In this document: piece after piece, positions 1 to 64,000 of the stretch | How the letters are laid out: the number at the start of each line of letters is the position of its first letter | Position numbering within the stretch: position 1 is the first letter of the stretch | Assembly (NCBI GenBank): GCA_041750915.1 | Contig: JBGSYJ010000069.1 | Span: 4,946-68,945 of the forward strand | Source: Thermoanaerobaculia bacterium | GTDB lineage: Bacteria > Acidobacteriota > Thermoanaerobaculia > Gp7-AA8 | DNA length: 64,000 nucleotides | Direction of reading: 5' to 3' | Position numbers and translations under genes: made by a program | The notes under the pieces: generated by a model | Databases searched by the model: none | Told to the model about the DNA's origin: nothing | The model's input: only the letters and a program-made list of their open reading frames with translations

Positions 1-676
1 AGTTCGTTTCACCGGCTTCGAGTGGAAGTGGCCCGGCGATGAGCGCTTCGACGACGAGGCGCGCGAGCGAGATGCTCGATGGCGCGCGGCGCTTGACAGG
101 GAACACCTGCGAGCAGTCGTTCGGGGCGCGCTTCGGGTCGTGGAAGTAGAGATCGAGCTCGCGCGGCTCGATCGCCAGCGGAGCCGAGACTTTCACGAGC
201 GACTGCTCGCTCCCATCCTTCGCTGAAACGTCGAACGCTTCAACGATCACTTGTTTTCCTGGCCATGAAGTCATGAAGACTTCGACTTCCCACGGATTGA
301 ACGAACCGAGCTCACCGCGAGCCGTCGTGAACGTGCGGGCGATGACCTGGCCCTCCTCGTCTCGGAGGCGCACCGAGACATGATTCTCGAATGTCCGTGC
401 CGTGCCCGCCACCCGGATGGGATTCGACGCGATCCGTTCACCTTCCCGCGGCGCACTGATCGTAACGTTCCGGAAGGTCGCCGGCGGTGGAGTGGCGGAA
501 GGCGACGGAGCGGGTGAGGGCGTTGTACCCGGCGCCGGAGTCGATTTCGCTTCGGTGGAAACGGCTCCGGGAGCTGTTGTCGTATCGGTGGGCTCGCCGG
601 CTGCACATCCGAGGGTGAGGATCAACGCCGATAGAGATGCGAATCGCAGCAGGAAGGGTCGCAATGTCGAGCTCAT
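1..676 (-). CDS. Lipoprotein with Gmad2 Ig-like and GerMN domains; the C-terminus lies beyond the window start
   Basis: The minus-strand frame is open from an ATG at 676..674 to the window edge. Its N-terminus [24 protein letters not shown] has a lipobox. It is followed by a Pro/Thr-rich linker, a Gmad2-like motif ([26 protein letters not shown]...FDVSAKDGS) and a GerMN-like motif ([24 protein letters not shown]...ALIAGP). The supplied ORF table missed it because no stop codon falls inside the window. Confidence 0.6.
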
Positions 677-709
677 GCGGCGGATCTTTTCCATTTCCGG
701 GCCAATTCC

Positions 710-738
710 TTGACCCGCCGCGGCACGGTGCATAAACT
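710..738 (+). promoter_or_regulatory. Putative sigma70-type promoter of acnA (TTGACC-N17-TAAACT)
   Basis: TTGACC at 710-715, a 17-nt spacer, and TAAACT at 733-738, about 77 nt upstream of the acnA ATG. Confidence 0.3.
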
Positions 739-814
739 CAACACGGCCGGCAGTCACTCGCGGCTTTCACTGCCCAACCGGGTTCCCCTCTGTTGCCAGC
801 ACATCACAGTCAGG

Positions 815-3679
815 ATGGATATGCCACACAACCTGTTCGAAACCTTTCGCACCTTTCCGACGGCCGGCGGCGGCAAGGGAAGCTACTACTCCCTTCCGCA
901 ACTCGAAGCAGAAGGACTGGGCACGATCTCCCGAATGCCCATCTCCATGCGGATCGTCCTCGAATCCGTCCTCCGGAACTTTGACGGCGACAAAATCACC
1001 GAGGCGGACGTCCGGCAGGTTGCAGGATGGGCTGCGAAGGGTGAGCGGACCGAAGAGGTTCCTTTCAAAGTCGCCCGTGTGCTGCTGCAGGATTTCACCG
1101 GAGTTCCGCTGCTGGTAGACCTCGCGGCGATGCGGTCTGCGGCGGAGCGCTTCGGGGCGAACCCCGGCATGATCGAGCCTCTCGTACCGGTCGACCTCGT
1201 GATCGACCACTCCGTACAGGTTGATTTCAGTGGCACCGACGACTCGCTCAGCCGGAACATGGAGATGGAGTTCCGTCGAAACAGCTCCCGCTACGAGTTC
1301 CTCAAATGGGGGACGCAGGGATTCAACGGTTTCCGGGTGGTTCCACCTGGAATCGGAATCGTCCATCAGGTGAACCTCGAATATCTCGCTCTGGGTGTGG
1401 TCGAGAAAGACGGCGTTTTCTACCCTGACACACTCGTCGGCACAGACTCGCACACGACGATGATCAATGGACTGGGCATTGTCGCGTGGGGCGTCGGTGG
1501 AATCGAAGCTGAAGCCGGCATGCTCGGCCAGCCGGTGTACTTCCTGACGCCGGACGTGATCGGCGTAAACCTCACGGGCCGGCTGCGTGAGGGCACAACG
1601 GCGACCGACCTCGTGCTGCACGTGACTGAGATGCTCAGAAACTACAGAGTTGTCGGCAAGTTCGTCGAGTTTCATGGGGAGGGAGCGGCGTGTCTTCCTG
1701 TCGCCGACCGCGCGACGATCTCAAACATGGCGCCCGAATACGGCGCCACGATGGGCTTCTTCGGGATCGATGAAGAGACATGCAACTACCTGCTAGCGAC
1801 TGGACGCACAGATGAGCATGTCGAGACCTTTCGTAACTACTATGTGGCGCAGGGGATGTTCGGCATTCCACGCGCCGGAGATGTCGACTACACGGCAGTG
1901 CTCGATCTCGATCTGGGTGACATCGGGCCAAGCGTCAGCGGGCCGAAGCGCCCGCAGGATCGCATCGATCTCGGGGGCCTCAAGAAACAGTTCATCTCTC
2001 TCTTCCACAAGCCTGCAGCAGAGAGCGGCTACGGCAAGGCGATTGAGGACCTGCACCAGAGCTATCCCCTTCACGAAACCGAGCAGGAGGTCATCGAGGG
2101 TGGGGGCGACCAGGACCCTGCATCTCATCCCGACGAGAAGGAAAGGAACACCAGCGCCCTCACCGAGAGCGAGATGATGAACAACCGGCCGACGCCGGAT
2201 CGCGTCGTGGCCGATGACGCGATACCTTCTGCGCGAGAAGCGAAGCACCTTCATCACGGCGATGTTGTCATCGCCGCCATCACGTCATGTACGAACACGT
2301 CGAATCCGTCTGTGATGCTCGCCGCCGGGCTCGTTGCAAAGAAGGCCGTCGAGCGGGGCATGGCTCCTCGGCCGACGGTGAAGACCTCGCTCGCTCCCGG
2401 CTCGCGCGTCGTGACCGATTACCTCGAGAAGAGCGGGCTGCTGAAGTACCTCAATCAGATACGATTCAACCTCGTCGGATACGGCTGCACGACATGCATC
2501 GGAAATTCCGGACCGCTGGACGCGAAGATCGAGAACGCAATTGTGACGAATGATCTCGTCGTCGCGAGCGTGCTGAGCGGGAACCGCAATTTCGAGGCCC
2601 GCGTGCACCAGAACGTCAAGGCGAACTTCCTCATGAGTCCGCCGCTCGTGGTCGCGTTCGCCCTCGCTGGAAGGGTCGATATCGACCTCACGTCCGAGGC
2701 GATCGGTCAGGGTTCAGACGGCGAGGACGTCTACCTTCGCGACCTCTGGCCGACGCTCAGTGAAGTCCGAGAGGCGATGCAGGCCTCGCTCAGCGCTGAA
2801 AGCTTCCGCCGGCTCTACCGCGATTTCGCCGAGCAGAATCCCCTGTGGGAAGCGATCCCGAGCAAGCCCGGGCTGCTGTACGAGTGGAACGAAAAGTCCA
2901 CGTACATTCAGGAGCCTCCATTCTTCAAGGATTTCAGCATGCAGCCCGGCAGGCAGTCGGACGTCCGGCGCGCCCGTGCGCTCGCGATCTTTGGCGACTC
3001 CGTCACCACGGATCACATCAGCCCTGCAGGCGCGATCAAGCCGTCCTCCCCGGCTGGAAAGTATCTTCAGGAGATGGGAGTCAGCGTCGAGGACTTCAAC
3101 AGCTACGGCTCGCGGCGGGGCAACGATCGCGTCATGGTGCGTGGGACGTTTGCGAATGTCCGCATCAGGAACCTCATGGTGCCGGGCGTCGAGGGCGGCG
3201 TGACGGTGCACCAGCCGACCGCTGAGCAGATGAGCATTTACGAGGCGGCCGAACGGTACCAGAGCGCGAACGTGCCCCTGATAGTGATTGCCGGCGAAGA
3301 ATATGGAACAGGAAGCTCGCGCGATTGGGCGGCCAAAGGAACCATGCTCCTCGGCGTCAAGGCCGTAATCACGAAGAGCTTCGAGAGAATTCACCGCAGC
3401 AATCTGGTCGGCATGGGGGTGCTTCCCTGTCAGTTCCTGAATGGCACGAGCGCGCAGTCGCTGGGACTCGACGGCACGGAGATCTTCGATCTGCTGGGTC
3501 TCGAGGGAGAGATCACTCCCCGCATGCAGGCGCGGCTTGTCATCGAGCGGAAGTCAGGCGAGGTCGAGGAGGTGCCGGTGATGGTGCGAATCGATACTCC
3601 GATCGAAGTGGACTACTACCGACATGGCGGAATCCTTCCATTCGTGCTGCGGCAGCTGATCAGCGGGGCGGAGGGGTAG
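815..3679 (+). CDS. acnA: Aconitate hydratase A
   Basis: [111 protein letters not shown] and SPAGAI are all canonical AcnA/IRP motifs. I chose the start at MDMPHN (815) inside the longer ORF that begins at 710. Confidence 0.93.
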
Positions 3680-3714
3680 GGGTTCGTCGTCTATACGGAG
3701 ATCTGGCGAGGTTG

Positions 3715-3900
3715 GCATCCCGAGCCTGGTTGTGCGGGTGGGAGGGGCGAGGGATCTCCGGCGGTAGTACGTAGTCAATTCGTCACGGAAACAGTCGAGG
3801 TGCGGACTTCCTCGAGGCAACTATGTACCATCGCGAGAGATCCCTCGCCCCTCCCGCACACCCACGCTTGCTCGGGATGACACTTGGTTCATTTCTTCCG
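3715..3900. repeat. MITE-like palindromic element, type II, copy A (about 185 bp)
   Basis: The left arm GGCATCCCGAGCCTGGTTGTGCGGGTGGGAGGGGCGAGGGATCTCCGGCGGTAGTACGTAGT is the near-perfect reverse complement of the right arm ACTATGTACCATCGCGAGAGATCCCTCGCCCCTCCCGCACACCCACGCTTGCTCGGGATGACA. A second copy lies at 38290-38470. Confidence 0.6.
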
Positions 3901-4189
3901 ACAAAGACCTGTCGCACCGTTCTGAAGCGTCAGGATGACAAGTCCTTCAGTTCCTTGCGTCTGGCGGGCGGCCAGGTTTACGAAAAAGTAAGACTTCCGC
4001 CCGGAACAAACGCCTCAACCTCGCTGTTGCCAACAGTTCCAGCAGTCCGCTCCACGTTCAACTCAGTGGGGGTGCGGAAACCCGCATCCCCGTTCGCGTT
4101 CAACTTTGGCGCGATTTCGAGTAAGATACGCAACCCAACCAGATCTCGCCGAAGGCGGGACTGTCCATCCTGAAAGGTTTTTCATTCGC

Positions 4190-5620
4190 ATGACGGATTC
4201 CAGAGAAAACGCAGACACTTCGTTTGCGGAAGCGTTCGAAGCAAGTTTGAACTTTAAGACCCCTGTACAGGGAGACATGCTTCGCGGCACGATCGTCTCC
4301 ATTTCGGGAGACGACGCCTACGTATCGTACGGCGGACCCTCGGAGGCCGTGATGTCGGTCGCCGAACTGGCCGAAGGGGAAAACCAGGAGGGTGACACCG
4401 TCGAAGCGATGGTCGTGGCCACCGCTCCGGTCATCCGCCTCTCGCGCAAGATGATGGCCGGCCGCGCTTCGCTGCAGGCGCTTCGTCAGGCGTACGAGAA
4501 CGGTCTTCCAGCAGAAGGAAAGATCACGGGGCGCAACAAGGGCGGCTTTGACGTCAGCGTCGGCGGCGTCCGCGCCTTCTGCCCGCTCTCGCAGATCGAC
4601 CTCGGCAAGATCAATGATCCAGATGCCTATGTGAACAAAAGCTTCGACTTCCGGGTCACGGAGCTTTCGGATGACGGTCGCAAGATCGTGGTCTCGCGCG
4701 CTGCGCTGCTTCGTGAGGAAGCTGCGGTTCGCGCCGACGAAGTCCGCAAGACTATTGTCCCGGGAGCGATGCTCGAGGGAACGGTCCGCACGATCATGCC
4801 GTTCGGCGCTTTCGTCGACCTCGGCGGCGTCGATGGACTGCTCCATGTCTCTGAGATGAGCCGTCGTCGCGTCAATGACCCGAAGGAATTCGTCAGCGTC
4901 GGTCAGCAGGTGACTGTCAAGGTTCTGAAGATCGAGAACGACGGCAAACGGGTGTCGTTGTCGATGAAAGATCAGGAGCGCGACCCCTGGAACGACGCGA
5001 TCGAGCGCTTCCAGCCGGGTGATGCGTTCACTGGAACGATTGCACGCGCCACCGATTTCGGCTTTTTCGTCGAGCTCGAGCCGGGTCTCGATGGCTTGCT
5101 TCACGTCTCGCAGCTCCCGATCGGACTCAAGCAGAGCGACGAATCGCTTGCGATCGGTAACTCTATCTCAGGCTGGGTCCGCGAAGTCGATGCGGAACGG
5201 CGCCGTATCTCGCTTGCGATGCGCGAAGTCGCTTCGGGCGATCCCTGGGAAGACATCGAACAGAAGTTCCCCGTCGGTCGGGTCGTCGAAGGAACCGTTG
5301 AGCGCGCCGGGCAACCGGGCGTTTTCGTCGCCCTCGAGCCGGGCTTGACCGGACTCATTCCGGTGTCCGAGATGAGCCTTCCTCCGGGAGGCGATCCGGG
5401 CAAGGCGCACCAGCCGGGTGAGAAACTCGCCGTGAAGATCCTCTCCGTCGACCGTTCGCGCCGCCGTATCTCTCTGAGTCACGAGGGTGCGAAGGCTGCT
5501 GCGGAGCGTGGCGAGTTCCTCGAGTACGTCGAGGATTCGAAGGCCGGAGCAGCAGAGAGCAAGAGCGCCATGGCGCTCGCCCTCGAGCGGGCGATGTCCG
5601 GCAAGGGCGAAGACGAGTAA
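4190..5620 (+). CDS. rpsA: 30S ribosomal protein S1 (multiple S1 RNA-binding domains)
   Basis: At least five S1-domain signatures: GDMLRGTIVSI, GKITGRNKGGFDVSVGGVRAFCPLSQI, GAMLEGTVRTIMPFGAFVDLGGVDGLLHVSEM, GDAFTGTIARATDFGFFVEL and GRVVEGTVERAGQPGVFVAL. The start at ATG 4190 is in frame within the longer ORF 4106. Confidence 0.85.
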   Translation: MTDSRENADTSFAEAFEASLNFKTPVQGDMLRGTIVSISGDDAYVSYGGPSEAVMSVAELAEGENQEGDTVEAMVVATAPVIRLSRKMMAGRASLQALRQAYENGLPAEGKITGRNKGGFDVSVGGVRAFCPLSQIDLGKINDPDAYVNKSFDFRVTELSDDGRKIVVSRAALLREEAAVRADEVRKTIVPGAMLEGTVRTIMPFGAFVDLGGVDGLLHVSEMSRRRVNDPKEFVSVGQQVTVKVLKIENDGKRVSLSMKDQERDPWNDAIERFQPGDAFTGTIARATDFGFFVELEPGLDGLLHVSQLPIGLKQSDESLAIGNSISGWVREVDAERRRISLAMREVASGDPWEDIEQKFPVGRVVEGTVERAGQPGVFVALEPGLTGLIPVSEMSLPPGGDPGKAHQPGEKLAVKILSVDRSRRRISLSHEGAKAAAERGEFLEYVEDSKAGAAESKSAMALALERAMSGKGEDE

Positions 5621-5645
5621 TTCGACTGCATCGGCATTGAATGTG

Positions 5646-5676
5646 AAAATCCTCCCACCGGGAGGATTTTTCATTT
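5646..5676 (+). terminator. Rho-independent terminator after rpsA; its stem also supplies the GGAGGA ribosome-binding site for rof
   Basis: AAAATCCTCCC-ACCG-GGAGGATTTTTCATTT is a perfect 9-bp stem plus a T-tract, and it ends one nucleotide before the rof ATG. Confidence 0.6.
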
Positions 5677-5913
5677 ATGTCTGAAGAACGATACGAGCCG
5701 GTTTCCTGCGATTATCACGATCAGCTCGAAGCTGCTGCGGTCACGAAAAAGGAAGTGGAGCTCGAGTTCGATGCGCAGGGCGTGAGGCAACGCGAGCGCG
5801 GAAAGATTGCTGACGTGTACAGCGACAATGGTGCGGAATTCGTGAGACTCGAAGCCGGCGAAGGCTCGGTTCGAGTTCGTCTGGATGAGATTGTTTCGTT
5901 TCGAGAGCTCTGA
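5677..5913 (+). CDS. rof: Rho-binding antiterminator Rof/YaeO family
   Basis: 78 aa. YEPVSCDYHDQLEAAAV...VELEF...GEGSVRVRLDEIVSF matches the E. coli Rof pattern (YQPINCDDYDNLELAC...LKDGE...ETRELRLDKITSF). Confidence 0.7.
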   Translation: MSEERYEPVSCDYHDQLEAAAVTKKEVELEFDAQGVRQRERGKIADVYSDNGAEFVRLEAGEGSVRVRLDEIVSFREL

Positions 5914-5925
5914 GGGGCGAACGGA

Positions 5926-6204
5926 GTGTCCGTATTGAAGGATCTTTCACCGGATGATCCGGTATTTCTGCTCGAGACCGATCGGCAGACGTGGATCGCA
6001 ATACGCGGCGTCGACGAGACCGGAAACGCCACGCAGTTCCGCCTGGCCTTCAGTACTCTGGACCTTGCCGCGCGTTTCGCCAGCCGGTTTCCTGCGTTCG
6101 GTGCGAAGAGGGTCCGCGAAATCCGGCTGGGCGACATCACGACTGCCGAGGATCCGCCCGTAGCCATCGACGTCGATCCCGATTCGCTGGAGCATGAAAA
6201 GTAG
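5926..6204 (+). CDS. Hypothetical protein (GTG start)
   Basis: A 92-aa ORF follows rof with a GAGGGG ribosome-binding site. I recognised no family. Confidence 0.35.
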   Translation: MSVLKDLSPDDPVFLLETDRQTWIAIRGVDETGNATQFRLAFSTLDLAARFASRFPAFGAKRVREIRLGDITTAEDPPVAIDVDPDSLEHEK

Positions 6205-6380
6205 CGGGACATTCCGATGCCGATGTCCCGCGTTACCGGCAGTGAAGCGGTAGGACATATGGGGCATTCATCCCGCGTCGTCATGTGGCAGGGCCCGCCG
6301 CCCTGCCTGAATGTACGACACCTGGAGCATTCATCCGGGTCGTCGCCCCAGAACGTCGCAAGTTCCTCACATTCCGAAAG

Positions 6381-6402
6381 GCGGCGGATCGGAATCCGCC
6401 GC
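6381..6402 (+). terminator. Conserved hairpin GCGGCGGATCGGAATCCGCCGC, a terminator-like motif
   Basis: An 8-9-bp GC stem lies upstream of the 6454 gene. The reverse complement shares an identical 23-nt core with the hairpin at 27303-27323. Confidence 0.35.
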
Positions 6403-6453
6403 TACTAGCAAACCATTTTCTCGTTCCGGGCGTACAATCATCAGGGAGCCGTC

Positions 6454-7194
6454 ATGCCAAAGAGCCTTTTCTATGCCGGAGTGATCTTTTGCGCGCTGTT
6501 TGCGCTGCTCGTTGCCAGCGGTGTGATCCAGAGCGGAACGACGCCCGGTCTCGATGGACTCCTGTACGACCCCGCTGCGTCCGAGCTGGCCCCGGTTTCT
6601 CCATCAGTCATGATCGCCGTTCTCCTGATGATGATTCCCGTGGCGTCCATTCTTCTCCGGATGGCCTCGCTCGTGGCAGCGCGGAACCTCTTCGCCGCGT
6701 TCTTCGGGATCTTCTCAGTATCCTGCGCCGCACTGGCGTTGGGATACTTTGCCGCCCTTCAGTTCCGCATTGGCACGTTGATTCGCACCTCCTCTGAGGC
6801 GATCACCCGGATCCAGCCTCTGCTCGAGTCCCAGGTTGCGGTAACGTGGTCATTCGGCTGGTTCCTTTCGCTTGCGCTCCTCTCGCTTCGGCCGTACTTC
6901 AGGATTCAGGCGAGCCGCACACTCAGTGCCCTGGTGTTCCTGCCGGCTCCCGTGTTCCTCTGGGCGCTGATGGGGACCGCGGGGCAGGTTGCCGGCACGA
7001 CATCATCGACGATGATGCTCTACTGGAGCCTTCTTGCCGCAATCTTTCTTGCGATCTCAGTTCACTGCGTGCGCCATCGCCACCTCTTCATTGAGGTCAC
7101 GAATCTGCGCGAGCTTCTCGACACGCGGGTGGTGCCCCCGCTGGGCGACCGAAGAAGGCTTTCGTTCGACGGCGGCGTGGCTTTCGACAGTTGA
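6454..7194 (+). CDS. Multi-pass integral membrane protein, unknown function
   Basis: The AGGGAG ribosome-binding site precedes a 246-aa ORF with about six hydrophobic helices (GVIFCALFALLVASGVI, IAVLLMMIPVASILL and others). Confidence 0.6.
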   Translation: MPKSLFYAGVIFCALFALLVASGVIQSGTTPGLDGLLYDPAASELAPVSPSVMIAVLLMMIPVASILLRMASLVAARNLFAAFFGIFSVSCAALALGYFAALQFRIGTLIRTSSEAITRIQPLLESQVAVTWSFGWFLSLALLSLRPYFRIQASRTLSALVFLPAPVFLWALMGTAGQVAGTTSSTMMLYWSLLAAIFLAISVHCVRHRHLFIEVTNLRELLDTRVVPPLGDRRRLSFDGGVAFDS

Positions 7195-7252
7195 GCGTTG
7201 TTGCAACCACGCTCGAAAGCAATGGCCTCAAGTCAAGCGGCGAACGTGCTTT

Positions 7253-7338
7253 TGTCATCCTGAGCGAAGCGAAGGATCCCCTCAGGACTCGCCTTTCGGC
7301 ATGCAATCAGGGGATCCTTCGCTTTGCTCAGGATGACA
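7253..7338. repeat. Type I palindromic element (GTCATCCTGAGCGAAGCGAAGGATCCCC hairpin), copy a
   Basis: Arms TGTCATCCTGAGCGAAGCGAAGGATCCCCT and AGGGGATCCTTCGCTTTGCTCAGGATGACA flank a 26-nt loop. Confidence 0.7.
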
Positions 7339-7424
7339 CCTTTCGTACCGTCTTCTATCCTGCGCTTCTGTCTTCCGGGTGGTAAAATAGCCTCGCCAGA
7401 CTTCATCCGGAGAGCCCCCCATCG

Positions 7425-10400
7425 ATGTCCTTCGTTCACCTCCACATGCATACGCAGTATTCGCTGCTCGACGGCGCGAATCGTCCTGAAGATCTCGCCG
7501 CAAGAGTCGCGGAGATGAAGATGCCGGCGTGCGCGATCACTGACCACGGCAATATGTTCGGGGCGATCGACTTCTACAACGCGATGATGGAGAAGAAGGT
7601 CAAGCCAATCATCGGCTGTGAGATGTACATGGCGCTCGGCTCACGGTTCGACAAGGCCGGCGTGGAAAATCAGGATGCCGACGCCGGATCGAACAATCAC
7701 CTGATCGTTCTTGCAACGAATGACGCTGGCTACAGGAACCTCGTCAAGCTGGTTAGCGCTGGATATACCGAGGGGTTCTATTACAAGCCGCGCATCGACA
7801 GGGAACTGCTCAAAGAGCATTCCGAGGGGCTGATCTGCCTGTCATCCTGCCTGAAGGGCGAGGTCTCTCAGGCTCTCGCTGGAGGGAACTTCACGAAGGC
7901 GCTCGATGCTGCCCGCGCGTACAAGGAGATCCTCGGCCCCGACAACTTCTTTCTCGAGATCCAGGACCACGGAATTCCGGATCAGGTGAAGATCATCCCG
8001 CTGATGGCTCAGATTGCCGAGCAGGCAGGTTTGCGGATGGTTGCGACGAACGACTCGCACTATCTCGACAAGACGGACTCCTTTGCCCACGAAGTCCTGC
8101 TGGCAATCGGCACGGGCAAGACGCTCGACGACGATCGCCGGATGAAGTTTTACTCGGATGACTTCTACGTGAAGTCGCCTCAGGAGATGTCGAAGATTTT
8201 CGCGGCGTATCCTGAGGCGGTGGCGAACACGCTCCGGATTGCGGAGCGGGTGGATCTGAAGATTGAGCCGCAGAGTTACCACCTGCCGAACTTCCCCGTG
8301 CCGAAGGGGAGCGATCCGACGACGTACTTCGAAAAGGTAGCCCGCGAAGGCCTCGAGATGCGTCTCGCGGCGATGGCGCATCTGTTCGAGGCGAAACGAA
8401 AAAAACACGAGCGTCAGGAGTACATCGATCGCCTCGAAAGGGAGATCGGCATCATCCGGAGCATGGGCTTTCCTGGCTACTTCCTCGTGGTATGGGATTT
8501 CATCAAATTCGCCAGGGATCACGGGATTCCCGTAGGTCCGGGCCGAGGGTCTGCGGCTGGTTCACTCGTAGCGTACGCGATGAGGATCACGGACGTCGAT
8601 CCGCTGGACTACGACCTCCTGTTCGAGAGGTTTCTCAATCCCGACCGTATCTCGATGCCCGACATCGACATCGACTTCTGCATGAACAATCGCGGGAGGG
8701 TGATCGAGTACGTCCGCGACAAGTACGGAGCGGAGAACGTGGCGCAGATCATCACGTTCGGAACGATGGCCGCCCGTTCCGTGGTTCGGGACGTCGGACG
8801 CGTGCTCGGGATGCCGTTCGGTTTCGTTGACAAGGTGGCCAAGGCCATTCCCTCGGGTCCGGGCGTCATGCTGGCCGATGCAAAAAAAGACTCTCCACTC
8901 CTGGTCGAGGCGATCCGCAGCGACAAGGAAGTCGAAAAGATGATCGATATCGCGCTCCGCCTCGAAGGGCTGACCCGCCACGCGGGGGTTCACGCCGCGG
9001 GCGTCGTCATCACACCTGAGCCCGTTGACCAGTACGTTCCGCTCTACCGCACGAACAAGGACGAAATCGTCACCCAGTACGACATGCGCATCGTCGAGAA
9101 GATGGGGCTTCTCAAGATGGATTTTCTCGGGCTGCGCACGCTCACCGTGATCGACGATGCAATCAAGTCGATCCTCGCACAGGAAGGCGTGAAGCTCGAG
9201 ATCGAGAAGCTGGAGCTCGACGACCCTGAGGTCTACCGTCTATTTCAGGAGGGCCGCACAAAAGGCGTGTTCCAGTTCGAATCGGGAGGCATGGTCGATC
9301 TGCTTCGCAAGGCCCGTCCTACGAAGTTCGAAGATCTGGCGGCGCTTAATGCTCTCTATCGTCCGGGCGCGCTCGATGCGGGCATGGTCGACGAGTATGT
9401 CCGCCGGAAGAACGGACAGTCGAAAGCCAGATATCTCGTTCCTGTCATGCAACCGATTCTGGAGGAGACGTACGGGATCGTCGTCTACCAGGAGCAGGTC
9501 ATGCAGATCGCGCAGGGAGTTGCGAACTATTCGCTTGCACAGGCAGACCTTCTTCGCAAAGCGATGGGAAAGAAGGACAAAGCGATCATGGAGAAGGAGC
9601 GCGTCAGCTTCGTCTCCGGCGCGCTGGACAACGGGTACACACGCGAGAAGGCTGATGCGATCTTCGACTACATCGAGCCCTTCGCCCGCTACGGCTTCAA
9701 CAAGTCGCACTCTGTCGCGTACGCGCTGCTTGCCTACCAGACGGCGTGGCTGAAGGTTCATTATCCGCGTCACTTCATGGCCGCCGTGCTGACGTCCGAG
9801 ATGGACAAGACCGAGAATGTCGTCAAGTTCATCAACGAGACCTCGCAGATGGGGATCCGACTGCTCCCTCCGGACATCAACGAGTCGAATTTCTCGTTCA
9901 CAGTCGTCGGGTCGAATCTCCGGTTCGGACTTGGCGCAGTGAAGGGAGTCGGAGGAAGTGCGATCGAGTCCATCCTCTTTGCGAGGCGAACGGTCGGCCG
10001 CTTCACCGGCTTGTTCGAATTCTGTGAACAGGTCGATCTCCGCGCCTGCAACAAAAAGGTAATCGAGGCGCTGATCAAGTCGGGCTCTTTCGACTCCTTC
10101 CGCCTCACGCGCAAGGCGCTCTTCGAACAGCTGGAGCGGACTGCGGAAAGCGCGATGAAGGCGAAAGAGGAAAAGGAAAGAGGTCAGAGCACACTGTTCG
10201 GAGGCGCGGGCGCAGGCATCATCACGGCACCACGTTCCCTTGCCGCCGCGACAGATTCCGACGAATGGCTCGAGGATGAAAAGCTCGCCTTCGAAAAGGA
10301 AACGCTGGGCTTCTACATCACCGGACATCCTCTCAACAAGTTCGAAGGGGACCTCGAGATTTTCGCGACCGCAAATACGGACACTCTCAAGCGTTTCGTC

Positions 10401-11384
10401 GACCAGACGGTGACGATCGGAGGCATCGTTGGCCAGCTCAAGAAGTCGAAGATCAAGAAGGGGCCAAACGAAGGCAAGCTGATGGCAAAGTTCATCCTCG
10501 ACGACCAATTCGGAAGCGTTGAGGTCGTCGTGTTCAGCGATCTCTTTCAGAAGCATGCGAAATGGCTCGACAACGGTGTGCCGATACTTCTGACTGCCAG
10601 CGTCAAAGACACAGGCGGTGTTCCGGGCGGCCGCAGCGCCGCGCTCGCGCAGGCCGAACAGCAGGCCCGGCAGATCGACGACGAGTACGGCGGACATCCG
10701 GAGGACGATTTCGTCGTTGCCGATCGTCCCTCTCGTTCGGCCACTGACGCGCCGCAGATTTCCTATTACGAAGTCGGCGACGACGAGAATGAAAAGACGG
10801 AAGCTGAGCTCGAGCGGGAGCGGATCGGAACGGAGGTCGACCGATTCAACCTCAGCCTCTTTGGAGGCGCGCCCGCGCAGGAACCCGATGATGATCGGGA
10901 TGACAATGGTGGTGCCGGCGTGCGGACGGATGTCAGTTTGCACAGTCGCGAGGAGGCCGAGGAAGCGCGTGCTGCGATTGCAGAGGAGACCGAGTCTCTG
11001 ATAGCGCCCTCCGAGGCTGACAGCGCCGTCTACGAGCCCGCGCAGATTCTCCACGAAGCGCCGATCACCCCGGAGTTGAATGCCCTTGATCTGGTGCCGC
11101 TCGACGGCATCCGGGAGAAAAAGGTGAAGACGATTGCTCTCGAGATGTCATACACGACGGTGAGCGATTCTTCTCTCGCGAAGCTGCGCGAGATCTTCGA
11201 GAGCCATGCCGGCGAGGTTCCCGTGCTCGTGCGGCTCACGAATGTTCCACCGGAGCTGGCGAAGGAAGCAGGTTCCGATGGCCACGTGCAGCTCAAGCTG
11301 AACCATCACTTCCGAATTCAGCCCGGACAGCCCTTCACCGCCGCGGTGAACGAGCTCGACGCGCGGCTGCAGTATTTGTTCTAG
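7425..11384 (+). CDS. dnaE: DNA polymerase III alpha subunit, with a long acidic C-terminal extension
   Basis: PHP domain ([18 protein letters not shown]), polymerase core ([24 protein letters not shown], NRPG) and OB fold. The 1319 aa are about 150 aa longer than E. coli DnaE. Confidence 0.95.
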   Translation: [1319 protein letters not shown]

Positions 11385-11397
11385 GTGTAGCTCCGCC

Positions 11398-12080
11398 GAC
11401 CCTCTCCCCGCCAGCATGTTGGCCCGAGCGCGAATCGACGTTCGGGGAGAGGGTGGTCCGGCACCCTGCGCCGCGGGACTTGCGCATCGCGCATCTGTGA
11501 ATTGCAGGGTGACGGACCGGGTGAGGGGCAGCCTGGATCCAGCTACCCCTTCATGTATCCGAACTCCCGAGCTCGCGCCTCACATATCCGGAGAATTTCC
11601 GCCGCGCAGATTCCAGGATTTGCGACCAGCTCTTGGTTTTCGAATCGCAGCACTTTTATTCCGAGCTCCCCGAGACGTTTGTCACGCACCGCGTCATCGT
11701 GTCTGCCCTCCGCCGTGAAATGTGGATCGCCGTCGAGCTCGACGTTCACGCGCAATCGGGAGCAGTAGAAGTCGAGGATCATGTTGTCGATCCGATGCTG
11801 CGTTCTGAACTTCCAGCGATGGAGGTCCGGTTTCACAGCATGCCCCATGCAAGCTTCTCGGCATCGGTCAGGCTACGCCTGAGCTCGCGTTCGTTCGTCC
11901 GGTTGATCCCGCGTGTTTGATGCTTCATGGCGAGATCGTACCTCGGCTACCCCTCACCCGGCCCGTCACCCTGCAATCCACAACTGCCTGGGTGCGCGGG
12001 TCTCGCTTCGCAGGGTGCCGGACCACCCTCTCCCCGAATGATGATTCCTGCTTTAGACGACATCCTGGCGGGGAGAGGGT
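11398..12080. mobile_element. DUF559 cassette 1: a 5'-truncated DUF559 gene flanked by imperfect terminal inverted repeats of about 140 bp
   Basis: The left arm 11398-11535 is the reverse complement of the right arm 11945-12080. Both contain CCCTCTCCCCGCCAG...CGGGGAGAGGGTGGTCCGGCACCCTGCG...TTGCAGGGTGACGG.CCGGGTGAGGGG.AGCC. The cassette lies between the convergent 3' ends of dnaE and the amidohydrolase operon. Confidence 0.55.
11543..11848 (-). CDS. DUF559 endonuclease-domain protein (Vsr-like fold), N-terminally short
   Basis: FRTQHRIDNMILDFYCSRLRVNVELDGDPH...GIKVLRFENQELVANPGICAAEI is the DUF559 core (compare xxFRRQxxIGxYIVDFxC...ELDG), but the usual N-terminal region ahead of the DUF559 core (the stretch that reads ARELRRRQTPAERAMWSALRGRR in the full-length copy at 54567..54941) is missing. 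Confidence 0.7.
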   Translation of the reverse strand: MGHAVKPDLHRWKFRTQHRIDNMILDFYCSRLRVNVELDGDPHFTAEGRHDDAVRDKRLGELGIKVLRFENQELVANPGICAAEILRICEARAREFGYMKG

Positions 12081-12093
12081 AAGTCGCGCGACC

Positions 12094-13410
12094 TTAGGGC
12101 CTTCGGCTGAATTTGTCGTACTGCAGCGTGTGATACGAATCGAGCGGTATGTCTTCTCCGCCGATGAAGAGCCTGACGAGGTTCGTCCGGATCTCGAGTG
12201 GATCACCATCGGTGACGATCACATTCGCGATCTTTCCAGCCTCGAGGGAACCGATCCTGTCAGCGACACCAAAAATCTCGGCCGGACTGATCGTCACGGC
12301 GCGGAGGGCCTCTTCCTTCGGCAGTCCAAACGCCGCACAGGCTGCAGCCTGATAGGGGAGGTGTCTCGCATTGTGGGCGCCGCCGGTCCGGATAGCGAAC
12401 CTGATGCCGGCCTGATGGAGAGCAGCGGCATTCGAGAACAGCAGATCATACGGATCGTCCTCTTTGCCGGGAAGCGTCCAGATCGGTCCGAGGAGTACAG
12501 GGACGTTTTTCGATCGAAGCTCCGGAAGCACGCGCTGCACTTCCTGCCCGCCCGAAAGAATCATCCGGATCCCAACCTCGTCGGAAAACTTCATCGCTTC
12601 ACGAATGTCAGCTTCGAGGTTCGCGAAAATGACGAGCGGGACGTCGCCGCGGACGACAGGTACGAGCGCGTGAAGGATGAGGTCCTTCTCGGGCCGATGT
12701 TGTGCATTAATTTTCTCCGAAGCCGAGAGCGCCTTTTCGTACGCTTTCGCGTCCCTGAAGGTATCTCGAAGCTTCTCGAGCTGCGAGGTGTACTGCTTTT
12801 TCGCGCGCTTCTCCCCTTCCTCGTCCTGAGGCTGGCCGGACAACGGTGTCGTTCGCACTCGGGGGAAGTTGATGTGCATGCCGGCGGGACTCTTGAGCAC
12901 CATTTCGGGTGGAGTCCAGCCGGAGAGCTGAATCAGGGCGCTCTGTCCCGAGATGATTCCGCCGCCCGGTTCGGTAAGCACGGTCGTGATGCCGTTGATA
13001 CGCGTGACGGGAATCACGTTGCTGTGCGGATTGAGTGCAACTGCCGCCACTGCATTCGGGTTCAGGTCGCCGAGCTCCTGAATGTCTCGCGTGCCCGCGA
13101 CCGAGCCGACCTCCGTCAGGCCGATCGAGGTTCCGGAGTCGATCATTCCCGGATAAACTGACAGGCCCGTGCCATCGATGACAGTCGCCCCTTCAGGCGT
13201 GTCAACTGTACGGCCTACGGCGACAATCTTTCCGCCGGCGATCACGATGGATCCGCTCTCGATCGGCGCAGATGTCACGGGATAGATCGTTGCGTTGCGG
13301 ATCACGTACGCACCGCCCGGTCCGGGATTGTTCAGGATGACCGACTGTCCCGCTATCGGAAGCGAGGCAGTCATCAGAGCTGCGCAGAGAAGCATTGTTC
13401 GAAGCTTCAT
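12094..13410 (-). CDS. Secreted amidohydrolase-fold protein lacking the HxH metal motif
   Basis: Signal peptide, then PGMIDSGTSIGL where catalytic paralogues read PGxIDxHxH. Four nucleotides overlap the next gene. Confidence 0.8.
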   Translation of the reverse strand: MKLRTMLLCAALMTASLPIAGQSVILNNPGPGGAYVIRNATIYPVTSAPIESGSIVIAGGKIVAVGRTVDTPEGATVIDGTGLSVYPGMIDSGTSIGLTEVGSVAGTRDIQELGDLNPNAVAAVALNPHSNVIPVTRINGITTVLTEPGGGIISGQSALIQLSGWTPPEMVLKSPAGMHINFPRVRTTPLSGQPQDEEGEKRAKKQYTSQLEKLRDTFRDAKAYEKALSASEKINAQHRPEKDLILHALVPVVRGDVPLVIFANLEADIREAMKFSDEVGIRMILSGGQEVQRVLPELRSKNVPVLLGPIWTLPGKEDDPYDLLFSNAAALHQAGIRFAIRTGGAHNARHLPYQAAACAAFGLPKEEALRAVTISPAEIFGVADRIGSLEAGKIANVIVTDGDPLEIRTNLVRLFIGGEDIPLDSYHTLQYDKFSRRP

Positions 13411-14834
13411 CGTTCGTTCCCCATTCCGCGCTTTGAGCCGCCAGCAGTGGACTTCGCGCGCGCCTTCTCGCGCTCCTCCGCCTCCCGCTCCTGCGTGAGC
13501 AGCGCTTCCTTCTCCCGCTTCCGATCTTCCCGCTGCTGGAGGTCACGATTCCGGTCGAAGTAAACTTCGCCTTCGATCATGGTGGTCTCGACGCGGGAGT
13601 AGGTCGAGAAGGGATGTCCGGACCAGAGAACGAGGTCCGCATCCTTGCCGGGCTCGATCGAGCCGATTCGATGGCCGACGCCGAGCTGGCGGGCAGCGTT
13701 GATCGTGGCCGTCTTCAGCGCTTCTTCCTCGGAGAGACCTCCGTACTTCATCGCCTTGGCCGCGTCCAGGTTGAGATGCCTTGCCAGCTCATCGGAGTCG
13801 GAGTTCACTGAAACGAGAACTCCGTTCCGTGTCATCAGCGCGACATTGTGCGGGATGCCGTCGTACGATTCGGCCTTGAACCCCCACCAATCGATGAAGG
13901 TGCCGGCTCCGAGACCTCCGTGGGCCGCGATCTCCTTCGCTACTTTGTAGCCTTCCAGGACGTGCTGGAACGTCGCGATCTTGAATCCGAATTCGTCAGC
14001 GAGGTTGATCAACATGACGATCTCGTCGGAGCGGTAGCAATGTGCATGGACCTGCACGTTGCCGCGAAGAATCTCCGCCATCTCCTCCATGAGCAGATCG
14101 CGGCGCGGCGGGATCAGATTCGCCTTGTTTCTGCTGGCGTTCCAGGTGTCCCACTCCGCCATGTAGGCGCGCGCCTTCGTGAACGAATCGCGCACGACTT
14201 CTGCGACGCCCATTCGGGTTGCCGGATACTGTTTGGCGACTCCAGCGGGCGGACTGAAGTTCGCGCTCTTCGGATTCTCACCGAGGGCGAATTTAATGCC
14301 GGGAGGAGCATCGGCGATCGGCCACTCGGAAATCGGTCGTCCCCACTTCCATTTCACGACGGCGTTCTGGCCTCCGATCGCGTTGGCCGATCCGTGCAGG
14401 ATGTTTGCCGTTGTCGTCCCGCCGGCGAGCTGTCTGTAGGCGCTGATATCTTCGTTTGTGAGTGCATCGTGCACGCGCACCATTCCGGTGTTCGGTAGCG
14501 AGATCTCGTTGACGCTGCCTTCGACGGCCGTATGGCTGTGTGTATCGATGATGCCCGGCATGAGGTAGCGGCCCGTGGCGTCGATGACCTCGGCGCCCGC
14601 GCCCGCCCGGACCTGATCATCCGGTCCGACGGCGACGATTTTCGAGCCGCGGATCAGCACGGACCCTCCGGGTATCGTCCCGTTCGTGATCGTCATGACG
14701 GTCGCGTTACGGATGAGAATCTCCCGGTTCGCCGCGGTCTGGGCATAGAGTTGAAATGTGGAAATCAGTGTGACGATCGCAACGGATGTGCGTCGGACGA
14801 TAAAACCGCAATTCGAAATCCGCAATTGGCTCAT
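13407..14834 (-). CDS. Amidohydrolase family metallo-hydrolase (catalytic motifs intact)
   Basis: PGIIDTHSHTAVEG (HxH), VHAH, FQHV and NSDSDE; signal peptide present. Confidence 0.85.
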   Translation of the reverse strand: MSQLRISNCGFIVRRTSVAIVTLISTFQLYAQTAANREILIRNATVMTITNGTIPGGSVLIRGSKIVAVGPDDQVRAGAGAEVIDATGRYLMPGIIDTHSHTAVEGSVNEISLPNTGMVRVHDALTNEDISAYRQLAGGTTTANILHGSANAIGGQNAVVKWKWGRPISEWPIADAPPGIKFALGENPKSANFSPPAGVAKQYPATRMGVAEVVRDSFTKARAYMAEWDTWNASRNKANLIPPRRDLLMEEMAEILRGNVQVHAHCYRSDEIVMLINLADEFGFKIATFQHVLEGYKVAKEIAAHGGLGAGTFIDWWGFKAESYDGIPHNVALMTRNGVLVSVNSDSDELARHLNLDAAKAMKYGGLSEEEALKTATINAARQLGVGHRIGSIEPGKDADLVLWSGHPFSTYSRVETTMIEGEVYFDRNRDLQQREDRKREKEALLTQEREAEEREKARAKSTAGGSKRGMGNER

Positions 14835-16438
14835 GGCGTCCTGCTCCCGGTGAACTCGAATTGTCCGAGGTTCGTTCTGACCGTTCCTCTGATCGTCGCA
14901 TTTTCAACCGTTCCGCTGAACGACCAGTCGGACGGTTCGGCCTGTGTTTGGATCGTGATGTCGAACTCGAGCCTGTTTTCGTTGAAGGAGCCGCTGCGGA
15001 TGTCGCCGGAGCCGGCGCTGCCGGAATAGGTGCCCGTAAGCTCTGTACCCTGAAGTCGCAGGGTCGCCTGGATCGAAACGTCTCCGTCCGGAGCCCGCAC
15101 TGTCAGATTCCATGCGCCGTCGATTGGCGACGCGGATGCAGGCGTGGCCGGTGACGCTGTCGTTTCAGCCGGAAGTCGGATTTCACGCCCGTCGATATAG
15201 AGGTGTTTGATTTTCGAATCACGATCGAAGATCGGGCCGTCGGTTACGACGAGGTTCGCGATCTTGCCGCGCGCGATCGATCCGATTTGCCGGTCGACAC
15301 CGAGAATCTCGGCGGGGGTGAGAGTGACTGCGCGGAGCGCCGCAGTTTCGGAGAGCCCCGCGTCGATCGCCTTGCGGATCCCGCTGATGAAATCGGCCGG
15401 GGCGGCTTTGCCGGAGACGAGCGCGAACGGAACGTTGCGGCGGGCGAGCTCCGCTGGCGCTGTAACGCTCAGAACGCGCTCGCGGATAACGCGAAGCGGT
15501 TCTTCCGTTCTCTCGTCTGCGTTGGCCGGAGGCTTCGGAAAGTTCACTGAGAGAAGGACAGGTACGCCCCAGCTCCTGATCTCGTCGGCCATCCTGTACG
15601 TATTGCGTCCGCCGGAAAGGATCCAGCGGAGTTTCGATTCTTCTGCGAGTGTGCGAGAGCGCCGGATCATCGTCTCGCTGTCCGCGATGAAGACCACGGG
15701 AAGTTCTCCGCGAAGGACGGGCGCTAGAGCTTCGAGATTCACGTCGGGGGTCGGGCGCCGTTTTCCGGCGGGATCGCGGCTGTAGATCCGGCTTGCCGCA
15801 TCGTACTGCGCTGCATCAAGCATCGTCTGCCGGATGTGTGCAATAACGCCCATGAGGGAATCAGGATAGGTCCATGACGAGCGGGGATTGAACGAGATCT
15901 GCTGTGTGGCGGGCGACTTCAGGACCATCGCCGGAATGTCGTCACCGTAGAGGTTCAGAATGGCGCTCTGTCCATTGAAGATCCCTGCGTTGGATGCGAC
16001 AAGGATCGTCGTTACGCCTGTCTTTCGCCGGCTGTCGAGCATCTCGCCGGTGAGCTTGGTCGTCTCCGCGGCCCGGAAGGTCGCTGTTGGTTCCGGCGCT
16101 GGAGTCGCTCTGGGCGCTGTGCCGGCCTCGTCGCCGAACGACGCCCGCCGTGCCGGTTCTGGCAGGCCGCTCGCCGTCTGTGCATCGAACAGTCCCGGAT
16201 AGACGTGCATCCCGCTAACGTCCACCTCGACAGCATCCGGCGGCAGAGGGATGTTGCGCCCGACCGCCTCGATCAGACCGCCACGCACGATTACGGTGCC
16301 ACCCTCGATATCAGCCCCTCCGACCGGATGGACTGTCCCGCCTGTGATCGCGTAAACGCCCGGAGGTTGCGCAACCAGTGGGACCGCCAGCAGGAAGGCC
16401 GCGATGATCAACAGAAGTTGACGACAACGACTCAACAT
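14831..16438 (-). CDS. Secreted amidohydrolase-fold protein lacking the HxH motif, with a C-terminal beta-rich extension
   Basis: VYPGLFDAQTASGL replaces the HxH motif. I chose the start at MLSRCRQ (ATG 16438, GAGGTG ribosome-binding site) rather than the TTG at 16483. Confidence 0.8.
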   Translation of the reverse strand: MLSRCRQLLLIIAAFLLAVPLVAQPPGVYAITGGTVHPVGGADIEGGTVIVRGGLIEAVGRNIPLPPDAVEVDVSGMHVYPGLFDAQTASGLPEPARRASFGDEAGTAPRATPAPEPTATFRAAETTKLTGEMLDSRRKTGVTTILVASNAGIFNGQSAILNLYGDDIPAMVLKSPATQQISFNPRSSWTYPDSLMGVIAHIRQTMLDAAQYDAASRIYSRDPAGKRRPTPDVNLEALAPVLRGELPVVFIADSETMIRRSRTLAEESKLRWILSGGRNTYRMADEIRSWGVPVLLSVNFPKPPANADERTEEPLRVIRERVLSVTAPAELARRNVPFALVSGKAAPADFISGIRKAIDAGLSETAALRAVTLTPAEILGVDRQIGSIARGKIANLVVTDGPIFDRDSKIKHLYIDGREIRLPAETTASPATPASASPIDGAWNLTVRAPDGDVSIQATLRLQGTELTGTYSGSAGSGDIRSGSFNENRLEFDITIQTQAEPSDWSFSGTVENATIRGTVRTNLGQFEFTGSRTP

Positions 16439-16483
16439 GGACACCTCGCAGAAACGAAACGGTAACGTCCGGGGAGGATACAA

Positions 16484-16545
16484 GATGAAGGATGAAAGAT
16501 GAAGGATGAAGGATGAAGAGCTTCATCCTTCATCCTTCATCCATT
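16484..16545. repeat. Tandem GATGAAG heptads forming a perfect 21-bp inverted repeat (H1)
   Basis: GATGAAGGATGAAAGATGAAGGATGAAGGATGAAG-AGC-TTCATCCTTCATCCTTCATC sits in the 118-bp gap between the oxidoreductase stop and the start of the amidohydrolase operon. Confidence 0.5.
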
Positions 16546-16556
16546 CATTTCACTCT

Positions 16557-17732
16557 TCAGAGCAGGCCGCTCACCTCATTCGGCCTTCCTTCGGCGAAGC
16601 GTTCCGGGCGGAGCGCTTGGACATTGATCGAAGTGTTTCCGTCGAGGATCATCTCGCTGAGAATCTGTCCGAGGGCCGGGGCGTGCATGACGCCGTGTCC
16701 TGAGGATCCGTTGGCGAGGTAGAGGTTCGTAGTGCCTGGTACAGGACCTACGATCGCGTGGTGATCTGGCGACATCTCGTAGAGCCCGCTCCAGCAACGT
16801 TCTCGATCGACCGGCGTGCTGGAAAGGGACGGGATCCGCTCGTGTGCGATCTTCTCCACTCGCCCGATCCATTTCTCATCGAGTGAATCGTCGAAAGGAT
16901 CGTCGCGCGGCACCTCCGGCAACAACAGGAGCACCCGGCCGTCCCGCGGTCGGAGGTGAAAGCCGTCCGCGGTGAAGATTGTCATCGGCATGTCGGGAGG
17001 AAGGAGTTCCGTGGGAACGGTGACCGCCACCGACCGTCGCACTGGCGTCACCGGCACGCTGAATCCTGCCAATTCAGCGATCGAGCCGGCCCATGCACCC
17101 GCCGCATTGACGACGATCCCCGGGTCGATCGTACCGCGTGATGTGATGATGGTTCGGACATTGTCGCCGTCGCGCTCGAGGCCGATGACTCGTTCGTCAA
17201 AGCGGACCTCGACGCCCCTGCGACGCCCATCCTCGAGGTAGCCTTCGAGCATCTGCATGGGACGGACGTAGCCGTCCGTGGGACAGAACGCGCCTCCCTC
17301 GACTCCGTGCAGGCCGATGGCGGGATTGACGTCGAGAACCTCCGCAGCACTGAGCATGCGCGCCTCTGTCAGGCCGAACCGGTGCTGGAGTCGTTGCGCT
17401 TCCCCGAGAGCCGACAGCGACTCTTCGTCGTCGGCGACCCACAGGTACCCGCGTTGCTCGAACCCAGGATCCGTTCCGGTGTCTTCTTTGAATTGAAGAA
17501 GCTTCTGACGGGAAAGGAGAGAAAGCCGGATGTTCACTTCGGAGTCGAACTGGGCGCGGAAGCCGCCCGTGGCTTTCGATGTGCTGCCTGACCCGGCAGC
17601 TGTGCTGCCATCGACGACGACAACGTTCCTGCATCCCCGTGAGGCGAGATGCCAGGCGATGCTCGCGCCGATGATTCCGGCGCCGATTACCGCGACATCC
17701 GCAGTACGACGACGGGCGTTTCCGTTCTGCAC
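16557..17732 (-). CDS. FAD-dependent oxidoreductase (DAO/glycine-oxidase-like)
   Basis: N-terminal DVAVIGAGIIGASIAWHLASRG Rossmann motif; the rest reads as a DAO-family body. Confidence 0.85.
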   Translation of the reverse strand: MQNGNARRRTADVAVIGAGIIGASIAWHLASRGCRNVVVVDGSTAAGSGSTSKATGGFRAQFDSEVNIRLSLLSRQKLLQFKEDTGTDPGFEQRGYLWVADDEESLSALGEAQRLQHRFGLTEARMLSAAEVLDVNPAIGLHGVEGGAFCPTDGYVRPMQMLEGYLEDGRRRGVEVRFDERVIGLERDGDNVRTIITSRGTIDPGIVVNAAGAWAGSIAELAGFSVPVTPVRRSVAVTVPTELLPPDMPMTIFTADGFHLRPRDGRVLLLLPEVPRDDPFDDSLDEKWIGRVEKIAHERIPSLSSTPVDRERCWSGLYEMSPDHHAIVGPVPGTTNLYLANGSSGHGVMHAPALGQILSEMILDGNTSINVQALRPERFAEGRPNEVSGLL

Positions 17733-17769
17733 TCGGGGATTGTATCCGGCGGTGACACCGATGCGGCCT

Positions 17770-18996
17770 TCAGGCGGCGAGCTCGACCCTGTTCCGTCCC
17801 ATGCGCTTTGCGCGGTAGAGGGCGTCGTCGGCCTTTCGCAGCAACATCTCGTAATCGGATCCGTCTTCCGGACACGTCGAAAGACCGGCGCTCACGGTCA
17901 AAGATCCTGCTTCCGGCTCTTTTCCCTCGCTGGAGAAACTGTGCGATTCGATCAGACTGCGAAGGCGGTCGACTACGCGAAACGCGTCCGCCGCGCTGGT
18001 ATCCGGCATGATCAGGCTGAACTCCTCACCGCCGAACCGGATCGCGAGATCCGAGCCCCTCAGGTGCTTGCGGAGCAGATCAGCAAGCTGGCGAAGCGCG
18101 GAGTCTCCGGCCTGGTGCCCGAACCGGTCGTTGTAGGCTTTGAAGTGATCGACGTCGAGCATGACGATCGTGCAATGTCCCCCGTGACGGCGGATTCGTT
18201 CGAGCTCGCCGGGGAGCGTCTCGCGAATTCGTCTGCGGTTTGGAAGCCCGGTAAGGGGATCGGTGCCGGCGAGCTCGGCCAGCTCTTTGCGCAAGGTCTG
18301 CATTTCCCGCCGATTGCGTCGGACCTTTTCGAATACCAAACCGCAGTAGATGCTCGTGGCAAGAAAAAGCAAAGCGACTGTGATCTCGAAAGCAGTCGAC
18401 ATCGAGTCCGATACGAGCGAATGGGGAACGAGCGCCGCGAGGTAAGCGACGCACATCATGCTGCTCAGCATGGTCACCCGCCAGAAGCCGGCAATTCCGA
18501 TGAGGAATAGCAGCGCGGCGAACCATGCAATCAAAGCAAGTGCACGAGCCTCGGGCGCAATATGAACGTAGTACGCGATCAGTCCCGCAGCCACGATCAT
18601 CGGAAGCAGCACGAAATCGGGATCCGAGGGAAGCCGGCGATCGAGCCCGGTATGTACGATGATCCAGAGGGCACCCTCCGCTGCAAGAGTAAGCGTCAGG
18701 GCAGCGATCCACTCACCCATGGTCATCGAGGTGAAGCCGGTGAGCCTGAGAATCAGCAATTCGACGACGGCGAGAAGCAACCCGGTCGTCGCCAGCTGGA
18801 GTCCACGCTTCTTGCGCTGGGTCTTTATCTGATCGTACTCGGCCAGGTTCGCGATCGTTTCGGTTTGGGGTGCTCGCCCGGAGACGCGCCTTTCCGGCAG
18901 TGTCACCCGGAGAACTGACCACGGCCGGCGAGAAGCATCTCTTCTGTCTTGGAACTCGTGCACGGTGTGAGCGCACTCTAGAGCAAGTGGCGTCAA
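17770..18996 (-). CDS. Membrane-anchored diguanylate cyclase (GGDEF domain)
   Basis: TDPLTGLPNRR...MLDVDHFKAYNDRFGHQAGD...RFGGEEF (GGEEF active site), preceded by about five transmembrane helices. The exact start is uncertain. Confidence 0.8.
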   Translation of the reverse strand: MTPLALECAHTVHEFQDRRDASRRPWSVLRVTLPERRVSGRAPQTETIANLAEYDQIKTQRKKRGLQLATTGLLLAVVELLILRLTGFTSMTMGEWIAALTLTLAAEGALWIIVHTGLDRRLPSDPDFVLLPMIVAAGLIAYYVHIAPEARALALIAWFAALLFLIGIAGFWRVTMLSSMMCVAYLAALVPHSLVSDSMSTAFEITVALLFLATSIYCGLVFEKVRRNRREMQTLRKELAELAGTDPLTGLPNRRRIRETLPGELERIRRHGGHCTIVMLDVDHFKAYNDRFGHQAGDSALRQLADLLRKHLRGSDLAIRFGGEEFSLIMPDTSAADAFRVVDRLRSLIESHSFSSEGKEPEAGSLTVSAGLSTCPEDGSDYEMLLRKADDALYRAKRMGRNRVELAA

Positions 18997-19211
18997 CCGA
19001 GCGTCAATGACGAAACAGGATCAGGGTCGACGCAAATTGAGGAGTCATCCTGAGAGGTTGTGAATGAAACGCGGAGTGTCATCCCGACGCTGCTAATGAA
19101 CCTCTCGAATGTGAGCGGCCTGCGGGCCGCCCCTACGAGAGAACACACATCGAGCTTGTTCATCTGCTTCATTGGCGCGCCGCCATTCACGCGCTCGGGC
19201 TGACACAATGA

Positions 19212-22200
19212 TTACGACTCCACGAGCGCTCGCAGCTGGCGGGTGACGACGGCGATCATCGGAAGGTCGATCACTGTCGCAGAGCGGATCTCGGTGAGCA
19301 GCTGTTCGATTCTCGCCACCAGGGGGCCTCGCGTCGCGAGCCAGACCTCGACAGTCTCAGGCGAAGCGTCATCAGTTGTCTCGAGAACCCGGGCCGTGAG
19401 CCTGCTCTGGTAGGAGAACAGGTCGTCGATGGCTCCGGCGACGGCCTGCTTCTGCCAGGAGGAGTCGGTTTTCATGGACTGAGCCGCCTCGCGCATTCTG
19501 TCGAGGTCGAACCGTGAACCGATATGGAAGTAGACGCGCCCCGCGTCGACGACGTTCAGATTTCCCACATGCGCGAGCCGGACGATGTCGAGTGCCGACG
19601 TGAGAATCTCGCTCGTAGCCCTCCTGCGCGCGAGATCCGGAGGCAATCCGAGCTGCAGATTCTCGTTCTCGCGCTGGAGCATTGCGGTCAGCGCCGCCGG
19701 AGGGAGGATCTTCTCGAGATTCCGGGCCAGATCACCGATACGCGGACCAAATCTCTCGATGCATGCAGCAATATCCAGATCATCGTAGCCACTGCGCAGC
19801 AGCCAGACAGTGGTGCGTTCGAGAAGCTGTCCGACTTCGATCAGCATCTGAGTCTGCAGAGCGGCCGGGATCTTGTTGTCGAGATGCTCAATGGCCTTCC
19901 ATGTGGTGCGGAGGTCGAACGAATCGCGGATGATCGCGTAGGCGCGGGCGATGTCGGGAGCAGTTTTCCCCGTCTCTTCCATCATTCGCGCGACAAAGGT
20001 CGGCCTCACGCGGTTCACCATCGTGTTTGTGACGAACGTCGCGATGATCTCGCGACGGAGGCGGTGGCGCTCGATTGCTGTGCGATAGTTCTCGCGAAGC
20101 TGTTTCGGGAAGTAGAGAATCAAATCCTCGACGAGGAGAGGATCGTCAGGGAGATCGGATTCAAGCAGCTCCTGATAGAGCCAGATCTTGCTGTAGGCGA
20201 GCAGGACAGCCAGCTCGGGACGCGTCAGTCCGAGATGGGCGAGCTGGCGCTCCTGAAGGGCCTCGTCATCCGGAAGTCCTTCGAGCGAGCGATCGAGCTT
20301 CCCGGTGCGCTCGAGGTATCGGATGAAGCGCATCTGCGTGTCGAGTATGGATTCGCCCTGAGCGAAGGCGACACTGATGACCTGTGTCTGCTGATAGTTG
20401 TCGCGCAGTACGAGCCTCGCGACTTCGTCCGTCATTTCCGCGAGTAATCCGAGCCTTTTCTCGGGAGGGATCTCTCCCCGGGCGATCGCAGCGTCGATCA
20501 GGATCTTGATGTTCACTTCGTGGTCGGAGCAGTCGACGCCGGCAGAGTTGTCGATGGCGTCGGTGTTGATCTTCCCGGTGCTGCTGGTGAGGGCAAACTC
20601 AACTCGGGCGTGCTGGGTGAATCCGAGGTTTGCGCCCTCGCCGATCACGCGCACCCGGAGCTCGTCAGCGTTGACCCTCAGCGGGTCGTTGGCGCGGTCG
20701 CGCACGTCCGCATTCGTCTCGCGACTCGCTTTCACGTACGTGCCGATTCCACCCATCCACATGAGGTCGGCCCGCGCACGAAGGATCGCCTGAATCAGAT
20801 CGTTGGGTGTGACGGTGTTTTGAGGAAGGTCGAAGACCTCCCTGACCCGATCAGAAACAGTGATGGACTTCGAGCGCCGTTCGAACACGGCTCCGCCGGG
20901 CGAGAGCAGGGACGGATCGTAGTCGGACCAGGCCGACCGCGGCAGGTTGAACAGCCTCTCCCGTTCGATGAAACTGCGCTCCGGATCCGGATCCGGATCG
21001 ACGAAAATGTGCAGATGGTTGAACGCGCCGATCAGTCTGATGTGCCGGGACAGGAGCATCGCGTTTCCGAAGACGTCTCCGGACATATCGCCGACGCCAA
21101 CGGCCGTGAAGTCTTCGCGCTGGCAGTCGACTCCCAGCTCGCTGAAGTGGCGCTTGACAGCCTCCCAGCCGCCGCGCGCGGTGATACCCATCTTCTTGTG
21201 GTCGTATCCCGCGCTGCCACCGGACGCGAACGCATCTCCCAGCCAGAAGCCGTACTCCAGGGAGATGCTGTTTGCAATGTCAGAAAACGTTGCGGTGCCC
21301 TTGTCGGCAGCGACCACGAGGTAGGGATCGTCGCCGTCGCGCCGCACGATTCCCTGCGGCGGGATGATGTCGTCCTCAGATCGGTTGTCGGTGAGGTCGA
21401 GAAGCGCGCGGATCAGCATTTTGTAGCAGGCGACGCCCTCGGTCATGATCTCGTCCCGAGTCGTTCCGGGGTTCTTGACAATGAACCCGCCCTTCGCACC
21501 GACGGGGACGATGACCGCGTTCTTGACCGTCTGGGCTTTGAGCAGCCCGAGGATCTCTGTGCGGAAATCCTCCCTGCGGTCCGACCAGCGGAGCCCGCCG
21601 CGTGCGACCCTGCCCCCGCGGAGGTGGATTCCTTCCATCCGCGGTGAATACACGAAGACTTCGACCTGCGGACGGGGGAGGGGAAGTCCTTCGACGGCTG
21701 CGGAGTCGAACTTGAAAGAGATCCACGGCTTCCGCTCGCCGTTCGTGTCACGCTGAAAGTAATTCGTCCGGAGAGTCGAGTCGATCAGGTTGCGGTAGCG
21801 CCTCAGGATTCTGTCCTCGTCCGGGTTCGACACCGACTCGAGCGCTTCGTTGATCTGTTCGTGCAGCTCCGCTGCCCTCGCCGCGTCAGCATTCTTTGTG
21901 TCAAAGAGCGCGTAGTAGAGGTCGAGCAGCATCCGAGCGATCTCCGGATTGTTCGAGAGCGTCTGCTGCATGTAGGTCTCGCTGAGCGTGATTCCAGCCT
22001 GCCGGAGGTACTTGCAGTACGCGCGGAGCACGGCAACCTCGTGCCATTCCATGCCGGCCGCGAGGACGAGCCGGTTGAAGCCGTCGTTTTCCGCCTCGCC
22101 CTTCCAGACGCGGAGAAACGTCTCCTCGAACTTTGGTTTCGTCTCGAGGAAGTTGATCCCTTCATCCTGCACGAAGAGCCGGAGGTCACGAATGCGCACG

Positions 22201-24041
22201 CCGGTAGGTGTCCCGACGGGATAGACGTCGAACGGAGTTTCCGACTGGACTTTGAGTCCCATGCTCTCGAGCCGCGGCATGAGGTCCGACAACGCGACGA
22301 TGCCCGCGTGGAAGATCTTGCAGCGGAGCTCGTGAGGACGCGCGCCTTCGCGCTGGTAGAGCTCGAGGGCCAGAACGCCCGTCTGCGCCACGGTCTCGAT
22401 CCGCTCGATGTCGGAAACGGCAATCCGCGGCTCGAAGCGTTCCGAATATGCCGCGGGAAACGCGCGACGGTAGCGGTGATAAACCTCGAGCGATGCTTCT
22501 TCGCCCATCGCGTTGTCGAGCGCATCGAGCAGGCGGTCCGACCAGTTGCGCGAAGCCTCTGCGAGCATTGCCTCGATACGCCGGGTGTCTACCTGGGGAA
22601 TCTGTCCCGGAGTCGTCCTGATGATGAACTGCGCTCTTGCGAGCGGCGAGTCGGTCAGGTGCGCATGAACATTGATCACCGTGCCGTCGAATGCATTCTC
22701 GAGGATACGGCTTGCCTTGTCGCGGAACTCGACGTCGTATCGGTCGCGCGGAACGAAGACCAGGCAGGAGACAAAGCGTTCGAAAACGTCTTTCCTGCAG
22801 AACATCCCGACCCTCTGGCGATCCTGCAGCTGGAGAATTCCGATCGCCATGTTGAACAGTTCGTTCTCGGTGACCTGAAACATCTCGTCGCGTGGAAACG
22901 TCTCGAGAATCTCGATCAGCGCCTTGCCGTTGTGACTGCTGGGAGCGAGCCCGGAGCGCTCTATCACGCGCTGGGCCTTCTGACGAACCAGCGGAATGTC
23001 GCGGACGCTGCGGCTGTATGCCACCGAGGTGAAGAGCCCGAGGAAGCGGTGCTCGGTGAGGAATCGTCCCTTGTCGTCGAAAGTCTTGACGCTCACCCGA
23101 TCCATCGTGGCCGGCTTGTGCACCTGGCTGCGGCTGTTCGCTTTCGTGATGATGATCGGCTCGTGCCGCTGTGCGAAATCGCTGAACTCGCCGGTGAACG
23201 GTGTGCGGCTCCGGTCGACGGACTCCTGACGCACGGCGCGGAGTATCCCGAGCCCCGACTCCTGATCGATCTCGAGAAAGTCTCCTTCATCCGTCGTTGC
23301 GAAGTTGTACTCGCGGTAGCCGAGAAAGAGAAAATGATGGTCGGAAAGCCAGAACAGAAATTCTCTCGCTTCCTGAATCGCAGTGGGTGAGAGAAACTGC
23401 ATCTCTGGAGCGTCCAGCCCCTCGAGACATTCTTCGAGCTTCCGCTTCATCGGGTGCCAGTCATCGACGACGACACGAACCTGTTCGAGGACAGCCTCCA
23501 CGTTGCGCCGGATCGCTTCAATTTCTTCAGGCTCACTCTCCTGATCAAACTCGATGTGCATGTAGGACTCGGTCAGCAGAACCGAGTCGCCGTCGGAGGG
23601 ACTCTCGCCTTCTTCCGGAAGCGGCATCAGTTTGCCGTCGAGCGAACGCCGGACCCCGATTACCGGATGAACGAGCAGATGGATACTGCGCTCATTGCGC
23701 ATGATCGCTGCCGCGACCGAATCGACCAGGAACGGCATGTCATCGTTGACGATCTCGATCACGGTGTGCTCGGAGCTCCACCCATCTTCGGCCGAGGGAT
23801 TGAACACTCTGACCTTTGCTTCTCCGATCTTCCGTTCCGCGCCGAATCTCCATAACGACAGCGCGCCTCCGAGAAGCGTGTCGGGAGATGTGTACAGAAC
23901 ATCGTCAGGTGCGACGAACTCGAAATAGTGCTTGACGAAGTCGGATGCCGCTTCGCGCATCTCGGGAGGAACCCGTCCGGTCGCATCGTGCGACAGACGT
24001 TCGATCAGATCCGATTTGCGCACTTCCTCATTGACGGCCAT
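19212..24041 (-). CDS. NAD-specific glutamate dehydrogenase, large (~1600 aa) class
   Basis: Length and motifs (GGLRWSDRREDFRTEILGLLKAQTVKNAVIVPVGAKGGF) fit the bacterial NAD-GDH (PF05088) family. I chose the start at MAVNEEVRK (ATG 24041, GAGGA ribosome-binding site). Confidence 0.85.
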   Translation of the reverse strand: MAVNEEVRKSDLIERLSHDATGRVPPEMREAASDFVKHYFEFVAPDDVLYTSPDTLLGGALSLWRFGAERKIGEAKVRVFNPSAEDGWSSEHTVIEIVNDDMPFLVDSVAAAIMRNERSIHLLVHPVIGVRRSLDGKLMPLPEEGESPSDGDSVLLTESYMHIEFDQESEPEEIEAIRRNVEAVLEQVRVVVDDWHPMKRKLEECLEGLDAPEMQFLSPTAIQEAREFLFWLSDHHFLFLGYREYNFATTDEGDFLEIDQESGLGILRAVRQESVDRSRTPFTGEFSDFAQRHEPIIITKANSRSQVHKPATMDRVSVKTFDDKGRFLTEHRFLGLFTSVAYSRSVRDIPLVRQKAQRVIERSGLAPSSHNGKALIEILETFPRDEMFQVTENELFNMAIGILQLQDRQRVGMFCRKDVFERFVSCLVFVPRDRYDVEFRDKASRILENAFDGTVINVHAHLTDSPLARAQFIIRTTPGQIPQVDTRRIEAMLAEASRNWSDRLLDALDNAMGEEASLEVYHRYRRAFPAAYSERFEPRIAVSDIERIETVAQTGVLALELYQREGARPHELRCKIFHAGIVALSDLMPRLESMGLKVQSETPFDVYPVGTPTGVRIRDLRLFVQDEGINFLETKPKFEETFLRVWKGEAENDGFNRLVLAAGMEWHEVAVLRAYCKYLRQAGITLSETYMQQTLSNNPEIARMLLDLYYALFDTKNADAARAAELHEQINEALESVSNPDEDRILRRYRNLIDSTLRTNYFQRDTNGERKPWISFKFDSAAVEGLPLPRPQVEVFVYSPRMEGIHLRGGRVARGGLRWSDRREDFRTEILGLLKAQTVKNAVIVPVGAKGGFIVKNPGTTRDEIMTEGVACYKMLIRALLDLTDNRSEDDIIPPQGIVRRDGDDPYLVVAADKGTATFSDIANSISLEYGFWLGDAFASGGSAGYDHKKMGITARGGWEAVKRHFSELGVDCQREDFTAVGVGDMSGDVFGNAMLLSRHIRLIGAFNHLHIFVDPDPDPERSFIERERLFNLPRSAWSDYDPSLLSPGGAVFERRSKSITVSDRVREVFDLPQNTVTPNDLIQAILRARADLMWMGGIGTYVKASRETNADVRDRANDPLRVNADELRVRVIGEGANLGFTQHARVEFALTSSTGKINTDAIDNSAGVDCSDHEVNIKILIDAAIARGEIPPEKRLGLLAEMTDEVARLVLRDNYQQTQVISVAFAQGESILDTQMRFIRYLERTGKLDRSLEGLPDDEALQERQLAHLGLTRPELAVLLAYSKIWLYQELLESDLPDDPLLVEDLILYFPKQLRENYRTAIERHRLRREIIATFVTNTMVNRVRPTFVARMMEETGKTAPDIARAYAIIRDSFDLRTTWKAIEHLDNKIPAALQTQMLIEVGQLLERTTVWLLRSGYDDLDIAACIERFGPRIGDLARNLEKILPPAALTAMLQRENENLQLGLPPDLARRRATSEILTSALDIVRLAHVGNLNVVDAGRVYFHIGSRFDLDRMREAAQSMKTDSSWQKQAVAGAIDDLFSYQSRLTARVLETTDDASPETVEVWLATRGPLVARIEQLLTEIRSATVIDLPMIAVVTRQLRALVES

Positions 24042-24170
24042 TGATATCCTCGGGCGGTGTGGGGATTTGCAGACGTTGCATGGAATGCAGAAGCGATGTG
24101 CTGGCTCGGCCCCGGATTCATCGTGCAGCCGGTCGATCGCCTCAACTGGAAGGATAAATGACTTGGCGGC

Positions 24171-24268
24171 GAAGTAGAAGCGTGAAGCGTGAAAGAAGAG
24201 TGAAGAGTGAACGGTGAAGATTGAAAGGGGAGCAATTTCACTCTTCACCCTTCACTCTTCACCCTTCC
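24171..24268. repeat. Purine-rich heptad tandem repeat forming a hairpin (H2) in the divergent gdh intergenic region
   Basis: GAAGCGTGAAGCGTGAAAGAAGAGTGAAGAGTGAA ... TTCACTCTTCACCCTTCACTCTTCACCC. Confidence 0.5.
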
Positions 24269-24339
24269 TTTTCCGGCAGGATCCTTGCAAATGTAGCATA
24301 ATAACTTTCCGCCTCGGGGTGGTTCGAGGATCTCAATCC

Positions 24340-25056
24340 ATGACCTCCAGACTCAAAGCAGCTTCCCTTCTGATCGCAGCCGCCATTGGCCTCTTCGCTG
24401 CCGTTTCGCCCGTCCACGCCACGGTTGCCCGGTACGTTCCGTTCGATCAGAAGGTCGACGAGGCCGAGGCCATCGTCCTGGGACGCGTCACGGGCACCCG
24501 ATCGGCCTTCGACCCGACCGGCAAGTGGATTCTGACGACTGCCACCATCACGATCGACAAGTCGCTGAAGGGGTCCGCAGCGGGAACGATCGAGGTGACC
24601 GTTCCGGGGGGAGCCGTTGACGGAATCCACCAGGAAACTGTCGGGGTGCCTTCCTTCAGCAAGGGAGATGAGCGCGTTCTGTTCGTCAGGCGGGACCGGG
24701 TCGGTCCGACCGTGCTCTATCTCGACCAGGGGAACTACGAGGTCGTTAGGGATTCGTCCGGCCGACCGACCGTCTCGCCGGCGTCTTCCGATCTCGTCCT
24801 TCTGGATAGTCAAACGGGAAAAATCTCTGCTTCCGAGGAAGTCCGTTCGCTCGATTCGTTCGAGCGTGAAGTGTCGCTCGCAGTCCAGAGAGTGCAGCGG
24901 CAGCGGCTCAACACAGCGGCGGTTTCATCCGCAGTGACGCCGGAGCGGAACTGGCGGACGTCGACCGTCGAGTTTCTCGATGAGAACAAGCTGCTCATGA
25001 TTCTGCTCGGGATCGGAGTGCTGATCTCGCTGATTCCCATCCTGAGGCGGAGATAG
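24340..25056 (+). CDS. Secreted hypothetical protein with a C-terminal transmembrane anchor
   Basis: Signal peptide MTSRLKAASLLIAAAIGLFAAVSPVHA after a GAGGA ribosome-binding site; C-terminal LLMILLGIGVLISLIPILRRR. Confidence 0.55.
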   Translation: MTSRLKAASLLIAAAIGLFAAVSPVHATVARYVPFDQKVDEAEAIVLGRVTGTRSAFDPTGKWILTTATITIDKSLKGSAAGTIEVTVPGGAVDGIHQETVGVPSFSKGDERVLFVRRDRVGPTVLYLDQGNYEVVRDSSGRPTVSPASSDLVLLDSQTGKISASEEVRSLDSFEREVSLAVQRVQRQRLNTAAVSSAVTPERNWRTSTVEFLDENKLLMILLGIGVLISLIPILRRR

Positions 25057-25062
25057 AGATCG

Positions 25063-26106
25063 ATGCGCTGTCCCGAATGTCACGCCGTCCGCGAGCCCGA
25101 GGCAAAGGCATGCACGGGGTGTGGCCTGCTGTTCGTGACGCTGCCAGAGCCGAATCGCAGATCCGATGATCTCGTCCGCCAGAAGCGGCGTGCGTCCGAT
25201 GCAGAGCTCGTCGAGTGCCGGGCGTGCGGAGGTGCCGTCCCGAAGAGCGCTATCCGTTGCCGGCACTGCTCGGAGATTCTCGATCCCGGATATCTCGCGA
25301 GGAAGGCCCGCAAGCGGAGAAAGCAGGTCAACGCGGCGAGCTGGACGGCTTACCTTCTGGGACTCGTCACGCTTTTCATCTTCCGGCCGGTCGGGATCAT
25401 CGCAATCGGCGCCGGTCTGATGCTTTCGATTCTCTATTACCTGATCCCCGTCGAAGAGGAACTGCCTTTCGAGGATGACGACGAAGGAGGTTCGGACCGT
25501 TCGAAGCGCGAGCGTGTGCGAGGCTCCTTTCGATCCCTCGGCGAACACTTCAAACGACAGTTCGCCTTCGAACGGTTCACTCTGAATGTTCCCCACCTCG
25601 GCAAGCTGAAGATTGCGCTCGTCGGCACGCCGCTCCTCGCTGCCGGACTTGGCCTCGTGACCCAGCATTTTCTTCTTCAGGTCCCATTGAACAGGGCGAT
25701 CGAGGCGAGCGGAGCCTTCGACGGCGTCGATGTTTCCGCGCGCTACCGCTACTGGATCGTGCCCGGCGTCGTCGTCTATGACGTCGATGTCGAAAAAGGA
25801 ACGGACGCAAGCGATGCGATTCTCGCCCTTTCTCGCTCATCGGGTGAGCACGAGATTGCCGAGGTGAACGTCACGGTCGCAGGCGAGAACCGAGGAACCA
25901 TTGAGGGCGAAACGTTCCGGCGGATCGGACGGATGAATGAGCGAGAGAAGAGCGTCGTAACACAGTTGCGGGAGATTTTCCGGCCCGGTTCCGGCCCCGC
26001 CGCCGCCGACGGCGCGCTTCGAACGTTGCGGAGGCTTACAGGAGCCGAAGGTGAACGGCCCGCCCCTGTTCCGTCGAACAGGGTGACGGTAACGATTCCC
26101 GGGTAA
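25063..26106 (+). CDS. Double zinc-ribbon membrane protein, unknown function
   Basis: Two CxxC...CxxC ribbons (CPECH...CTGC; CRACGG...CRHC), then two transmembrane helices and a soluble C-terminal domain. Confidence 0.55.
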   Translation: MRCPECHAVREPEAKACTGCGLLFVTLPEPNRRSDDLVRQKRRASDAELVECRACGGAVPKSAIRCRHCSEILDPGYLARKARKRRKQVNAASWTAYLLGLVTLFIFRPVGIIAIGAGLMLSILYYLIPVEEELPFEDDDEGGSDRSKRERVRGSFRSLGEHFKRQFAFERFTLNVPHLGKLKIALVGTPLLAAGLGLVTQHFLLQVPLNRAIEASGAFDGVDVSARYRYWIVPGVVVYDVDVEKGTDASDAILALSRSSGEHEIAEVNVTVAGENRGTIEGETFRRIGRMNEREKSVVTQLREIFRPGSGPAAADGALRTLRRLTGAEGERPAPVPSNRVTVTIPG

Positions 26107-26238
26107 GGAGTTTAGCCGTAGCCGTAGCCGTCCCCGTTGCTGTCTTTCCTACCTTCGCGAGTTCTGTCGGCGTCGCGAGCGCGCGCTGCGTTGCCCCGCT
26201 CTACTGTCACCCTTTTCTGAATTCTGAATTATGAATTC

Positions 26239-27285
26239 TCAATTCTCCTTCTTCATCATTTCTTCACGAAGTTTCGTCACGAGCCGATCATCGACGAGGC
26301 CTTTCGGCGTTCCGGGATAGTCGAGACCGTGCGCGGCACGGAAGGCGTCGACCGCCGCGATCGCTTCCGCGTCGTAGTCGGCGAACCGCTCGTTGTACGC
26401 GGCGTCCTCTTTCTGATACGGCGCGATGAGCCGGTCGAACGCTGCGGGATCGCTGCGCATGAGGCTGCGGTCTCCCGTGAACTTCGGTGCAGCGGGAAAC
26501 TCCGCGAGCTCTTTGCCCCAGTATCCGAGGGCGTGAAGCATTCTCTTCAACTCGATGACGTCGGGCCCGCGCACGGCGGAAAACTCACGATGTCCAAGCT
26601 TCCGGGTCGTCCGGTAGTAGATCCGCTTCAGCTCGCCGACGGGATCCTCATGCTCGCCGACATCGATCGAAAACGAGAGGTGATCGCCGCCGCGCCCTGG
26701 GTCGTTTGGATCTGCAACGCGGAGCGCGGCGCTCTGAAGGTTGCCCCAGCGCCGGTCGCCGCCCAGCTTCTGTCCCGCCTCGAGAGCGAGGATCAGCCGC
26801 TCTGCAAACGGCGTCGTCGTCCCTTCGGTCGATTCGAAATGATCGGCGACGGCGTCGACGACTTCGGGTCCCACAAGGATGTTCCCCTGAACCGTGTAGT
26901 TGGGTCCGTTACGACTTCCCGCCCAGACTCCGCTCTCTTTTCCGGTGAATGAGGCAGAGCGTCCCTTCATGTCGATGATTCCGAGCTGCCGCCGTTCGCG
27001 GCCGGCATCGCCTGTGAGCAGTTGCTCTAGGACTGCCTCAGGCGCAACGCCGGTTTCCAGCAGGTCGAGACCCTGACGTCCGTACTCGACGATCGTCCAC
27101 GACTGTGTAGCCACGGCGCCGACTCCGGCTCTTGCCCATGGCACCGCACGGCCGACGAACGGAACGCGTGTCGTCACTATGACGCCGGATTCGCCCGTCG
27201 AAGGATCGATTGCGACGAGCGAAAACGTCGCATGGACCGGCACGCTCAGTACAAAGGCGAACAGAAAAACAACTGCAGATCTCAT
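26239..27285 (-). CDS. DUF1028 protein with a C-terminal peptidoglycan-binding domain
   Basis: TFSLVAIDPSTGESGVIVTTR matches the DUF1028 N-terminus; the C-terminal LKRMLHALGYWGKE is PG_binding_1-like. Confidence 0.7.
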   Translation of the reverse strand: MRSAVVFLFAFVLSVPVHATFSLVAIDPSTGESGVIVTTRVPFVGRAVPWARAGVGAVATQSWTIVEYGRQGLDLLETGVAPEAVLEQLLTGDAGRERRQLGIIDMKGRSASFTGKESGVWAGSRNGPNYTVQGNILVGPEVVDAVADHFESTEGTTTPFAERLILALEAGQKLGGDRRWGNLQSAALRVADPNDPGRGGDHLSFSIDVGEHEDPVGELKRIYYRTTRKLGHREFSAVRGPDVIELKRMLHALGYWGKELAEFPAAPKFTGDRSLMRSDPAAFDRLIAPYQKEDAAYNERFADYDAEAIAAVDAFRAAHGLDYPGTPKGLVDDRLVTKLREEMMKKEN

Positions 27286-27302
27286 GATTCCTCCAGAAAG
27301 TA

Positions 27303-27323
27303 GCGGCGGATTCCGATCCGCCG
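27303..27323 (-). terminator. Hairpin GCGGCGGATTCCGATCCGCCG between an OMP gene and the DUF1028 gene; core identical to the hairpin at 6381
   Basis: On the minus strand the hairpin is followed by TACTTTCTGGAGGAATCATG, the ribosome-binding site and start of the DUF1028 gene. Confidence 0.4.
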
Positions 27324-27324
27324 T

Positions 27325-27990
27325 TCAGAAGCGAATCGCGAGCGACAGCGACACGACGGGATAAATATCGTAGTCGCCGATTTCATCCTGCAGCGAACGT
27401 TCTTCCGCTGCGAGATCTTCTTCGAATCCTGGAGGAATCGGGATCCCCGGGTTCGGTTCAGCGATCAGATCGACGACAGGCTCTCCGTGTGAGTAAGCGC
27501 CAATGTCGAACAGAAGTTTGAAGCGCGAGTTCCCCCGCAAAGCGTTTCCGAATCCGATTCCGAGGTACGGCCCCACTTCATCCGTTGTCGCAACCGCGCG
27601 TAGCCGTCCGACGAGGGCTACGGGGTAGGGCACTCCGTTGATCTCCACGATCGTGTCCTCGGTAGACCGCGCTTCGTAGACATTGTCGTTGCGGATGGCG
27701 CCGAGGGTGATGCGGAAGCTGCGGCCACCGGGATAGATGTCGAGGAAGAGGTTCTCACTGGAGAGCTCGACGTCACCCTCATAGTCGATATCGTTGTGCG
27801 TGAGGTCGCGCGTGATGTCGCCACGGTGGATTCCACCGCGGAGATGCACATACGAGCCGAGCCCGACGATAAGGTCGGCGCCGTACCCGAGAGTCGAGAC
27901 CTTCGGCGCTACGGCGACCTGCTGGCCAGCGGCCGGGAGAGCGAGTGAAAACCCGACGATACAAATGACGACGATCAGACTTCTGCGCAT
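27325..27990 (-). CDS. Outer-membrane beta-barrel protein (OmpA-like beta-barrel/porin family)
   Basis: Signal peptide, alternating amphipathic beta-strands and a C-terminal ...LSLAIRF ending in Phe. The start at MRRSLIVV follows a GGAGGAGAGGG ribosome-binding site. Confidence 0.6.
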   Translation of the reverse strand: MRRSLIVVICIVGFSLALPAAGQQVAVAPKVSTLGYGADLIVGLGSYVHLRGGIHRGDITRDLTHNDIDYEGDVELSSENLFLDIYPGGRSFRITLGAIRNDNVYEARSTEDTIVEINGVPYPVALVGRLRAVATTDEVGPYLGIGFGNALRGNSRFKLLFDIGAYSHGEPVVDLIAEPNPGIPIPPGFEEDLAAEERSLQDEIGDYDIYPVVSLSLAIRF

Positions 27991-28122
27991 TGCCCTCTCC
28001 TCCCGACACGCTTCGCAGGCTGCGTGAACTGTGGGAAAGTGTACTCTCAGCCGGCGCCGATTCGAAATCGCCCGCCATCGCCGCGCCGGAATGGCACATG
28101 GCATGACCGTAAGGCACGAGGT

Positions 28123-28209
28123 GTCATCCTGAGCGAAGCGAAGGATCCCCCGAGCCTTGCACCATACAGCCAGTAGTAAGGGGATCCTTCGCTGCGCTCA
28201 GGATGACAC
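28123..28209. repeat. Type I palindromic element, copy b
   Basis: GTGTCATCCTGAGCGAAGCGAAGGATCCCCC...GGGGATCCTTCGCTGCGCTCAGGATGACAC. Confidence 0.7.
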
Positions 28210-28297
28210 GTGCTCCTGCTCAGAGCTGAAGTTGAAGCCAGGGAAGTGGCAGGGCATTTGCTCTCGAACGAGGCGACGTTCGACGTCGGGGGATCGC

Positions 28298-28780
28298 ATG
28301 CGCAGACTATTGGTGCTCGCCGGGATGGCGCTGGTAATTGCAGCGACAGGCTGCCGCCGCGACGCCGACCTCACTCAGTCGGTCACCGACACTTCGATTA
28401 CGGATGCGACGAGTACGGCGCCGCCTGACGCTGAGGCAGCCGACGCCTGGCTGGGAGACTTCACGCTCGGGTCGGCCCTCGACGCCCAGGGTCGTGTCCC
28501 TCTCAGTAAGTCTGCACAGGGCTTCAACGCGGGAGCGACGATCTACTTCGCAATGGGCATCACCGAAGCCCCGGCCGGTGCGGTCGTGCGAACGGTCTGG
28601 TACGGCCGCGACAATCTGAAAGTACACGAGGAGACCCGGCAGGTCGTCGCCGGCGAGAACTATCTCCACTTTCAGAGCCCGCCGACAGAGAGCTGGCCGC
28701 CGGGACGCTACAAAGTCGAAGCCTGGGCGGGCGATCAGCTCGTACGGTCTGAAGAATTCGACATCCTCGCCCCTAAATAG
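28298..28780 (+). CDS. Lipoprotein, unknown function
   Basis: MRRLLVLAGMALVIAATGC lipobox; about 160 aa. Confidence 0.55.
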   Translation: MRRLLVLAGMALVIAATGCRRDADLTQSVTDTSITDATSTAPPDAEAADAWLGDFTLGSALDAQGRVPLSKSAQGFNAGATIYFAMGITEAPAGAVVRTVWYGRDNLKVHEETRQVVAGENYLHFQSPPTESWPPGRYKVEAWAGDQLVRSEEFDILAPK

Positions 28781-28804
28781 CCGGCGCCCGGCCGTGGGCG
28801 CCGG
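28781..28804. terminator. Putative bidirectional terminator hairpin between the convergent lipoprotein and OsmC genes
   Basis: CCGGCGCCC-GGCCGT-GGGCGCCGG lies immediately after both stop codons. Confidence 0.4.
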
Positions 28805-28816
28805 CCGTATCCTGGT

Positions 28817-29245
28817 TCAGCTCCCGAGGGTCGCTTTCAACGTGATCTCCGCCGTCCGGAGAAGTTTCGATACGGGACAGTTCTCTTTGGCGCTCGCCGC
28901 TTCCTTCTGGAAGTCCTCTTCCGAGATCCCGGGTACGTTCGCATTGCACACCAGCTCGATCCGCGTGATCTCGAAACCCTGGCCCACCTTTTCGAGATGG
29001 ATCGTCGCTTCCGTGTGTACGCTCGTCGGCTCGTGGCCCGCTTTGCTGAGACCATTCGACAACGCCATCGAGAAGCATCCGGCATGGGCCGCCGCGATCA
29101 ACTCCTCGGGATTCGTTCCGTTCCCCGTTTCAAAGCGCGATACGAATGAATACGCGCCATCGAGCGCACCACTCTCGGTTTTCACTGTTCCGTTTCCGTC
29201 CTTGAGATTTCCCTTCCACTCTGCTTCAGCTTTGCGACTCGGCAT
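28817..29245 (-). CDS. osmC: OsmC family peroxiredoxin
   Basis: AEAEWKGNLKDGNGTV...AAAHAGCFSMAL...KENCPVSK carries the OsmC Cys pair. Confidence 0.9.
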   Translation of the reverse strand: MPSRKAEAEWKGNLKDGNGTVKTESGALDGAYSFVSRFETGNGTNPEELIAAAHAGCFSMALSNGLSKAGHEPTSVHTEATIHLEKVGQGFEITRIELVCNANVPGISEEDFQKEAASAKENCPVSKLLRTAEITLKATLGS

Positions 29246-29334
29246 CTTGTGATTCCTCCTGAGGGGGACATCATATTGGGTTTCGTGAAGTTTCGTGTTT
29301 CCCGCTGCAAGTTTCGCGCTATGCCCTCTCCGCA

Positions 29335-29540
29335 GCTCTCATTCCCCTCTCCCCGTGTGAACGGGGAGAGGGGCAAGGGGAGAGGGGCCGCGCAAGCAAT
29401 TCGAATGTAGCCGACCGCAATGAGTGCCGCAAGCTCGCAACGCCCCTCTCCCGGCGCGCGACACTCCGCAAAGCCTTGAAGTCTGCGCGAACGACGCGCG
29501 CCACCCTCTCCCCGACTTCGCGGGGAGAGGGGAGCACGTC
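29335..29540. repeat. 210-bp multi-hairpin repeat (CCCTCTCCCC...GGGGAGAGGG units), copy 1
   Basis: Four GC hairpins. It matches 49590-49810 in inverted orientation over about 200 bp. Confidence 0.65.
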
Positions 29541-29603
29541 GCCAATGGCGGCAGCTCTTCCACTTGCCGCCCACGATCAAGACTGCGAGAATCAGCCCTT
29601 CCC

Positions 29604-30977
29604 ATGCGAGCACCGATTCTCTTCATCCCTGGTTTCTCCGCAACCGAGTTGCGGGAGCCGGGAGGCAGACTCGTCTATCCGCCATCGATGCAGACGCTCG
29701 CCGATCCGAAGCGGAAGGCGCGGTTCATCCGGAACGTTCTCGACTCAGACGCCCTCGTTGCCGGCGAGCCGATCCGCGACGTCTTCTTCGGGCTCGCGAA
29801 ACAGGCGCAGTCGCTTTATGACGTGCTCAGACTTTACGGCTACTCGACCGCGAATCGCGACGAGTTCATCGCCGTCGGCTGGGACTGGCGCAGGGCGATC
29901 GATGACGACGCTGTAACCCGCGATCTCGACGCTGCGCTGGCGTCGCTGGCGCAGGCAGGAAAAGTCATCGTGATCGCGCACTCGGCCGGGGGACTGTTGC
30001 TCCGGCGTTATCTCGAGCTCCATCCTCATCGCGCCGATTCCATCTCCCACATCGTCGGGTTCGGCGTTCCGTGGGGCGGAACGTTGAAAGCGTTCCGTTA
30101 CATCGCGAAGGGGGAGAAGTTCGGTTTCCTCTCGGCGAGCCTGAACGCGACGGAGACGCGCACGGTGATGCAGCATGCGCAGGCGGGCTACGACCTTCTC
30201 CCGCCGCCCGGCCTGGCGAACGCCGCCGCTGCTGACCTTCCCCCTCCGCTCGTCTTCGAAAATGGCGAGCCCGTCTCGCCGGCAGTCGCCGTGTCGTGGA
30301 TCCGCGCCGCCGACGCGGCGATCGTGCAGCCGATGGCCGGGCATGCAACCCGGCTCGTCCGGCTCCCGGAGATCACGCTTCCCGGCACCGCAACGCCTCC
30401 GATCACGAACGTCGTCGGCTTCGGAGCGACGACGGACGTCCGGGCGACGATCCGCGGTCCCGGCAAAGTCGATTTCGAAAAATCGGATGAAGGCGACGGC
30501 ACTGTACCTCTTGCTTCGGCACAATGGATTCGTGGGGCGGATGTGCGAACGTTTCACGTCCCGATCGGCGGCTATCCGACGGCCGGGATTCCGACGTATC
30601 ACGCCCAGCTGTGGGATGCGCCGCCGCTGCTCGAGATCTTCGACCAGTTGTTGCTCGGGATCGCTCCGGGTGCGTACGTTGCCGCCGCGCTCGACACCGA
30701 CGATGCTTCGGCCGGCGGCACGAATGGCCTTCGCGTCCGCATCGCCGCTGCCGCTCACAATGGCGCGCCTTTGCCGTTGCTGAAGGTCACGTTTCACGGT
30801 CTCCGGCAGAAGGTGACGAGATCGCTCACGAATCGCGTGCGAGCGACCGTTGAACTGCCGAAGTCCGTTCTGCCTCCTTATGCAGGGAGTCCCTTCGTCC
30901 GTTTCGAGGCAGTGCTTCAGTGGAGCAGCGGCAGCACGAAGGAAACCCGCGAGCTCCCCCTGATCTACCGCAGGTGA
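29604..30977 (+). CDS. Alpha/beta-hydrolase, lipase-like (PGAP1/LCAT-like)
   Basis: PILFIPGFSATEL; VIVIAHSAGGLL nucleophile elbow. I chose the start at MRAPILF. Confidence 0.7.
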   Translation: MRAPILFIPGFSATELREPGGRLVYPPSMQTLADPKRKARFIRNVLDSDALVAGEPIRDVFFGLAKQAQSLYDVLRLYGYSTANRDEFIAVGWDWRRAIDDDAVTRDLDAALASLAQAGKVIVIAHSAGGLLLRRYLELHPHRADSISHIVGFGVPWGGTLKAFRYIAKGEKFGFLSASLNATETRTVMQHAQAGYDLLPPPGLANAAAADLPPPLVFENGEPVSPAVAVSWIRAADAAIVQPMAGHATRLVRLPEITLPGTATPPITNVVGFGATTDVRATIRGPGKVDFEKSDEGDGTVPLASAQWIRGADVRTFHVPIGGYPTAGIPTYHAQLWDAPPLLEIFDQLLLGIAPGAYVAAALDTDDASAGGTNGLRVRIAAAAHNGAPLPLLKVTFHGLRQKVTRSLTNRVRATVELPKSVLPPYAGSPFVRFEAVLQWSSGSTKETRELPLIYRR

Positions 30978-31046
30978 ATGACCGGTGGATCGAGACTCAG
31001 AAGCAATGGCCTCGAGCTAAGGCGCGAAGGTTCATACGCGGGGCCC

Positions 31047-33668
31047 TCAGAAATTCACTGAGATTCGCGAGTAGAGGAACCGGCCATTCATCCCGAACGG
31101 GGAATTCCTCGGGTAGGTGAAGATCCCGAGGTTGGCGTCCGGCCCGATATTCTCATCGGGAAATGTGTCGAAGATGTTCTGGCCGCCGACCGCCACGGTG
31201 TATCGATCCAGTTTGTAAGAGAGCTCCAGATCCGTCACCCATTCCTGCCCGAATGTCTGATCGGACGCAGGGGGATTGGTGAAACTGCAGTACTCTCCAT
31301 AGCGGCTCGTGCGAATGTTTCCGCCCAGCCTGCTTCGGTTCCAGTCTGCCGACAGCCGTACGTTGTCTTCCGGTTGGGCACATTCAGTAAGCCGTCGGAC
31401 CACGCGATCGAACAGGACCGCTTCGAATCCAGCCAGCTGAGGAGGCGTGTCGGCGATCCTGACCACGTCAGTCTCGTTGCGGTTGTAGCCCCCGGAAAGC
31501 GTGAAGTTCCCCAGGGCGGCGGTATTCAGCTGCCACGTGGAAACCAGATCGAAGCCCGTCGTTTCGGTGTCGATGGCATTGGTGAAAAAGCGCCCGCCAT
31601 TGGCTCCCAGGGGGCGAAGGAGATCTGCGATGCGGTCTCCGGTGAAGTTTCCGGACAGGACGATCCGATCGTCTATGTCGATTCGATAGACATCCACCGC
31701 GACCTCGAACGTGGGGGTCGGATCCCACACGACGCCCGCGCTGAGCTGAGTCGATTCTTCGGGACGAAGGGGTTGCGCTCCGAGAGCCTGCGCCTGTGGG
31801 CTTCCGACCGTGAAGGTCGCGACTTCGAATGGTGTGAGCACTCCTGCCAGGTTCAGAAACGTTGTGCTGGTACTCGAGAAGAATGACTGGCCCAGGGACG
31901 GAGCGCGGAAGCCGGTGCTCGCCGAGCCGCGAAACACCACTCTGTCGACCGGTTCGACACGGACCGTTAGCTTTCCGTCGCTGGTGCTGCCGAAGTCATC
32001 GAAATCTTCGTATCGCGCCGCCACACCCAGGCGAAGGCGCGCCAGCACATCCCCCTCGACGTCGACATAGATCGCCTTGCTGTTTCGCGACGTGTTGACG
32101 GCGTTCGACGGCCTGTACCCTGGAAACACCTGTGCGCCGATCTCGGAACGGCCTCCTGCCTGGTTGGGGATCCCGCCGTCGCGATAGGAGTCCGGCTCGC
32201 CTGCAATCTGCTCGAAGCCCTCGCGACGGAACTCGATTCCCGCGGCGACGTTGAGGGGACCCGCCAGTCCAACCTCGTAAGGGCGAGTGATGTCGAAGTT
32301 CCCGATCAAGTGATCGAACTCGAGCGAGCCGGCGTAGAACTCCGTCTTGTTCGGTGGGATGGTCGGACCAAGCGAGGTGTTGAGCGTGTTCGACAGATTG
32401 AAATCGAAAGTGTTCCTTCCGTACTGGCCGCTCAGGTCGTAGAACCACCCCATCATCGTTCCCCGATTCCCGGCCGTGAAGGACGTGTCATTGACCTCGG
32501 GCTCGATGAGGGGCAGGAATCCGAGCGGGTAGATTTCGGGCCGGTTCCTCGCGTCGAGGGCGCGGCGGTAGAACCCACCGTGAGAACCTTCACGCCGGCT
32601 GTATCCGCCAAAAGCGTAGAGGACGTTCGAGCCCTCGACGTTGAGCGGAAGCAGGCCGTGCAGAAACAGCATGGCGTCCTGCGCTTCGGAGTCGCCCCAG
32701 TGATGGTTGGGCTGCGGTACGGCATTGCTGCCGCCATCTCCCGGTGTGACCTGGTCCCTGGGGTCATTCCCCGCCCGGTTCGTCTCACCGCGATCTCGAT
32801 ACTCGACCGTCATGAAGAGCGAGCCGTTGTTGGCGAAGCCGAAGCCTTTGCTCAGACCGATGTCGATCAGCTCACCGTCGCCGTGAGTCGTTGCCCCGCC
32901 TTTTAGGTTCAGGGTCCAGGGAGAGGAACCCGATTTTAGCACCAGGTTGATGACGCCGGCGATGGCATCCGAGCCATACTGGGCGGAAGCTCCATCCCGG
33001 AGGACCTCCACGGTTTCGAGAGCCGAGGACGGAATCGCATTCAGGTCCACGCCGGTCGAGCCGCGGCCGACCGAGTTGTTCACGTTGACCAGAGCGCTGT
33101 TGTGCCGGCGCTTGCCATTGATCAGAACGAGCAGTTGGTCGGGCCCCAGTCCCCGAAGGGTGGCAGGGCGGACCGAGTCGGTGCCGTCGGTGATCGTCGG
33201 ACGCGGGAAATTGAACGACGGTGCGAGCGCCTGAATGATCTGGCTGGTCTCACTCGCCCCGGTCGTTTCCAGTTGCTCCTCAGTGAGCACGTCGACAGGA
33301 ACGGCCTTCTCGTTCGCGGTGCCGATTGCTCTCGAGCCGACAGTGATCTCTTGCCCGAACGCGACCACCAGGGAGAAGTCGCGCTGCACCGTTCCGCTCG
33401 CTACCCTCACCTGCGAAGTCTGGGTTTGAAGGCTCTGGAACGTTACGGACACCGCAACGGTCTGGCCGACGGCTGAAGAGGGCAGCGAGATCCTGTAACG
33501 CCCCGAGCTGTCTGTGGTGGCGATCAGGCCTAGAGAATCGACCGAGACCGTCGCTCCCGGTAGCGACGCACCGTCCGCTCGCGTGGTGACCACACCCTCG
33601 ATCTGCTGTGCGGCGAGAGGAGACCCGAGACAAAGCCCGAAAATAAAGAATCGCGCGAGACGCCTCAT
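31047..33668 (-). CDS. TonB-dependent receptor with an N-terminal carboxypeptidase-regulatory-like domain
   Basis: Signal peptide, CarbopepD_reg (IEGVVTTRADGASLPGATVSV...GRYRI), plug, 22-strand barrel, C-terminal YSRISVNF. Confidence 0.9.
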   Translation of the reverse strand: MRRLARFFIFGLCLGSPLAAQQIEGVVTTRADGASLPGATVSVDSLGLIATTDSSGRYRISLPSSAVGQTVAVSVTFQSLQTQTSQVRVASGTVQRDFSLVVAFGQEITVGSRAIGTANEKAVPVDVLTEEQLETTGASETSQIIQALAPSFNFPRPTITDGTDSVRPATLRGLGPDQLLVLINGKRRHNSALVNVNNSVGRGSTGVDLNAIPSSALETVEVLRDGASAQYGSDAIAGVINLVLKSGSSPWTLNLKGGATTHGDGELIDIGLSKGFGFANNGSLFMTVEYRDRGETNRAGNDPRDQVTPGDGGSNAVPQPNHHWGDSEAQDAMLFLHGLLPLNVEGSNVLYAFGGYSRREGSHGGFYRRALDARNRPEIYPLGFLPLIEPEVNDTSFTAGNRGTMMGWFYDLSGQYGRNTFDFNLSNTLNTSLGPTIPPNKTEFYAGSLEFDHLIGNFDITRPYEVGLAGPLNVAAGIEFRREGFEQIAGEPDSYRDGGIPNQAGGRSEIGAQVFPGYRPSNAVNTSRNSKAIYVDVEGDVLARLRLGVAARYEDFDDFGSTSDGKLTVRVEPVDRVVFRGSASTGFRAPSLGQSFFSSTSTTFLNLAGVLTPFEVATFTVGSPQAQALGAQPLRPEESTQLSAGVVWDPTPTFEVAVDVYRIDIDDRIVLSGNFTGDRIADLLRPLGANGGRFFTNAIDTETTGFDLVSTWQLNTAALGNFTLSGGYNRNETDVVRIADTPPQLAGFEAVLFDRVVRRLTECAQPEDNVRLSADWNRSRLGGNIRTSRYGEYCSFTNPPASDQTFGQEWVTDLELSYKLDRYTVAVGGQNIFDTFPDENIGPDANLGIFTYPRNSPFGMNGRFLYSRISVNF

Positions 33669-33717
33669 CAGTTAGCTCCTTTTTTGAATGCTCGAGTATG
33701 AGCCTCCGTCGTAGGGA

Positions 33718-34155
33718 GTGTCAACGTCATGGCCGTCGCGCTCATCGTCGTCGGCGAAGTCGGGTTTGGTCGCGCAGAGGGTTCACATCCGCGGCGCAGT
33801 CGGCGCGGTCGTCAGCTCGCTCGCCAACGACATCCTGATGCCGATCATCAGCCTCGTTCTACCGGCGGGGGACTGGCGTGAGGCGAAGTACGTGCTTTCC
33901 AGCACGACGGACGCCGCGGGAGTAGTCTCCGAGAGCGCGATTCTCTACGGCCAGTTCGCGGCCGCCGTGCTCGACTTCATCATCATCTCGTTCGTTGTAT
34001 TCATCATCGTGAAGCGCCTCGTCAAGCCGGTGCCCGAGCCGGCGACTCCGCAGATGCGGAAGTGTCCCGAGTGTTTCGAGATGATCCCCGAGGATGCCCG
34101 CCGGTGTCGCGCGTGCACTTCGACCATCGGGGCGGGATCGCAGCTCGCGACCTGA
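33718..34155 (+). pseudogene. 5'-truncated duplicate of mscL (matches 47195..47629 from VGAVVSSLANDIL onward)
   Basis: Nucleotide identity with the intact mscL begins about 90 nt into that gene. The N-terminal amphipathic helix and TM1 are replaced by unrelated sequence. Confidence 0.6.
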
Positions 34156-34421
34156 CGAGCCCCTGCCGCTATTCGAATGTCGACGCGTTCGCGATGCGCT
34201 TCATACTCGAGGTATTCGGCGCCGTCGAAGTAGCGCTCGAAGAATTTGCGAACATCATCACTTCCGGATCGATGGACTTTTCCCCCGCTTGCAGAGACGA
34301 AGGTTTCGCCCGTAGTCTCGCCGATCCAGGCGGAGTCGCGTTCGAAGTGCGCGCGGATTTCCTCTGCGTGCATCTTCAGAAGCGATCGGACTGCGTCATT
34401 GTCCGCGACCTGATCGTTCAA
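33945..34421 (-). pseudogene. Fragment duplicating the C-terminal NTF2-like domain of the 47803..49515 gene
   Basis: AMRSLLKMHAEEIR.HFERD.AWIG.TTGETFVSASGGK..RSGSDDVR.FFERYFDGAEYLEYE is shared with the 570-aa protein; a deletion lies in between. Confidence 0.5.
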
Positions 34422-34666
34422 AGTAAAGAATTTGGGTCGCAGCTTCAGTCGCGCATGCGACCGCCGGTTCTTGGGGCCGCCGGAGCCAATGGGTCAGACG
34501 TCGTCTGACCCTTCGAACTTCACGAAGCAATCAGGCACAGACATCAGCACAGCTTCGAGGGTCGGCCTGACGGGCTGGCGTTGCCTCTCTGGAAGCTCCC
34601 GCCTGCGAACGCGCAACGTCACCAGCCGCTGCATCCTCTCTCTGAACTCCACGCTCCCGAGATTGA

Positions 34667-35185
34667 TTTGCCCGACGACCGATTCCCACTGTTGTACGCG
34701 GCGCCTCGGCCATAAGCGACGACCTGCTCAATATCTACAGAGCTCTGGACGCGCTATCTCCCGGCTTTGGAAAAGTCGAGCGAAGAAGTGACGTTTCCAG
34801 AGACGAATTCCTGCGCGACTACTACTCGCGAAATCGTCCCGTGATTCTGACGCGCCTGATGCAGAACTGGAAGGCAATGTCCCTCTGGACACCTGAATAC
34901 CTCAAAGCACGTTATGGAAGCGAAACCGTTGAAGTCACAGCGAATCGTGATTCAGATCCGGACTACGAGCTGAATCTGGCCCGGCACCGTCGCGAAATTC
35001 TCTTCGGAGATTATGTCGACATGGTGACGACAGGGGGCGAAACGAATGACTACTATCTGGTCGCGAGAAATGAAGTTCTCGAACATGAGCTGCCGCTCCA
35101 CAACGCTGTAGTTCTCACCATTCCGAGCCGCGGCCGGATCGGAACCCGCCGGGCCGCCGTTCGTAGACTTGATATGATCCGATGA
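34667..35185 (+). pseudogene. Truncated cupin-like (JmjC-type) gene remnant
   Basis: The open frame ...DEFLRDYYSRNRPVILTRLMQNWKAMSLWTPEYLKARYG... reads like a cupin-4 N-terminus. It has no canonical start before the GTG at 34841 and ends after about 170 aa. Confidence 0.4.
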
Positions 35186-36135
35186 TGATGGTACCAGGTC
35201 GCGTCGAGATTCCACGGCCCGAGGGATGGTGGGAGGAAGTTCGCGAGGTTCTCGAGTATCCGTTTCTCAGGATCGGCGAGACCGACCTGACACTCGCCCG
35301 GGTCGGCTATTTCATTCTGCTGATCGTAGCGCTTTTCTGGGTGGTGCGGCTGCTCAAGCGCTGGCTCATCAATCGATTTCTTGCGCGCAGCCGCATGGAC
35401 CTGCACGCCCGGCAAGCGGCGGGAACGCTCTTCGGCTACGTGGTGCTCCTCCTCGGCTTCATGGTCATCCTGCAGACGGTGGGGATCGACCTGACTACGC
35501 TGCACGTCGTCGCGGGAGCGGTCGGCGTGGGCATCGGACTCGGCCTTCAGGATGTCGCGAACAATTTCATCAGCGGTCTGATCATTCTGTTCGAGCGGCC
35601 GATCAAGGTCGGCGACAGGATCCTCGTGGGCGATGTCGAAGGCCAGGTCCAGAACATCCGCGCGCGAAGCACGACTGTCATTACGAACGACAACGTCGCG
35701 GTGATCGTGCCGAATTCGAAGTTGATCACCGACAACGTCGTGAACTGGAGCTACAACGACCCTCGAATCCGATTCCGCATTCCGGTCGGTGTCGCCTACG
35801 GATCCGATCCGGAGCTCGTGCTGCGCGCGCTACTCGAAGCTGCCGCGGAGATCGACGATGTGCTGGCTGATCCTGAACCGACCGCGGTCTTCGTGGAGTT
35901 CGGGGACAGCTCGCTGAACTTCGAGCTTCGCGCGTGGACCACGACCCTCCTTCATCTGAAAGCCCGATTCGTGAGCCAGCTGAACCTTTCCATTCACCGC
36001 AAGCTGGCCCATTACGAACTCAGCGTGCCATTCCCGCAGCGCGATCTTCACTTCCGCGGCGGGGAGGTGAACGTCGTTCTGAAGCGTGACGACGCCAACG
36101 CTTCTCCCGCGATGCCCGGACCTGAGAAGGCATGA
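35182..36135 (+). CDS. mscS: Small-conductance mechanosensitive channel (MscS family)
   Basis: GLQDVANNFISGLIILFERPIKVGDRILVGDVEGQVQNI is the MscS signature. Confidence 0.85.
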   Translation: MMMVPGRVEIPRPEGWWEEVREVLEYPFLRIGETDLTLARVGYFILLIVALFWVVRLLKRWLINRFLARSRMDLHARQAAGTLFGYVVLLLGFMVILQTVGIDLTTLHVVAGAVGVGIGLGLQDVANNFISGLIILFERPIKVGDRILVGDVEGQVQNIRARSTTVITNDNVAVIVPNSKLITDNVVNWSYNDPRIRFRIPVGVAYGSDPELVLRALLEAAAEIDDVLADPEPTAVFVEFGDSSLNFELRAWTTTLLHLKARFVSQLNLSIHRKLAHYELSVPFPQRDLHFRGGEVNVVLKRDDANASPAMPGPEKA

Positions 36136-38108
36136 CTTTTCGCCCCTGGCACCGGTTCAAATTCGAGATTGAACGGCTGATCCTGCGCAGTCCGTTTCAC
36201 CGTCTCGCGGTCATCGCGATGGCCGTTGGCGCAGTCTCGTGCGCGGGCGGGTATCTCGCCTATTTCTATGCCGGCGGATTCGCCGACGTTCCCGATGCGG
36301 TCTGGTGGGCGTTTCTGCGTCTCACTGACCCTGGCTACCTCGGCGACGATGTCGGCAACGTCGCACGCGTCATTTCGACGACCCTCACGATTCTCGGATA
36401 CGTTCTGTTTCTGGGCGCGCTCATCGCGATCATGACCCAGAGTCTCAATCAGTCCATCCAGCGGCTGCAGCAGGGACTGACTCCGATCGTCGAGAACAAC
36501 CACTTCCTGATTCTAGGCTGGACCAGCACGACGCCGACTCTCGTGGAGGAGCTGATCCTCTCCGAGGGCCGCGTGAAGCGGTTTCTGAAGCTGCGAGGTA
36601 CGGGGCGTCTTCGGATCGTGATTCTGATCGAGGACCTCGGGCCGGAAATCGTCCAGGACCTCCAGGACCGGCTTGGAAGCCACTGGAACTCGCGTGAGAT
36701 CATCGTGCGCTCGGGCACTCCGCTGCGCCTCGAGCATCTCGAGCGCGTCGATTTCCTGCACGCCGCCGCAATCATGTTGCCGCTCCCCGATGTCAGGACC
36801 GAGAACACGTTCGCTCGCGACGAGCGGACGATCAAGGTGCTGCTTTCGATCTCGAGCTCGGCGCGCCAGAAGAAGGCTGATGAGGTTCCGATGATGGTCG
36901 CAGAATTGATGGACGGGCGGAACGTCTCTCTGGCTCAGCGCGCCTACGGTGGCCCGATCGAGATCCTGGCGGGCGACCTGCTGGTCAGCCGGCTGATTGC
37001 GCAGAACGTCCGGCACGCGGGACTCTCGCCGGTCTACGCGGAGCTGCTCTCGCACTCGGAAGGGAATGAGATTTACCTGCGGGAGTGGCCGGAGCTCGCA
37101 GGCCGGCGCTTCGATGAAGTAGGCGATGCTTTTTCTCACGCGATCGTGCTGGGTGTGCTTCGAATGTCAGGCAGGGGCTTCGATCCGTTGATGCTGCCGG
37201 AGGGCGACCTGGTCATCGAAGCGGGCGACCGCCTCGTGATGGTCGCACAGAGTTATGAAGAGAGTGCGCCGGAGCGCCACTGGAGCGTCAGACCTCGGGC
37301 CGCGGCACCGCATTCGTATCCGCTGTCACAGAAGCGAAGCCGGCGTGTTCTTCTGCTGGGATGGAACCACAAGGTGCCAGCGCTCGTGGCGGAGCTCGCG
37401 CGGTACGGATCCGAGTCGTTCGAAGTCGACGTGGTGTCGCTCGTGAAGCCGGAGGATCGCGCGACTCATCTTCGCCGGCACGGGATCGGCGATGACGCGC
37501 TCGAGCTCCGTAATCTGGAAGCCGACTTCACATCGAGCGTCGAGCTGCGAGGCCTGAAGCCCGAGGCGTACGACAATGTGGTGATCCTCGCGAGCGACCG
37601 GATGGATTCCGAGGTGGAGAGCGATGCCCGCACGATTCTGGGGTTTCTGCTGCTCGACGAGATCCTCACGGGACGCGCTGTTCGTCCGGAAGTTCTGGTG
37701 GAACTGATGGACGCGGACAACGTTCCACTTCTCCAGGGGCGCGCGGACGTGCTGATCAGTCCATTGATTCTCGCGCATATGCTCTCGCAGGTCGCGCTGC
37801 GCCGGGAGCTGCGTGTCGTCTTTGACGAGATGTTCGGCTCCACGGGCGTCGAGATCTCGCTCCGTCCGGCGAGCGATGTGATTTCTCCCGGCGAGACGGT
37901 CGAGTGGGGCGATCTGTCGCGCAGAGTCGAATGCGGCCGCGAGATCGCACTGGGAATGCGCAGAGGCGGCGAGCTGCCGAAGATCAATCCTCCGCGCAAC
38001 AGCCGCTGGAGCTTTTCGGAGGGTGATGAATTGCTGGTGCTCACCCGCAACCTGTCTGCGGGCGCGGAGGTTCCTTCGGCGACGAGTCGCCGGTCTTCCA
38101 GAAAATGA
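36132..38108 (+). CDS. CASTOR/POLLUX-like ion channel with two RCK/TrkA-N-like domains
   Basis: N-terminal transmembrane helices with a pore-like segment, then NHFLILGWTSTTPTLVEEL and RVLLLGWNHKVPALVAEL RCK starts. Four nucleotides overlap mscS. Confidence 0.7.
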   Translation: MTFRPWHRFKFEIERLILRSPFHRLAVIAMAVGAVSCAGGYLAYFYAGGFADVPDAVWWAFLRLTDPGYLGDDVGNVARVISTTLTILGYVLFLGALIAIMTQSLNQSIQRLQQGLTPIVENNHFLILGWTSTTPTLVEELILSEGRVKRFLKLRGTGRLRIVILIEDLGPEIVQDLQDRLGSHWNSREIIVRSGTPLRLEHLERVDFLHAAAIMLPLPDVRTENTFARDERTIKVLLSISSSARQKKADEVPMMVAELMDGRNVSLAQRAYGGPIEILAGDLLVSRLIAQNVRHAGLSPVYAELLSHSEGNEIYLREWPELAGRRFDEVGDAFSHAIVLGVLRMSGRGFDPLMLPEGDLVIEAGDRLVMVAQSYEESAPERHWSVRPRAAAPHSYPLSQKRSRRVLLLGWNHKVPALVAELARYGSESFEVDVVSLVKPEDRATHLRRHGIGDDALELRNLEADFTSSVELRGLKPEAYDNVVILASDRMDSEVESDARTILGFLLLDEILTGRAVRPEVLVELMDADNVPLLQGRADVLISPLILAHMLSQVALRRELRVVFDEMFGSTGVEISLRPASDVISPGETVEWGDLSRRVECGREIALGMRRGGELPKINPPRNSRWSFSEGDELLVLTRNLSAGAEVPSATSRRSSRK

Positions 38109-38186
38109 ACAACGTGTGTTTCGTAGGGGCGGCCCGCACCTACAAGACACGTAAAGAGGCGAGCACGTCGAAGGGATGGAGAAGCA

Positions 38187-38216
38187 CGTCATCCTTCGCT
38201 TCGCTCAGGATGACAC
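38187..38216. repeat. Half copy of the type I element (right arm only)
   Basis: GTCATCC-TTCGCTTCGCTCAGGATGACAC. Confidence 0.4.
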
Positions 38217-38289
38217 ATCGGTTCATTCCTCTCGAAAATGAAGGCGTTCATCGTCAGGCTCTAATGAACGCCGCAAAACGCAAGTTGTG

Positions 38290-38470
38290 GCCAATCGGGC
38301 AAATGTCATCCCGAGCGGGTGGGTGTGTGGGCAAGCGAGGGATCTCCGGCGATGGTACATAGTTGCCTACTGCCGCCGTCACTCTTTCCCTTAATGAATC
38401 TCGTATGTACCATCGCCGGAGATCCCTCGCCCCTCGCACCCACCCGACCAGGCTCGGGATGACACTTGGT
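38290..38470. repeat. MITE-like palindromic element, type II, copy B
   Basis: GTCATCCCGAGCGGGTGGGTGTGTGGGCAAGCGAGGGATCTCCGGCGATGGTACATAG ... TATGTACCATCGCCGGAGATCCCTCGCCCCTCGCACCCACCCGACCAGGCTCGGGATGAC. Confidence 0.6.
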
Positions 38471-38535
38471 TCAATTTATCGCCACAATGGAGTTCGCCAT
38501 TCATCCGCTCGGGATGACAGCGCCCTGTCACATCT

Positions 38536-39246
38536 CTACGCCAGCCGCGCGCGGAGTGACGAAACGCGGCTGCGGCCGACGGGCAGGACGGTGCCGTCGT
38601 CGAGCTCGACCGAGTAGCGCGAGCCTTCGTGGGCCACGAGCCGACGGATACGGGCGACGTCGGCGATAAAGGATTTGTGAATTCGCTCGAAGCGCTGCGG
38701 CAGCATCCCTTCCAGCCGGTCGAGCATCTTGTCGTGAGGAACGACCTCGCCGCCGGTCAGCACGAGCTCGGAGCGCGTGCCGGCGCCGCGGATCCAGGCG
38801 ATCCTTCCGATCTCGATGAACTCGAGCCAGCCGTCTCGCCGTACACCGATGTGCTCGACCGGCCTCTCGGTGCGTGATGCAGGTGCGAGAACGCGCTGGA
38901 ATGCCTGCGCCAGCCGCTCGCGGCTGAACGGTTTCGGGATGTAATCACGAATGCCGAGACTGAACGCTTCGAGGGCGCGGTCGCGGTCGGCGGAGATCAC
39001 GATCGTGTCGAACGATCGCGTCGAAAGATCGCGAAGAAGATCGAACCCGTCCTCACCTTCGAGATTGAGATCGAGGATCAGAACATCGGGTGCGCGGAGC
39101 CGGATCGCTTCGCGTGCATCGTCGATGCGCGACGCGACGGAGGTCTCGCCCGCGAGCGGCCCAAGGATCTCGGTCGCGAGGCGGGCTATTCTGCGCGCGA
39201 TCACCGCCTCGTCCTCCGCGATCAGAATGCGGAGTGGTTCGCTCAT
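38536..39246 (-). CDS. LytR/AlgR-family response regulator (REC + LytTR)
   Basis: ILIAEDEAVIARRI...DVLILDLNLEGEDGFDLL is the REC domain; the C-terminal half is a LytTR DNA-binding domain. The start at MSEPLRIL overlaps the kinase stop codon (ATGA). Confidence 0.85.
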   Translation of the reverse strand: MSEPLRILIAEDEAVIARRIARLATEILGPLAGETSVASRIDDAREAIRLRAPDVLILDLNLEGEDGFDLLRDLSTRSFDTIVISADRDRALEAFSLGIRDYIPKPFSRERLAQAFQRVLAPASRTERPVEHIGVRRDGWLEFIEIGRIAWIRGAGTRSELVLTGGEVVPHDKMLDRLEGMLPQRFERIHKSFIADVARIRRLVAHEGSRYSVELDDGTVLPVGRSRVSSLRARLA

Positions 39247-40997
39247 CCCGACGGCACCTCGATCACCGTGCGCCAGATCGAACCGACCGGCGCTGCCTCG
39301 AGGCTCCATCTTCCGGGAAAGCTCTCCTCGAGACGCGTGCGGATGTAGCGGTGCCCCAGTCCCTCGCCCCGCCTGCCGGCCTCGGTGCGGAGCGGCGTCT
39401 CCAGGGTGTATCGGTCGACGCCGCCCGAGCAGGCCCGGCGAAGCGTGAACGTCACGAGCTCTCCCTCGTAGCGGTTGTGCGTGATCGCATTCTCGAGGAG
39501 CGTGTGAAATGTTGCGGGCGGGACGCTCGCGTCGAGGTCGATGCCTTCCGTCGCCAGCTCGAACTTCGTTCCTTTCCGGCACGCCATCACTTCGAGATGC
39601 GAGCGGCACAGCTCGAGCTCGCGCCGGACGGAGATCAGCTTCTCGTTCGCGAATTCGCCGAGGATCCTCAGCTCGTCGGCGAGCGCCTGAAGGAACCGCA
39701 GGCCGGCGGGCGGATCTTCCTCGAGCCACTCCATCACGGCGGTGAGGGTGTTCATGAGAAAGTGCGGCTGAATCGACTTCCGCAGCAGCTCGATCTCCAG
39801 TCGCGCCGCGCGCAGAAGAGCGCTCTCGTGCTCACGTTTCTGCCGTTTCATTCCGATCGCCATCGAGACGAGGAGCGATGCGACCAGGACGGCGAAGGCG
39901 ATGAAGAAGGTGGAGTCACTGAATCCGTATCCTCCCCTCGCGAGAGAGACGGTGAGTGCGCCGAGCCCGATCGCGGGCGGAAAGACTTCGGAGCGCCGCG
40001 CGAGGACTGCTTCGACGATCGCCGCTGATGAGATCACGATCGAGGCAGTGAACATCAGCAGGCACCGCACGTCGAATCCGCCGCCGAGGAGGAGACACGC
40101 GACGAGAATCGCCGCGGATGCCGCGCCCCAGAGTTTCCGATGCGGGATCCGAAGATCCGTCACGAAGAAAAACGGCAGGAGCCATGCGACGGCGAACGTG
40201 AGCGTCGCGATGACGTTCAGCCGGATGAACTGCAGGTCCCATGTGATGCCGAAGACCCACCGCCACATCTCGGCGAGCACGAGGAGAGCGGACGCGAAGC
40301 AAAGGACTGCGAACAGTGCGTCGCGCTCGCGGCGCGTGGCAAGCCAGATCGAGAAAAAGTACGCGCCGACGACGAAGAAGACGCCGAGGCCGGCGGTGGG
40401 GACGAGCTGCGACCGGATCCTCGAGCGGATCATCGGCACCGTCTCTCCGATTGCGATTGCGTGAAAGAAGCCGTCGAGCTGAGGGACGCCGGGAGAAGCG
40501 CGGATCACAAGTGTGTGTGGCCCGGGCATAGCCATGCCAGGGTCGATCGCGTAGAAGTTGTCGAGAGGTCCGGCGGCCATCGCTCTGCCATCCGGGCCGA
40601 TCGTTCCATTCCTTCCGATGAGCGCTCCGTCCCAGTACACCTCGTGAGCGGCGAGCAGGGAGACATAGATCGCGAGCGATGCGTTCTCCGCCGGGACCAC
40701 AATCTCAACGGTCTTCCTGATCCAGATCGTCGGAACTGAGGGAAGGTCGTACAGGAGCCTCTCGGTCCATCCCGCGCTGTCGTCTTCGATCACCCAGGAA
40801 GGGTCGTCTCCAATCTTCACCTCGCCGAAGTCGTACGCGGTTGCCGTTCCCTCGAAGCGATCGGAGATCGCTCTGTACGGAAAATCCTGCGCGGCCCAGA
40901 TAGCGACAGCAAGGATGACGAGGTAGAGCGGAAGGCGCCAGCGCACCACCCGATTGTGCGCCCGGCTCGCTCTTCGCGCAACGGCTGAGACGTTCAC
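39243..40997 (-). CDS. LytS-type sensor histidine kinase with a 7TMR-DISM N-terminal sensor
   Basis: Periplasmic 7TMR-DISM-like region plus seven transmembrane helices, then His_kinase (IQPHFLMNTL) and the HATPase. Confidence 0.8.
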   Translation of the reverse strand: MNVSAVARRASRAHNRVVRWRLPLYLVILAVAIWAAQDFPYRAISDRFEGTATAYDFGEVKIGDDPSWVIEDDSAGWTERLLYDLPSVPTIWIRKTVEIVVPAENASLAIYVSLLAAHEVYWDGALIGRNGTIGPDGRAMAAGPLDNFYAIDPGMAMPGPHTLVIRASPGVPQLDGFFHAIAIGETVPMIRSRIRSQLVPTAGLGVFFVVGAYFFSIWLATRRERDALFAVLCFASALLVLAEMWRWVFGITWDLQFIRLNVIATLTFAVAWLLPFFFVTDLRIPHRKLWGAASAAILVACLLLGGGFDVRCLLMFTASIVISSAAIVEAVLARRSEVFPPAIGLGALTVSLARGGYGFSDSTFFIAFAVLVASLLVSMAIGMKRQKREHESALLRAARLEIELLRKSIQPHFLMNTLTAVMEWLEEDPPAGLRFLQALADELRILGEFANEKLISVRRELELCRSHLEVMACRKGTKFELATEGIDLDASVPPATFHTLLENAITHNRYEGELVTFTLRRACSGGVDRYTLETPLRTEAGRRGEGLGHRYIRTRLEESFPGRWSLEAAPVGSIWRTVIEVPSG

Positions 40998-41063
40998 TGC
41001 TTTTGCGAGATGTTCACTCGTTGGGAGTGGCGCGATCCTCGTCCGTTTTGGAGAATGACATTC

Positions 41064-42365
41064 ATGAAGAGACTCGCCATTCTCCTGTCCGCCTCACTTC
41101 TCGCCACCTCCGCCGTTCACCCGGCCGACCCGCCGCTCGCGCCGCGGATCGACGCATATCTGCGGCCCTACATCGACCAGAACGCATTCAGCGGAGTCGT
41201 TTTCGTCGCGAAGGGCGATGAGGTATTGTTCGAGAAGGCCTACGGGATGGCGAACTACGAGTTCGGCGTGCCGAACCGGCCCGACACGAGATTCGCGATC
41301 GCCTCGATCACCAAGCGTTTCACCGGCATCATCCTGCTGAAGCTCATCGCGGCTGAGAAGCTGGCACTTGACGACAAACTGTCGAAGTGGGCTCCAGATT
41401 TTCCATCAGCCGAGAAGATCACGGTGGAGCACCTCGCGAGACACCGCTCGGGTGTGCGTGACCCGGATGATCTCCGCCGGCTCATCCGGATGAATCACTC
41501 CGCCGCAGCCGTCGTCGATCACCTGAAGGAGAAGCCCCTCGGCAGCGAGCCGGGCGAGACGTATTCGTATACGACGGCCAACTACGCAATCCTCGGGCAC
41601 ATCATCGAGAGGGTGACGGGAAAGAGCTTCGACCAGGTCGTGCATCAGTACGTGTACGAGCCGGCAGGAATGAAGGACTCTGGGGAGCTCACGACGACGA
41701 CTGTCGTGCCGCGGCTCGCGACCGGCTATATGCCCGACCCATATGGCCGCGGCATTTCGGTTTGCGGGCCGGAGGATACTTCATGGAAGATCGCAGGCGG
41801 CTCGTCGTACTCGACCGCTCGCGACCTTCACCGGTTTGCGCGCGCCTTCTACCGCGCCAAGCTCGGCGTCGACCCCGCGGAGCTCGGGGGAACCTCGGAG
41901 GTCCACGGCCGACAGGCGTACTCATCGAACGGGAGCTTTCCGGGCGCCGGTGCGAACCTCCTCTACTTCCCCGAGGAAGAAGTCACACTGGTCGTTCTGA
42001 CGAACAACTACGCGACGATCGCACAGACAGCCACGCGCGACATCGCCGGAACGTACTTCGGCGAGAAAGTAGCCGATCCGACCGTGAAGCTCGCGAGCAA
42101 GCCGGCGCCGATGGACCCGAGAGTCTTCGGCGCGTACGAAGTCGAAGGGCGGACGTGGACGTTTACGATCGCGCTGGAGCAGGGCGCTCCCGTGCTCTCG
42201 TACAACGCGATGCGCAAGAGCGCTCTCCGGCGGATCGACGGCGACACCTGGTTCTCGCCGCTGGACTGGGCGAAATTCCGCCTGCGCTTCGACGAAGCGG
42301 GTCAATTCGAAGGGGCGATGATTCTGCCCGGAGACGATGAGGGTCTGAAGCTGATACGCAGGTAG
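41064..42365 (+). CDS. Beta-lactamase/penicillin-binding-protein family serine hydrolase (class C-like)
   Basis: Signal peptide and the ASITK (SxxK) motif. Confidence 0.8.
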   Translation: MKRLAILLSASLLATSAVHPADPPLAPRIDAYLRPYIDQNAFSGVVFVAKGDEVLFEKAYGMANYEFGVPNRPDTRFAIASITKRFTGIILLKLIAAEKLALDDKLSKWAPDFPSAEKITVEHLARHRSGVRDPDDLRRLIRMNHSAAAVVDHLKEKPLGSEPGETYSYTTANYAILGHIIERVTGKSFDQVVHQYVYEPAGMKDSGELTTTTVVPRLATGYMPDPYGRGISVCGPEDTSWKIAGGSSYSTARDLHRFARAFYRAKLGVDPAELGGTSEVHGRQAYSSNGSFPGAGANLLYFPEEEVTLVVLTNNYATIAQTATRDIAGTYFGEKVADPTVKLASKPAPMDPRVFGAYEVEGRTWTFTIALEQGAPVLSYNAMRKSALRRIDGDTWFSPLDWAKFRLRFDEAGQFEGAMILPGDDEGLKLIRR

Positions 42366-42559
42366 AGTCGAAAAAGTACGACTCCTGAAGTCCGCACCGA
42401 CGTCCAAGGCGCCCGTCGATCTCGATCCTTCTCCCCGTTCGCACGGGGAGGGAATGCGCGCAGCGCATGTTCGTCCTGTGAACTCCTACTGGAGTAGTTG
42501 ACAATCCTTCCCTGAAACCCTATCTTGTGAATCGTCGTACTACACGAGTAGGAGCTGCG

Positions 42560-42949
42560 ATGGCCATACAGCCGAGGCTTGGAGAGCGGGAGCTCGATAT
42601 CATGCAGGTGCTCTGGGATACGGGAGGCGGAACCGTTTCGGATGTGCACGATCTGCTTCTGACCCGTCGAGGGAGTGTCGCTTATACGACAGTGCAGACG
42701 ATGCTCAACCGGCTCGAGGAGAAAGGGCACGTGCGGCGGGAGAAGGTCGGGCGTGCTTACTCGTACAAGCCGGTGATGAAGGAGCCGGCGGCGGCGAAAG
42801 TCGCCGTGAGGCGTGTGATCGATCGCTTTTTCGGGGGAGATCCGGCCGCGCTCGCGACTCACCTGGTTCAGGGTTCCGTTTCGGAGCGCGATCTCGTCCG
42901 CATCGAGGAGCTCATTGCATCGAGACGGGAAGCGGAGAAGAAGCGATGA
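42560..42949 (+). CDS. BlaI/MecI/CopY-family transcriptional repressor
   Basis: ELDIMQVLWDTGGGTVSDVHDLLL...YTTVQTMLNRLEEKGHV is a Penicillinase_R winged helix. Confidence 0.85.
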   Translation: MAIQPRLGERELDIMQVLWDTGGGTVSDVHDLLLTRRGSVAYTTVQTMLNRLEEKGHVRREKVGRAYSYKPVMKEPAAAKVAVRRVIDRFFGGDPAALATHLVQGSVSERDLVRIEELIASRREAEKKR

Positions 42950-44307
42950 GTGCTCTTCCTGCTCTCGCCGCCAATCTCTGGCTCGCAGGCGTTCCGGTGC
43001 TGCTCATCACAGCTGCCTCACTTGCGCTACTTCACAGAGCTCCGGCGCGGCTGCGTTATCTCGCGGCGCTCGCCGGATTCGTCGCCGCGATCGTCGTGCC
43101 GGTTCTGCTGACACGGGAGGCCGCTCCCATTGTCGTGAACGCCGCGGTGCCGGCGACCGCGACCGAATCGTTCGACTCTGCGCTCCTCGTCATTGGGCTC
43201 TGGTTTGCCGGCGCGCTTTTTCTGATTGGACGCGACGTGAGCGCGTATCGGCATCTGCGTCGCGAGGAGCAGGAGTGGATTCCGGCGGGTGAGCTAGGTG
43301 TGGACCCGTCGAAGTTCAGTGTCGTTCTGTCCGTCGGGGGAGCGCCGCGTACGCACGGCCTCCTGCGGCCCGTGATCGTGCTGCCGGAGGAATTGGTGCA
43401 TGCGGAAGCGGAGCTCGTGAGGCTAGTCCTCGCGCATGAGGAGTCGCATGCGCGCTGGCGCGATCCGATGATTCATTCCGCCATCCGCCTCGTGCGGTCG
43501 TTGCTGTGGTTCGCGCTGCCGCTGTGGCTCGCCGAGCGCCTCGTGATCCGGGAACGGGAGGCGGCGGCGGATGAAGCAGCGGTGGCAGCTGAAACGGGTG
43601 AGACGCGATCGCGGTACGCCGAGGCGCTGATCCGGTTCTGCCGCCTCGCTCCACGTCGATCCGCGCTCGCCGTGCAGCTCGGCGCGGCCGCAGATCTCGA
43701 GTACCGCGTGCGGCGGATTCTGCGCGCGTCGACGCGCGCAGGTTCTCTCGCAAGCGCTGTTGGTCTCCTCGGCGCAGGATTCTTTCTCTTCGCGTTCACG
43801 CCGCTGGCGGAGGTTCCTGCGGAAGTCGTCGTCGAGGTTGCAGACGTGCGGGCCGTTCAGAAGCTGGATAACGTGAAGGGTACGAGTGAAGTGCATGCGG
43901 TGATCCGTACAGAGTTCGAGAGTGCCATTGAGAAGAAGATTCGAGCCACGACGTCACGCGCGACTGGTTCGGCGAAGATCGACGACCCGGATGTTGTGGC
44001 GGTTGCGACGGTTGAGGCCATCGCATCCGATAACCCTGTTGCCGAAGGGGCTCCCTCACCCCTGACCCCTCTCCCGCCGGGAGAGGGGAAAGAGATTGCG
44101 CCTATCGTCGCTCCTGAGATCGACGATGAAGTGATCGTGATTCGTGACGTTCACAGGCATCGGCATGTGGATCGCCGCGACGGGAAACGGGGCGAAGAAG
44201 AAATCGCGAACGATACGGGGCGGAGCAGGCATCCGGTCGCACTCTTTCACCGCGGGGTGACCTCGCCCATCAAGCGATTCGTACGGCGGGTGAGGGGATC
44301 GTCGTGA
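42946..44307 (+). CDS. BlaR1-like M56 peptidase signal transducer without a recognisable C-terminal sensor domain
   Basis: Four-TM M56 domain with VLAHEESHARWRDP (HExxH). The C-terminal ~150 aa are low-complexity and include a translated copy of the 36-bp repeat (44056-44091, PSPLTPLPPGEG). Confidence 0.8.
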   Translation: MSALPALAANLWLAGVPVLLITAASLALLHRAPARLRYLAALAGFVAAIVVPVLLTREAAPIVVNAAVPATATESFDSALLVIGLWFAGALFLIGRDVSAYRHLRREEQEWIPAGELGVDPSKFSVVLSVGGAPRTHGLLRPVIVLPEELVHAEAELVRLVLAHEESHARWRDPMIHSAIRLVRSLLWFALPLWLAERLVIREREAAADEAAVAAETGETRSRYAEALIRFCRLAPRRSALAVQLGAAADLEYRVRRILRASTRAGSLASAVGLLGAGFFLFAFTPLAEVPAEVVVEVADVRAVQKLDNVKGTSEVHAVIRTEFESAIEKKIRATTSRATGSAKIDDPDVVAVATVEAIASDNPVAEGAPSPLTPLPPGEGKEIAPIVAPEIDDEVIVIRDVHRHRHVDRRDGKRGEEEIANDTGRSRHPVALFHRGVTSPIKRFVRRVRGSS

Positions 44308-44326
44308 TGTGATCGAATCGAGGGAG

Positions 44327-44355
44327 GGGATCCTTCGCTTCGCTCAGGATGACAC
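44327..44355. repeat. Half copy of the type I element
   Basis: GGGGATCCTTCGCTTCGCTCAGGATGACAC. Confidence 0.4.
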
Positions 44356-44461
44356 GAAGGTTTACCGCGCTGTGCGCGACGTCTTCTGATTCCAGTTTCA
44401 CAATCATTCATCAATCCATCAATCGACGAAATCCGGCCACCGCCGGGTAAAGGGGAGAACT

Positions 44462-45925
44462 ATGCGTTCGATACTCATTGCACTGTCACTCTTGATCGCC
44501 TCTGTCGCGGAAGCGCAGACGATGCCGGCATTTCGCATCGAGCCGTACAAGGTCACGCTGGGCGGGAGTGAGGTCGACGCCGAGAGAGGAACGCTCATCG
44601 TGCCTCAGAATCGTGAGAAGAAGGATTCCGGCACGCTCGAGCTTCACTTCGTTCGCATACGGGGAACGAATCCGAAGGGGACGCCCGTAATGTATCTGCC
44701 CGGCGGTCCGGGCGGCTCCGCGACAGGGTTGCTGCGTTTTCCCGGAGCTGCGGACATTGTTTCCGCGTTCCGCAGCACGGGCGACTTCATCCTGCTCGAT
44801 CAGCGCGGGACGGGACAGTCGAAACCAATCCCGTCATGTCCTCCGGCAGGAGAGCCGCCGCTCACTGCATTCTCAGACACCGACGCGCTGCTGAAGGGGA
44901 TGATCGATGCGACGTCGCGGTGTGCGGACGAATGGCGCGCGAAGGGAGTCGACATCAGCGGCTTCAACAGCCGCGAGGCCGCCGATGACATCGATGCGCT
45001 CCGTCGCTCCCTCGGCGAGGAGAAGCTCAGCATCGTCGGCTTCAGCTACGGAACGCACCTCGCGCTCGCGACACTTCGGCGACATCGTGAACATCTCGAG
45101 CGCGTCGTTCTGATCGGGACGGAGGGTCCCGACCACACGCAGAAGCTGCCATCGACGCTCGACATGCAGCTTCGCAAGATCTCGGCACTCGCTTCGCAGG
45201 ATCCGGCGATCAATCGCGACGTTCCTGACATGCTCGCACTCCTGCAGCGGGTGCTGAAGAAGCTCGAGGCGAATCCGGTGGAAGTCACGGTTCGGCATCC
45301 GAAAACGGGGGAGGAGCACAAGATTGCTGTCAGCGCCGATGGTCTGCGGAAGATCCTTCGATACGATGTGGGAGACGGAAACGACTTCCCGGTTTTCCCG
45401 GCAATGTTGCTCGAGCTCGAGCGTGGAGGATCTTCGATTCTCGCCGGCTATGTGCTCAAGCGCATGGGTGGTGTGGCGGGTGGCATCGGGCTGATGCCGA
45501 TTGTCACCGACTGTGCCTCAGGCGTATCCGCGCGGAGACTGGCGCAGATCCGTTCCGAGGAGAGCAGCTCGATCCTCGGACGATTCACGAATGATCCATT
45601 TCCCGATATCTGCCGGGCGGTCGGGAGCCCTGACCTCGGGGACGATTACCGCAGTCCGATCGTCAGCGACGTGCCGGTGCTGTTCATCAGCGGAACACTC
45701 GACAGCAACACGCCGCCGTTTCAGGCGGAGGAAGTGCGGTGGGGCCTCACGCGCGCGACGCATATCATCGTCGACAACGCCGGACACGAGGATACGTTCA
45801 TGAACCGCGATGTCGGACGGGCCATCATGGAGTTTCTGCGTGGAGGCGACGTCTCCGGGCGCGCGATCGCGTTGCCGAGGCCGAAGTTCCTGTCGATCGA
45901 GGCGGCGAAGACGTTCCGGCCGTGA
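44462..45925 (+). CDS. Secreted alpha/beta-hydrolase (S33/TAP-like peptidase family)
   Basis: Signal peptide; YLPGGPGGSA; GFSYGTHLA nucleophile elbow. Confidence 0.75.
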   Translation: MRSILIALSLLIASVAEAQTMPAFRIEPYKVTLGGSEVDAERGTLIVPQNREKKDSGTLELHFVRIRGTNPKGTPVMYLPGGPGGSATGLLRFPGAADIVSAFRSTGDFILLDQRGTGQSKPIPSCPPAGEPPLTAFSDTDALLKGMIDATSRCADEWRAKGVDISGFNSREAADDIDALRRSLGEEKLSIVGFSYGTHLALATLRRHREHLERVVLIGTEGPDHTQKLPSTLDMQLRKISALASQDPAINRDVPDMLALLQRVLKKLEANPVEVTVRHPKTGEEHKIAVSADGLRKILRYDVGDGNDFPVFPAMLLELERGGSSILAGYVLKRMGGVAGGIGLMPIVTDCASGVSARRLAQIRSEESSSILGRFTNDPFPDICRAVGSPDLGDDYRSPIVSDVPVLFISGTLDSNTPPFQAEEVRWGLTRATHIIVDNAGHEDTFMNRDVGRAIMEFLRGGDVSGRAIALPRPKFLSIEAAKTFRP

Positions 45926-46009
45926 GCGCTTGGTTCATTTCCCGCGATACGGGTGGTTCGCCATTCTCAAGCTCGGGATGACACTGGTCGCATCAATGAC
46001 ATGGTGCGC

Positions 46010-46297
46010 CTAGCCCTCCGGCGTTTGCATCGAGCGGGTGACGACGAGGTCGCCGATCTCTACGCGGTCGAGTTTCAGAGTGCCAATTTTGAGCGAGTCG
46101 ATCTGTTGTTCGACGATCTTCAGTTTGCGAATCGCGATGACGCCAACGGCGAGGGCGCCGAGGGCGAGGATGCCGAGTGCGGTGGCACCGGCTGCGAGCG
46201 CGCCGGAACTGCTGGCACCGAGGGCCTGGGCGCCGACTGCGACGGAACGGACTTTTACGTGACCGGGGACTACAGAAGGTTCTCGATGCAAGTTCAT
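46010..46297 (-). CDS. Small membrane protein, unknown function
   Basis: GGAGG ribosome-binding site; one transmembrane helix (ALGILALGALAVGVIAI); 95 aa. Confidence 0.45.
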   Translation of the reverse strand: MNLHREPSVVPGHVKVRSVAVGAQALGASSSGALAAGATALGILALGALAVGVIAIRKLKIVEQQIDSLKIGTLKLDRVEIGDLVVTRSMQTPEG

Positions 46298-46440
46298 ACT
46301 CACTCCTCGGGTGTGGATTGTTTCGCAGTGAGGGAAGAATCACAAGACGTGGGGACATTGACAGGTAGCCCGTCCGGTACGCGTTCAGTGTGACGGTGAA
46401 TCTGGGTCACAGAGGATTCCATTGGTTTAAGCTGCGACGG

Positions 46441-46528
46441 TGTCATCCTGAGCGAAGCGAAGGATCCCCTGATTTCTTGCGACAGGCGAGTACTGAGGGG
46501 ATCCTTCGCTTCGCTCAGGATGACACTC
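46441..46528. repeat. Type I palindromic element, copy e
   Basis: Full inverted arms. A direct repeat TAAGCTGC occurs on both flanks (46428-46435 and 46541-46548), which may be a target-site duplication. Confidence 0.7.
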
Positions 46529-46563
46529 GCTCGAGGTGAGCGGGCTAAGCTGCAGGAGGTCGA

Positions 46564-47079
46564 ATGCCCGGTAGGTCCAGAGAATCTGAAATACCGAATG
46601 ATGCAACTCTTGTACGGTCGCTTGGCAGCGTGTTGCTTCTGCTGGCGCTCGGATGTGCGCATGGCGACGGCATAGCCAGGGACACGAGCGAGGATGCCCG
46701 CGCCGCGATCGCCGCGGCGAGCAGGGCATTCTCGGATGCCTACGTGCGGAACGATATGAATACGCTCGGCAACCTTTACACCGCCGACGCCGTTCTGTTG
46801 CCACCGGACCGCGAAATCCGAGGACGGGAAGCGATCATGAAGTATTTCGAGTGGGGTCCGAGGTTCAGGCAGATCGCGCACAGGATGGAGGCCTCCGAGA
46901 TCGTGGTCGAGGGACATATAGCGGTTGACACAGGGCTCTGGCACAGCATGAACGTGCGAGGCGACAATCCGAAAACGACGGCGAGCGGCCGCTACCTGAT
47001 CGTCTGGATTCGCGAGTCCGACGGCGAATGGAGAATGCGCTACGACATGTGGCACCGGGCCTCTGCACCGCAGATGTGA
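46564..47079 (+). CDS. NTF2-like (DUF4440/SnoaL-like) lipoprotein
   Basis: AGGAGG ribosome-binding site; LALGC lipobox; NTF2-like fold motifs. Confidence 0.65.
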   Translation: MPGRSRESEIPNDATLVRSLGSVLLLLALGCAHGDGIARDTSEDARAAIAAASRAFSDAYVRNDMNTLGNLYTADAVLLPPDREIRGREAIMKYFEWGPRFRQIAHRMEASEIVVEGHIAVDTGLWHSMNVRGDNPKTTASGRYLIVWIRESDGEWRMRYDMWHRASAPQM

Positions 47080-47194
47080 CTGGTCCGGTTGCCGGGGGTT
47101 CGTGCGAGTAACGAATCCCACTGCTCGCGCAGCCCCGTCTTTCCGCACAAGTTCTCAATCTGCTGTAGAGTTCGTCGAAACAGGGAGGCCGAAG

Positions 47195-47629
47195 ATGATT
47201 GACGAGTTCCGCGGATTCCTCACCAAGACCAACGCGCTCGCCCTGGCAATCGGCGTCATCATCGGTGGCGCCGTCGGTGCCGTCGTCAGCTCGCTCGCCA
47301 ACGACATCCTGATGCCGATCATCAGCCTCGTTCTACCGGCGGGGGACTGGCGTGAGGCGAAGTACGTGCTTTCCAGCACGACGGACGCCGCGGGAGTAGT
47401 CTCAGAGAGCGCGATTCTCTACGGCCAGTTCGCGGCCGCCGTGCTCGACTTCATCATCATCTCGTTCGTTGTCTTCATCATCGTGAAGCGCCTCGTCAAG
47501 CCGGCGCCTGAACCGGCGACTCCGCAGATGCGAAAGTGTCCCGAGTGTCTCGAGATGATCCCGGAGGAGGCCCGCCGCTGCCGCGCGTGCACGTCAACCA
47601 TCGCACCGGGATCGCAGCCAGCGGTCTGA
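47195..47629 (+). CDS. mscL: Large-conductance mechanosensitive channel with a C-terminal zinc-ribbon tail
   Basis: MIDEFRGFLTKTNALALAIGVIIGGAVGAVVSSLANDILMPIISL is canonical MscL. The C-terminal CPEC...CRAC ribbon is additional. Confidence 0.85.
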   Translation: MIDEFRGFLTKTNALALAIGVIIGGAVGAVVSSLANDILMPIISLVLPAGDWREAKYVLSSTTDAAGVVSESAILYGQFAAAVLDFIIISFVVFIIVKRLVKPAPEPATPQMRKCPECLEMIPEEARRCRACTSTIAPGSQPAV

Positions 47630-47666
47630 CGCCACCAGCGCGTCAACTCAAGACCTGCGCAGGAGC

Positions 47667-47757
47667 AAGTGTCATCCTGAGCGTAGCGAAGGATCCCCAT
47701 ACTATTGGCTGGATCGCAGGGCTTCAGGGGATCCTTCGCTGCGCTCAGGATGACACC
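47667..47757. repeat. Type I palindromic element, copy f
   Basis: Arm, loop and the left flank GCGCAGGAGCAAGTGTCATCC are shared with copy h. Confidence 0.7.
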
Positions 47758-47802
47758 TTGTGGCTCGAGGTGACGCCATTGCGTCCTGAAGCCCTCTCTG
47801 TA

Positions 47803-49515
47803 TCACTCGAACGTCGACGCGTTCGCGACGCGCTTCCATGCGCCGTTGTGCCGCTGATAGATCATGATTCCGGCGTAGACGAAGTTCCGCTCGGTGTCAG
47901 GGCCTTCCGCTGACCGGACTACCCGTCTGACCTTCGTGCGCGACAGTACCCAACCCATCGATCCATCGTCCGAGAGGCGAACGACCGGTTCTTCGAGATT
48001 CTCGTACTCGAGGTACTCGGCGCCGTCGAAGTAGCGCTCGAAGAACCTGCGGACGTCATCACTGCCCGAGCGCTGGATCTTTCCTCCGCTCGCCGATACA
48101 AAGGTTTCGCCCGTCGTGTCGCCGATCCAGGCGGCGTCGCGTTCGAAGTGTGAGCGGATTTCCTCTGCGTGCATCTTCAGCAGCGAGCGCATCGCGTCGT
48201 CGCCCGCGACCTGGTCGTTCGGCGGCAGATCGATCGGCAAACGAAGGATGACTGTGTCTTTCAGTTTCCCGATCGGCCAGATCTTCCCATCAGCGAACGA
48301 TCGCAGCTGGCTCCCGGCGACGTAAACCAGGTCGTTTCCGACGATAGTTCCTGTGAGTGGAAAGTCATAAAGAGGATGGTCCTGCTCGAGGACGGCGAAC
48401 CGGGTCACCCGCGACATGTCGTCACTGAGCCAGGCGCGCACGACGCGGCGCGGATCTGAGCCCTGAACGCCGATGAGGCTCCCTTCGTGAAAATAAAGCC
48501 CGTCGATGGCGCCGAGCGTCGCTCCATGAGGAACGTCGATCAGCGTTCGTTTTTTTGTCGCGATGTCGAAGCCGACGACGCCATCGAAATGCGAGGCGGC
48601 GAAGAGCGTCCTGCCGTCGGGTGTCATCGTGATGCCGTTGAACCAGGAGCCGTCCGGCGGGACAAACTGCTCGACCGACTGCGAGCCTGCACGCAGACGG
48701 AAGAGCCCATCCCCTCCGGCGGTGGCGTAAACATCGCCATTCGGCACGAGAACCAGGTCGTTGAAGCAGAACGGCCGTTCGGCGGAGCCGTGGGGGCCGG
48801 GATATTTCGCGATCAACTTCCCGCTGTCGAGCTCGAATCGGAAGATCGCGGCCTGTCCTTTCGTCGGAATGTGCGGAACTTCCATGGGCGGGCTATCGAT
48901 GTTGCAGGAGTTCGCCCAGAGCTCGCGCCGGGAAGGGTCGATCTTCATCCCCAGCACTCCCCAGAGTCCGTCGCGGCGTGAGGGGATGAAGTCGGACACT
49001 TCGCCGCTGGCTGACACGCGAACGATCTTGCTTTTGTACATGCTGCCGACATAGAAGTTGCCGCCCTTCGCGTCAAGGGCGATGTTTTCGGGGATCAGAT
49101 CCTTCTCGAGGAGAAACTCCGTCTCGCTGCGGATGATGGGCGCGGTCCGCGCGCGCATGAGACCTGCCAGCTTCTGGAACCGCGGATCGCTCCTCACCGT
49201 GTCCCACGCAGCGTCGTGCTCGTCGAATCTCATTCCGAAGTCGGTTGCGGTGGCCAGCTCGCGCAACGCATCGTCGACTCTTCCGGCCCGGACGAGGGCG
49301 CGGGAGAGTGCCAGTCGCGTCGATACGGTGCGGGGGAGAACGTTAAGGACCCGCCGGTAGAGATCCGCAGCTTCGATGAAGCGGCCTTGTTCGTACTCTT
49401 TGCCCGCGCGCTGTGACAGCTCGATGGGGTTCTCGGTCGCTGGTTTCTCCTCGCCCGTTGCGGCGGGGGTAAAGGCCGTGACGAGTACGAGTGAAACGAG
49501 CAGAGTGCGCAGCAT
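47803..49515 (-). CDS. Secreted protein with TPR repeats, a beta-propeller (SMP-30/gluconolactonase- or NHL-like) and a C-terminal NTF2-like domain
   Basis: Signal peptide; TPR in the first ~100 aa; a repetitive propeller-like middle; the C-terminal 130 aa are homologous to the 46564 gene product. Confidence 0.7.
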   Translation of the reverse strand: MLRTLLVSLVLVTAFTPAATGEEKPATENPIELSQRAGKEYEQGRFIEAADLYRRVLNVLPRTVSTRLALSRALVRAGRVDDALRELATATDFGMRFDEHDAAWDTVRSDPRFQKLAGLMRARTAPIIRSETEFLLEKDLIPENIALDAKGGNFYVGSMYKSKIVRVSASGEVSDFIPSRRDGLWGVLGMKIDPSRRELWANSCNIDSPPMEVPHIPTKGQAAIFRFELDSGKLIAKYPGPHGSAERPFCFNDLVLVPNGDVYATAGGDGLFRLRAGSQSVEQFVPPDGSWFNGITMTPDGRTLFAASHFDGVVGFDIATKKRTLIDVPHGATLGAIDGLYFHEGSLIGVQGSDPRRVVRAWLSDDMSRVTRFAVLEQDHPLYDFPLTGTIVGNDLVYVAGSQLRSFADGKIWPIGKLKDTVILRLPIDLPPNDQVAGDDAMRSLLKMHAEEIRSHFERDAAWIGDTTGETFVSASGGKIQRSGSDDVRRFFERYFDGAEYLEYENLEEPVVRLSDDGSMGWVLSRTKVRRVVRSAEGPDTERNFVYAGIMIYQRHNGAWKRVANASTFE

Positions 49516-49589
49516 GATCCCTCCGTTGATTCAGGTGTGGCGTTTGTTGTAACGCACGTCCGCCGGTCGCGGGAAGGGGGTTCACCGTT

Positions 49590-49810
49590 TTGTGATTGCA
49601 GTGAGTAGCGACTTCCCTCTCCCCGCGAAGTCGGGGAGAGGGTGGCGCGCGGGAGTCGAGACGACTTTTCGGTTCCGACAGTTCCGCGCGCCGGGAGAGG
49701 GGCGTCCAGGGCTTGCAGCGACTTACTCCAGTTGGCAACATTGGAATGGCCTGCTCGGCCCCTCACCCCTTGCCCCTCTCCCCGTTCACACGGGGAGAGG
49801 GGAATCGCGC
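49590..49810. repeat. 210-bp multi-hairpin repeat, copy 2 (inverted relative to 29335-29540)
   Basis: The reverse complement aligns with copy 1 over about 200 bp, including both terminal hairpins. Confidence 0.65.
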
Positions 49811-49820
49811 GACGTCGACG

Positions 49821-49872
49821 TGGGCGGTTCCACTCAGAACTCACAACTCAGAACTCACAACTCGGCTTACAG
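49821..49872. repeat. Heptad repeat TCCACTCAGAACTCACAACTCAGAACTCACAACTC (H4), one arm of the H5 family
   Basis: A 34-nt block identical to the reverse complement of the 5' arm of the 60715-60786 hairpin. Confidence 0.55.
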
Positions 49873-51579
49873 GTCGCGCTGAACCGTGAAGAGGGGCCAG
49901 GAACCGAGGTCGCCGAGGGAGGCGAGATCGCGGGGCGTGAACTCGAGACCGGAGCCGGCGACGAGGTCGCGAACGGTGTTCGAAACGAGAATCTCGCCCG
50001 GCTTCGCGAGCTGCGTAATCTTTTCAGCCGCTGCGACGGCAACTCCGCCGATTCCGCCTTCGAGAATTTCGCACTCCCCGGTGTGCAACGCGCCGGCGAG
50101 CGAGATGCCGGCCTTGTCGGCGGCATCGAGTATTCCCCGCGCACATCGGATTGCGCGTGCAGGACCGTCGAAGTATGCGAGCAGCCCCTCGCCGATCCGG
50201 CTGACCTTCTTTCCCTGGAACCACGACACTTCGATGGATGTCTGATAGTCGAAGCGTTCGATGCCGGGAATGACTCGATCGCCCTCGATGCGGAAGAACA
50301 GAAGCGTGGCGAGCATCCGCGAGGCATCGGGCGCCGTGCCGAGCCCGGTAACGAATCGCTCGATCTCGTCCAGGATCGAATCCTGATCACCGACGAATGG
50401 CAGATGATCGTTTCCAGGCAACTCGATGAACTGAGCGCCTGGAATCCGCTCGGCGATGTAACGTCCTTCTTCAATTCGGAGGCACTGATCGTCGGTGCGA
50501 TGGATCACGAGTGTCGGCACCCGGATGCTCGGAAGAACCTGACGGATGTCGATGTCGGCATTCATTCTCGTCAGTGCGGCGGCGGCGCCGGGGCTTGCTC
50601 CCATCCTCAGATAGGTTGACCACCACCGCCGGAACTCGGGGTCGTTCGCGAGGCTCGGCGCCCGCTCGTTGATCCCGACCGGTCCGCCCCATTCGCGCTC
50701 GAGTGTTGCGATGAACGATTCACGCTGCTCCGCGGTCGGGCCCCACGGATAATCCTCGGCCCAGAGTCTTCGCGCATATCCGCCAATGATCACGACGCCT
50801 GCTGTATGTTCCGGGTAGGTTCCCGCGAAGAGACAACTCATCGTGCCGCCCTCGGAAACGCCGATTAGGATCGCCCTTCGGGAACCTGCGGCCTGCATCA
50901 CAGCCCGCAGATCGTCCATTCTCTGTTCCAGGGTGGGGAGCTGGGACAGAGGCACGCTGTCCGAAAGCCCGGTGCCTCGCTTGTCTAGAAGGATCAGTCT
51001 GGAGAAGCTCGCGAGGCGTCGGAGAAAACTCGCGAAGGATGGTTCCGCCCAGAACATCTCCAGATGCGAGACCCACCCCATGACGAAAACGATGTCCACA
51101 GGACCGTCTCCGACGATCTGATAGGCGATGTTCACATCCCCGCTTCTTGCGTAGCGGGTGAGGGGCATGCCCTGACGGTCTGGTGAATGGTCAAGGGAGA
51201 CATCGGGAACGGCGTGCGAATGGGTGGAAAGCAGGGGCGCCTGAGGCTCGCTCGTCAGACGGATAACGGGCGCGACGAAGCGGTAGCCGCGCCGGGAGAC
51301 GGTCTGTACGTAGTTGTTTTCCGGGTCGACGGCGGCGATCGCTTTCCTGACGAGCGAGATGTTCTGAGCGAGATTGTTTTCGTCGACGAAGCTGTCGGGC
51401 CAGAGTCTGCTGATCAGCTCCTCCTTGGCGATGATCGTCCCGGCCCGCTCGACCAGAAGCAGCAGCGTTTCGAATGCTTTCGGAGTCAGCGAGATCTCGC
51501 TGGTTCCGGAGGCGAGGATGCCCTGGTCGCGGTCCATTCTGAACGGGCCGAATGAATAGATGATGGGCTGCTGCTCCAT
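49867..51579 (-). CDS. Fusion of an OmpR/CadC-type winged-helix DNA-binding domain, an alpha/beta-hydrolase and a class III nucleotidyl-cyclase-like domain
   Basis: N-terminal trans_reg_C domain (LTPKAFETLLLLVERAGTIIAKEEL...RRGYRF); middle hydrolase (LDKRGTGLSD, GVSEGG); C-terminal cyclase-homology motifs (GEGLLAYFDG, HTGECE..GGIGGVAV..A.PGEILVS). Confidence 0.75.
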   Translation of the reverse strand: MEQQPIIYSFGPFRMDRDQGILASGTSEISLTPKAFETLLLLVERAGTIIAKEELISRLWPDSFVDENNLAQNISLVRKAIAAVDPENNYVQTVSRRGYRFVAPVIRLTSEPQAPLLSTHSHAVPDVSLDHSPDRQGMPLTRYARSGDVNIAYQIVGDGPVDIVFVMGWVSHLEMFWAEPSFASFLRRLASFSRLILLDKRGTGLSDSVPLSQLPTLEQRMDDLRAVMQAAGSRRAILIGVSEGGTMSCLFAGTYPEHTAGVVIIGGYARRLWAEDYPWGPTAEQRESFIATLEREWGGPVGINERAPSLANDPEFRRWWSTYLRMGASPGAAAALTRMNADIDIRQVLPSIRVPTLVIHRTDDQCLRIEEGRYIAERIPGAQFIELPGNDHLPFVGDQDSILDEIERFVTGLGTAPDASRMLATLLFFRIEGDRVIPGIERFDYQTSIEVSWFQGKKVSRIGEGLLAYFDGPARAIRCARGILDAADKAGISLAGALHTGECEILEGGIGGVAVAAAEKITQLAKPGEILVSNTVRDLVAGSGLEFTPRDLASLGDLGSWPLFTVQRDL

Positions 51580-51710
51580 GAGCCTGTCCTCAGAAATTTC
51601 TCAACGGCATTTCATAGAGCCCTCAGGACTCCGGGCCGGAGACGAACTACCTTGTTTGTCGAGCGGTAGGTGGATTGTACCGCACGATGAGCGAGGAAAA
51701 GGAGCGACCC

Positions 51711-52784
51711 ATGTCGGTTCAAACCATAGTGAAAAGAAGCGCCGAGGATACATTCGCTGAGAGGATGCGGCTTCATCTGACGGGCGCTGCGGTATCGATG
51801 ATGACGAGCGTCGGATATCAGACGGGCCTCTTTGAAAAGATGGCGGAGCTGCCGCCTTCGACCAGCCTCGAGATTGCGGCTGCTGCCGGGCTTCAGGAGC
51901 GGTACGTTCGGGAGTGGCTCTCGGCGATGGCGTCAGCCGGCGTTCTTACCTACGACCCCGCGGATGGAACCTTCGCGCTTCCAGCTTCCCATGTCCGCAC
52001 TCTGACTCAAATGGGCGGGGCTGAGAACGCCGGCCCGACGGCCCGGCTGCTCGCGTCCATCGGAGCGACGGAGCATCGTCTGATCAGTGCTTTCCGCGAT
52101 GGTGGCGGGGTGAGCTACGGGCAGTTCCGAAACCTCGAAGCGATTATCGCGGAGACGGGAGATCCGGTTCTCTGTTCACGGCTGGATGCGATCGTGGAAG
52201 TCTCCCCATCGCTCCGTGAGCGGTTGCGGGCTGGGATCGAAGTGCTGGACCTCGGTTGCGGGAGAGGGCGGGCGATGATGCTTCTCGCGCGGCGGTTTCC
52301 GCGCAGCCGCTTCGTCGGCATCGACTTGTCGCTATCGTCCATTCAGGCCGCCCGTCAGGAAGCCGAGGAGCATGGACTTCAGAACGTCTCCTTCCAGGTC
52401 GGCGATGCAGCGGTGCTTTCGGATGAAGGCCGATTCGGTCTGGTTCTGACATTCAATTCCATGCATGAGCAGGCTCGACCCGAGGCGGTGCTGCGGGCGA
52501 TCTATCGGTCGATGAAAAAGGGAGCGATGTATCTGATGATCGAGCCCGATGGCTCGTCGCATCTCGAGGAGAATCTCGACATGCCGTTGTCCACAGTGCT
52601 CTACACGATCTCGTGCTTCCTCTCGCTTCCGGTCTCCCATGCAGCGGGAGGCGAAGGGCTCGGGATGCTGTGGGGCCGGGAGAATGCAGTCGCGATGCTT
52701 CGGGCGACAGGCTTTTCCGAGATCCGGGTCGAGCCGCTGGCGGACGACCCGATCAATGCGTGCTTCGTCTCGACGAAGCTTTAG
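51711..52784 (+). CDS. Class I SAM-dependent methyltransferase with an N-terminal wHTH/dimerisation domain
   Basis: VLDLGCGRGRAMMLL (motif I); O-methyltransferase-like N-terminal domain. Confidence 0.8.
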   Translation: MSVQTIVKRSAEDTFAERMRLHLTGAAVSMMTSVGYQTGLFEKMAELPPSTSLEIAAAAGLQERYVREWLSAMASAGVLTYDPADGTFALPASHVRTLTQMGGAENAGPTARLLASIGATEHRLISAFRDGGGVSYGQFRNLEAIIAETGDPVLCSRLDAIVEVSPSLRERLRAGIEVLDLGCGRGRAMMLLARRFPRSRFVGIDLSLSSIQAARQEAEEHGLQNVSFQVGDAAVLSDEGRFGLVLTFNSMHEQARPEAVLRAIYRSMKKGAMYLMIEPDGSSHLEENLDMPLSTVLYTISCFLSLPVSHAAGGEGLGMLWGRENAVAMLRATGFSEIRVEPLADDPINACFVSTKL

Positions 52785-52880
52785 GGGGGAAGTACCTGAA
52801 CGGAGATCTGTCGGATTCGTCATCCCGAGCAAGCTCCCACCCGCACGACCAGGCTGCTAATGAACCCTACCGGCGAATGA

Positions 52881-52968
52881 GTGTCATCCTGTGCGCAGCG
52901 AAGGATCCCACTCCGCGAGGCGGTAAGGCAGGTCTTCAGGGGATCCTTCGCTGCGCTCAGGATGACAC
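52881..52968. repeat. Type I palindromic element, copy g
   Basis: GTGTCATCCTGTGCGCAGCGAAGGATCCC...GGGGATCCTTCGCTGCGCTCAGGATGACAC. Further GTCATCCCGAGC-type relics follow, up to about 53040. Confidence 0.7.
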
Positions 52969-53124
52969 CCGCTGTTCATCGCTCGCTTCAATGGCCCTGC
53001 CATCCACCTACTCGGGATGACCCCTCGTTCATCGCCAATGTGACCTGCTCGGGTGGCGGCTCCTGTCTACTGTCTTCTGTGTGCTGTCTACTCTCCCGCC
53101 GTCTGTGTAATCATTCCAGAAAGC

Positions 53125-54513
53125 ATGCCGGTTACCCCCTTCACGATCGAAGAGCTCGCCCGACTCAGCGATGAGGAAGCGCTCCGTAGCTCCTCCAATG
53201 CGGCCATTCTCAAAGCGCTCCGGTGGGTGCTCCGTTTCTTCTTCGTCGTTTCTCTCGTGGAGTGGCTGACCGCTTCGCAGGGCACCGGTCCAGCCGGAGT
53301 CGCAATCGTCAACCTGCTGGTCGTCGTCGGCCTTCTTTTGGGATTCAGACGACTGACGAGTCCGAAGAAAGGCCTGGGCAGAAGGCTGTCCTGGTTCGAG
53401 CCGCTGGCGCGTCTGCTGCGGGTTCAGTCGCGGGGAGTCGCCTCGACCTATCTCGTGCTTCAGTTGTGGATGGTGATGCTGTTTACTTCGGGAGGAAGCG
53501 GCATCATCCCCTGGCTGGTTCTGTTCCCGCAGATCGTTCTGTTGTTCCGCTTCGGACCGGCGGAACGCTTCGCGCTCCATGCGATCTTCATTCTTTCGGC
53601 GGTCGTCGGATGGTTGGCTCCGCTGATTCTCGATCTGTCGAACGCAAGGTTCGAACACGTCGTTTCCGCAACGGTTGCGAACGCCGTTGCGCTCGGCGTC
53701 GGCCTGTACATCGCCCGCCGCATCAGCCGCAGATTTCTCGCCGAGTGGAGAGAAGCGAGGGGCGGCGCGCGGGAGCAAATCCGGATGCGGCAGGAACTCG
53801 AGTCGGCCCGTGAGATCCAGCTGAGCATGCTCCCGCGGGAGACGCCGGAGCTCGAATGGGTCGATCTCGCGAGCGTCTCGATTCCCGCGACGGAAGTTGG
53901 CGGCGATTACTACGACTTCTTTTTCCCGTCTGCGAACCGGCTGGTTCTGGTCTCCGCGGACGTTGCCGGTCACGGTCTGGGAAGTGGTCTCGTGCTGTCG
54001 GGAGTTCGAAGCGGACTCGCGCTTCTCGCTGACGAGCTGGATCATCCGGAGCTCGTCATGGGCAGGCTCCACCGCATGCTCCGCAAGACGACGGGAACGC
54101 GGATGCTCGTCACGATGGCGCTCCTGTCGCTCGACCCGGAAACGATGGGGGCTCGATACGCGACGGCTGGGCATCCACCCCTGCTGATCCGGAGGGCAGG
54201 AACGGGGAAGGTGGACGAAGTCCTGCGAAGCTCCCTTCCACTCGGGGCTGCGATGTCGGCGGATTATGTCGTCGACGAGATTCCTTTCGGATCGGGCGAC
54301 GTATTCATCCTGCACACGGACGGAGTTTATGAGATGCGCAACAACGCGGGAGATGCGTACGGGCTCGACCGGCTCGCGGCGGTTCTCGGGGAGCAGGACG
54401 ACTCGACGACCGCACGGGAAGTGCGGGACGCGATCCTCCGTGACGTGTTCGCGTTCCGTGACCATGCGCCGCAGGAGGATGACCTGACGCTGGTCGTGGC
54501 GAAGGTGCGATAA
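53125..54513 (+). CDS. Membrane-anchored PP2C-type Ser/Thr phosphatase (SpoIIE/RsbU family)
   Basis: About six transmembrane helices, then EIQLSMLP...GGDYYDF...VADVAGHGLGSG...HTDGVYE SpoIIE motifs. Confidence 0.8.
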   Translation: MPVTPFTIEELARLSDEEALRSSSNAAILKALRWVLRFFFVVSLVEWLTASQGTGPAGVAIVNLLVVVGLLLGFRRLTSPKKGLGRRLSWFEPLARLLRVQSRGVASTYLVLQLWMVMLFTSGGSGIIPWLVLFPQIVLLFRFGPAERFALHAIFILSAVVGWLAPLILDLSNARFEHVVSATVANAVALGVGLYIARRISRRFLAEWREARGGAREQIRMRQELESAREIQLSMLPRETPELEWVDLASVSIPATEVGGDYYDFFFPSANRLVLVSADVAGHGLGSGLVLSGVRSGLALLADELDHPELVMGRLHRMLRKTTGTRMLVTMALLSLDPETMGARYATAGHPPLLIRRAGTGKVDEVLRSSLPLGAAMSADYVVDEIPFGSGDVFILHTDGVYEMRNNAGDAYGLDRLAAVLGEQDDSTTAREVRDAILRDVFAFRDHAPQEDDLTLVVAKVR

Positions 54514-54543
54514 GCAGTTCTGAGTACTGCCAGGGCGGCGGTG

Positions 54544-54999
54544 CCCCTCTCCCGGCGGGAGAGGGGTCAGGGGTGAGGGAGCTTCTTCAGCGCCTCAACC
54601 AAACGCTTGATCCGATCGAGCACGATTTCCGGATTTACGAGCAGCTCTTCATTCTCGATTCGAGTCAGGGTGTAACCGCGATCCTGAAGGTACTGCGTGC
54701 GATGCGCGTCGGACGATTGAACGGACAGATCAAAGTGACCGTCGCCGTCGAGCTCGATGATGAGCCTAACTTCTTCGCAGCAGAAATCAACGATGTAATG
54801 TCCGATCTCGAATTGTCTCTGAAACTTCAGATTCATAAAGCGGCGTCCGCGGAGTGCGGACCACATCGCGCGTTCTGCCGGGGTCTGTCGCCTTCGAAGT
54901 TCGCGGGCTCTTTGGACGAGCTTGTGAGATTCGTGATGCATGAGCGTGATCGTACCTCGGGTTCCCTCACCCCTGACCCCTCTCCCGCCGGGAGAGGGG
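54544..54999. mobile_element. DUF559 cassette 2: full-length DUF559 gene bounded by perfect 36-bp terminal inverted repeats
   Basis: The left end CCCCTCTCCCGGCGGGAGAGGGGTCAGGGGTGAGGG (54544-54579) is the exact reverse complement of the right end CCCTCACCCCTGACCCCTCTCCCGCCGGGAGAGGGG (54964-54999). The gene's stop codon and last three codons lie inside the left repeat. Confidence 0.6.
54567..54941 (-). CDS. DUF559 endonuclease-domain protein (Vsr-like/PD-(D/E)xK)
   Basis: ARELRRRQTPAERAMWSALRGRRFMNLKFQRQFEIGHYIVDFCCEEVRLIIELDGDGH is a full-length DUF559. Confidence 0.8.
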   Translation of the reverse strand: MHHESHKLVQRARELRRRQTPAERAMWSALRGRRFMNLKFQRQFEIGHYIVDFCCEEVRLIIELDGDGHFDLSVQSSDAHRTQYLQDRGYTLTRIENEELLVNPEIVLDRIKRLVEALKKLPHP

Positions 55000-55073
55000 A
55001 ACCGCCACCCTGCTGTGCACCGTGATAGGATTCAAACCTTCAATCTCCAAATGCTGAGAGGCCATCACGCGAC

Positions 55074-58000
55074 ATGATCGGCACGATTCTCAATAACCGC
55101 TACGAGATCATCGGTGAGCTCGGTCGCGGTGGGATGGGTGTGGTTTACCGCGCCAGGGACCCTCTGCTCAACCGCGAGGTTGCGATCAAGCTCGTTCCCC
55201 CGATGCTGCTCAATCCGCAGTCAGAGGAGCGATTCAACCGCGAGGCGCAGCTCGTCGCACAGATGGACCATCCGTCCATCGTTCCGATCTTCGACATCGG
55301 ACAGCACGATGGCTCGATGTTCTTCCTGATGCCTGTGGTGAAGGGCGACAACCTGCGGGCGTTTCTCCGCGAAAAGCCTCGGACTCTCGGATCCATCATC
55401 GACATTGCCATCCAGGCGGCAGAGGGTCTCGAATACAGCCACGCGAGAGGAGTGATTCACCGCGACATCAAGCCGGAGAACATCATGGTCTCCGAGGAAG
55501 AGGGCGCGCTGCGGGTTCGCATTATGGATTTCGGCCTCGCGAAAGCGGCGTCGGACCAGAGGCTGACGCGAACGGGCACGCTCGTTGGAACCGTCTCGTA
55601 TTTCAGCCCCGAGCAGGTCAAGGCCGAGGAGGTCGACAACCGCTCCGATATCTACTCTCTCGGGACGGTGATCTATGAAGCGATCGCAGGAGAGCCTCCG
55701 TTCACGGGCGAGATGCAGTCGGTGCTTTACCGCGCCGTCCACGAGAACCCGCGTTCGCTGATCGATCGCGGCGCGGAGATCTCGCAATCGCTCGAAGACG
55801 TGATCATGCGTACGCTCGCTAAAGAGCCGTCCAGACGGTATGCAACGGCGGGCGATCTCGTCGAGGCGCTCAGACGGTACAGGTTGACCCTCCGCGACGA
55901 TGACATGGTCAAGGCCGTAGGAATGTCCTCGGTCATGACGGCACAGATGGTCCGTCCGTCGTCGGCTCCGTTCATCGGAAGAGAGAAAGAGATTGCCGAG
56001 CTGCAGCGCCGCCTGAACGCAGCCGTCGACGGAGAATGCCAGTTCGCAGTGATCGCAGGAGAGCCGGGCATCGGCAAGACACGGCTCGTCGAAGAGATCG
56101 AGAGTCTCGCCCGCGCGCGGAAGATCACAGTTCTTCACGGGCGTTTCATGGAGCAGGATCGCACCTTCGCGTATCAGGGCTTCGGCGAGGCCATTCAGGA
56201 GTTCTTCCGTTCGCCGGACACCGGTGGATCGGGAGCGCGGCCGGACGTATCGGATCTCGCACCCGATCTGATCGCACTGTTTCCGGTTCTCAGTGAGATC
56301 AGCGAACTGCGCAAAACATCGAGCGGCGATCAGCGGCAGGAACCGGCCGAATCGCGAAAAGCCGAAGACCGCACGTGGGTGTTCGAGCTGCTCGCGCGGA
56401 CGATGGTGCGCATCGGAGGCGGGAAAGCGCTCGTTCTCGTGTTTGAGAATCTCCACTCGGCCGAGCTCTCGCTCGATGCGCTTCAGTACATCGTGCGCCG
56501 CCTCGCTCCGACGCCGACGCTCATCATCGGAACGTTTCGTCAGACAGAGATCGACAAGCGCCACCCGCTGGTCAAGATGCTCGACACATTCGCTGACGAT
56601 CCGAGATTCTCGTCGACTTACCTCGGTCCTCTGACTCCGTCGGAACACCGCAGCTTCATTCAGACGATGGTCGGTGGCGCTTCTCTCGGAGCAGGGCTGG
56701 CCGAGCGACTCTATGAAGCGACCGAAGCGAATCCCTTCTTCACGCGCGAGCTCGTCCGCTCTCTGATCGACTCCGGCGGAATTGCGAGGGCGGAGACGGG
56801 AGAGTGGACGCTGTCGGGGGAAATGGCGATTTCGTCCGACGCGCTGCCTGCAACGATTCAGCAGACGGTCGAGAAGCGGATCGAGAGGCTGCCGGAAGAG
56901 ATGCGGGACGTGCTCTCCACGGCTTCTGTCATGGGCCGCAGCTTCGACTTTCGCGACCTCGAGTCACTCGCAGACTCGAAGGGAGGCCTCGACGACATCG
57001 TGGATCGCCTCGTCTACGAGGGATTGATCGAAGAGGAGCGCGAGTCGCGGGGAGACAGGCTCGCGTTCACGAGCGGCATCGTCCGGGATGTTCTCTACAG
57101 CGCGCTGTCACGCCGGAAGAGAAAGTCTCTGCATCGCAGGTATGCCGAGCTGCTCGAAAAGCGGAACAGCGGAAGACTGGATCGAGTCTATCCGCAGCTC
57201 GTTCACCACTACTCCGAGGGGGATGTTCCGGACAAGACGGTCGAGTACGGAATGATTCTCGCGCGCAAGTCTCTTGACGCATTCAGTTCCGAGGAGGCGG
57301 TGCAGACGCTTCGTACGGTCGTCGACTTCCTTGATGATGACGAGTGGTCGCCTCCGCCGGGCACCGTAGGCGAGGCGCGCATGCTGCTCGCTTCGGCGCT
57401 TCGGCAGCAGGGACAAATCGACGCAGCGTTGCGGGAAGCTGAGGCAGCTGTCCAGAGCTTCGAAAAGGACAAAGATGCGGATCGCGCGTCGGCTGCGATG
57501 CTGCTCGCTGCGGAAGCCGCATGGCAGGGCCGCCGTGTCGAAGAAACAAGGAACTGGCTCGATCGCGGAGTTGCGGCAGCGAGAGGTGCGACAGCAGGAA
57601 ATGTTCTCGCCGACCTGCTGTCCCTTGCAGCCACGGTCGCAAACCTGCGGGGCGAGTACAGCAGGGCGAAGGAGCTTCTCGATGAGCTCGAACGAATCCG
57701 TCCGGCAATCTCCCTGGAGCAGCAGATCGACATCCCGGTCGGTGGGCGGTTGATGGTGAGTCTCGGAAATCCCGCGCCCGCGAAAGAGCCGGCAGCGATC
57801 GAGCTTCTGGAAGAGTCCGAAATTCTCGGCCTCGCTTTCGAAAGGCTCGTGACGACTGATGATCGGGGCCACCTGGTCGCCTCTCTCGGCGAAAGCTGGG
57901 ATGTGATCGACGATGGCCGGGCGATGAAACTGCGGTTGCGCGAGGGAGTGCGCTTTCACGACGGTTCCCCGCTTACCGCCGAGGCGGTGAGGGATTCAAT

Positions 58001-60713
58001 CGAAGGGGCTGTGAAGTCTCAGTTGCGCGAGACCGCAGCCTGGTCGGTGATTGAAGGATTCGAGGAGTTCCGGGAGGGAGCTTCGAGCCACATCTCCGGA
58101 ATTCTCATTCAGGGAGAGGGTGACCTCGAGATCCGGCTGAGAGAACCCCTGCCGATTTATCCCGCGCTCCTGACGGATACGAAGACCGGAATCTCACACG
58201 TAACAGTCGACGAAAAGGGAGTCCGTTCGGTGGCCGGTACGGGTGCGTTCCGCATCGTCCAGCACGATCAGGACCGCATCGTGATAGAGAAGAACGCGGA
58301 CTACTGGATGCCCGGGAGGCCGCGCCTCGACGCGATCGAGTTTCGCGTGGAGAGAAACGCCTCGTCGCGCGCCGCGCAGATGCGCTCCGGCGAGATCGAT
58401 GTCGGGCGCGAGCTCCTGACCAACGACCTCGACGAGCTTCTTCGCGACCCCCGTTTCCGCAACGGTCTCCAGGAGGTTCCGAACAAGATCACCTATTTCG
58501 CGGTGTTCAATCACTCGACGCCTGCGGGAGGAAATGAAAGGCTTCGCCGCGCGCTGTGCGGAGTTCTTCCCGTGCACGATCTCGTCTGGGGCTCACTGGG
58601 ACGCCTCGCCCAGCCGACGACGACACTGATTCCACCGGGGATCCTGGGCCACGATCCGGGCCGCCGCCGGCATCCGATGTCGCGGGACCAGGCGGCCGAA
58701 CTGCTCACCGCCAGTGGACTCGAACTGCCCCTCACGCTGCGGGCGGCAGTCCAGCCCCTCTACCAGGACCGGTATCGCGCTTTGCTCGACGCCATTGTCG
58801 AGATCTGGTCGAGCCTTGGAGTGACGATCGAGATCGTGACGCCTGATCTCGAGTCCTTCATGGCCTCATACCGCGATGACGAAGACATCGACATCCGGAT
58901 CATGCGTTGGGCTGCCGACTATGACGATCCGGACGATTTCTCGTACGGTTTGTTCCATTCCGGAACCGGGCTCGTATCGCGTTACTTCTCGACGCCGGCG
59001 ATCGACCAATTGACCGAAGAGGGGAGGACGGAACGACGGCCTGCAGCCCGAGAGGCGATCTATCGACGGTTCGAGCAGGCGATCTCCGAGTCCGGATCGG
59101 TTCTCCCGTTTTTCCACGAAATCGATTACCGACTGGCCAACCCCTACGTGCGGGGGCTGCAGATCGTCAGCACGTCTCCATTCGTGAATTACGCCGAGCT
59201 CGGAAAATCGTCGCACGCGCCCGTCGTGGCAACGAGTCGCGCGGGCGGAATGATCGTTGTACCGATCGCCGGGGCGATGCACGAGATCGAGCCAACTCGC
59301 GTGACGACTGTCGAAATGAGCGAGACGGTGCCCTGCTTTTACGAGACTTTGACGAAGGTGGGCGAGGGCGCCCGCGTCATCCCGTGGCTTGCCAGCTCGG
59401 TAACACCCGAGGACGGAGGAATGCGTTACCGGATACGACTCCGTGAGGACGTTCGTTTCCATGACGGCCGGCGTATGAGTGCGCGCGATGTCCGTTACAC
59501 GTTCGAGCGTCTGTTCACTCTTTCAGGGAGCGTTGCCGGATGGTTCTTCACGGCGATTAAGGGCGCGAAGGAACTGATGGCAGGACGGACCCGAGAGCTC
59601 GAGGGTCTGCAAATCGTTTCCTCACACGAGCTCGTCATGGAGCTGGAGCACCCGCTCTCGTTTTTTCCCACGCTGCTCTCGCACCTGAACTCGTCGATCG
59701 TTCCAGAAGGGACTGGGGAAATCGGTACGTCGTGGAAGACTGGCGTAGCGGGCACAGGACCATTTCGGCTGGTGGCTCTCGATCCGTCCGGGAGACTGGA
59801 GCTGGAGAAGAATCCGTTTTACTGGCGTGATGGATACCCTAAGAGCGATGCTCTCGTTTTCCAGTACGGGTTGGGAAGCGACGAGATCAGACATCGATTT
59901 CAGGCAGGGGAGCTATCCATCGCCAGCGACCTCAGGCCGGCGGACGTCGAACTGTTCCGGCACGACCCGGAGTTCGCTCCGGGGTACCGGGAGACCCCTC
60001 GTCTTTCAATTTACTTCGCCGCATTCAACCGGAACCGAGGCCCACTCGCTGACCCTGAACTGCGCCGCAGTCTGGTGAGTATGATCGATGTCCCCGGAAT
60101 CGTGGGGCGCCAGCTGGGTCGCCTGGCGATTCCTGCGCATGGAATCATTCCGCCCGGGCTGCTCGGATTCAATACAGCGCAGCCCGGTCGCGCTGCTATG
60201 TCTCGTTCACGCGGAGGAGAGAATCGCGACATCGAGTTGAAAACCGTCGTGCATCCGATCTTCTTCGAACAGTACGCAGGAGTCGGGAAAGAACTGCTCG
60301 CAGCGTTCGCGGAGAAGGGGATTCGAATACAGATTACGGCGAAAACGATGAGCGAATATACAGACGCCCGTATCGTCGCTGAAGCGGATCTCAAGATAGG
60401 ACGCTGGTTCGCGGACTATCCCGACGCTGATACGTTTACACACGGTCTGCTTCATCGAAAAGCCGGTTACATCGGCGATTCCTGCGGATCTGTGGAACTC
60501 GATCGCCTCACAGAGCGGGGCAGAGAGGAATCCGATCCCGGACGACGTCATGCAATCTATCAGGAAATCGAGCAGATGGTTGTGCGCGATGCGCTCATGC
60601 TGCCGCTGTTTCACGAGCAGATCTACCGGCTGGCGCGCCCCGAAGTCGAAGGGCTCGCTTTGAATCTCTCCACGCCCGAGGTGCAGTACGATGAGTTGCG
60701 AGTACGACGTTGA
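55074..60713 (+). CDS. Giant signalling protein: Ser/Thr protein kinase + STAND/AAA_16 ATPase + TPR + two SBP_bac_5 (peptide-binding-protein-like) domains
   Basis: Kinase: GRGGMGVVYRA, VAIK, HRDIKPEN, DFGLA. NTPase: GEPGIGKTRL (Walker A). SBP5 number 1: WDVIDDGRAMKLRLREGVRFHDGSPLTAEAV...GTGAFRIV...NADYW. SBP5 number 2: MRYRIRLREDVRFHDGRRMSARDV...GTGPFRLV...NPFYW. No transmembrane segment seen. Confidence 0.85.
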   Translation: MIGTILNNRYEIIGELGRGGMGVVYRARDPLLNREVAIKLVPPMLLNPQSEERFNREAQLVAQMDHPSIVPIFDIGQHDGSMFFLMPVVKGDNLRAFLREKPRTLGSIIDIAIQAAEGLEYSHARGVIHRDIKPENIMVSEEEGALRVRIMDFGLAKAASDQRLTRTGTLVGTVSYFSPEQVKAEEVDNRSDIYSLGTVIYEAIAGEPPFTGEMQSVLYRAVHENPRSLIDRGAEISQSLEDVIMRTLAKEPSRRYATAGDLVEALRRYRLTLRDDDMVKAVGMSSVMTAQMVRPSSAPFIGREKEIAELQRRLNAAVDGECQFAVIAGEPGIGKTRLVEEIESLARARKITVLHGRFMEQDRTFAYQGFGEAIQEFFRSPDTGGSGARPDVSDLAPDLIALFPVLSEISELRKTSSGDQRQEPAESRKAEDRTWVFELLARTMVRIGGGKALVLVFENLHSAELSLDALQYIVRRLAPTPTLIIGTFRQTEIDKRHPLVKMLDTFADDPRFSSTYLGPLTPSEHRSFIQTMVGGASLGAGLAERLYEATEANPFFTRELVRSLIDSGGIARAETGEWTLSGEMAISSDALPATIQQTVEKRIERLPEEMRDVLSTASVMGRSFDFRDLESLADSKGGLDDIVDRLVYEGLIEEERESRGDRLAFTSGIVRDVLYSALSRRKRKSLHRRYAELLEKRNSGRLDRVYPQLVHHYSEGDVPDKTVEYGMILARKSLDAFSSEEAVQTLRTVVDFLDDDEWSPPPGTVGEARMLLASALRQQGQIDAALREAEAAVQSFEKDKDADRASAAMLLAAEAAWQGRRVEETRNWLDRGVAAARGATAGNVLADLLSLAATVANLRGEYSRAKELLDELERIRPAISLEQQIDIPVGGRLMVSLGNPAPAKEPAAIELLEESEILGLAFERLVTTDDRGHLVASLGESWDVIDDGRAMKLRLREGVRFHDGSPLTAEAVRDSIEGAVKSQLRETAAWSVIEGFEEFREGASSHISGILIQGEGDLEIRLREPLPIYPALLTDTKTGISHVTVDEKGVRSVAGTGAFRIVQHDQDRIVIEKNADYWMPGRPRLDAIEFRVERNASSRAAQMRSGEIDVGRELLTNDLDELLRDPRFRNGLQEVPNKITYFAVFNHSTPAGGNERLRRALCGVLPVHDLVWGSLGRLAQPTTTLIPPGILGHDPGRRRHPMSRDQAAELLTASGLELPLTLRAAVQPLYQDRYRALLDAIVEIWSSLGVTIEIVTPDLESFMASYRDDEDIDIRIMRWAADYDDPDDFSYGLFHSGTGLVSRYFSTPAIDQLTEEGRTERRPAAREAIYRRFEQAISESGSVLPFFHEIDYRLANPYVRGLQIVSTSPFVNYAELGKSSHAPVVATSRAGGMIVVPIAGAMHEIEPTRVTTVEMSETVPCFYETLTKVGEGARVIPWLASSVTPEDGGMRYRIRLREDVRFHDGRRMSARDVRYTFERLFTLSGSVAGWFFTAIKGAKELMAGRTRELEGLQIVSSHELVMELEHPLSFFPTLLSHLNSSIVPEGTGEIGTSWKTGVAGTGPFRLVALDPSGRLELEKNPFYWRDGYPKSDALVFQYGLGSDEIRHRFQAGELSIASDLRPADVELFRHDPEFAPGYRETPRLSIYFAAFNRNRGPLADPELRRSLVSMIDVPGIVGRQLGRLAIPAHGIIPPGLLGFNTAQPGRAAMSRSRGGENRDIELKTVVHPIFFEQYAGVGKELLAAFAEKGIRIQITAKTMSEYTDARIVAEADLKIGRWFADYPDADTFTHGLLHRKAGYIGDSCGSVELDRLTERGREESDPGRRHAIYQEIEQMVVRDALMLPLFHEQIYRLARPEVEGLALNLSTPEVQYDELRVRR

Positions 60714-60714
60714 G

Positions 60715-60786
60715 GGGAGTTGTGAGTTCTGAGTTGTGAGTTCTGAGTGGAACGCGGCGCTCCACTCAGAACTCAGAACTCGTAGG
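60715..60786. repeat. Heptad-repeat hairpin (H5): (GAGTTGT/GAGTTCT)x4 ... (CAGAACT)x2 with a 14-bp stem
   Basis: GAGTTCTGAGTGGA-ACGCGGCGC-TCCACTCAGAACTC begins two nucleotides after the kinase stop. Confidence 0.6.
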
Positions 60787-60788
60787 TC

Positions 60789-61424
60789 ATGGCTGAAAAG
60801 CACAAAATCCTGATTGGTGGGCCGAGGAAGGCTTCGTTGACGGTGGTGCTCGCGCACGGAGCGGGAGCGCCGATGGACTCGCCATTCATGAACGAAGTGG
60901 CTGAAGGCCTTGGCGCGAACGGACTGCGAGTCGCGCGCTTCGAGTTTCCTTACATGGCGTCTCGGCGCAATGGTGGGAAGAAGCCTCCGGATCGCGAGAC
61001 GCGTCTGCGGGAAGTCTGGCTCGAAGTCATTGAGGAGTTGGGCGACAAGGACCGGCTGTTTATCGGCGGCAAGTCGATGGGGGGCCGGATGGCGAGCCTC
61101 GTGGCGGACGAGGCGGGAGTTCGAGGGCTCGTCTGCTTCGGGTATCCGTTCCATGCGCCGGGCAAACCGCCGGGGGATCGCATCAGTCATCTGAAGTCTC
61201 TTCGCACTCCCGCGCTGATCATTCAGGGAACTCGCGATTCGTTCGGCAAGCCGGACGACGTGCTCACGTACGAGCTCGCACCGTCGATACGCGTCGCGTG
61301 GATCGAGGATGGTGATCACTCGCTGAAGCCGCGGGCAAAGTCGGGTCGGACCGAGGGGCAGAATATCGACGAGGCGGTGGTGATGGCGGCGGAATTCGTG
61401 AAGAAGATCGTCGGGGGTCGGTAA
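60789..61424 (+). CDS. Alpha/beta-hydrolase-fold protein (COG3571-type predicted hydrolase)
   Basis: VVLAHGAGAPMDSPFM...GGKSMGGRMAS...CFGYPFH...DHSLKP. Confidence 0.75.
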   Translation: MAEKHKILIGGPRKASLTVVLAHGAGAPMDSPFMNEVAEGLGANGLRVARFEFPYMASRRNGGKKPPDRETRLREVWLEVIEELGDKDRLFIGGKSMGGRMASLVADEAGVRGLVCFGYPFHAPGKPPGDRISHLKSLRTPALIIQGTRDSFGKPDDVLTYELAPSIRVAWIEDGDHSLKPRAKSGRTEGQNIDEAVVMAAEFVKKIVGGR

Positions 61425-61564
61425 TCATTCTGGAGCTTCCATGAAGGCCGCAAAGAAGCTTCAGGCAAGTCTGCAGGATTTGTCAACCCGCGCTTGCTCG
61501 GGATGACAGATCCTTGAGACCTGCTTAAGACTTCGTCGCACATGCATTCACTTGTGAGCTCTTC

Positions 61565-61984
61565 ATGATAGAGATCAACGAAACGCTCTCCATTCCTGAC
61601 GATGAGATCGTGCTCACGGCGTCGCGCAGCAGCGGTCCGGGCGGTCAGAACGTCAACAAGGTGAACAGCCGGATCACCCTCTGGTTCGATATCGGGAGGT
61701 CGACGGTCCTGGAGGAAGGCCAGAAGCAGAAACTGCTCGCAGCGCTTCGCACACGCGTGACGGGCGAGGGTGTCCTGCACGTGTCGAGTCAGAAGCACCG
61801 CGCGCAGGGAGCCAACCGTGAGGCGGCGATTGCGCGATTTGCGGAGCTGCTCAGAGAAGCGCTTTCCGAGCAGAAGCCTCGGAAGGCTACCCGCGCATCG
61901 CGAGCCGCGAAGGCGCGAAGGATCGACGAAAAGAAGCAGCGCGGCGTTATCAAGAAGCTACGGGGCTCTCCTCCGCGGGAGTGA
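61565..61984 (+). CDS. arfB: Alternative ribosome-rescue factor B (peptidyl-tRNA hydrolase ArfB/YaeJ)
   Basis: SSGPGGQNVNKVNSRI carries the GGQ motif; basic C-terminal tail; 139 aa. Confidence 0.88.
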   Translation: MIEINETLSIPDDEIVLTASRSSGPGGQNVNKVNSRITLWFDIGRSTVLEEGQKQKLLAALRTRVTGEGVLHVSSQKHRAQGANREAAIARFAELLREALSEQKPRKATRASRAAKARRIDEKKQRGVIKKLRGSPPRE

Positions 61985-62037
61985 ACCTTCTCTCGCAAAT
62001 CTTGCGACGGGGTCCTACAATATGCCGCATCAGCGGC

Positions 62038-62928
62038 ATGATAGAGAGTATTTCGAGGGGCTGGGTGACGGCGTTCTGGTTCGCAGTCGGAATCGGCTGC
62101 GCGGTCGCGCTCACCCCACCGATATTCGACCTGACGATCCTCCTGGGGTTCGAGCTCGATTTCCTTCGCACTTTCCGTCGGATCCTGCTGCTTGCGGCCG
62201 TAATGGTCCTCGCGTTCCGGCTACTGCCATGGAAAGACGGGAATCTGCAGAGCTACGGACTCGGCTTCTCTCGGGAGAATGTATCGCCCACGATGGGTGC
62301 CTATGTCATCACCGTGGCGCTCGTCGCCACACTGATCCAGATCGAACTGGCGGCCGGCTGGGTGAAGTGGCAACTTCGTCCCGATTACATCCTCCGAGCC
62401 GTGCGATATGGTCTTACCGGTCTTTTGATCGCATACATCGAGGAGCTTTTCTTTCGCGGATGGATGCTCCGGCGCATCGGCAAAGCGAAGGGGTTCTTTG
62501 TGGCACTCGTATTCACGAACCTCGTGTACGCCCTCGCTCACGGATTCAAACCGCGTCATGTGACCGTCGATGTCGCTGATACGTGGCAGGGTGCGTTGAT
62601 GGCTTTAGGCCTTTGGACGCGACACCTCCTCAGCCCGACCTTCTGGCCCTCGATCGTCGGACTGTTTCTCTTCGGGCTTCTGCTCTCAGCGCTGTACCTG
62701 CGCACGGGCTCTCTCTGGTCGTCGGTAGGAGTGCATGCCGCGGCAGTGCTGATGCTTCATGGTGTCGTTCCCTCGCTACGAGGGACTTCACCTCCGGAGT
62801 GGGCGGGAACCAAGGTGATGTACGACGGTGTGCCGGGCTGGATCCTTCTTGGAACGGCGACGCTGCTGATCTGGGGGTTGCAGAAGCAGCAGCGGGAAGA
62901 ATCGGGAAGCGCGATTCCCGTCGATTGA
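62038..62928 (+). CDS. CPBP-family intramembrane metalloprotease (CAAX protease/Abi)
   Basis: EELFFRGWMLRRI (EExxxR), FTNLVYALAHG (FxxxH) and a later H in the VHAAAV helix. I chose the start at MIESISRG; the upstream GTG would overlap arfB. Confidence 0.75.
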   Translation: MIESISRGWVTAFWFAVGIGCAVALTPPIFDLTILLGFELDFLRTFRRILLLAAVMVLAFRLLPWKDGNLQSYGLGFSRENVSPTMGAYVITVALVATLIQIELAAGWVKWQLRPDYILRAVRYGLTGLLIAYIEELFFRGWMLRRIGKAKGFFVALVFTNLVYALAHGFKPRHVTVDVADTWQGALMALGLWTRHLLSPTFWPSIVGLFLFGLLLSALYLRTGSLWSSVGVHAAAVLMLHGVVPSLRGTSPPEWAGTKVMYDGVPGWILLGTATLLIWGLQKQQREESGSAIPVD

Positions 62929-63096
62929 CTCCGCGATCAGAGATAGGCGATCAGCCGACCGCAGGTGATCACGCCGGTCCAGAGCAGGAGAGACGATCAG
63001 GATGACAAGTCCTTCAGATCTTCTGGTCTGGGCAGGGTTTCAAAGCATGCGTAGTGCCGCGTAACAGGGCGCGCGCAGGCGCGCCATACAGTTTAG

Positions 63097-63274
63097 CCCC
63101 GGGCTCTGCCCCAATGGCGTCAACTTAAGGTCCGCGCAGGAGCAAGTGTCATCCTGAGCGTAGCGAAGGATCTCCTTACTATTGGCTGTATCGCAAGGAT
63201 TGAGGGGATCCTTCGCTTCGCTCAGGATGACACGTTGTGCCTTAAGTTAACGCCATTGGGGCTCTGCCCGGGGG
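63097..63274. repeat. Composite palindrome: type I element (copy h, 63148-63236) nested between outer inverted arms of about 34 bp
   Basis: Outer arms CCCCGGGCTCTGCCCCAATGGCGTCAACTTAAGG and CCTTAAGTTAACGCCATTGGGGCTCTGCCCGGGGG; the inner arms are GTCATCCTGAGCGTAGCGAAGGATC...GGGGATCCTTCGCTTCGCTCAGGATGAC. Confidence 0.6.
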
Positions 63275-63473
63275 ATTGGTAGCGCACGATGTTTTGTGCG
63301 GCCGCGAAGGCGGGCGCTACAGGGCGATCATTTCCTGTTCAGCCTGTAGCGACCGCTTTCGCGGCCGCCTATGCGCGAGGACTCTGCGCTTCCCCGGGCG
63401 AAGCCCGGGGCTATCCTGTACGGAGCGCCTCGCGCGCCGCCGGACTTGCGATCCGCTCATTCGGCTAACCGCC

Positions 63474-64000
63474 TCAACTCTTTTCGGACTGGCGGAACGC
63501 GCGGACTTTCTGTTCGAACGATTCCGCGACGATCAGAGGACGGGCGCTGCAATTCGCACAGTTCGGACGCAGATTTCCGGTGATCAACTCGGCGCGAAGC
63601 CTCTTGAACTCATCTCCTTCGAATATATCGCGTAGGGACTCGGTGGCGAGTCCCCCGAGCGTCTCTTCGAAGAAGCAGCATGGCCGGACTTCGCCGGTAG
63701 ATTGTACGAATGCGATCTTCCACGGATCGAGGCAATCGCGTGTCTGTCCCGACGAGACATGATCGTGATGGACGGTCTTCTCACGGATACGCAACGGCTC
63801 CCGAGTGGCGCTTTCGACCCGTTCACCATGCTGATCGAGAAGGATTGCGGCGATCGGAGGATCGATGAAATGGCTTCCTCCATCACGCTCGAGCTGCGAG
63901 ATGGCATTGCGAAATGCAGCTGACGACGCCGAGAGCGCCTCAGGAGCAAGATGCGACAAGTGCCGGGCGGTCAGCGTCCCTTCGATCGGGGGATACTCTG
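63474..64000 (-). CDS. C-terminal SPASM-domain region of a probable radical SAM maturase; the N-terminus lies beyond the window end
   Basis: DCLDPWKIAFVQSTGEVRPCCFFEETLG...LRPNCANC is a SPASM/twitch cysteine pattern. The frame stays open to position 64000. Confidence 0.5.
   Translation of the reverse strand, partial: EYPPIEGTLTARHLSHLAPEALSASSAAFRNAISQLERDGGSHFIDPPIAAILLDQHGERVESATREPLRIREKTVHHDHVSSGQTRDCLDPWKIAFVQSTGEVRPCCFFEETLGGLATESLRDIFEGDEFKRLRAELITGNLRPNCANCSARPLIVAESFEQKVRAFRQSEKS

What the first reader, a model, noticed from the sequence alone, without database searches (positions are those of the whole stretch)
7253..63236. Dense family of ~88-bp palindromic GTCATCCTGAGCGAAGCGAAGGATCCCC elements: 6 full and 2 half copies in 64 kb
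Full copies lie at 7253-7338, 28123-28209, 46441-46528, 47667-47757, 52881-52968 and 63148-63236; half copies lie at 38187-38216 and 44327-44355. All are intergenic. Each has perfect or near-perfect ~28-bp inverted arms around a variable 25-35-nt loop. Copies f and h also share the loop and the left flank GCGCAGGAGCAAGTGTCATCC. Copy e has an 8-bp direct repeat TAAGCTGC on both sides, a candidate target-site duplication. Related GTCATCCCGAGC / CTCGGGATGAC(A) relics occur at 3715-3960, 18996-19212, 38250-38520, 45950-46010, 52820-53040, 61490-61520 and 62990-63030. This looks like an active or recently active MITE/REP superfamily sharing a GTCATCC terminus.
Basis: seen in the sequence. Interest (0 to 1): 0.55.

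Follow-up and report, generated by a model that had tools for sequence, protein, structure and literature searches.

The report
Hairpin repeats for a GIY-YIG nuclease
The dense ~88-bp palindromes are real and are pairs of a short DNA hairpin motif of a known kind (CGTC/TGTC-tagged REPs, also called Ssn-related motifs) that in other bacteria flanks the gene of a small nuclease cutting single-stranded DNA, so this is a new sequence family of a recently explained system rather than a new kind of element.

Summary
The window holds 14 arms of (G)TGTCATCCTGAGCGNAGCGAAGGATCCCC, as six tags-outward palindromes and two single arms, all intergenic, with 0 expected by chance.

The unit is the single ~27-nt arm, not the 88-bp palindrome. 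It consists of a YGTC tag, a covarying 5-bp stem that starts with AT, tandem G·A, a short GC stem with a GNA triloop, and a C-rich tail. The exact 26-mer occurs in genomes of more than ten phyla.

This architecture matches the CGTC/TGTC-tagged REP superfamily (Di Nocera 2013). Chenal et al. (2025) showed that such repeats (NTS/SRM) are recognised as ssDNA hairpins by Ssn, a single-domain GIY-YIG nuclease whose gene is flanked by the motif.

- Seven of 117 motif-selected loci carry such a gene, bracketed by or abutting these arms.
- Six of six independently chosen homologues are flanked on both sides by SRMs, five of them of this type.
- The published SRM search pattern does not match this family.
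- The window holds no ssn gene, RAYT or transposase, and the copies have no target-site duplications or T-tracts.

Verdict: a new member of a known kind. How the copies spread, and what they do in this genome, remains inferred.

The parts
7253..7338 (.). Dimer a. Two tags-outward arms (TGTCATCCTGAGCGAAGCGAAGGATCCCC and its near-complement) with a 26-nt spacer. It lies between a hypothetical gene and dnaE.
28121..28209 (.). Dimer b, with a 29-nt spacer, lying between divergently called genes. The spacer is related to those of f and h in reverse orientation.
38187..38214 (-). Single arm c. The tag, stem and loop are intact, but the 3' tail has diverged (GGATGACG instead of GGATCCCC).
44326..44353 (-). 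Single arm d, a perfect 28-mer, lying between the M56-peptidase-like gene and an alpha/beta-hydrolase gene.
46440..46526 (.). Dimer e. Its arms extend to 41 nt, and its spacer is 82% identical to that of dimer a in reverse orientation.
47669..47756 (.). Dimer f, between mscL and a convergent TPR/SnoaL gene. It is embedded in an imperfect outer palindrome (about 47640-47785) that it shares with h.
52881..52968 (.). Dimer g, nested inside a 203-bp element whose own ends are GTCATCCCGAG...CTCGGGATGAC (52819-53021).
63146..63233 (.). Dimer h, nested in the outer inverted repeat 63097-63130 / 63240-63273.
3713..3882 (.). A ~170-bp palindrome of a sister family. Each arm is TGTCATCCCGAGC, then a ~20-nt insert, then GCGAGGGATCTCC. 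It is the same tag/stem/tail module with a TCCC/GGGA stem and an enlarged loop.
38300..38468 (.). Second copy of the ~170-bp sister-family palindrome.
52819..53021 (.). Outer element around dimer g, ending in GTCATCCCGAG on each side. Its right part is related to the half-motifs at 19205, 38518 and 45982.
19044..19207 (.). Cluster of tag-plus-5'-stem half motifs (AGTCATCCTGAG, TGTCATCCCGA and, on the minus strand, TGTCAGCCCGAGC), joined to other short hairpins.
38508..38518 (-). Isolated 5' half (TGTCATCCCGAGC) fused to a GAATGGCG...CCATT hairpin.
45972..45982 (-). Isolated 5' half (TGTCATCCCGAGC) of the same sub-type as 38518.
61497..61507 (-). Isolated 5' half (TGTCATCCCGAGCAAGCG...).

Best explanation
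The palindromes are tags-outward dimers of a short structured DNA repeat. The repeat belongs to the CGTC/TGTC-tagged REP superfamily, the same kind of element as the Neisseria NTS/dRS3 and the 'Ssn-related motifs' (SRM).

Each arm, read on its own strand as single-stranded DNA, folds into a small hairpin. The parts are an unpaired YGTC tag, a 5-bp stem that starts with A-T and T-A, two tandem G·A mismatches, a 2-bp or longer GC stem closed by a GNA triloop, and then an obligatory C.

By analogy with the characterised members, this hairpin is bound by a cognate single-domain GIY-YIG nuclease (Ssn). That enzyme binds only the ssDNA form of the top strand and cuts a few nucleotides upstream of the tag. 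In other genomes the ssn gene sits between two such arms (SRM-ssn-SRM).

The window's 88-bp dimers look like gene-less miniature versions of that unit. They have been copied as whole units to many intergenic sites.

Shown here:
- the repeat, its arm-level structure and its covariation;
- its cross-phylum distribution;
- its physical linkage to Ssn-like GIY-YIG genes in other genomes.

Inferred:
- that this genome encodes a matching Ssn;
- that Ssn binds and cuts these particular arms;
- that Ssn, or ssDNA processing around it, is what spreads the copies;
- that the biological effect is control of ssDNA, for example incoming transforming DNA, as in N. meningitidis.
For: 1. Arm structure.
- The outer stem covaries. 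Among variants other than the searched one, 18 of 27 are fully complementary, with five different stems (TTCT/AGAA, TTCC/GGAA, TCCC/GGGA, CCCT/AGGG, CGCT/AGCG).
- The inner stem varies in sequence and length but keeps C-GNA-G (GCGNAGC, ACGNAGT, GGCGAAGCC, ACCCCCGTAGGGGGT and others).
- On 44 distinct arms, 6 of 7 pairs show double changes. There are 31 compensatory cells against 7.0 in shuffles (0/500), and 85.7% of cells are paired against 17-48% when the partners are slid.

2. The arm, not the long hairpin, is the constrained unit.
- Single arms are common elsewhere.
- In 28 tags-outward pairs, the triloop N matches in both arms 12 times against 8.5 expected if independent. In 11 of 28 pairs the two arms have different outer stems, each internally compensated.

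3. Fit to the published CGTC-REP features (PMC3733652).
- Tag CGTC/TGTC/CCTC: the window is 14/14 TGTC; elsewhere T and C occur; CCTC occurs in L220.
- The stem begins with AT and the tail begins with CC.
- Tags-outward dimers predominate: 28 against 2 tags-inward and 6 tandem.
- Copies are intergenic, with convergent contexts more frequent than divergent.

4. Linkage to Ssn-type genes.
- Seven of 117 loci chosen only by the motif, from five phyla, carry a ~100-aa GIY-YIG ORF (Pfam PF01541) bracketed by or abutting the arms. The stop codon often lies inside the downstream arm.
- None occurs in 0.87 Mb of DnaE-selected control loci.
Five of the six are of the GA...GNA...GA type.
- The Tyr-Tyr-Glu spacing of 11 and 58 residues equals that of the mutated Y6, Y17 and E64 of N. 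meningitidis SsnA (PMC11893778).

5. Published biochemistry agrees with the anatomy.
- Loop identity is dispensable and loops can be extended.
- The three bases upstream of the palindrome govern cutting.
- The C just after the palindrome governs binding.

6. Whole-dimer copying. Spacers fall into subfamilies in either orientation: a~e 0.82, f~h 0.82, b~h 0.79.
Against: - The window holds no GIY-YIG gene, and the rest of the genome could not be read. The presence of a cognate Ssn in this organism is therefore untested.
- The published degenerate SRM pattern HGTCWYN(0-2)YYVSBRHN(0-5)WNVSBRGN(0-2)RNCYNB does not match these arms and finds 0 sites in the window.
- This family has a 3-nt loop and two G·A mismatches. 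The four described CGTC families have 8-9 perfect pairs and 4-5-nt loops.
- Assignment of the linked GIY-YIG proteins to the cd10448/Ssn clade could not be checked against CDD. NCBIfam has no specific model, and the nearest solved structure is a weak UPF0213 match.
- No cleavage, binding or mobility was tested.
- Arms are 95% identical but spacers are much less so. That fits long-standing, selectively maintained copies as well as recent activity.
Confidence: 0.8

Rival explanations
1. They are REPINs in the strict sense: inverted doublets of REP sequences mobilised by a single-copy RAYT (Y1/HUH tyrosine transposase) encoded elsewhere in the genome.
For: - The anatomy resembles a REPIN: an inverted doublet of short imperfect palindromes, each with an unpaired 5' tetranucleotide, plus decayed singlets.
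- Enterobacterial GTAG REPs even share a central AGCGNAGCG.
- The rest of the genome was not seen, so a RAYT cannot be excluded.
Against: - The tag is YGTC, not GTAG/GTGG.
- Di Nocera et al. found no tyrosine transposase flanked by CGTC-type repeats.
- A Y1_Tnp search over all fetched loci and the window found one RAYT-like gene (L115). It is flanked by a different REP, ATGAGCGAGCGGGACGCTCGCGGTCCGG.
- The gene that is repeatedly bracketed by this motif is a GIY-YIG nuclease.
Confidence: 0.05
2. They are classical MITEs: deletion derivatives of an insertion sequence with a DDE transposase that recognises the ~28-bp terminal inverted repeats on double-stranded DNA and makes target-site duplications.
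For: - The ends are TG...CA.
- There are several internal-sequence families with the same termini.
- Copies are nested in other repeats.
- An 8-bp word, TAAGCTGC, occurs on both sides of copy e.
Against: - No copy has flanking direct repeats adjacent to its ends. The TAAGCTGC words lie 4 nt and about 19 nt from the ends.
- Single arms are frequent and internally structured, with compensatory changes. A dsDNA transposase site would not require that.
- All-against-all clustering of ORFs from 117 loci gave no recurring transposase next to the motif.
Confidence: 0.03
3. They act mainly at the RNA level as host-selected hairpins (terminators, mRNA 3'-end stabilisers or processing sites), with no dedicated enzyme. 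The similarity across genomes would then reflect convergence on a very stable hairpin.
For: - The dimers fold into very stable RNA hairpins, -62 to -76 kcal/mol with z-scores of -11 to -14.
- They favour tandem and convergent gene junctions.
- In some AT-rich genomes (L086, L094) the dimer is followed by a T-run, like a terminator.
Against: - The window copies have no T-tract, and none is flagged by the terminator scan.
- Two copies lie between divergently called genes.
- Single arms show no orientation bias relative to transcription: 19 same, 17 opposite.
- The conserved features (tag, tandem G·A, GNA triloop, trailing C) exist on one strand only and are unnecessary for a plain hairpin.
- Exact 26-mers shared across more than ten phyla, together with linkage to one gene family, are not expected from convergence.
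- The characterised Ssn enzyme does not bind RNA.
- A secondary effect on transcripts is not excluded.
Confidence: 0.1

Closest known systems
Ssn-related motifs (SRM) / Neisseria transformation sequence (NTS) with the Ssn GIY-YIG ssDNA nucleases (Chenal et al., Nat Commun 2025, PMC11893778)
   Same: - A short directional hairpin repeat with an HGTC tag upstream of the palindrome and a C just after it.
- The loop is tolerant of change and extension.
- Copies are numerous and mostly intergenic.
- The gene for a ~95-120-aa single-domain GIY-YIG protein is flanked on both sides by the motif, tags outward.
- The catalytic Tyr-Tyr-Glu spacing is the same.
   Different: - The arm is not matched by the published degenerate SRM pattern.
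- The stem carries two conserved tandem G·A mismatches and a GNA triloop, instead of a perfect ATTCCCGC/GCGGGAAT stem with a 4-nt loop.
- The hosts here are mainly Acidobacteriota, Verrucomicrobiota, Chloroflexota, Gemmatimonadota and others, rather than Neisseria, Rickettsia, Wolbachia and sphingomonads.
- No ssn gene lies in this window, and no biochemistry exists for this sequence family.
CGTC-tagged REP superfamily, families CGTC-1 to CGTC-4, including Rickettsia RPE-4/6 and Neisseria dRS3 (Di Nocera, De Gregorio and Rocco, BMC Genomics 2013, PMC3733652)
   Same: - An unpaired CGTC/TGTC/CCTC tag.
- A stem whose first two pairs are A-T and T-A.
- A short C-rich tail.
- Mainly tags-outward dimers with 20-100-bp spacers.
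- Intergenic location between co-directional or convergent genes.
- Presence in several phyla.
- No adjacent transposase.
   Different: - The described families have 8-9 perfect pairs, 4-5-nt loops and a CCA tail. This one has 7 Watson-Crick pairs plus 2 G·A, a 3-nt loop and a CCC/CCT tail.
- Acidobacteria were not among the five phyla listed.
REPIN-RAYT systems (Bertels and Rainey 2011; Nunvar et al. 2010, PMC2817692)
   Same: - Inverted doublets of short REP hairpins, each with a 5' unpaired tetranucleotide.
- Singlets that look like decayed doublets.
- A single-copy nuclease gene flanked by the repeats.
- Presumed ssDNA recognition.
   Different: - The tag is YGTC, not GTAG.
- The linked enzyme is a GIY-YIG nuclease, not a Y1/HUH transposase.
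- The only RAYT seen, in L115, has its own, different REP.

Membership tests
CGTC/TGTC-tagged REP superfamily (PMC3733652) | [quoted passage not shown] | tested here: met
   All 14 window arms are preceded by T, giving TGTC. Across genomes the tag is TGTC or CGTC in most arms, and CCTC in L220.
CGTC/TGTC-tagged REP superfamily (PMC3733652) | Stem of 8-9 bp whose first two pairs are A-T and T-A | tested here: inconclusive
   There are nine stacked positions, ATCCTGAGC/GCGAAGGAT, starting with AT. Two of them are conserved G·A mismatches, so only 7 are Watson-Crick pairs.
CGTC/TGTC-tagged REP superfamily (PMC3733652) | Loop of 4-5 nt | tested here: not met
   The loop is a 3-nt GNA with free N: A 76, C 57, G 32, T 21. 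Some members have longer inner stems or inserts.
CGTC/TGTC-tagged REP superfamily (PMC3733652) | Short unpaired 3' tail (consensus CCA) | tested here: inconclusive
   The tail is CC followed by C or T in the window (GGATCCCC/T). CC is nearly invariant across genomes, and the third base is variable.
CGTC/TGTC-tagged REP superfamily (PMC3733652) | Mostly tags-outward dimers with spacers of 20-100 bp; intergenic; co-directional or convergent contexts favoured | tested here: met
   There are 28 tags-outward pairs against 2 inward and 6 tandem, with spacers mostly 20-45 nt. Contexts are 51 convergent, 69 tandem and 17 divergent.
SRM / Ssn system (PMC11893778) | Match to the published degenerate SRM search sequence HGTCWYN(0-2)YYVSBRHN(0-5)WNVSBRGN(0-2)RNCYNB | tested here: not met
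   The regex gives 0 hits in the window and does not match the arm. The canonical NTS used as a control does match.
SRM / Ssn system (PMC11893778) | Directional hairpin with a conserved GTC just upstream and a C just downstream of the palindrome; loop not sequence-critical | tested here: met
   GTC and the trailing C are conserved in the arms while the triloop N and inner-stem length vary freely. (In some searches these positions were fixed by the collecting pattern, so their invariance there is not independent.)
SRM / Ssn system (PMC11893778) | The motif flanks, on both sides, genes for single-domain GIY-YIG proteins of about 95-120 aa | tested here: met
   This holds in other genomes: 7 of 117 motif-selected loci and 6 of 6 independent homologues. 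There is no such gene in the window itself.
SRM / Ssn system (PMC11893778) | The linked protein belongs to the cd10448 (Ssn) clade of the GIY-YIG superfamily | not testable with these tools
   No CDD is available. Indirect evidence is the Pfam GIY-YIG domain as the only domain, a median length of 109 aa, and Tyr-Tyr-Glu spacing of 11/58 as in SsnA Y6/Y17/E64. There is only a weak match to solved UPF0213 structures.
SRM / Ssn system (PMC11893778) | A genome rich in the motif encodes a cognate Ssn; the enzyme binds ssDNA of the top strand only and cuts upstream | not testable with these tools
   Only 64 kb of this genome is available. The single matching public contig is a 2.1-kb Logan fragment.
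REPIN / RAYT | GTAG-type head and a RAYT (Y1_Tnp) gene flanked by the same REP | tested here: not met
   The tag is YGTC. The one RAYT-like gene found, L115:7011-7583 (PF01797), is flanked by a different REP.
MITE of a DDE-transposase IS | Target-site duplications, and a parent IS with the same terminal repeats | tested here: not met
   No adjacent direct repeats occur at any of the six copies. No recurring transposase lies next to the motif in 117 loci.
Intrinsic terminator | GC-rich hairpin followed by a T-tract at transcript 3' ends | tested here: not met
   No T-runs follow the window copies. None of the 22 terminator-like sites in 44001-64000 coincides with a copy.
Any Rfam RNA family | Score at or above a family's gathering threshold | tested here: not met
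   There are 0 matches in the window. At the E-value threshold only generic matches to microRNA-precursor hairpins appear.

The most novel reading that the evidence does not exclude
The 88-bp dimers may be gene-less miniature derivatives of an arm-ssn-arm unit that a GIY-YIG ssDNA nuclease mobilises or maintains. That would make them a GIY-YIG-driven counterpart of IS/MITE or RAYT/REPIN systems.

This GA/GNA-type arm escapes the published SRM search pattern and is shared as an exact 26-mer by more than ten phyla. It would then define a distinct, horizontally spreading Ssn specificity class.
Probability: 0.3. Interest if true: 0.7.

Novelty: new member of a known kind. Interest (0 to 1): 0.35.

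Why it matters
- It ties a very dense repeat of a poorly sampled, probably Acidobacteriota-like genome (an inference from motif resemblance only; its DnaE is at most 54% identical to the best metagenome matches) to the recently characterised Ssn/SRM system.
- It shows that the published SRM search pattern misses a whole cross-phylum sequence family with a different hairpin design (tandem G·A plus a GNA triloop). Counts of SRM-bearing genomes are therefore probably underestimates.
- Each arm-flanked GIY-YIG gene is a candidate site-specific ssDNA nuclease with a new specificity, which is the property that makes Ssn enzymes attractive as tools.
- Practically, these arms break short-read assemblies: the matching Logan contig ends inside two arms.
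- For biology, the open question of how CGTC-type repeats multiply remains open. This family, with whole-dimer paralogues and nested copies, is a reasonable place to test it.

Tried and rejected
- **Rfam:** nothing at gathering thresholds, and only generic microRNA-hairpin matches at the E-value threshold.
- **Hammerhead-like reading** of CUGA...GAA: rejected by inspection, because the core does not fit. This is my own reasoning, with no tool result.
- **Literature search for the literal sequence:** one irrelevant hit.
- **Empty-site test via orthologous loci failed.**
  - One window protein is not on record, and another is found only on a 2.1-kb Logan contig identical to the window.
  - A metagenome scan with the TPR/SnoaL protein found no relative.
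  - A scan with DnaE found only relatives at or below 54% identity.
  - Those 0.87 Mb served instead as a motif-free control: 0 arms.
- **Plasmid collection, distant BLAST with copy e:** no match. This is a weak test for a 26-nt core.
- **Viral contigs:** only 15 stretches, not followed up.
- **RAYT hypothesis:** rejected for this motif.
- **First clustering of neighbouring ORFs:** I initially misread the 7-locus cluster that overlaps the motif as a translation of the repeat. It is in fact the GIY-YIG family.
- **Target-site duplications:** none.
- **NCBIfam:** no specific model for the GIY-YIG proteins.
- **PDB by sequence:** only weak UPF0213 matches.
- **Search for a GIY-YIG gene or remnant in the window:** only trivial matches to arm-encoded peptides.
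- **Within-genome 'empty site' for dimer g:** comparing its outer element with the related element at 19078-19207 did not give a clean pre-insertion site.

Full report
**1. The observation**

A search for GTCATCCTGAGCGAAGCGAAGGATCCCC with up to three mismatches finds 14 arms. None is expected in dinucleotide shuffles.
- The arms form six palindromes at 7253-7338, 28121-28209, 46440-46526, 47669-47756, 52881-52968 and 63146-63233.
- Two single minus-strand arms lie at 38187-38214 and 44326-44353.
- Arms are 29-41 nt and 90-97% complementary. Spacers are 26-30 nt, or 5 nt where the arms of copy e extend.
- All copies lie between GC3-based gene calls.

The flanking genes are ordinary chromosomal genes, with no transposase: dnaE, mscL, a methyltransferase, a SpoIIE-type phosphatase, a BlaR1-like peptidase and others.

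Copies f and h share the spacer and flanks, and both sit in a longer outer palindrome.

The shorter word GTCATCC[CT]GAG occurs 22 times, always intergenic. Beyond the main family it marks:
- two ~170-bp palindromes of a sister family;
- an outer element that encloses copy g;
- several isolated 5' halves.

**2. The unit is the arm**

The hosts include Acidobacteriota, Verrucomicrobiota, Chloroflexota, Gemmatimonadota, Alpha-, Beta- and Gammaproteobacteria, Myxococcota, Bacteroidota (isolates of Hymenobacter), Bacillota, Patescibacteria, Chlorobiales/Ignavibacteria, Fibrobacter and others. Some have AT-rich flanks, so this is not mis-binning of one lineage.

- Conservation stops sharply at the ends of a ~28-nt block.
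- Arms occur singly as often as in pairs.
- The motif is not universal. It is absent from 0.87 Mb of DnaE-selected metagenome loci and rare in viral contigs.

**3. Structure of the arm**

Each arm contains its own hairpin: ATCCT / AGGAT around GA-GC-GNA-GC-GA.
- Among variants other than the one searched for, 18 of 27 have fully complementary outer stems, of five kinds.
- The inner stem varies in sequence and length while keeping a C-GNA-G triloop.
- On 44 distinct arms collected with all paired positions left free, 6 of 7 pairs show changes on both sides. There are 31 compensatory cells against 7.0 in shuffles (0 of 500 reach this). Pairing is 85.7%, against 17-48% when partners are slid.
- The tandem G·A and the G and A of the triloop are conserved, and the middle base is free. 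They were fixed by the collecting pattern, so their invariance there is not independent evidence.

Between the two arms of a dimer, the free base agrees only about as often as chance (12 of 28 against 8.5). In 11 of 28 dimers the arms carry different, internally compensated stems. Selection therefore acts on the small hairpin of each arm, not on the long inter-arm hairpin, although the latter is very stable as predicted.

The well-formed hairpin exists on one strand only. Single arms show no orientation bias relative to transcription: 19 same, 17 opposite, on crude gene calls. This points to single-stranded DNA rather than RNA as the relevant form.

**4. What is known**

Di Nocera et al. (PMC3733652) sorted REPs into GTAG- and CGTC-tagged superfamilies. 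According to their text, CGTC elements have:
[quoted passage not shown] - 4-5-nt loops and a CCA tail;
- mostly head-outward dimers, in five phyla;
- no dedicated transposase.

Their table of intragenic repeats shows the familiar peptides (VIPAKAGI ... IPAFAGMT), which confirm the tags-outward dimer geometry.

Chenal et al. (PMC11893778) then showed the following:
- The Neisseria member (NTS, CGTCATTCCCGCGMAVGCGGGAATCYRG) is bound, as ssDNA only and on one strand only, by SsnA.
- SsnA is a 94-aa single-domain GIY-YIG nuclease that cuts a few nucleotides upstream.
- ssn genes are typically flanked by such 'Ssn-related motifs' (SRM-ssn-SRM).
- Loop identity is dispensable.
- The bases just upstream of the palindrome govern cutting, and the C just after it governs binding.
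- In N. meningitidis the system restricts transforming ssDNA.

**5. Linking this family to Ssn**

Among the 117 motif-selected loci, seven from five phyla carry a ~100-120-aa ORF with only a GIY-YIG domain, directly bracketed by or abutting the arms. The hosts are Patescibacteria, Verrucomicrobiota (two loci), Chloroflexota, Acidobacteriaceae (two loci) and Myxococcales. In four of them the downstream arm encodes the C-terminus ...DPSLRSG and the stop codon. No such gene occurs in the DnaE-selected controls.

In the reverse direction, a homology search with one of these proteins returned more than 1000 single-domain relatives. Six independent ones, chosen only for long contigs, are all flanked on both sides by tags-outward SRMs.
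- Five of the six have the GA...GNA...GA design, with tags CGTC, TGTC or CCTC and some with enlarged loops.
- One has the classical CGTC-1 design.

The spacing of the two GIY-YIG tyrosines and the catalytic glutamate (11 and 58 residues) equals that of the SsnA residues Y6, Y17 and E64.

The published degenerate SRM pattern, however, does not match this arm and finds nothing in the window. This family would therefore have been missed by that census.

**6. The window itself**

- No GIY-YIG gene, RAYT or other transposase is present.
- The dimers have no target-site duplications and no T-tracts. They are not picked up as terminator-like sites.
- Arms are 95% identical.
- Spacers fall into subfamilies in either orientation: a~e 0.82, f~h 0.82, b~h 0.79. 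Whole dimers have therefore been copied as units.
- Copies g, f and h are nested in other palindromic repeats.
- No close relative of the organism was available for empty-site tests. The best DnaE match is at most 54% identical, and the only matching public contig is a 2.1-kb fragment whose ends lie inside two arms.

**7. Interpretation**

The most likely reading (confidence about 0.8) is that these are dimers of an SRM / CGTC-type REP family whose partner is an Ssn-type GIY-YIG ssDNA nuclease.

Still inferred:
- that this genome encodes such an enzyme;
- that the enzyme cuts upstream of these arms;
- what this does for the cell, whether restriction of incoming ssDNA as in Neisseria or something else;
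- how the copies multiply.

Rivals are each disfavoured by tested features (see the membership table):
- a RAYT-driven REPIN system;
- a DDE-transposase MITE;
- purely RNA-level hairpins.

A secondary effect of such stable hairpins on transcripts is not excluded.

**8. Novelty and score**

The kind is known: CGTC-tagged REPs since 2013, and their Ssn partner since 2025.

New here:
- a distinct sequence and structure family (tandem G·A plus a GNA triloop);
- its breadth across phyla;
- its failure to match the published search pattern;
- its density in this genome, at one arm per 4.6 kb.

I rate it a new member of a known kind, with interest 0.35. The most novel reading not excluded is that the gene-less dimers are mobilised by the GIY-YIG nuclease, as a GIY-YIG analogue of MITE/IS or REPIN/RAYT systems.

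Noticed in passing
window 29341-29535 (+) and 49606-49810 (-): A second repeat family: two ~195-bp copies about 85% identical. Each carries two CCCCTCTCCCCG-N6-CGGGGAGAGGGG hairpins near its ends, and each overlaps the starts of called ORFs.
   Followed up: partly
window 63298-63368: A 33-nt-arm palindrome whose arms read TGTAGCG(A/C)CCGC...GCGGCCGC, a GTAG-headed REP-like doublet with heads facing inward. It lies 65 bp from dimer h.
   Followed up: no
window 16476-16542, 24192-24270, 60731-60781; also L022 and L036: Hairpins built from short tandem repeats (GGATGAA, GAAGAGT/GTGAA, GAGTTCT) sit at gene ends. Very similar simple-repeat hairpins directly flank arm dimers in Hymenobacter piscis (L022) and in a Thermoanaerobaculia MAG (L036).
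   Followed up: no
L002, L032, L055, L076, L092, L095 (upstream of the complete arm); L219:1895-1960: Tandem arrays of the tag plus the 5' half of the stem (GTCATCCTGAGC followed by 7-10 unrelated bases, period 19-27 nt) precede a complete arm in several phyla. The repeated part ends exactly where the triloop would begin.
   Followed up: partly
L118 (= window 44331-46465): The only public contig identical to the window, from Logan assembly SRR28170462, begins inside arm d and ends inside the left arm of dimer e. These repeats therefore break short-read assemblies.
   Followed up: yes
L026, L028, L085, L106, L214, L215; P0001-P0003: The downstream arm supplies the last residues (...DPSLRSG) and the TGA stop of the GIY-YIG gene. 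The repeat is thus part of the coding sequence of its presumed partner enzyme.
   Followed up: partly
L115:6940-7630: A RAYT-like Y1 transposase gene (PF01797) in a Rhizobium MAG is flanked by its own inverted REP, ATGAGCGAGCGGGACGCTCGCGGTCCGG. It lies 1.7 kb from a zero-spacer dimer of the arm studied here, so two repeat systems sit side by side.
   Followed up: partly
L072:3131-3265: Three arms lie in direct tandem with a 54-nt period in a gammaproteobacterial MAG. This arrangement is rare elsewhere.
   Followed up: no
window 55074-60713: A 1879-aa ORF combines a Ser/Thr protein kinase, an AAA_16 ATPase, a weak, sub-threshold match to a MalT-like TPR region, and two matched stretches of solute-binding family 5 (SBP_bac_5).
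   Followed up: no
window 7425-11384 and L119-L198: The window's DnaE is at most 54% identical to the best 80 of about 600 metagenome relatives. The source organism therefore has no close relative in that collection.
   Followed up: partly

Follow-up and report, generated by a model that had tools for sequence, protein, structure and literature searches.

A short gene of the DUF559 family set between flanking triplex repeats is, on the sequences compared here, a recurrent cassette across many bacterial phyla, and the DUF559 nuclease is thereby a candidate partner for these repeats, a family that has lacked an explanation of its origin since the 1990s. Two such cassettes lie in the window, by which is meant the whole 64-kb stretch of Thermoanaerobaculia DNA that was analysed. 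Cassette 1, an element of 682 bp at 11.4-12.1 kb, brackets a decayed DUF559 gene, and cassette 2 (54544-54999) carries an intact one between compact triplex-motif ends. The preliminary description knew the first of these and took it for a minimal mobile or selfish cassette with its own terminal inverted repeats; the first half of that idea gains from the recurrence of compact DUF559-repeat cassettes, including the second and intact one in the same window, and the second half has to be given up.

Repeats at the dnaE junction and elsewhere in the window

Cassette 1 fills the gap between the stop codon of dnaE (11382-11384) and that of the amidohydrolase gene (12094-12096), with only 14 and 13 nt of non-element sequence left over, and so its reported position between convergent 3' ends is exact; the adjoining genes are dnaE and three amidohydrolase genes, in convergent arrangement. 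An exact-protein look-up of the amidohydrolase returned no record. In a repeat search the two ends were complementary over 88 nt at 82% (11399-11486 with 11993-12080) and, as an inner pair, over 43 nt at 88% (11491-11533 with 11945-11987). Compared block to block the arms agree at 106 of 130 positions (81.5%), and the local alignment of one flank with the reverse complement of the other scores 72, against a mean of 8.4 (sd 1.3) and a maximum of 16 in 500 shuffles, which makes the long inverted repeats first noticed at 11398-11535 and 11945-12080 real, with an identity of about 80% upheld over more than 100 bp. Both arms hold a perfect 12-bp stem (ACCCTCTCCCCG / CGGGGAGAGGGT) with a 32-nt loop and likewise a second hairpin (GGTCCGGCACCCTGCG...CGCAGGGTGACGGNCC); folding as single-stranded DNA gave two hairpins per arm (z = -3.4 and -3.6, the former for the dnaE-side arm).

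By the order of their blocks these arms are read as intrastrand-triplex motifs of the BoxC/PIT/TMECO type with both loops expanded, which places them in a family that is gene-less at many loci. In the dnaE-side arm (11399..11535, plus strand), which lies at the 3' end of the DUF559 gene and is also recovered by a relaxed motif finder, a pyrimidine block CCCTCTCCCC (11400-11409) is followed by a 34-nt loop 1 (11410-11443), a purine block GGGGAGAGGG (11444-11453), a loop 2 that is itself hairpin 2 (GGTCCGGCACCCTGCG...CGCAGGGTGACGGACC; 11454-11518) and a third block GGGTGAGGGG (11519-11528), all on the plus strand. The amidohydrolase-side arm (11945..12080), at the 5' end of the gene, holds a minus-strand motif, with the pyrimidine block as the reverse complement of 12070-12079, loop 1 at 12036-12069, the purine block as the reverse complement of 12026-12035, loop 2 or hairpin 2 at 11960-12025 and the third block as the reverse complement of 11950-11959. 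The order of CCCTCTCCCC, GGGGAGAGGG and GGGTGAGGGG is that of the pattern of Holder 2015, and because the loops measure 34 and about 65 nt with the three blocks still in order, the cassette 1 arms are read as a derived form. With loops of that length and a hairpin nested in the longer one they fall outside the strict Holder 2015 pattern (CCCTCNCCC N3-6 GGGNGAGGG N3 GGGNGAGGG), which has no match in the window; a pattern with a loop 2 of 3-5 nt (10-nt stems) matches at 54545 (+), 54964 (-) and 44053 (-). In the 5' arm of a relative that carries the element at the same junction (L002), the same blocks occur with a loop 2 of 14 nt. The third block mirrors the purine block in both cassette 1 arms (GGGGAGAGGG / GGGTGAGGGG; G*G and A/T*A triads) and in cassette 2 (GGGAGAGGGG / GGGGTGAGGG), and so a purine-motif triplex is predicted to be possible. 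Motif subtypes could also be distinguished, namely a GC type (CCCTCTCCC / GGGTGAGGG), an AT type (CCCCTCCTT / GGGGTGGTT) and a C5-6 cyanobacterial type.

The family itself has been known since the 1990s (Bergler 1992; Hoyne and Maher 2000; Holder 2015, PMC4666352). Its repeats are found in hundreds of bacterial genomes and form stable triplexes in vitro, they are hot spots of rearrangement whose deletions leave a hairpin, and convergent pairs of them occur (Holder 2015, PMC4666352). The same work states that no mobility genes are found near triplex motifs, and neither 'ycjD' nor 'endonuclease' occurs in its text. The repeats of the window share with those of E. coli a nearly identical sequence (CCCCTCTCCC-GGC-GGGAGAGGGG-TCA-GGGGTGAGGG against CCCTCTCCCTGTGGGAGAGGGTCGGGGTGAGGGC), the order of the blocks, a mostly intergenic position, occurrence singly or in convergent pairs, and deletions that leave hairpins. 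They differ in that the motif pair here encloses a gene. In the published work no mobility function is linked to the motifs.

Cassette 2 has the same arrangement in compact form. The motif at the 3' end of its gene lies at 54544..54579 on the plus strand, with its loop 2 (TCA, 54567-54569) being the stop codon of the gene on the opposite strand; the intact gene of 124 aa occupies 54567..54941 on the minus strand (PF04480, E = 4.6e-35, 120.2 bits), and the compact motif at its 5' end lies at 54964..54999 (-). The two motifs are convergent, their third blocks point to the gene, and the neighbours are SpoIIE and an uncharacterised 1879-aa ORF. Elsewhere in the window there is a gene-less convergent pair at 29344..29531, made up of a compact motif (29346-29386, +) and one with a 51-nt hairpin inside its loop 2 (29445-29531, -), the same pair again, reversed in orientation, at 49615..49802, and a solo motif at 44053..44088 (-) whose 35-nt core is identical to the cassette 2 ends and which is intragenic, in the 3' part of ORF 42946-44307 (BlaR1/M56-like). 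The 64 kb hold five compact motif copies and the expanded cassette 1 arms, and CCCTCTCCCCG with at most one mismatch occurs 21 times in the window against 3.0 expected.

The DUF559 gene and its protein

The small ORF of 101 aa in cassette 1 (11543-11848, minus strand) was correctly named as DUF559 (PF04480, E = 5.5e-19, 68.5 bits against a gathering cut-off of 20.6). The 5' truncation ascribed to it is refuted: Pfam, three-frame translation and alignments give a full-length pseudogene of the YcjD-like, Vsr/EDxHD-fold type at 11543..11928 (-), whose first stretch, 31 N-terminal codons from the ATG at 11928 (11836-11928), is read in a different frame. Alignment to intact homologues, among them P0002 and P0003 of 128 aa, places a premature TGA at codon 32 (11833..11835, -; CGA or AGA in the relatives) and a 1-nt deletion about 6 nt past it (gene position 102, about 11827/11828), and the suspected decay of the gene is borne out by this nonsense codon and frameshift. 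From the third block to the ATG runs a leader, TAGCCGAGGTACGATCTCGCC (11929..11949, -), whose core CCGAGGTACGAT does not vary among the four cassettes aligned (both of the window and those of L002 and L003), is found with the following C in L173 and L174, and reads CCGAGGTCCGATC in L172; this conservation is seen despite an identity of no more than 40% between the two window proteins. A -10-like TACGAT stands 6-7 nt before the start in this leader, and it is only a guess that it might be a leaderless promoter element.

The DUF559 family is very large, and a structure from it, 3HRL, has been solved. The cassette 2 protein as modelled by AlphaFold (pLDDT 89.3) matches 3HRL in Foldseek (E = 1.8e-8, TM-score 0.66/0.85), and the DUF559 profile matches 3HRL at E = 1.5e-34 and the catalytic domain of I-Bth0305I (3R3P) at E = 4.9e-6, with Foldseek giving E = 4e-4 and TM-scores of 0.61-0.75 for the latter. 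The residues E24, D53, E64, D66, H70 and D79 are invariant in two alignments (A4 and A7), and the NCBIfam YcjD model is matched with a score below its equivalog cut-off. The proteins, of 124-128 aa, consist of the catalytic domain and two N-terminal helices; no other Pfam domain and no N-terminal NUMOD/HTH region was found in the cassette proteins, and PADLOC and PHROGs yielded no meaningful assignment.

With the EDxHD homing endonucleases there is in common a homologous catalytic domain with conserved E, D, H and D residues, and a selfish-gene style of life is plausible, with intact, decayed and lost DUF559 copies all seen. In contrast to the homing endonucleases the DUF559 proteins are short and do without the NUMOD/HTH DNA-binding region, and their genes lie outside any intron or intein, with repeats for flanks where a homing gene has the halves of its host gene. 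The likeness to Vsr is one of fold family (1VSR, Foldseek E = 0.046), but the match is weak and Pfam assigns DUF559 and not Vsr; no cytosine methyltransferase gene is among the identified genes flanking either window cassette. To our knowledge no nuclease activity or DNA specificity has been reported for any short DUF559 protein, and so cleavage of the repeats by DUF559 is purely our inference. For I-Bth0305I the cleavage target is pseudopalindromic (Taylor et al. 2011, PMC3239194).

Association across bacteria and behaviour of the cassettes

The metagenomic DUF559 sample was drawn among the first 600 pattern matches listed, and its control set was a small one of 40 ORFs. Among the matches listed, a perfect Py/Pu hairpin lies within 300 bp at 63 of 80 DUF559 loci, and hairpin density at these 80 falls from 3.33/kb close to the gene to 0.16/kb at a distance. 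Within 120 bp hairpins accompany 38 of 59 DUF559 genes and 3 of the 40 control ORFs (Fisher p = 6e-9), with median distances of 56 nt upstream of the start codon and 28 nt downstream of the stop, and the third-block k-mer GGGGTGG is found mostly on the gene side. All eight isolate replicons examined (Pseudomonadota, Deinococcota, Cyanobacteriota) have triplex-type repeats beside the DUF559 gene. A strict motif finder (loop 2 no longer than 8 nt) placed motifs at 16 of 76 loci; relaxed loops raised this to 53 of 76, with the orientation signal blurred and the upstream orientation bias gone. Convergence is not universal, the motifs being divergent in Synechocystis, direct in Sphingomonas and direct repeats at some loci. 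No earlier description of the DUF559-repeat pairing was found in the open-access literature and bioRxiv (DUF559, COG2852/ycjD, EDxHD and triplex-motif work).

Such an association could be passive, with motif clusters being fragile and recombinogenic places where any small horizontally acquired gene lands and survives, and DUF559 functionally unrelated to them. The motifs are linked to raised local rearrangement, the arrangement of the flanking motifs is variable, one locus (L125) has an antitoxin-like small ORF that is not DUF559 between such hairpins, and the cargo of the E. coli sapF-fabI interval by TMECO #9 varies, being ycjD in some genomes and the eef efflux island in others. We nonetheless hold this account to be improbable, given the frequency of the pairing at isolate and metagenome loci and a geometry that seems too tight for chance landing: hairpins stand so close past the stop, loop 2 of the motif contains the stop codon in the Enterobacter homologue as in Acidobacteriota, and the ycjD stop codon of E. 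coli is covered by a reverse-oriented motif hairpin, with TMECO #9 about 170 bp downstream. The sole DUF559 gene of E. coli is beside one of only 18 motif loci, and the ends move with the gene into new contexts. E. coli genomes that have no ycjD were considered as empty sites and rejected, being uninformative because the 7.5-kb eef island fills the interval.

At the dnaE junction of close relatives the element was found present, inverted, degraded or absent; the empty-site comparison suggested at the outset yielded no certain naive empty site, nor was a target-site duplication found. In L002 and L003 the complete element is present, turned the other way round, and the gene is intact in both, at dN/dS = 0.13, by which sequence measure the cassette 1 gene is under purifying selection in sister lineages. 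Two different deletion remnants occupy the junction in L004 and L164, whose amidohydrolases are 98.4% identical, and L166 has unrelated repeats there. The hairpin of L004 was considered as a naive empty site; that reading gave way to one of symmetric deletion, since L164, 98% identical, still has an inner piece of the arm. Inversion of whole arms together with the gene is supported by the 3' arm (87.1% vs 79.7%) and left ambiguous by the 5' arm (81.1% vs 83.5%).

Inversion between close relatives, together with hairpins at convergent 3' ends, would also suit a switch that works by programmed inversion, or else a structure with a regulatory or terminator role for the two convergent operons (dnaE and amidohydrolase), with the DUF559 ORF incidental. 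Predicted targets of programmed inversion are enriched in the annotation 'DUF559 domain-containing protein', at an odds ratio of 14.3 (Milman 2023). Such a switch or structure we regard as very improbable indeed. No invertase is among the immediate neighbours (dnaE and the three amidohydrolase genes), a promoter/terminator scan of 11300-12200 found nothing and an Rfam search of the same interval at E <= 1 gave no family, PIT elements were without promoter or terminator activity in earlier work cited by Holder 2015 (PMC4666352), L004, L164 and L166 do without the element, and the same cassette occurs also in non-convergent contexts.

Close homologues of cassette 1 are found only at the dnaE/amidohydrolase junction and plain vertical inheritance therefore fits; from these comparisons cassette 1 looks to be inherited at one locus, decaying and not recently mobile. 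A metagenome scan for its relatives, used as a family sample and not to find other insertion sites, gave only relatives of 38-51% among the matches listed. The relatives of cassette 2 (65-74% aa identity) behave otherwise: their ends are the same and their leader hardly differs, and the surrounding genes are unrelated between the three genomes; since the ends stay intact, gene and repeats seem to relocate together. The mobility first proposed is suggested by these relatives of cassette 2, which lie between different genes, and not by cassette 1 itself.

Known systems, mechanism and meaning

REP sequences and REPINs are dispersed short palindromic repeats, the latter being inverted doublets, and RAYT is an HUH/Y1 (IS200/IS605-like) transposase with a low-copy gene flanked by the same repeats, inverted. 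By analogy the system described here would resemble these in its dispersed palindromic repeats, its inverted doublets and its low-copy gene for a DNA-cleaving enzyme between inverted repeats. The analogy is functional only, as the enzyme is DUF559, of a Vsr-like PD-(D/E)XK type and not HUH/Y1; the repeats here have besides a third, G-rich block (the triplex motif), and gene and repeats together are found in different contexts among relatives.

A closer parallel would have the DUF559 gene resident and essentially immobile, its nuclease acting in trans to spread or maintain gene-less motif singlets and pairs, and the flanking repeats being merely its own sites. The numbers would fit, a genome having one or two such genes and many motifs without one (E. 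coli K-12 has 23 TMECOs at 18 motif loci and one ycjD), as would the gene-less pairs and solo motif of the window, the resemblance of convergent gene-less pairs in E. coli and the window to REPIN doublets, the vertical descent of cassette 1 with purifying selection in sister lineages, the one context shared by the Enterobacter hormaechei homologue in 24 of 24 contigs read, and some ycjD-negative records (H56, H57) that have no extra matches to the TMECO #9 region. The three contexts of the cassette 2 relatives, with ends intact, speak against it, as do O157:H7 records of E. coli that have no ycjD and still carry motifs, and we know of no strand-transfer chemistry for a 120-aa PD-(D/E)XK nuclease. 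Motif counts that differ by strain, with 29 in E. coli 55989 and 1 in IHE3034 (Holder 2015, PMC4666352), are again in its favour; overall we think an immobile gene of this kind unlikely.

Short elements with terminal inverted repeats and gene-less derivatives are reminiscent also of MITEs, but no target-site duplication or nearby transposase is seen, no direct duplication is present at the ends of cassette 1 or cassette 2, and the element encodes its own nuclease gene. Integron cassettes are alike in having hairpin-forming imperfect palindromes at a small, often promoter-less ORF, and in their gene-less derivatives, and differ from an element that carries its own nuclease gene; inspection by eye of the cassette ends gave no attC R''/R' core sites (RYYYAAC...GTTRRRY), and no integrase is among the identified neighbouring genes of both window cassettes.

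The account we favour, if by no wide measure of confidence, is a selfish nuclease cassette whose ends are the cognate repeats of its nuclease, cassette 1 being an old, inverted and decaying copy; the mobility and mechanism of the cassette we infer from sequence. Such a cassette would consist of a short DUF559 nuclease gene between two convergent triplex repeats, each running from pyrimidine block through loop, purine block and loop to the G-rich third block, with the third blocks gene-ward. The repeats would be the cis sites recognised and cut by the nuclease, and repair of the break may then set a copy of the gene, or of a repeat pair that has none, at further repeat sites or in another cell's empty allele, in a homing-like spread for which the dispersed repeats would serve as homology arms. 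We propose that a palindromic target would permit insertion in either orientation, and the long inverted arms would make the locus prone to inversion and symmetric deletion. Several observations weigh against this account: E. coli genomes lacking ycjD keep the motifs, flanking motifs are not everywhere convergent, the upstream orientation bias vanishes under relaxed loops, the small ORF between hairpins in L125 is not DUF559, the close homologues of cassette 1 are confined to one junction, and neither a target-site duplication nor a certain naive empty site was found. Cassette 1 would have reached the dnaE/amidohydrolase junction in an ancestral member of this Thermoanaerobaculia clade, where its repeat loops may have grown by nested hairpins; it would have stayed functional in sister lineages, relative to which it is inverted here, and in this genome it is inactivated by the nonsense codon and frameshift, with hairpin remnants left in other relatives.

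The wider proposal, that the BoxC/PIT/triplex repeats have their missing cognate enzymes in the short DUF559/YcjD proteins, is a tentative one that we hold with rather less than even confidence. It would describe a phylum-spanning, nuclease-driven counterpart of REP-RAYT, whose nuclease, recognising motifs able to form a hairpin or triplex, would move by homing from one convergent pair to another or else multiply pairs that have no gene. If true, a repeat orphaned for about 30 years would gain a candidate enzyme and a large domain of unknown function, DUF559, a substrate, and both the origin of the BoxC/PIT/triplex repeats and the genomic instability surrounding them would be explained. The EDxHD homing-endonuclease lineage would be extended to free-standing, repeat-targeted genes, and a second, mechanistically different system of repeat plus resident nuclease would stand beside REP-RAYT, the idea being directly testable in E. 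coli K-12 with its ycjD and 23 TMECO copies.

Arms and gene of the element beside dnaE

The 682-bp element of this Thermoanaerobaculia (Acidobacteriota) MAG does carry the long imperfect inverted repeats that the preliminary description placed around its DUF559 ORF, with arms at 11399-11535 and 11945-12080, and a local alignment of one flank with the reverse complement of the other scores 72, against a maximum of 16 in 500 shuffles. A repeat search resolves the arms into outer segments of 88 nt that are 82% complementary (11399-11486 and 11993-12080) and inner segments of 43 nt that are 88% complementary (11491-11533 and 11945-11987), and block-to-block comparison gives 106/130 identical positions, where alignment at about 80% or better over at least 100 bp had been required. 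Inside each arm the same search also finds a perfect 12-bp stem (ACCCTCTCCCCG / CGGGGAGAGGGT) closed by a loop of 32 nt, and folding of the arms as single strands gives two hairpins in each (z = -3.4 and -3.6). The position assigned to the element, exactly between the two 3' ends, is also correct: it occupies the gap between the stops of dnaE and of the last of three consecutive amidohydrolase genes, with only 14 and 13 non-element nt left to the two flanking stop codons. The DnaE here (7425-11384; 1319 aa) has a long acidic low-complexity stretch after its OB-fold domain, at about residues 1090-1230, and many spurious antisense ORFs occur in that region.

From the outside in, each arm starts with CCCTCTCCCC, which 34 nt separate from GGGGAGAGGG; a nested hairpin of some 65 nt then leads to GGGTGAGGGG and to 5 nt, (C/T)AGCC, before the gene. 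This block order is that of the BoxC / PIT / TMECO "intrastrand triplex motif", in which a pyrimidine (Py) block, loop 1, a complementary purine (Pu) block, loop 2 and a mirror-repeat G-rich third block follow one another, and of which E. coli K-12 has 23 copies of CCCTCGCCCCTCTGGGGAGAGGGTTAGGGTGAGGGG (Holder et al. 2015, PMC4666352). Because the order matches, each arm is read from its sequence as a derived form of this motif in which loop 1 and loop 2 have both grown. It is the loops that vary, since the 5' arm of the related locus L002 keeps the same three blocks with a loop 2 of just 14 nt.

The ORF between the arms belongs to DUF559 (PF04480, E = 5.5e-19) and is a full-length pseudogene. 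Compared with the intact 128-aa homologues P0002 (76% identical) and P0003 (73% identical) it reads TGA at codon 32 (11833-11835) and lacks one nucleotide at gene position 102, so that the decay proposed earlier is borne out and the 5' truncation is not, codons 1-31 being retained, in another frame, from an ATG at 11928.

Further cassettes and repeats, in the window and in relatives

The 11-mer CCCTCTCCCCG, with at most one mismatch, occurs 21 times in the window against 3.0 expected. At 54544-54999, with a SpoIIE-type phosphatase gene and a 1879-aa ORF as neighbours, lies a second cassette, in which an intact DUF559 gene (124 aa, 54567-54941, minus strand; PF04480, E = 4.6e-35), its protein 40% identical to that of the first, stands between two compact convergent motifs, their third blocks facing it. 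These ends, CCCCTCTCCC-GGC-GGGAGAGGGG-TCA-GGGGTGAGGG, match the published TMECO pattern if loop 2 is allowed 5 nt, and loop 2 of the downstream motif is the stop codon of the gene. Between third block and start codon the leader core CCGAGGTACGAT is identical in 4/4 aligned cassettes (both in the window, L002 and L003) despite the divergence of their proteins. Gene-less convergent pairs are found at 29344-29531 and 49615-49802, each with one member bearing a 51-nt hairpin in loop 2, and a solo motif at 44053-44088 has a 35-nt core identical to the ends of the second cassette. An ORF resembling BlaR1/peptidase M56 (42946-44307) contains the solo motif in its C-terminal part, where the motif is apparently in frame and would encode ...APSPLTPLPPGEGK....

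Two other kinds of repeat share the window. A second intergenic hairpin family, unrelated to the triplex motifs, has the stem (GTGTCATCCTGAGCGA)AGCGAAGGATCCCC(T) and loops of 25-34 nt (7267-7324, 28137-28193, 46440-46526, 47685-47740, 52893-52956 and 63162-63217, with a variant at 38335-38430), and purine-rich short tandem or palindromic repeats at gene ends (16484-16542, 24195-24262, 60723-60781 and 49835-49870) are built of GATGAAG, GAAGAGTGAA and GAGTTCTGAGT / CTCAGAACTCACAA units.

The DUF559 cassette moves between contexts with its ends intact. The closest protein relatives of the second cassette (65-74% identical) share its motif ends and have an almost identical leader, but stand beside different neighbours, namely an FG-GAP gene at L172, which is in the same MAG as the junction locus L004, and a methyltransferase gene and an unrelated 436-aa gene at L173 and L174. 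The leader core plus the next C is present in L173 and L174, and L172 has the variant CCGAGGTCCGATC. The L172 gene has an internal deletion, and the 3' triplex motif of this decayed cassette is interrupted by a small inserted element of about 170 bp (JBGTDX010000080.1, 459-640). The insert has inverted ends of its own (ATACGCGCTAACTTT / AAAGTTAGCGCATAT), contains a GAATGTTGAA repeat hairpin and is flanked by duplicated CCCCTGACCCC; a perfect inverted repeat of 28 nt (AGTCTCGAAATAAAGAGTGGCGGTGGTT) lies outside the motifs of L172.

At the dnaE/amidohydrolase junction itself inversion, decay and deletion of the cassette are all seen. L002 and L003 have the same element with the whole unit reversed and the genes intact, and with a dN/dS of 0.13 the intact copies are under purifying selection. 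The amidohydrolase of L003 is 86.8% identical to that of the window. L004 keeps the outer Py and Pu blocks, linked by the outer parts of both loops into one long hairpin (z = -5.3), and L164 keeps half of hairpin 2 and the outer hairpin of one arm directly against the dnaE stop; the amidohydrolases of these two are 98.4% identical to each other, and their junctions arose from a complete element by deletions independent of each other. At L165, whose amidohydrolase is 84.5% identical to that of the window and about 90% to that of L004, such a repeat is absent from the 57 nt available beside the amidohydrolase stop. L166 (amidohydrolase about 80% identical to all others) has a different repeat family at the junction, its positions 4430-4520 being filled by the second, (GTGTCATCCTGAGCGA)AGCGAAGGATCCCC(T) hairpin family. 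The 3' arm in the window is closer to the 3' arm of L003 (87.1%) than to its 5' arm (79.7%), and the 5' arm is uninformative. The simplest history is a gain in the ancestor of the window, L003 and L004 clade followed by inversion in one lineage, with the gene later becoming a pseudogene in the window genome and the element being deleted in other lineages. No certain naive empty site was found among the relatives compared at this junction, nor any target-site duplication for the first cassette. The "minimal mobile or selfish cassette" of the preliminary description agrees with the differing contexts of the second cassette's relatives, and for the first cassette itself long vertical residence fits the data better than recent movement. 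That the reversed and folded units serve as a programmed switch or a regulatory hairpin seems very improbable.

DUF559 genes beside triplex motifs in other bacteria

The cassette architecture recurs. Among the first 600 pattern matches, 80 metagenomic loci (38-51% relatives, contig GC 29%-69%) were scanned for hairpins with a perfect Py/Pu stem of at least 8 bp and a loop of at most 12 nt, and 63/80 had one within 300 bp of the DUF559 gene, with 3.33 hairpins per kb in its vicinity against 0.16 per kb elsewhere. Against a small control set of 40 ORFs of at least 150 aa from the same contigs, a hairpin lay within 120 bp of 38/59 of the listed DUF559 genes and 3/40 controls (Fisher p = 6e-9), and on both sides of 26/59 and 1/40 (p = 2e-6). 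In these matches the nearest hairpin stands at a median of 56 nt ahead of the start codon and 28 nt past the stop, and the k-mers enriched near the genes are CCCCTCC, GGAGGGG and GGGGTGG, the last being the third block of the AT-type motif (AAGGAGGGG / GGGGTGGTT) and commoner upstream of the gene, its complement CCACCCC downstream. Long flanking repeats, inverted or direct, occur at many of the listed loci, and the direction in which the motifs point around the gene varies, both there and in isolates. Triplex-type repeats adjoin the DUF559 gene in 8/8 PLSDB replicons, from Neisseria gonorrhoeae (presumably the gene of the solved structure 3HRL), Deinococcus, Synechocystis, Azospirillum, Sphingomonas, Picosynechococcus PCC 7002, Sinorhizobium and Pseudanabaena, and the Sinorhizobium repeats are almost identical to the motif sequences of E. 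coli and the window. One contig of 4 kb, L115, has two DUF559 cassettes. On the Beggiatoa-like contig L125 (4886-5498) at least one small non-DUF559 ORF, DUF2281-type antitoxin-like by sequence, lies between two CCCCTCCTT hairpins, so that repeats of this kind may also enclose other small genes. Passive accumulation of DUF559 genes at fragile sites would also bring gene and repeat together, but the precise geometry of gene and motif and the ends that travel with the gene speak against it, and we consider it improbable.

In E. coli K-12 the one DUF559 gene, ycjD, ends inside a reverse-oriented motif hairpin (TCACCCTCTCCCTGAAAGAGCGAGGGGG), and beyond it a second copy of part of its 3' end comes before TMECO #9 (Holder's Table 1). 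The duplicate, which is diverged (GGAGACGGTGCTGGAGAATATTC...; L170 3330-3410, NC_000913.3 about 1351330-1351410, between the stop-codon hairpin and TMECO #9), might be the mark of an earlier recombination or a second cassette. In Enterobacter hormaechei the DUF559 gene runs into a motif whose third block supplies its last codons and whose loop 2 supplies its stop codon. The motifs of E. coli pairs #1/#2 and #10/#11 converge across 16 and 27 bp of spacer, which is the geometry of an empty cassette, and the 2048/5426 E. coli genomes (38%) without ycjD still carry motifs. In ycjD-less strains (e.g. L171, BEN2908) a 7.5-kb eefRABC-type efflux island occupies the sapF-fabI interval in place of the gene, and homology to K-12 ends about 44 bp from TMECO #9. 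A variant resembling the REP-associated transposases (RAYT), in which a resident DUF559 nuclease spreads gene-less motifs, seems unlikely, though less so than passive accumulation. Holder 2015 (PMC4666352) reports that remnants of a transposase or integrase have never been seen near triplex motifs.

The predicted DUF559 nuclease and its candidate sites

The DUF559 protein is homologous to a homing nuclease. The AlphaFold model of the second cassette's protein (pLDDT 89.3) matches 3HRL (E = 1.8e-8) and the catalytic domain of the EDxHD homing endonuclease I-Bth0305I (3R3P; E = 4e-4), with a weak match to Vsr, and the family profile matches 3R3P from sequence alone (E = 4.9e-6). The conserved acidic and histidine positions do not vary across the DUF559 alignments; unlike I-Bth0305I, the cassette protein is without an N-terminal DNA-binding region. 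Vsr, DUF559 and I-Bth0305I have been placed together (Steczkiewicz 2012), and there is an excess of DUF559 proteins among the predicted targets of inversion (odds ratio 14.3; Milman 2023). No description of repeats flanking DUF559 genes was found in the searched literature mentioning DUF559, and Holder 2015 (PMC4666352) mentions neither ycjD nor any endonuclease. Of the earlier statement that no model for such a cassette is described, what stands is that the pairing of DUF559 genes with triplex-motif repeats has not been described within the literature searched; the repeats themselves are the familiar BoxC / PIT / TMECO.

On balance we lean towards a selfish nuclease cassette whose repeats are candidate sites of the predicted DUF559 nuclease. 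The nuclease would recognise the triplex motif or the convergent pair, and its cut would be repaired by copying from an occupied site, the homology being supplied by the 35-130-bp repeats or, after transfer between cells, by the flanking genes. Either orientation could result, the target being palindromic, and the long inverted arms would then favour inversion and hairpin-mediated deletion.

Follow-up and report, generated by a model that had tools for sequence, protein, structure and literature searches.

The two inverted repeats that enclose a 20-kb segment of the DNA analysed here, a window of 64,000 nucleotides from a Thermoanaerobaculia bacterium, are probably two unconnected members of a family of non-coding repeats, each about 200 bp long, that are dispersed between genes and specific to one lineage, a group of Thermoanaerobaculia (Acidobacteriota). 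They appear to be doublets of the TM/BoxC type, and their inverted pairing is incidental. The unit was multi-copy, sharp-ended and intergenic, had no fixed orientation and was present or absent at orthologous sites. Order and orientation of the 20-kb segment were the same as in relatives. Thus the inverted pair is not a working inversion switch.

Table 1. Repeat units, their modules and DUF559 cassettes in the window
Feature	Position	Strand	Description
Left four-hairpin unit	29341-29531	+	Divergent intergenic region between an OsmC-like gene (28817-29245, -) and an LCAT-like lipase gene (29604-30977, +)
Left copy, outer module	29344-29388	+	Hairpin 1 CCCCTCTCCCCG-TGTGAA-CGGGGAGAGGGG, CAA, third purine tract GGGGAGAGGGGC; complete triplex-type (TM/BoxC) module
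Left copy, second (inner) module	29442-29531	-	Hairpin 4 (29504-29531), GC hairpin 3 as linker, third tract (29442-29452)
Right four-hairpin unit	49615-49805	-	Between the stop of a Trans_reg_C/alpha-beta-hydrolase gene (49867-51579, -) and the start of a TPR/SnoaL gene (47803-49515, -)
Right copy, parts			Hairpin 1 49773-49802; third tract 49759-49769; hairpin 3 49644-49692; hairpin 4 49615-49642
Right copy, inner module	49615-49702		50-nt linker, which is hairpin 3
Solo TM-type module	44048-44090	-	Within the 3' part of a BlaR1-like ORF (42946-44307); exception to the intergenic rule
DUF559 cassette	54531-55012	-	124-aa gene (54567-54941, -); 50-nt inverted arms 54531-54580 and 54963-55012, 96% complementary
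Second DUF559 cassette, degraded	11399-12080	-	Remnant 11543-11848 (-); a stop cuts the N terminus

The inverted pair of about 200 bp that the preliminary description had reported was borne out by blastn within the window, with slightly tighter limits (Table 1); 82.1% of 196 columns were identical (E 9e-50). With a family profile these limits widened to 29339-29538 and 49606-49806. In a global alignment 159 of 193 columns were identical and four were gap columns. Most of the identity resided in the only exact-match blocks common to both copies, which measured 40, 21 and 37 nt, while the divergence was located in the spacer and one loop. The four hairpins, also claimed before, folded alike in both copies with a z of about -7 against dinucleotide shuffles, and RNAalifold yielded the identical four for an alignment of eight copies. 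In the left copy hairpin 3 spans 29453-29502 (GGCGCGCG...CGCGCGCC) and doubles as the linker of the second module, while 'hairpin 2' is the third tract at 29442-29452 paired with 29377-29388. The core motif GGGAGAGGG occurred 23 times in the window compared to 0.9 occurrences expected.

Each unit consists of two intrastrand triplex motifs (TM) in inverted orientation; this G/C-rich motif is widespread and corresponds to BoxC in Escherichia coli. TM was defined by Holder et al. (2015, Nucleic Acids Res 43:10126, PMC4666352), who equate TM-ECO with the BoxC repeats of E. coli. They describe TM from hundreds of genomes as strictly intergenic, multi-copy and without strand bias, with stems better conserved than loops, frequent closely spaced inverted pairs and an association with locally variable regions; no association with mobile elements is reported there (PMC4666352). 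In the modules of our unit a pyrimidine tract is followed by a loop and a purine tract, then by a linker and the mirror purine tract; both third tracts point inward. Because one linker is enlarged to a GC hairpin, four hairpins result per unit. The three blocks of a TM were found at 29344-29388 and 49759-49802, where the tracts measure 11-12 nt and the two loops 6 and 3 nt. A strict module finder detected both sites and, in addition, 44053-44088, 54544-54579 and 54964-54999. With the loop limit of 1-6 nt (ITxF) the outer modules passed and the inner ones failed. Their linker of 50 nt makes the inner modules a variant rather than a canonical TM. All eight units were intergenic in mixed contexts and each consisted of an inverted pair. 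The solo module inside the BlaR1-like ORF was kept at the orthologous position in a related MAG (locus L101, 13517-13554). A 24-nt motif was found again in many phyla.

The Thermoanaerobaculia MAG JTS-RE153 contained at least six further full-length copies with 80-89% identity plus one half copy. This adds up to at least eight full units in two genomes, where the source genome is represented by the 64-kb window alone. The ends of the unit were sharp and the flanks of the copies unrelated to each other. Neighbouring genes of the eight copies were divergent, convergent or in tandem, the latter in sense as well as antisense. The left copy had no counterpart in the OsmC/lipase interval of L101 or ahead of the lipase gene of L102 and of L103, and the right copy was missing from the orthologous Trans_reg_C/TPR interval in L186. 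Repeats of the TM class thus turn over quickly among related Acidobacteriota. Block C of the unit (36 nt) had no match in the JGI metagenomes, so the composite unit is rare or absent in that collection. An indirect census of copies, in which a protein database was searched with the unit's 68-aa open translation, gave nothing either. No consistent direct repeat of the kind of a target-site duplication was seen around the eight copies, and divergence of the intergenic regions blurs their insertion points at single-base level. The 8-nt sequence GCAGCTCT flanks the left copy in the window at either side, but 14 nt outside the conserved end. Across the copies stems and two loops were invariant, while the spacers drifted. 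Because even two loops are conserved along with the stems, the unit would spread or persist as a selfish or structural DNA element that is recognised by sequence.

What might recognise it is suggested by two cassettes in the window, in which inverted arms bracket a DUF559 gene or its remnant. In the intact cassette each arm is a TM-type module with the third tract directed towards the gene, and L186 lacks the whole cassette in its orthologous SpoIIE-kinase interval. The degraded cassette has inverted arms of about 135 nt (11399-11533 and 11945-12080) with CCCTCTCCCC/GGGGAGAGGG and GGTGAGGGG tracts as in the unit. The modules of both are variants with a TCA linker and a shorter hairpin and do not reproduce the ends of the four-hairpin unit exactly. 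In loci collected with the motif as a seed (about 740 kb) all four DUF559 matches were within approximately 700 bp of a seed motif. Conversely, 80 loci fetched by DUF559 protein showed 1.41 modules per kb within 300 bp compared to 0.032 per kb beyond 500 bp. Flanking inverted repeats (score >= 20) were present in 43 of 67 metagenomic DUF559 loci (64%) and in none of 56 controls, in a sample that was drawn with the narrow alignment A6 and is biased to the FRRQHPIG subtype. The third tract pointed towards the gene in 41 of 62 modules at DUF559 loci. Bracketing of this kind was seen in the window and in several phyla. DUF559 has a Vsr-like PD-(D/E)XK fold, the nearest solved structure being 3HRL.

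Because DUF559 genes are bracketed by like modules in like topology, the partner enzyme of the repeat may be a DUF559 Vsr-like endonuclease, and the four-hairpin unit a gene-less DUF559 cassette or target site; we put this forward tentatively, at somewhat below an even chance. In such a scheme a DUF559 cassette would consist of the gene and, at either end, a module facing inward. Doublets without a gene, among them the four-hairpin unit and the inverted pairs of TM in E. coli, would then be either non-autonomous derivatives of such cassettes or homing sites for them. In the same tentative manner, and with odds that fall short of even, the TM/BoxC class as a whole might be the cis partner of the DUF559 (YcjD-type) family; the two would then form, beside REPIN/RAYT, a further system of that kind with a PD-(D/E)XK nuclease at its core, in many phyla. 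A literature search, with most subscription journals outside its range, found nothing linking DUF559 or ycjD to BoxC/TM repeats. To our knowledge, origin and spreading mechanism of these repeats have not been known since the 1990s, and we know of no demonstrated activity of DUF559 on such DNA or of its mobilisation. If functional, the partnership would supply a testable enzyme candidate for the origin of BoxC/TM and of unstable loci, and a first function for a very large DUF family including E. coli YcjD. The ycjD gene of E. coli was considered as a clean empty-site case but did not qualify, because strains lacking ycjD have the eefRABCD operon at that place; the two replace one another, which differs from a precise excision. 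The module beside ycjD in K-12 has a topology opposite to that of the cassettes.

The preliminary description had taken the pair as a substrate for inversion of the 20-kb segment and suggested a comparison of synteny. When this was carried out, the left junction (OsmC / lipase-BlaI-BlaR1) was the same in JTS-RE153, and the right junction (MscL-TPR / Trans_reg_C-hydrolase-methyltransferase-SpoIIE-kinase) was the same in scaffold_178 of ROVI19-1. Window positions 19272-54374 aligned with L101 in +/+ orientation throughout, and 47195-58843 were collinear with L186. At neither junction did the relatives show anything other than the arrangement of the window. If the inverted pair recombined homologously and flipped the segment, the population should be polymorphic for its orientation. 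Such recombination could make use of the exact blocks of 40 and 37 nt in the inverted copies, whose lengths come close to the lower limit for RecA-dependent exchange in E. coli. In addition, an inversion would leave all genes intact, since both copies lie between genes, and large indels separate the region from its relatives. Even so we regard this reading as very unlikely. It is opposed by the ancestral arrangement at both junctions in two relatives and by the overall identity of the copies of only 82%. Pfam scans of the genes in the 64-kb window detected no recombinase, invertases included, no transposase and no RAYT. GC skew did not reverse at the repeat bounds (29.4 and 49.7 kb), and a weak dip seen at 26-36 kb is out of register with the segment. 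Moreover, in a multi-copy family chance alone would put about half of all neighbouring pairs in inverted orientation, so this pair is not special and the description's own alternative of a common intergenic element largely applies. The pair fails as a candidate switch; a genome with many dispersed repeats gives rise to such pairs by chance. Rare RecA-mediated inversion via the identical blocks of 37-40 nt may occur. The notion of a rearrangement-prone segment held insofar as the neighbourhood varies among relatives; compared with a related MAG there were differences of 11.4 kb and 4.6 kb, one block absent from the window and an internal duplication of 0.6 kb, with no sign of a flip. The list of enclosed genes was broadly confirmed for the LCAT-like lipase, the TonB-dependent receptor, MscS, MscL, the LytS-type kinase, the LytTR regulator and beta-lactamase/BlaI/BlaR1, with one correction for mscL: the truncated copy lies at 33.7-34.2 kb, and 47195-47629 holds the full-length, syntenic one.

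Strong folding, and a start codon in sense orientation 72 or 97 nt downstream of each window copy, could be taken to mean that the unit is a cis-acting RNA that regulates its neighbouring gene, be it as a structured 5' leader, as a terminator or by stabilising the mRNA. On the other hand, the copies of the related MAG occupy convergent, tandem-antisense and divergent settings without a fixed orientation, the genes adjoining the copies are unrelated, and orthologous genes of relatives lack the unit. Rfam 15 gave no match in the whole window at gathering threshold, which also counts against an RNA element. Intrinsic terminators (GC hairpin plus T-run) were found on neither strand in 29150-29700 or 49450-49950, and sigma-70-like promoters were found around neither copy. 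In the eight copies a double change occurred in only 3 of 57 stem pairs; because the stems are invariant, covariation is uninformative on whether structure or sequence is the conserved feature. We consider regulation in cis by RNA highly improbable. Both window copies lie 5' of genes reading into the 20-kb segment, which leaves some room for a regulatory reading. The unit could also be structural DNA selected by the host, such as a triplex, G-quadruplex, cruciform, protein-binding or nucleoid site or a barrier to replication or transcription, neither selfish nor mobilised and only secondarily associated with DUF559. This agrees with the formation of a triplex in vitro and the in vivo footprint of TM in E. 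coli (PMC4666352), with the occurrence of a 24-nt motif across phyla and the invariant sequence blocks, and with the tract GGGGAGAGGGGCAAGGGGAGAGGGG, a textbook G4 pattern as read from the sequence. Yet presence or absence at orthologous sites among close relatives, together with unrelated flanks, argues against a site-specific host function, and a nuclease gene symmetrically bracketed in 64% of the sampled DUF559 loci has the look of a cassette or mobile unit. Host-selected structural DNA is therefore unlikely in our opinion, and we favor the view of a dispersed TM/BoxC-type repeat.

Compared with known systems, the pair resembles programmed inversions (e.g. PMC9881135) in that a DNA segment is flanked by inverted repeats. 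It differs from them because no invertase is adjacent, the repeats belong to a dispersed family, relatives show a single orientation, and the enclosed 20 kb contain ordinary housekeeping and accessory genes. The likeness to REPIN/RAYT, i.e. REP doublets with their REP-associated tyrosine transposase (Bertels and Rainey 2011, PMC3116915), extends to dispersed short palindromic modules that occur as singlets and inverted doublets, to a single small gene between inverted modules and to gene-less doublets being far commoner than gene-bearing cassettes. Unlike in REPIN/RAYT the bracketed gene is DUF559 instead of a Y1 transposase; Pfam scans of the window genes detected no Y1 (IS200/IS605-like) transposase flanked by repeats, and DUF559 occupies the analogous place. 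MITEs and intergenic mosaic elements (ERIC/IRU, RIME, Correia, BIME) are intergenic elements of 100-250 bp with a terminal inverted structure and strong folding that are present or absent between relatives. Our unit matches them in size, inverted ends, folding, intergenic site and presence/absence. Its ends consist of an inverted hairpin plus purine tract of about 45 nt, on one side interrupted by hairpin 3. In contrast to MITEs, no parent IS with a recognised transposase has these ends, and no consistent target-site duplication was found for the unit; the window contains no transposase, and the only gene-bearing relatives are the DUF559 cassettes with similar, not identical ends. Shared with TM/BoxC are the CCCTCTCCC-type pyrimidine tract, the short loop, GGGAGAGGG, the 3-nt linker and the mirror tract GGG(A/T)GAGGG. 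In contrast to that class the composite unit as a whole is what repeats here, confined to one acidobacterial lineage and with a triplex predicted by motif: two modules are fixed as a unit of about 200 bp with a conserved 55-nt spacer, and one linker is a 50-nt GC hairpin. A class so far described mainly in enterobacteria and cyanobacteria thereby gains a composite form of fixed make-up, in which two modules are combined with a linker hairpin.

Blastn within the window related the left copy of the unit to the reverse complement of the right copy with 82.1% identity over 196 columns (E 9e-50), and 159 of 193 columns were identical in a global alignment. Exact blocks of 40 nt (ATTCCCCTCTCCCCGTGTGAACGGGGAGAGGGGCAAGGGG), 21 nt (ACGCCCCTCTCCCGGCGCGCG) and 37 nt (CGCGCGCCACCCTCTCCCCGACTTCGCGGGGAGAGGG) are common to both copies; the diverged parts are the 55-nt spacer and the third hairpin's loop. 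For either copy, folding predicted four hairpins, with energies of about -118 to -123 kcal/mol and a z of about -7. The inverted four-hairpin repeat pair of the preliminary description thus exists. In the window the 9-mer GGGAGAGGG occurred 23 times vs 0.9 expected, and five other sites carry it within a hairpin. As a sequence pattern, GGGGAGAGGGGCAAGGGGAGAGGGG of the unit matches a G-quadruplex.

The proposal that the enclosed 20-kb segment flips via these inverted repeats was unsupported, both junctions being ancestral-like in relatives. On contig 73 of JTS-RE153 lies a 79%-identical orthologue of the lipase gene that borders the left unit on its inner side, and window 19272-54374 aligned to this contig in one unbroken +/+ series with the shared order GDH, DUF1028, OsmC, lipase, BlaI, BlaR1, hydrolase, SnoaL, MscL, SpoIIE; the two differ by indels only. 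ENA scaffold_178 of ROVI19-1, a second relative with a TPR protein 66% identical to that of the window, keeps the window's order and orientation for MscL-TPR / Trans_reg_C-hydrolase-methyltransferase-SpoIIE-kinase. Because of this arrangement in ROVI19-1 the 4.6-kb indel block, which comprises the TPR/SnoaL gene, the right unit, Trans_reg_C-hydrolase and the methyltransferase, is ancestral, and its presence there together with its precise absence from JTS-RE153 makes it a deletion in the latter. A remnant of the methyltransferase C-terminus is left in JTS-RE153. From the collinearity of both relatives it follows that each junction of the 20-kb segment occurs unrearranged in some relative; the OsmC/TPR and lipase/Trans_reg_C junctions expected from inversion were not seen in JTS-RE153 or ROVI19-1. 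The 64-kb window contains no recombinase, integrase, transposase or RAYT gene, and the GC-skew does not switch at the unit positions. Uninterrupted identity of the pair is only 37-40 nt within 82% overall. Homologous (RecA) exchange between the two copies is possible in principle but should be rare. The repeat pair is real and ordinary, and its inverted arrangement is incidental.

When one genome per species was scanned with a 24-nt stretch taken from the unit, at least 100 loci matched; those listed belong to Chloroflexota, Planctomycetota, Alpha-, Beta- and Gammaproteobacteria, Cyanobacteria, Acidobacteriota and others, and in nearly all of them similarity was limited to ~45 nt. Among the matches listed, the whole ~200-bp unit was present at at least six loci, all in one MAG, Thermoanaerobaculia JTS-RE153 (GCA_041748075.1), with 80-89% identity, plus one half copy. 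JTS-RE153 is a moderately close relative; its genes share ~77% nucleotide identity with those of the window, and the other repeat families of the window also occur there. An exact search of the JGI metagenome collection with the 36-nt block C of the unit gave zero matches, which fits a narrow distribution. Genes around the unit copies were called with a home-made codon-bias gene caller, which placed 8/8 copies between genes: 2 in divergent, 3 in tandem (1 sense, 2 antisense) and 2 in convergent context, and 1 at a contig end. The multi-copy and intergenic nature, named in the preliminary description as an argument against inversion, was borne out by at least eight copies in two genomes, with the whole-unit matches listed outside the window all in a single MAG.

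Alignment of the two window and six JTS-RE153 copies revealed abrupt ends: the copies run from (C)ATTCCCC to GGGAGAGCACGA, and their flanks are unrelated. RNAalifold recovered the four hairpins again. Neither the stems nor the loops of hairpins 1 and 4 vary among the copies, which leaves virtually no covariation; what is conserved is the sequence. The three exact blocks, 98 nt in total and identical in both window copies, are almost unchanged across the eight copies of two genomes with a ~23% difference in coding DNA. Hence we infer that the unit is recognised by its sequence, probably by a protein. The unit had no match in Rfam, and no terminator or promoter consensus was found around its two window copies.

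At orthologous sites the unit comes and goes. The OsmC-lipase intergenic region measures 358 bp in the window vs 201 bp in JTS-RE153, where the unit is absent, as it is 5' of the lipase gene of two other relatives (lipase 74% and 81% identical). In ROVI19-1 the spacer between Trans_reg_C and TPR contains arrays of heptamer and hexamer repeats and no unit. The left and right copies thus appear to represent gain or loss at sites that are conserved in other respects. Intergenic divergence at these sites blocks a base-level insertion point, and no consistent target-site duplication was found around the eight copies. The comparisons show a dispersed repeat between genes, made up of two triplex-motif (TM/BoxC) modules, that turns over at orthologous sites, here around a collinear 20-kb segment with no inversion machinery.

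Several unrelated repeat types seem to have colonised the intergenic regions of the clade. A second dispersed family, GTGTCATCCTGAGCGAAGCGAAGGATCCCC, consists mostly of palindromic doublets (at least 8 sites in 64 kb), and a third has internal inverted arms. A 37-nt perfect repeat of GTTCTGA/GTTGTGA heptamers begins 3 nt past the stop codon of two unrelated genes, in sense orientation both times. The window also has a direct duplication of mscL and downstream sequence (96% identity in 300 bp, 86% in the 219 bp that follow), of which the truncated copy sits in the 11.4-kb block absent from JTS-RE153. A solo triplex-type module lies within the C-terminal part of a BlaR1-like ORF. As this module is conserved at the equivalent place in JTS-RE153, it is a repeat insertion that the coding region tolerates in frame.

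Repeats, indels and DUF559 cassettes. Coordinates are those of the window unless a locus is named (L016, L058, JTS-RE153 loci; L101, JTS-RE153 contig 73; L102, lipase locus of a further relative; L104, E. coli K-12; L186, ROVI19-1 scaffold_178)
Feature	Coordinates	Strand or size	Remarks
Unit, left copy	29341-29531	+	
Unit, right copy	49615-49805	-	
Triplex-motif module of left unit	29344-29388		exact match
Indel	30971-42431	11.4 kb	without counterpart in JTS-RE153 (alignment to contig 73)
Indel	47883-52466	4.6 kb	holds right unit; without counterpart in JTS-RE153 (alignment to contig 73)
Indel, YfhO block			JTS-RE153 only (alignment to contig 73)
Methyltransferase remnant	L101 19754-20026	90 aa	
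GTGTCATCCTGAGCGAAGCGAAGGATCCCC family	7251-7345, 28098-28240, 38176-38222, 44315-44361, 46439-46532, 47631-47781, 52843-52993, 63108-63258		
GTGTCATCCTGAGCGAAGCGAAGGATCCCC family, JTS-RE153	L016, L058, L101 about 13786-13864		
GTGTCATCCTGAGCGAAGCGAAGGATCCCC family, ROVI19-1	L186 3904-3987		spot of the window's DUF559 cassette
Third family, GCGAGGGATCTCCGGCG...GCTCGGGATGACA	3713-3894, 38335-38476, L016 6166-6309	about 80-150 bp	
Heptamer repeat GAGTTGTGAGTTCTGAGTTGTGAGTTCTGAGTGGAAC	49827-49863, 60717-60753	-, +	
Similar heptamer arrays	L186 9455-9520, L101 9830-9862, start of L102		orthologous site (L186); OsmC-lipase spacer (L101)
GCCGTC/GCCGTT hexamers and reverse complement	L186 9540-9935	~400 bp	long arrays forming imperfect palindrome; orthologous to right-unit site
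mscL duplication	33786-34419, 47260-48220		direct
mscL, truncated	33718-34155		without first ~20 residues of MscL profile
mscL, complete	47195-47629		syntenic with relatives
BlaR1-like ORF	42946-44307		
Solo module in BlaR1-like ORF	44048-44090, L101 13517-13554		
DUF559 cassette 1	54531-55012	- (gene)	50-nt inverted arms of TM modules, 96% complementary
DUF559 cassette 2	11399-12080	- (gene)	~135-nt inverted arms, TM modules; gene truncated
ycjD/TM number 9 region	L104 (1349800-1352200) 1405-1440, 1539-1668		

The triplex motif has the form CCCTCTCCC, loop, GGGAGAGGG, 3 nt, GGGTGAGGG (Holder et al. 2015, PMC4666352). E. coli K-12 carries 23 copies, which overlap the older BoxC repeats, are always intergenic without strand bias, have loops less conserved than stems and include five inverted pairs; in vitro the motif adopts an intrastrand triplex (PMC4666352). 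Between E. coli strains these loci vary more than controls do; Holder et al. found no association with mobile elements and left the mechanism open (PMC4666352). One half of our unit contains this module, and the other half, on the opposite strand, is a second one, in which the 50-nt GC hairpin 3 serves as linker. With two opposed modules the four-hairpin unit is a TM doublet in inverted arrangement that repeats as a single fixed entity.

TM modules also flank two genes of the window, both PF04480 (DUF559; E 5e-35 for cassette 1, E 6e-19 for cassette 2). Cassette 1 is absent from the orthologous SpoIIE-kinase spacer of ROVI19-1. Motif-seeded loci of other phyla (~740 kb) yielded only four DUF559 matches, all at most about 700 bp from the seed motif, with modules on both sides in two. 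To remove the ascertainment bias of motif seeding, 80 metagenomic loci were fetched by DUF559 protein similarity alone. There, exact 9-mers amounted to 1.45/kb within 250 bp of the gene vs 0.02/kb beyond 500 bp. A strict finder (pyrimidine-loop-purine-linker-mirror-purine) gave 1.41 modules/kb within 300 bp of the gene vs 0.032/kb beyond 500 bp; 30 of the 80 loci had modules, 18 on both sides, and the third tract was gene-facing in 41 of 62 modules. Comparison of upstream with reverse-complemented downstream flanks detected inverted repeats (score >=20) at 43 of 67 loci vs 0 of 56 controls, which used a distant segment. The arms share a common plan with variations, and their linker often contains a small GC hairpin, e.g. 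CCTCCCC-loop-GGGGAGGGGGACCGCGAAGCGGTGGAGGGG; the inner module of the window's unit has this plan, too. Symmetric bracketing of DUF559 by inverted triplex-type modules was seen across phyla, in the window and among loci L038, L054, L080 and L089 and the protein-fetched L105-L184. A published link between DUF559 and TM/BoxC repeats was not found in the literature searched, the coverage of which was incomplete.

In K-12 the stop of the gene for the DUF559 protein YcjD carries a degenerate TM copy and lies ~170 bp from TM number 9; the orientation differs from that at the DUF559 cassettes. Between ycjD and TM number 9 the ycjD 3' end recurs as a 23-nt duplicate, gaatattctccagcaccgtctcc, and this fragment suggests that another DUF559 copy has left a remnant. 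In ~38% of complete E. coli genomes the eefRABCD operon stands in place of this region, a known polymorphism (PMC12817139). YcjD-type proteins are grouped with Vsr in the PD-(D/E)XK superfamily (PMC1189080), and the nearest solved structure to the DUF559 protein is 3HRL, an uncharacterised endonuclease-like protein. That DUF559 nucleases are the recognising protein, with the doublets as gene-less cassettes or homing targets, is a tentative reading to which we give somewhat less than an even chance. The DUF559 association is more interesting than the inverted pair as stated, itself a modest finding. Taken together, the TM module was already known, and the unit is a newly described, lineage-specific composite variant of it, with a 50-nt GC-hairpin linker in one of its modules in contrast to the 3-nt linker of the published triplex motif.
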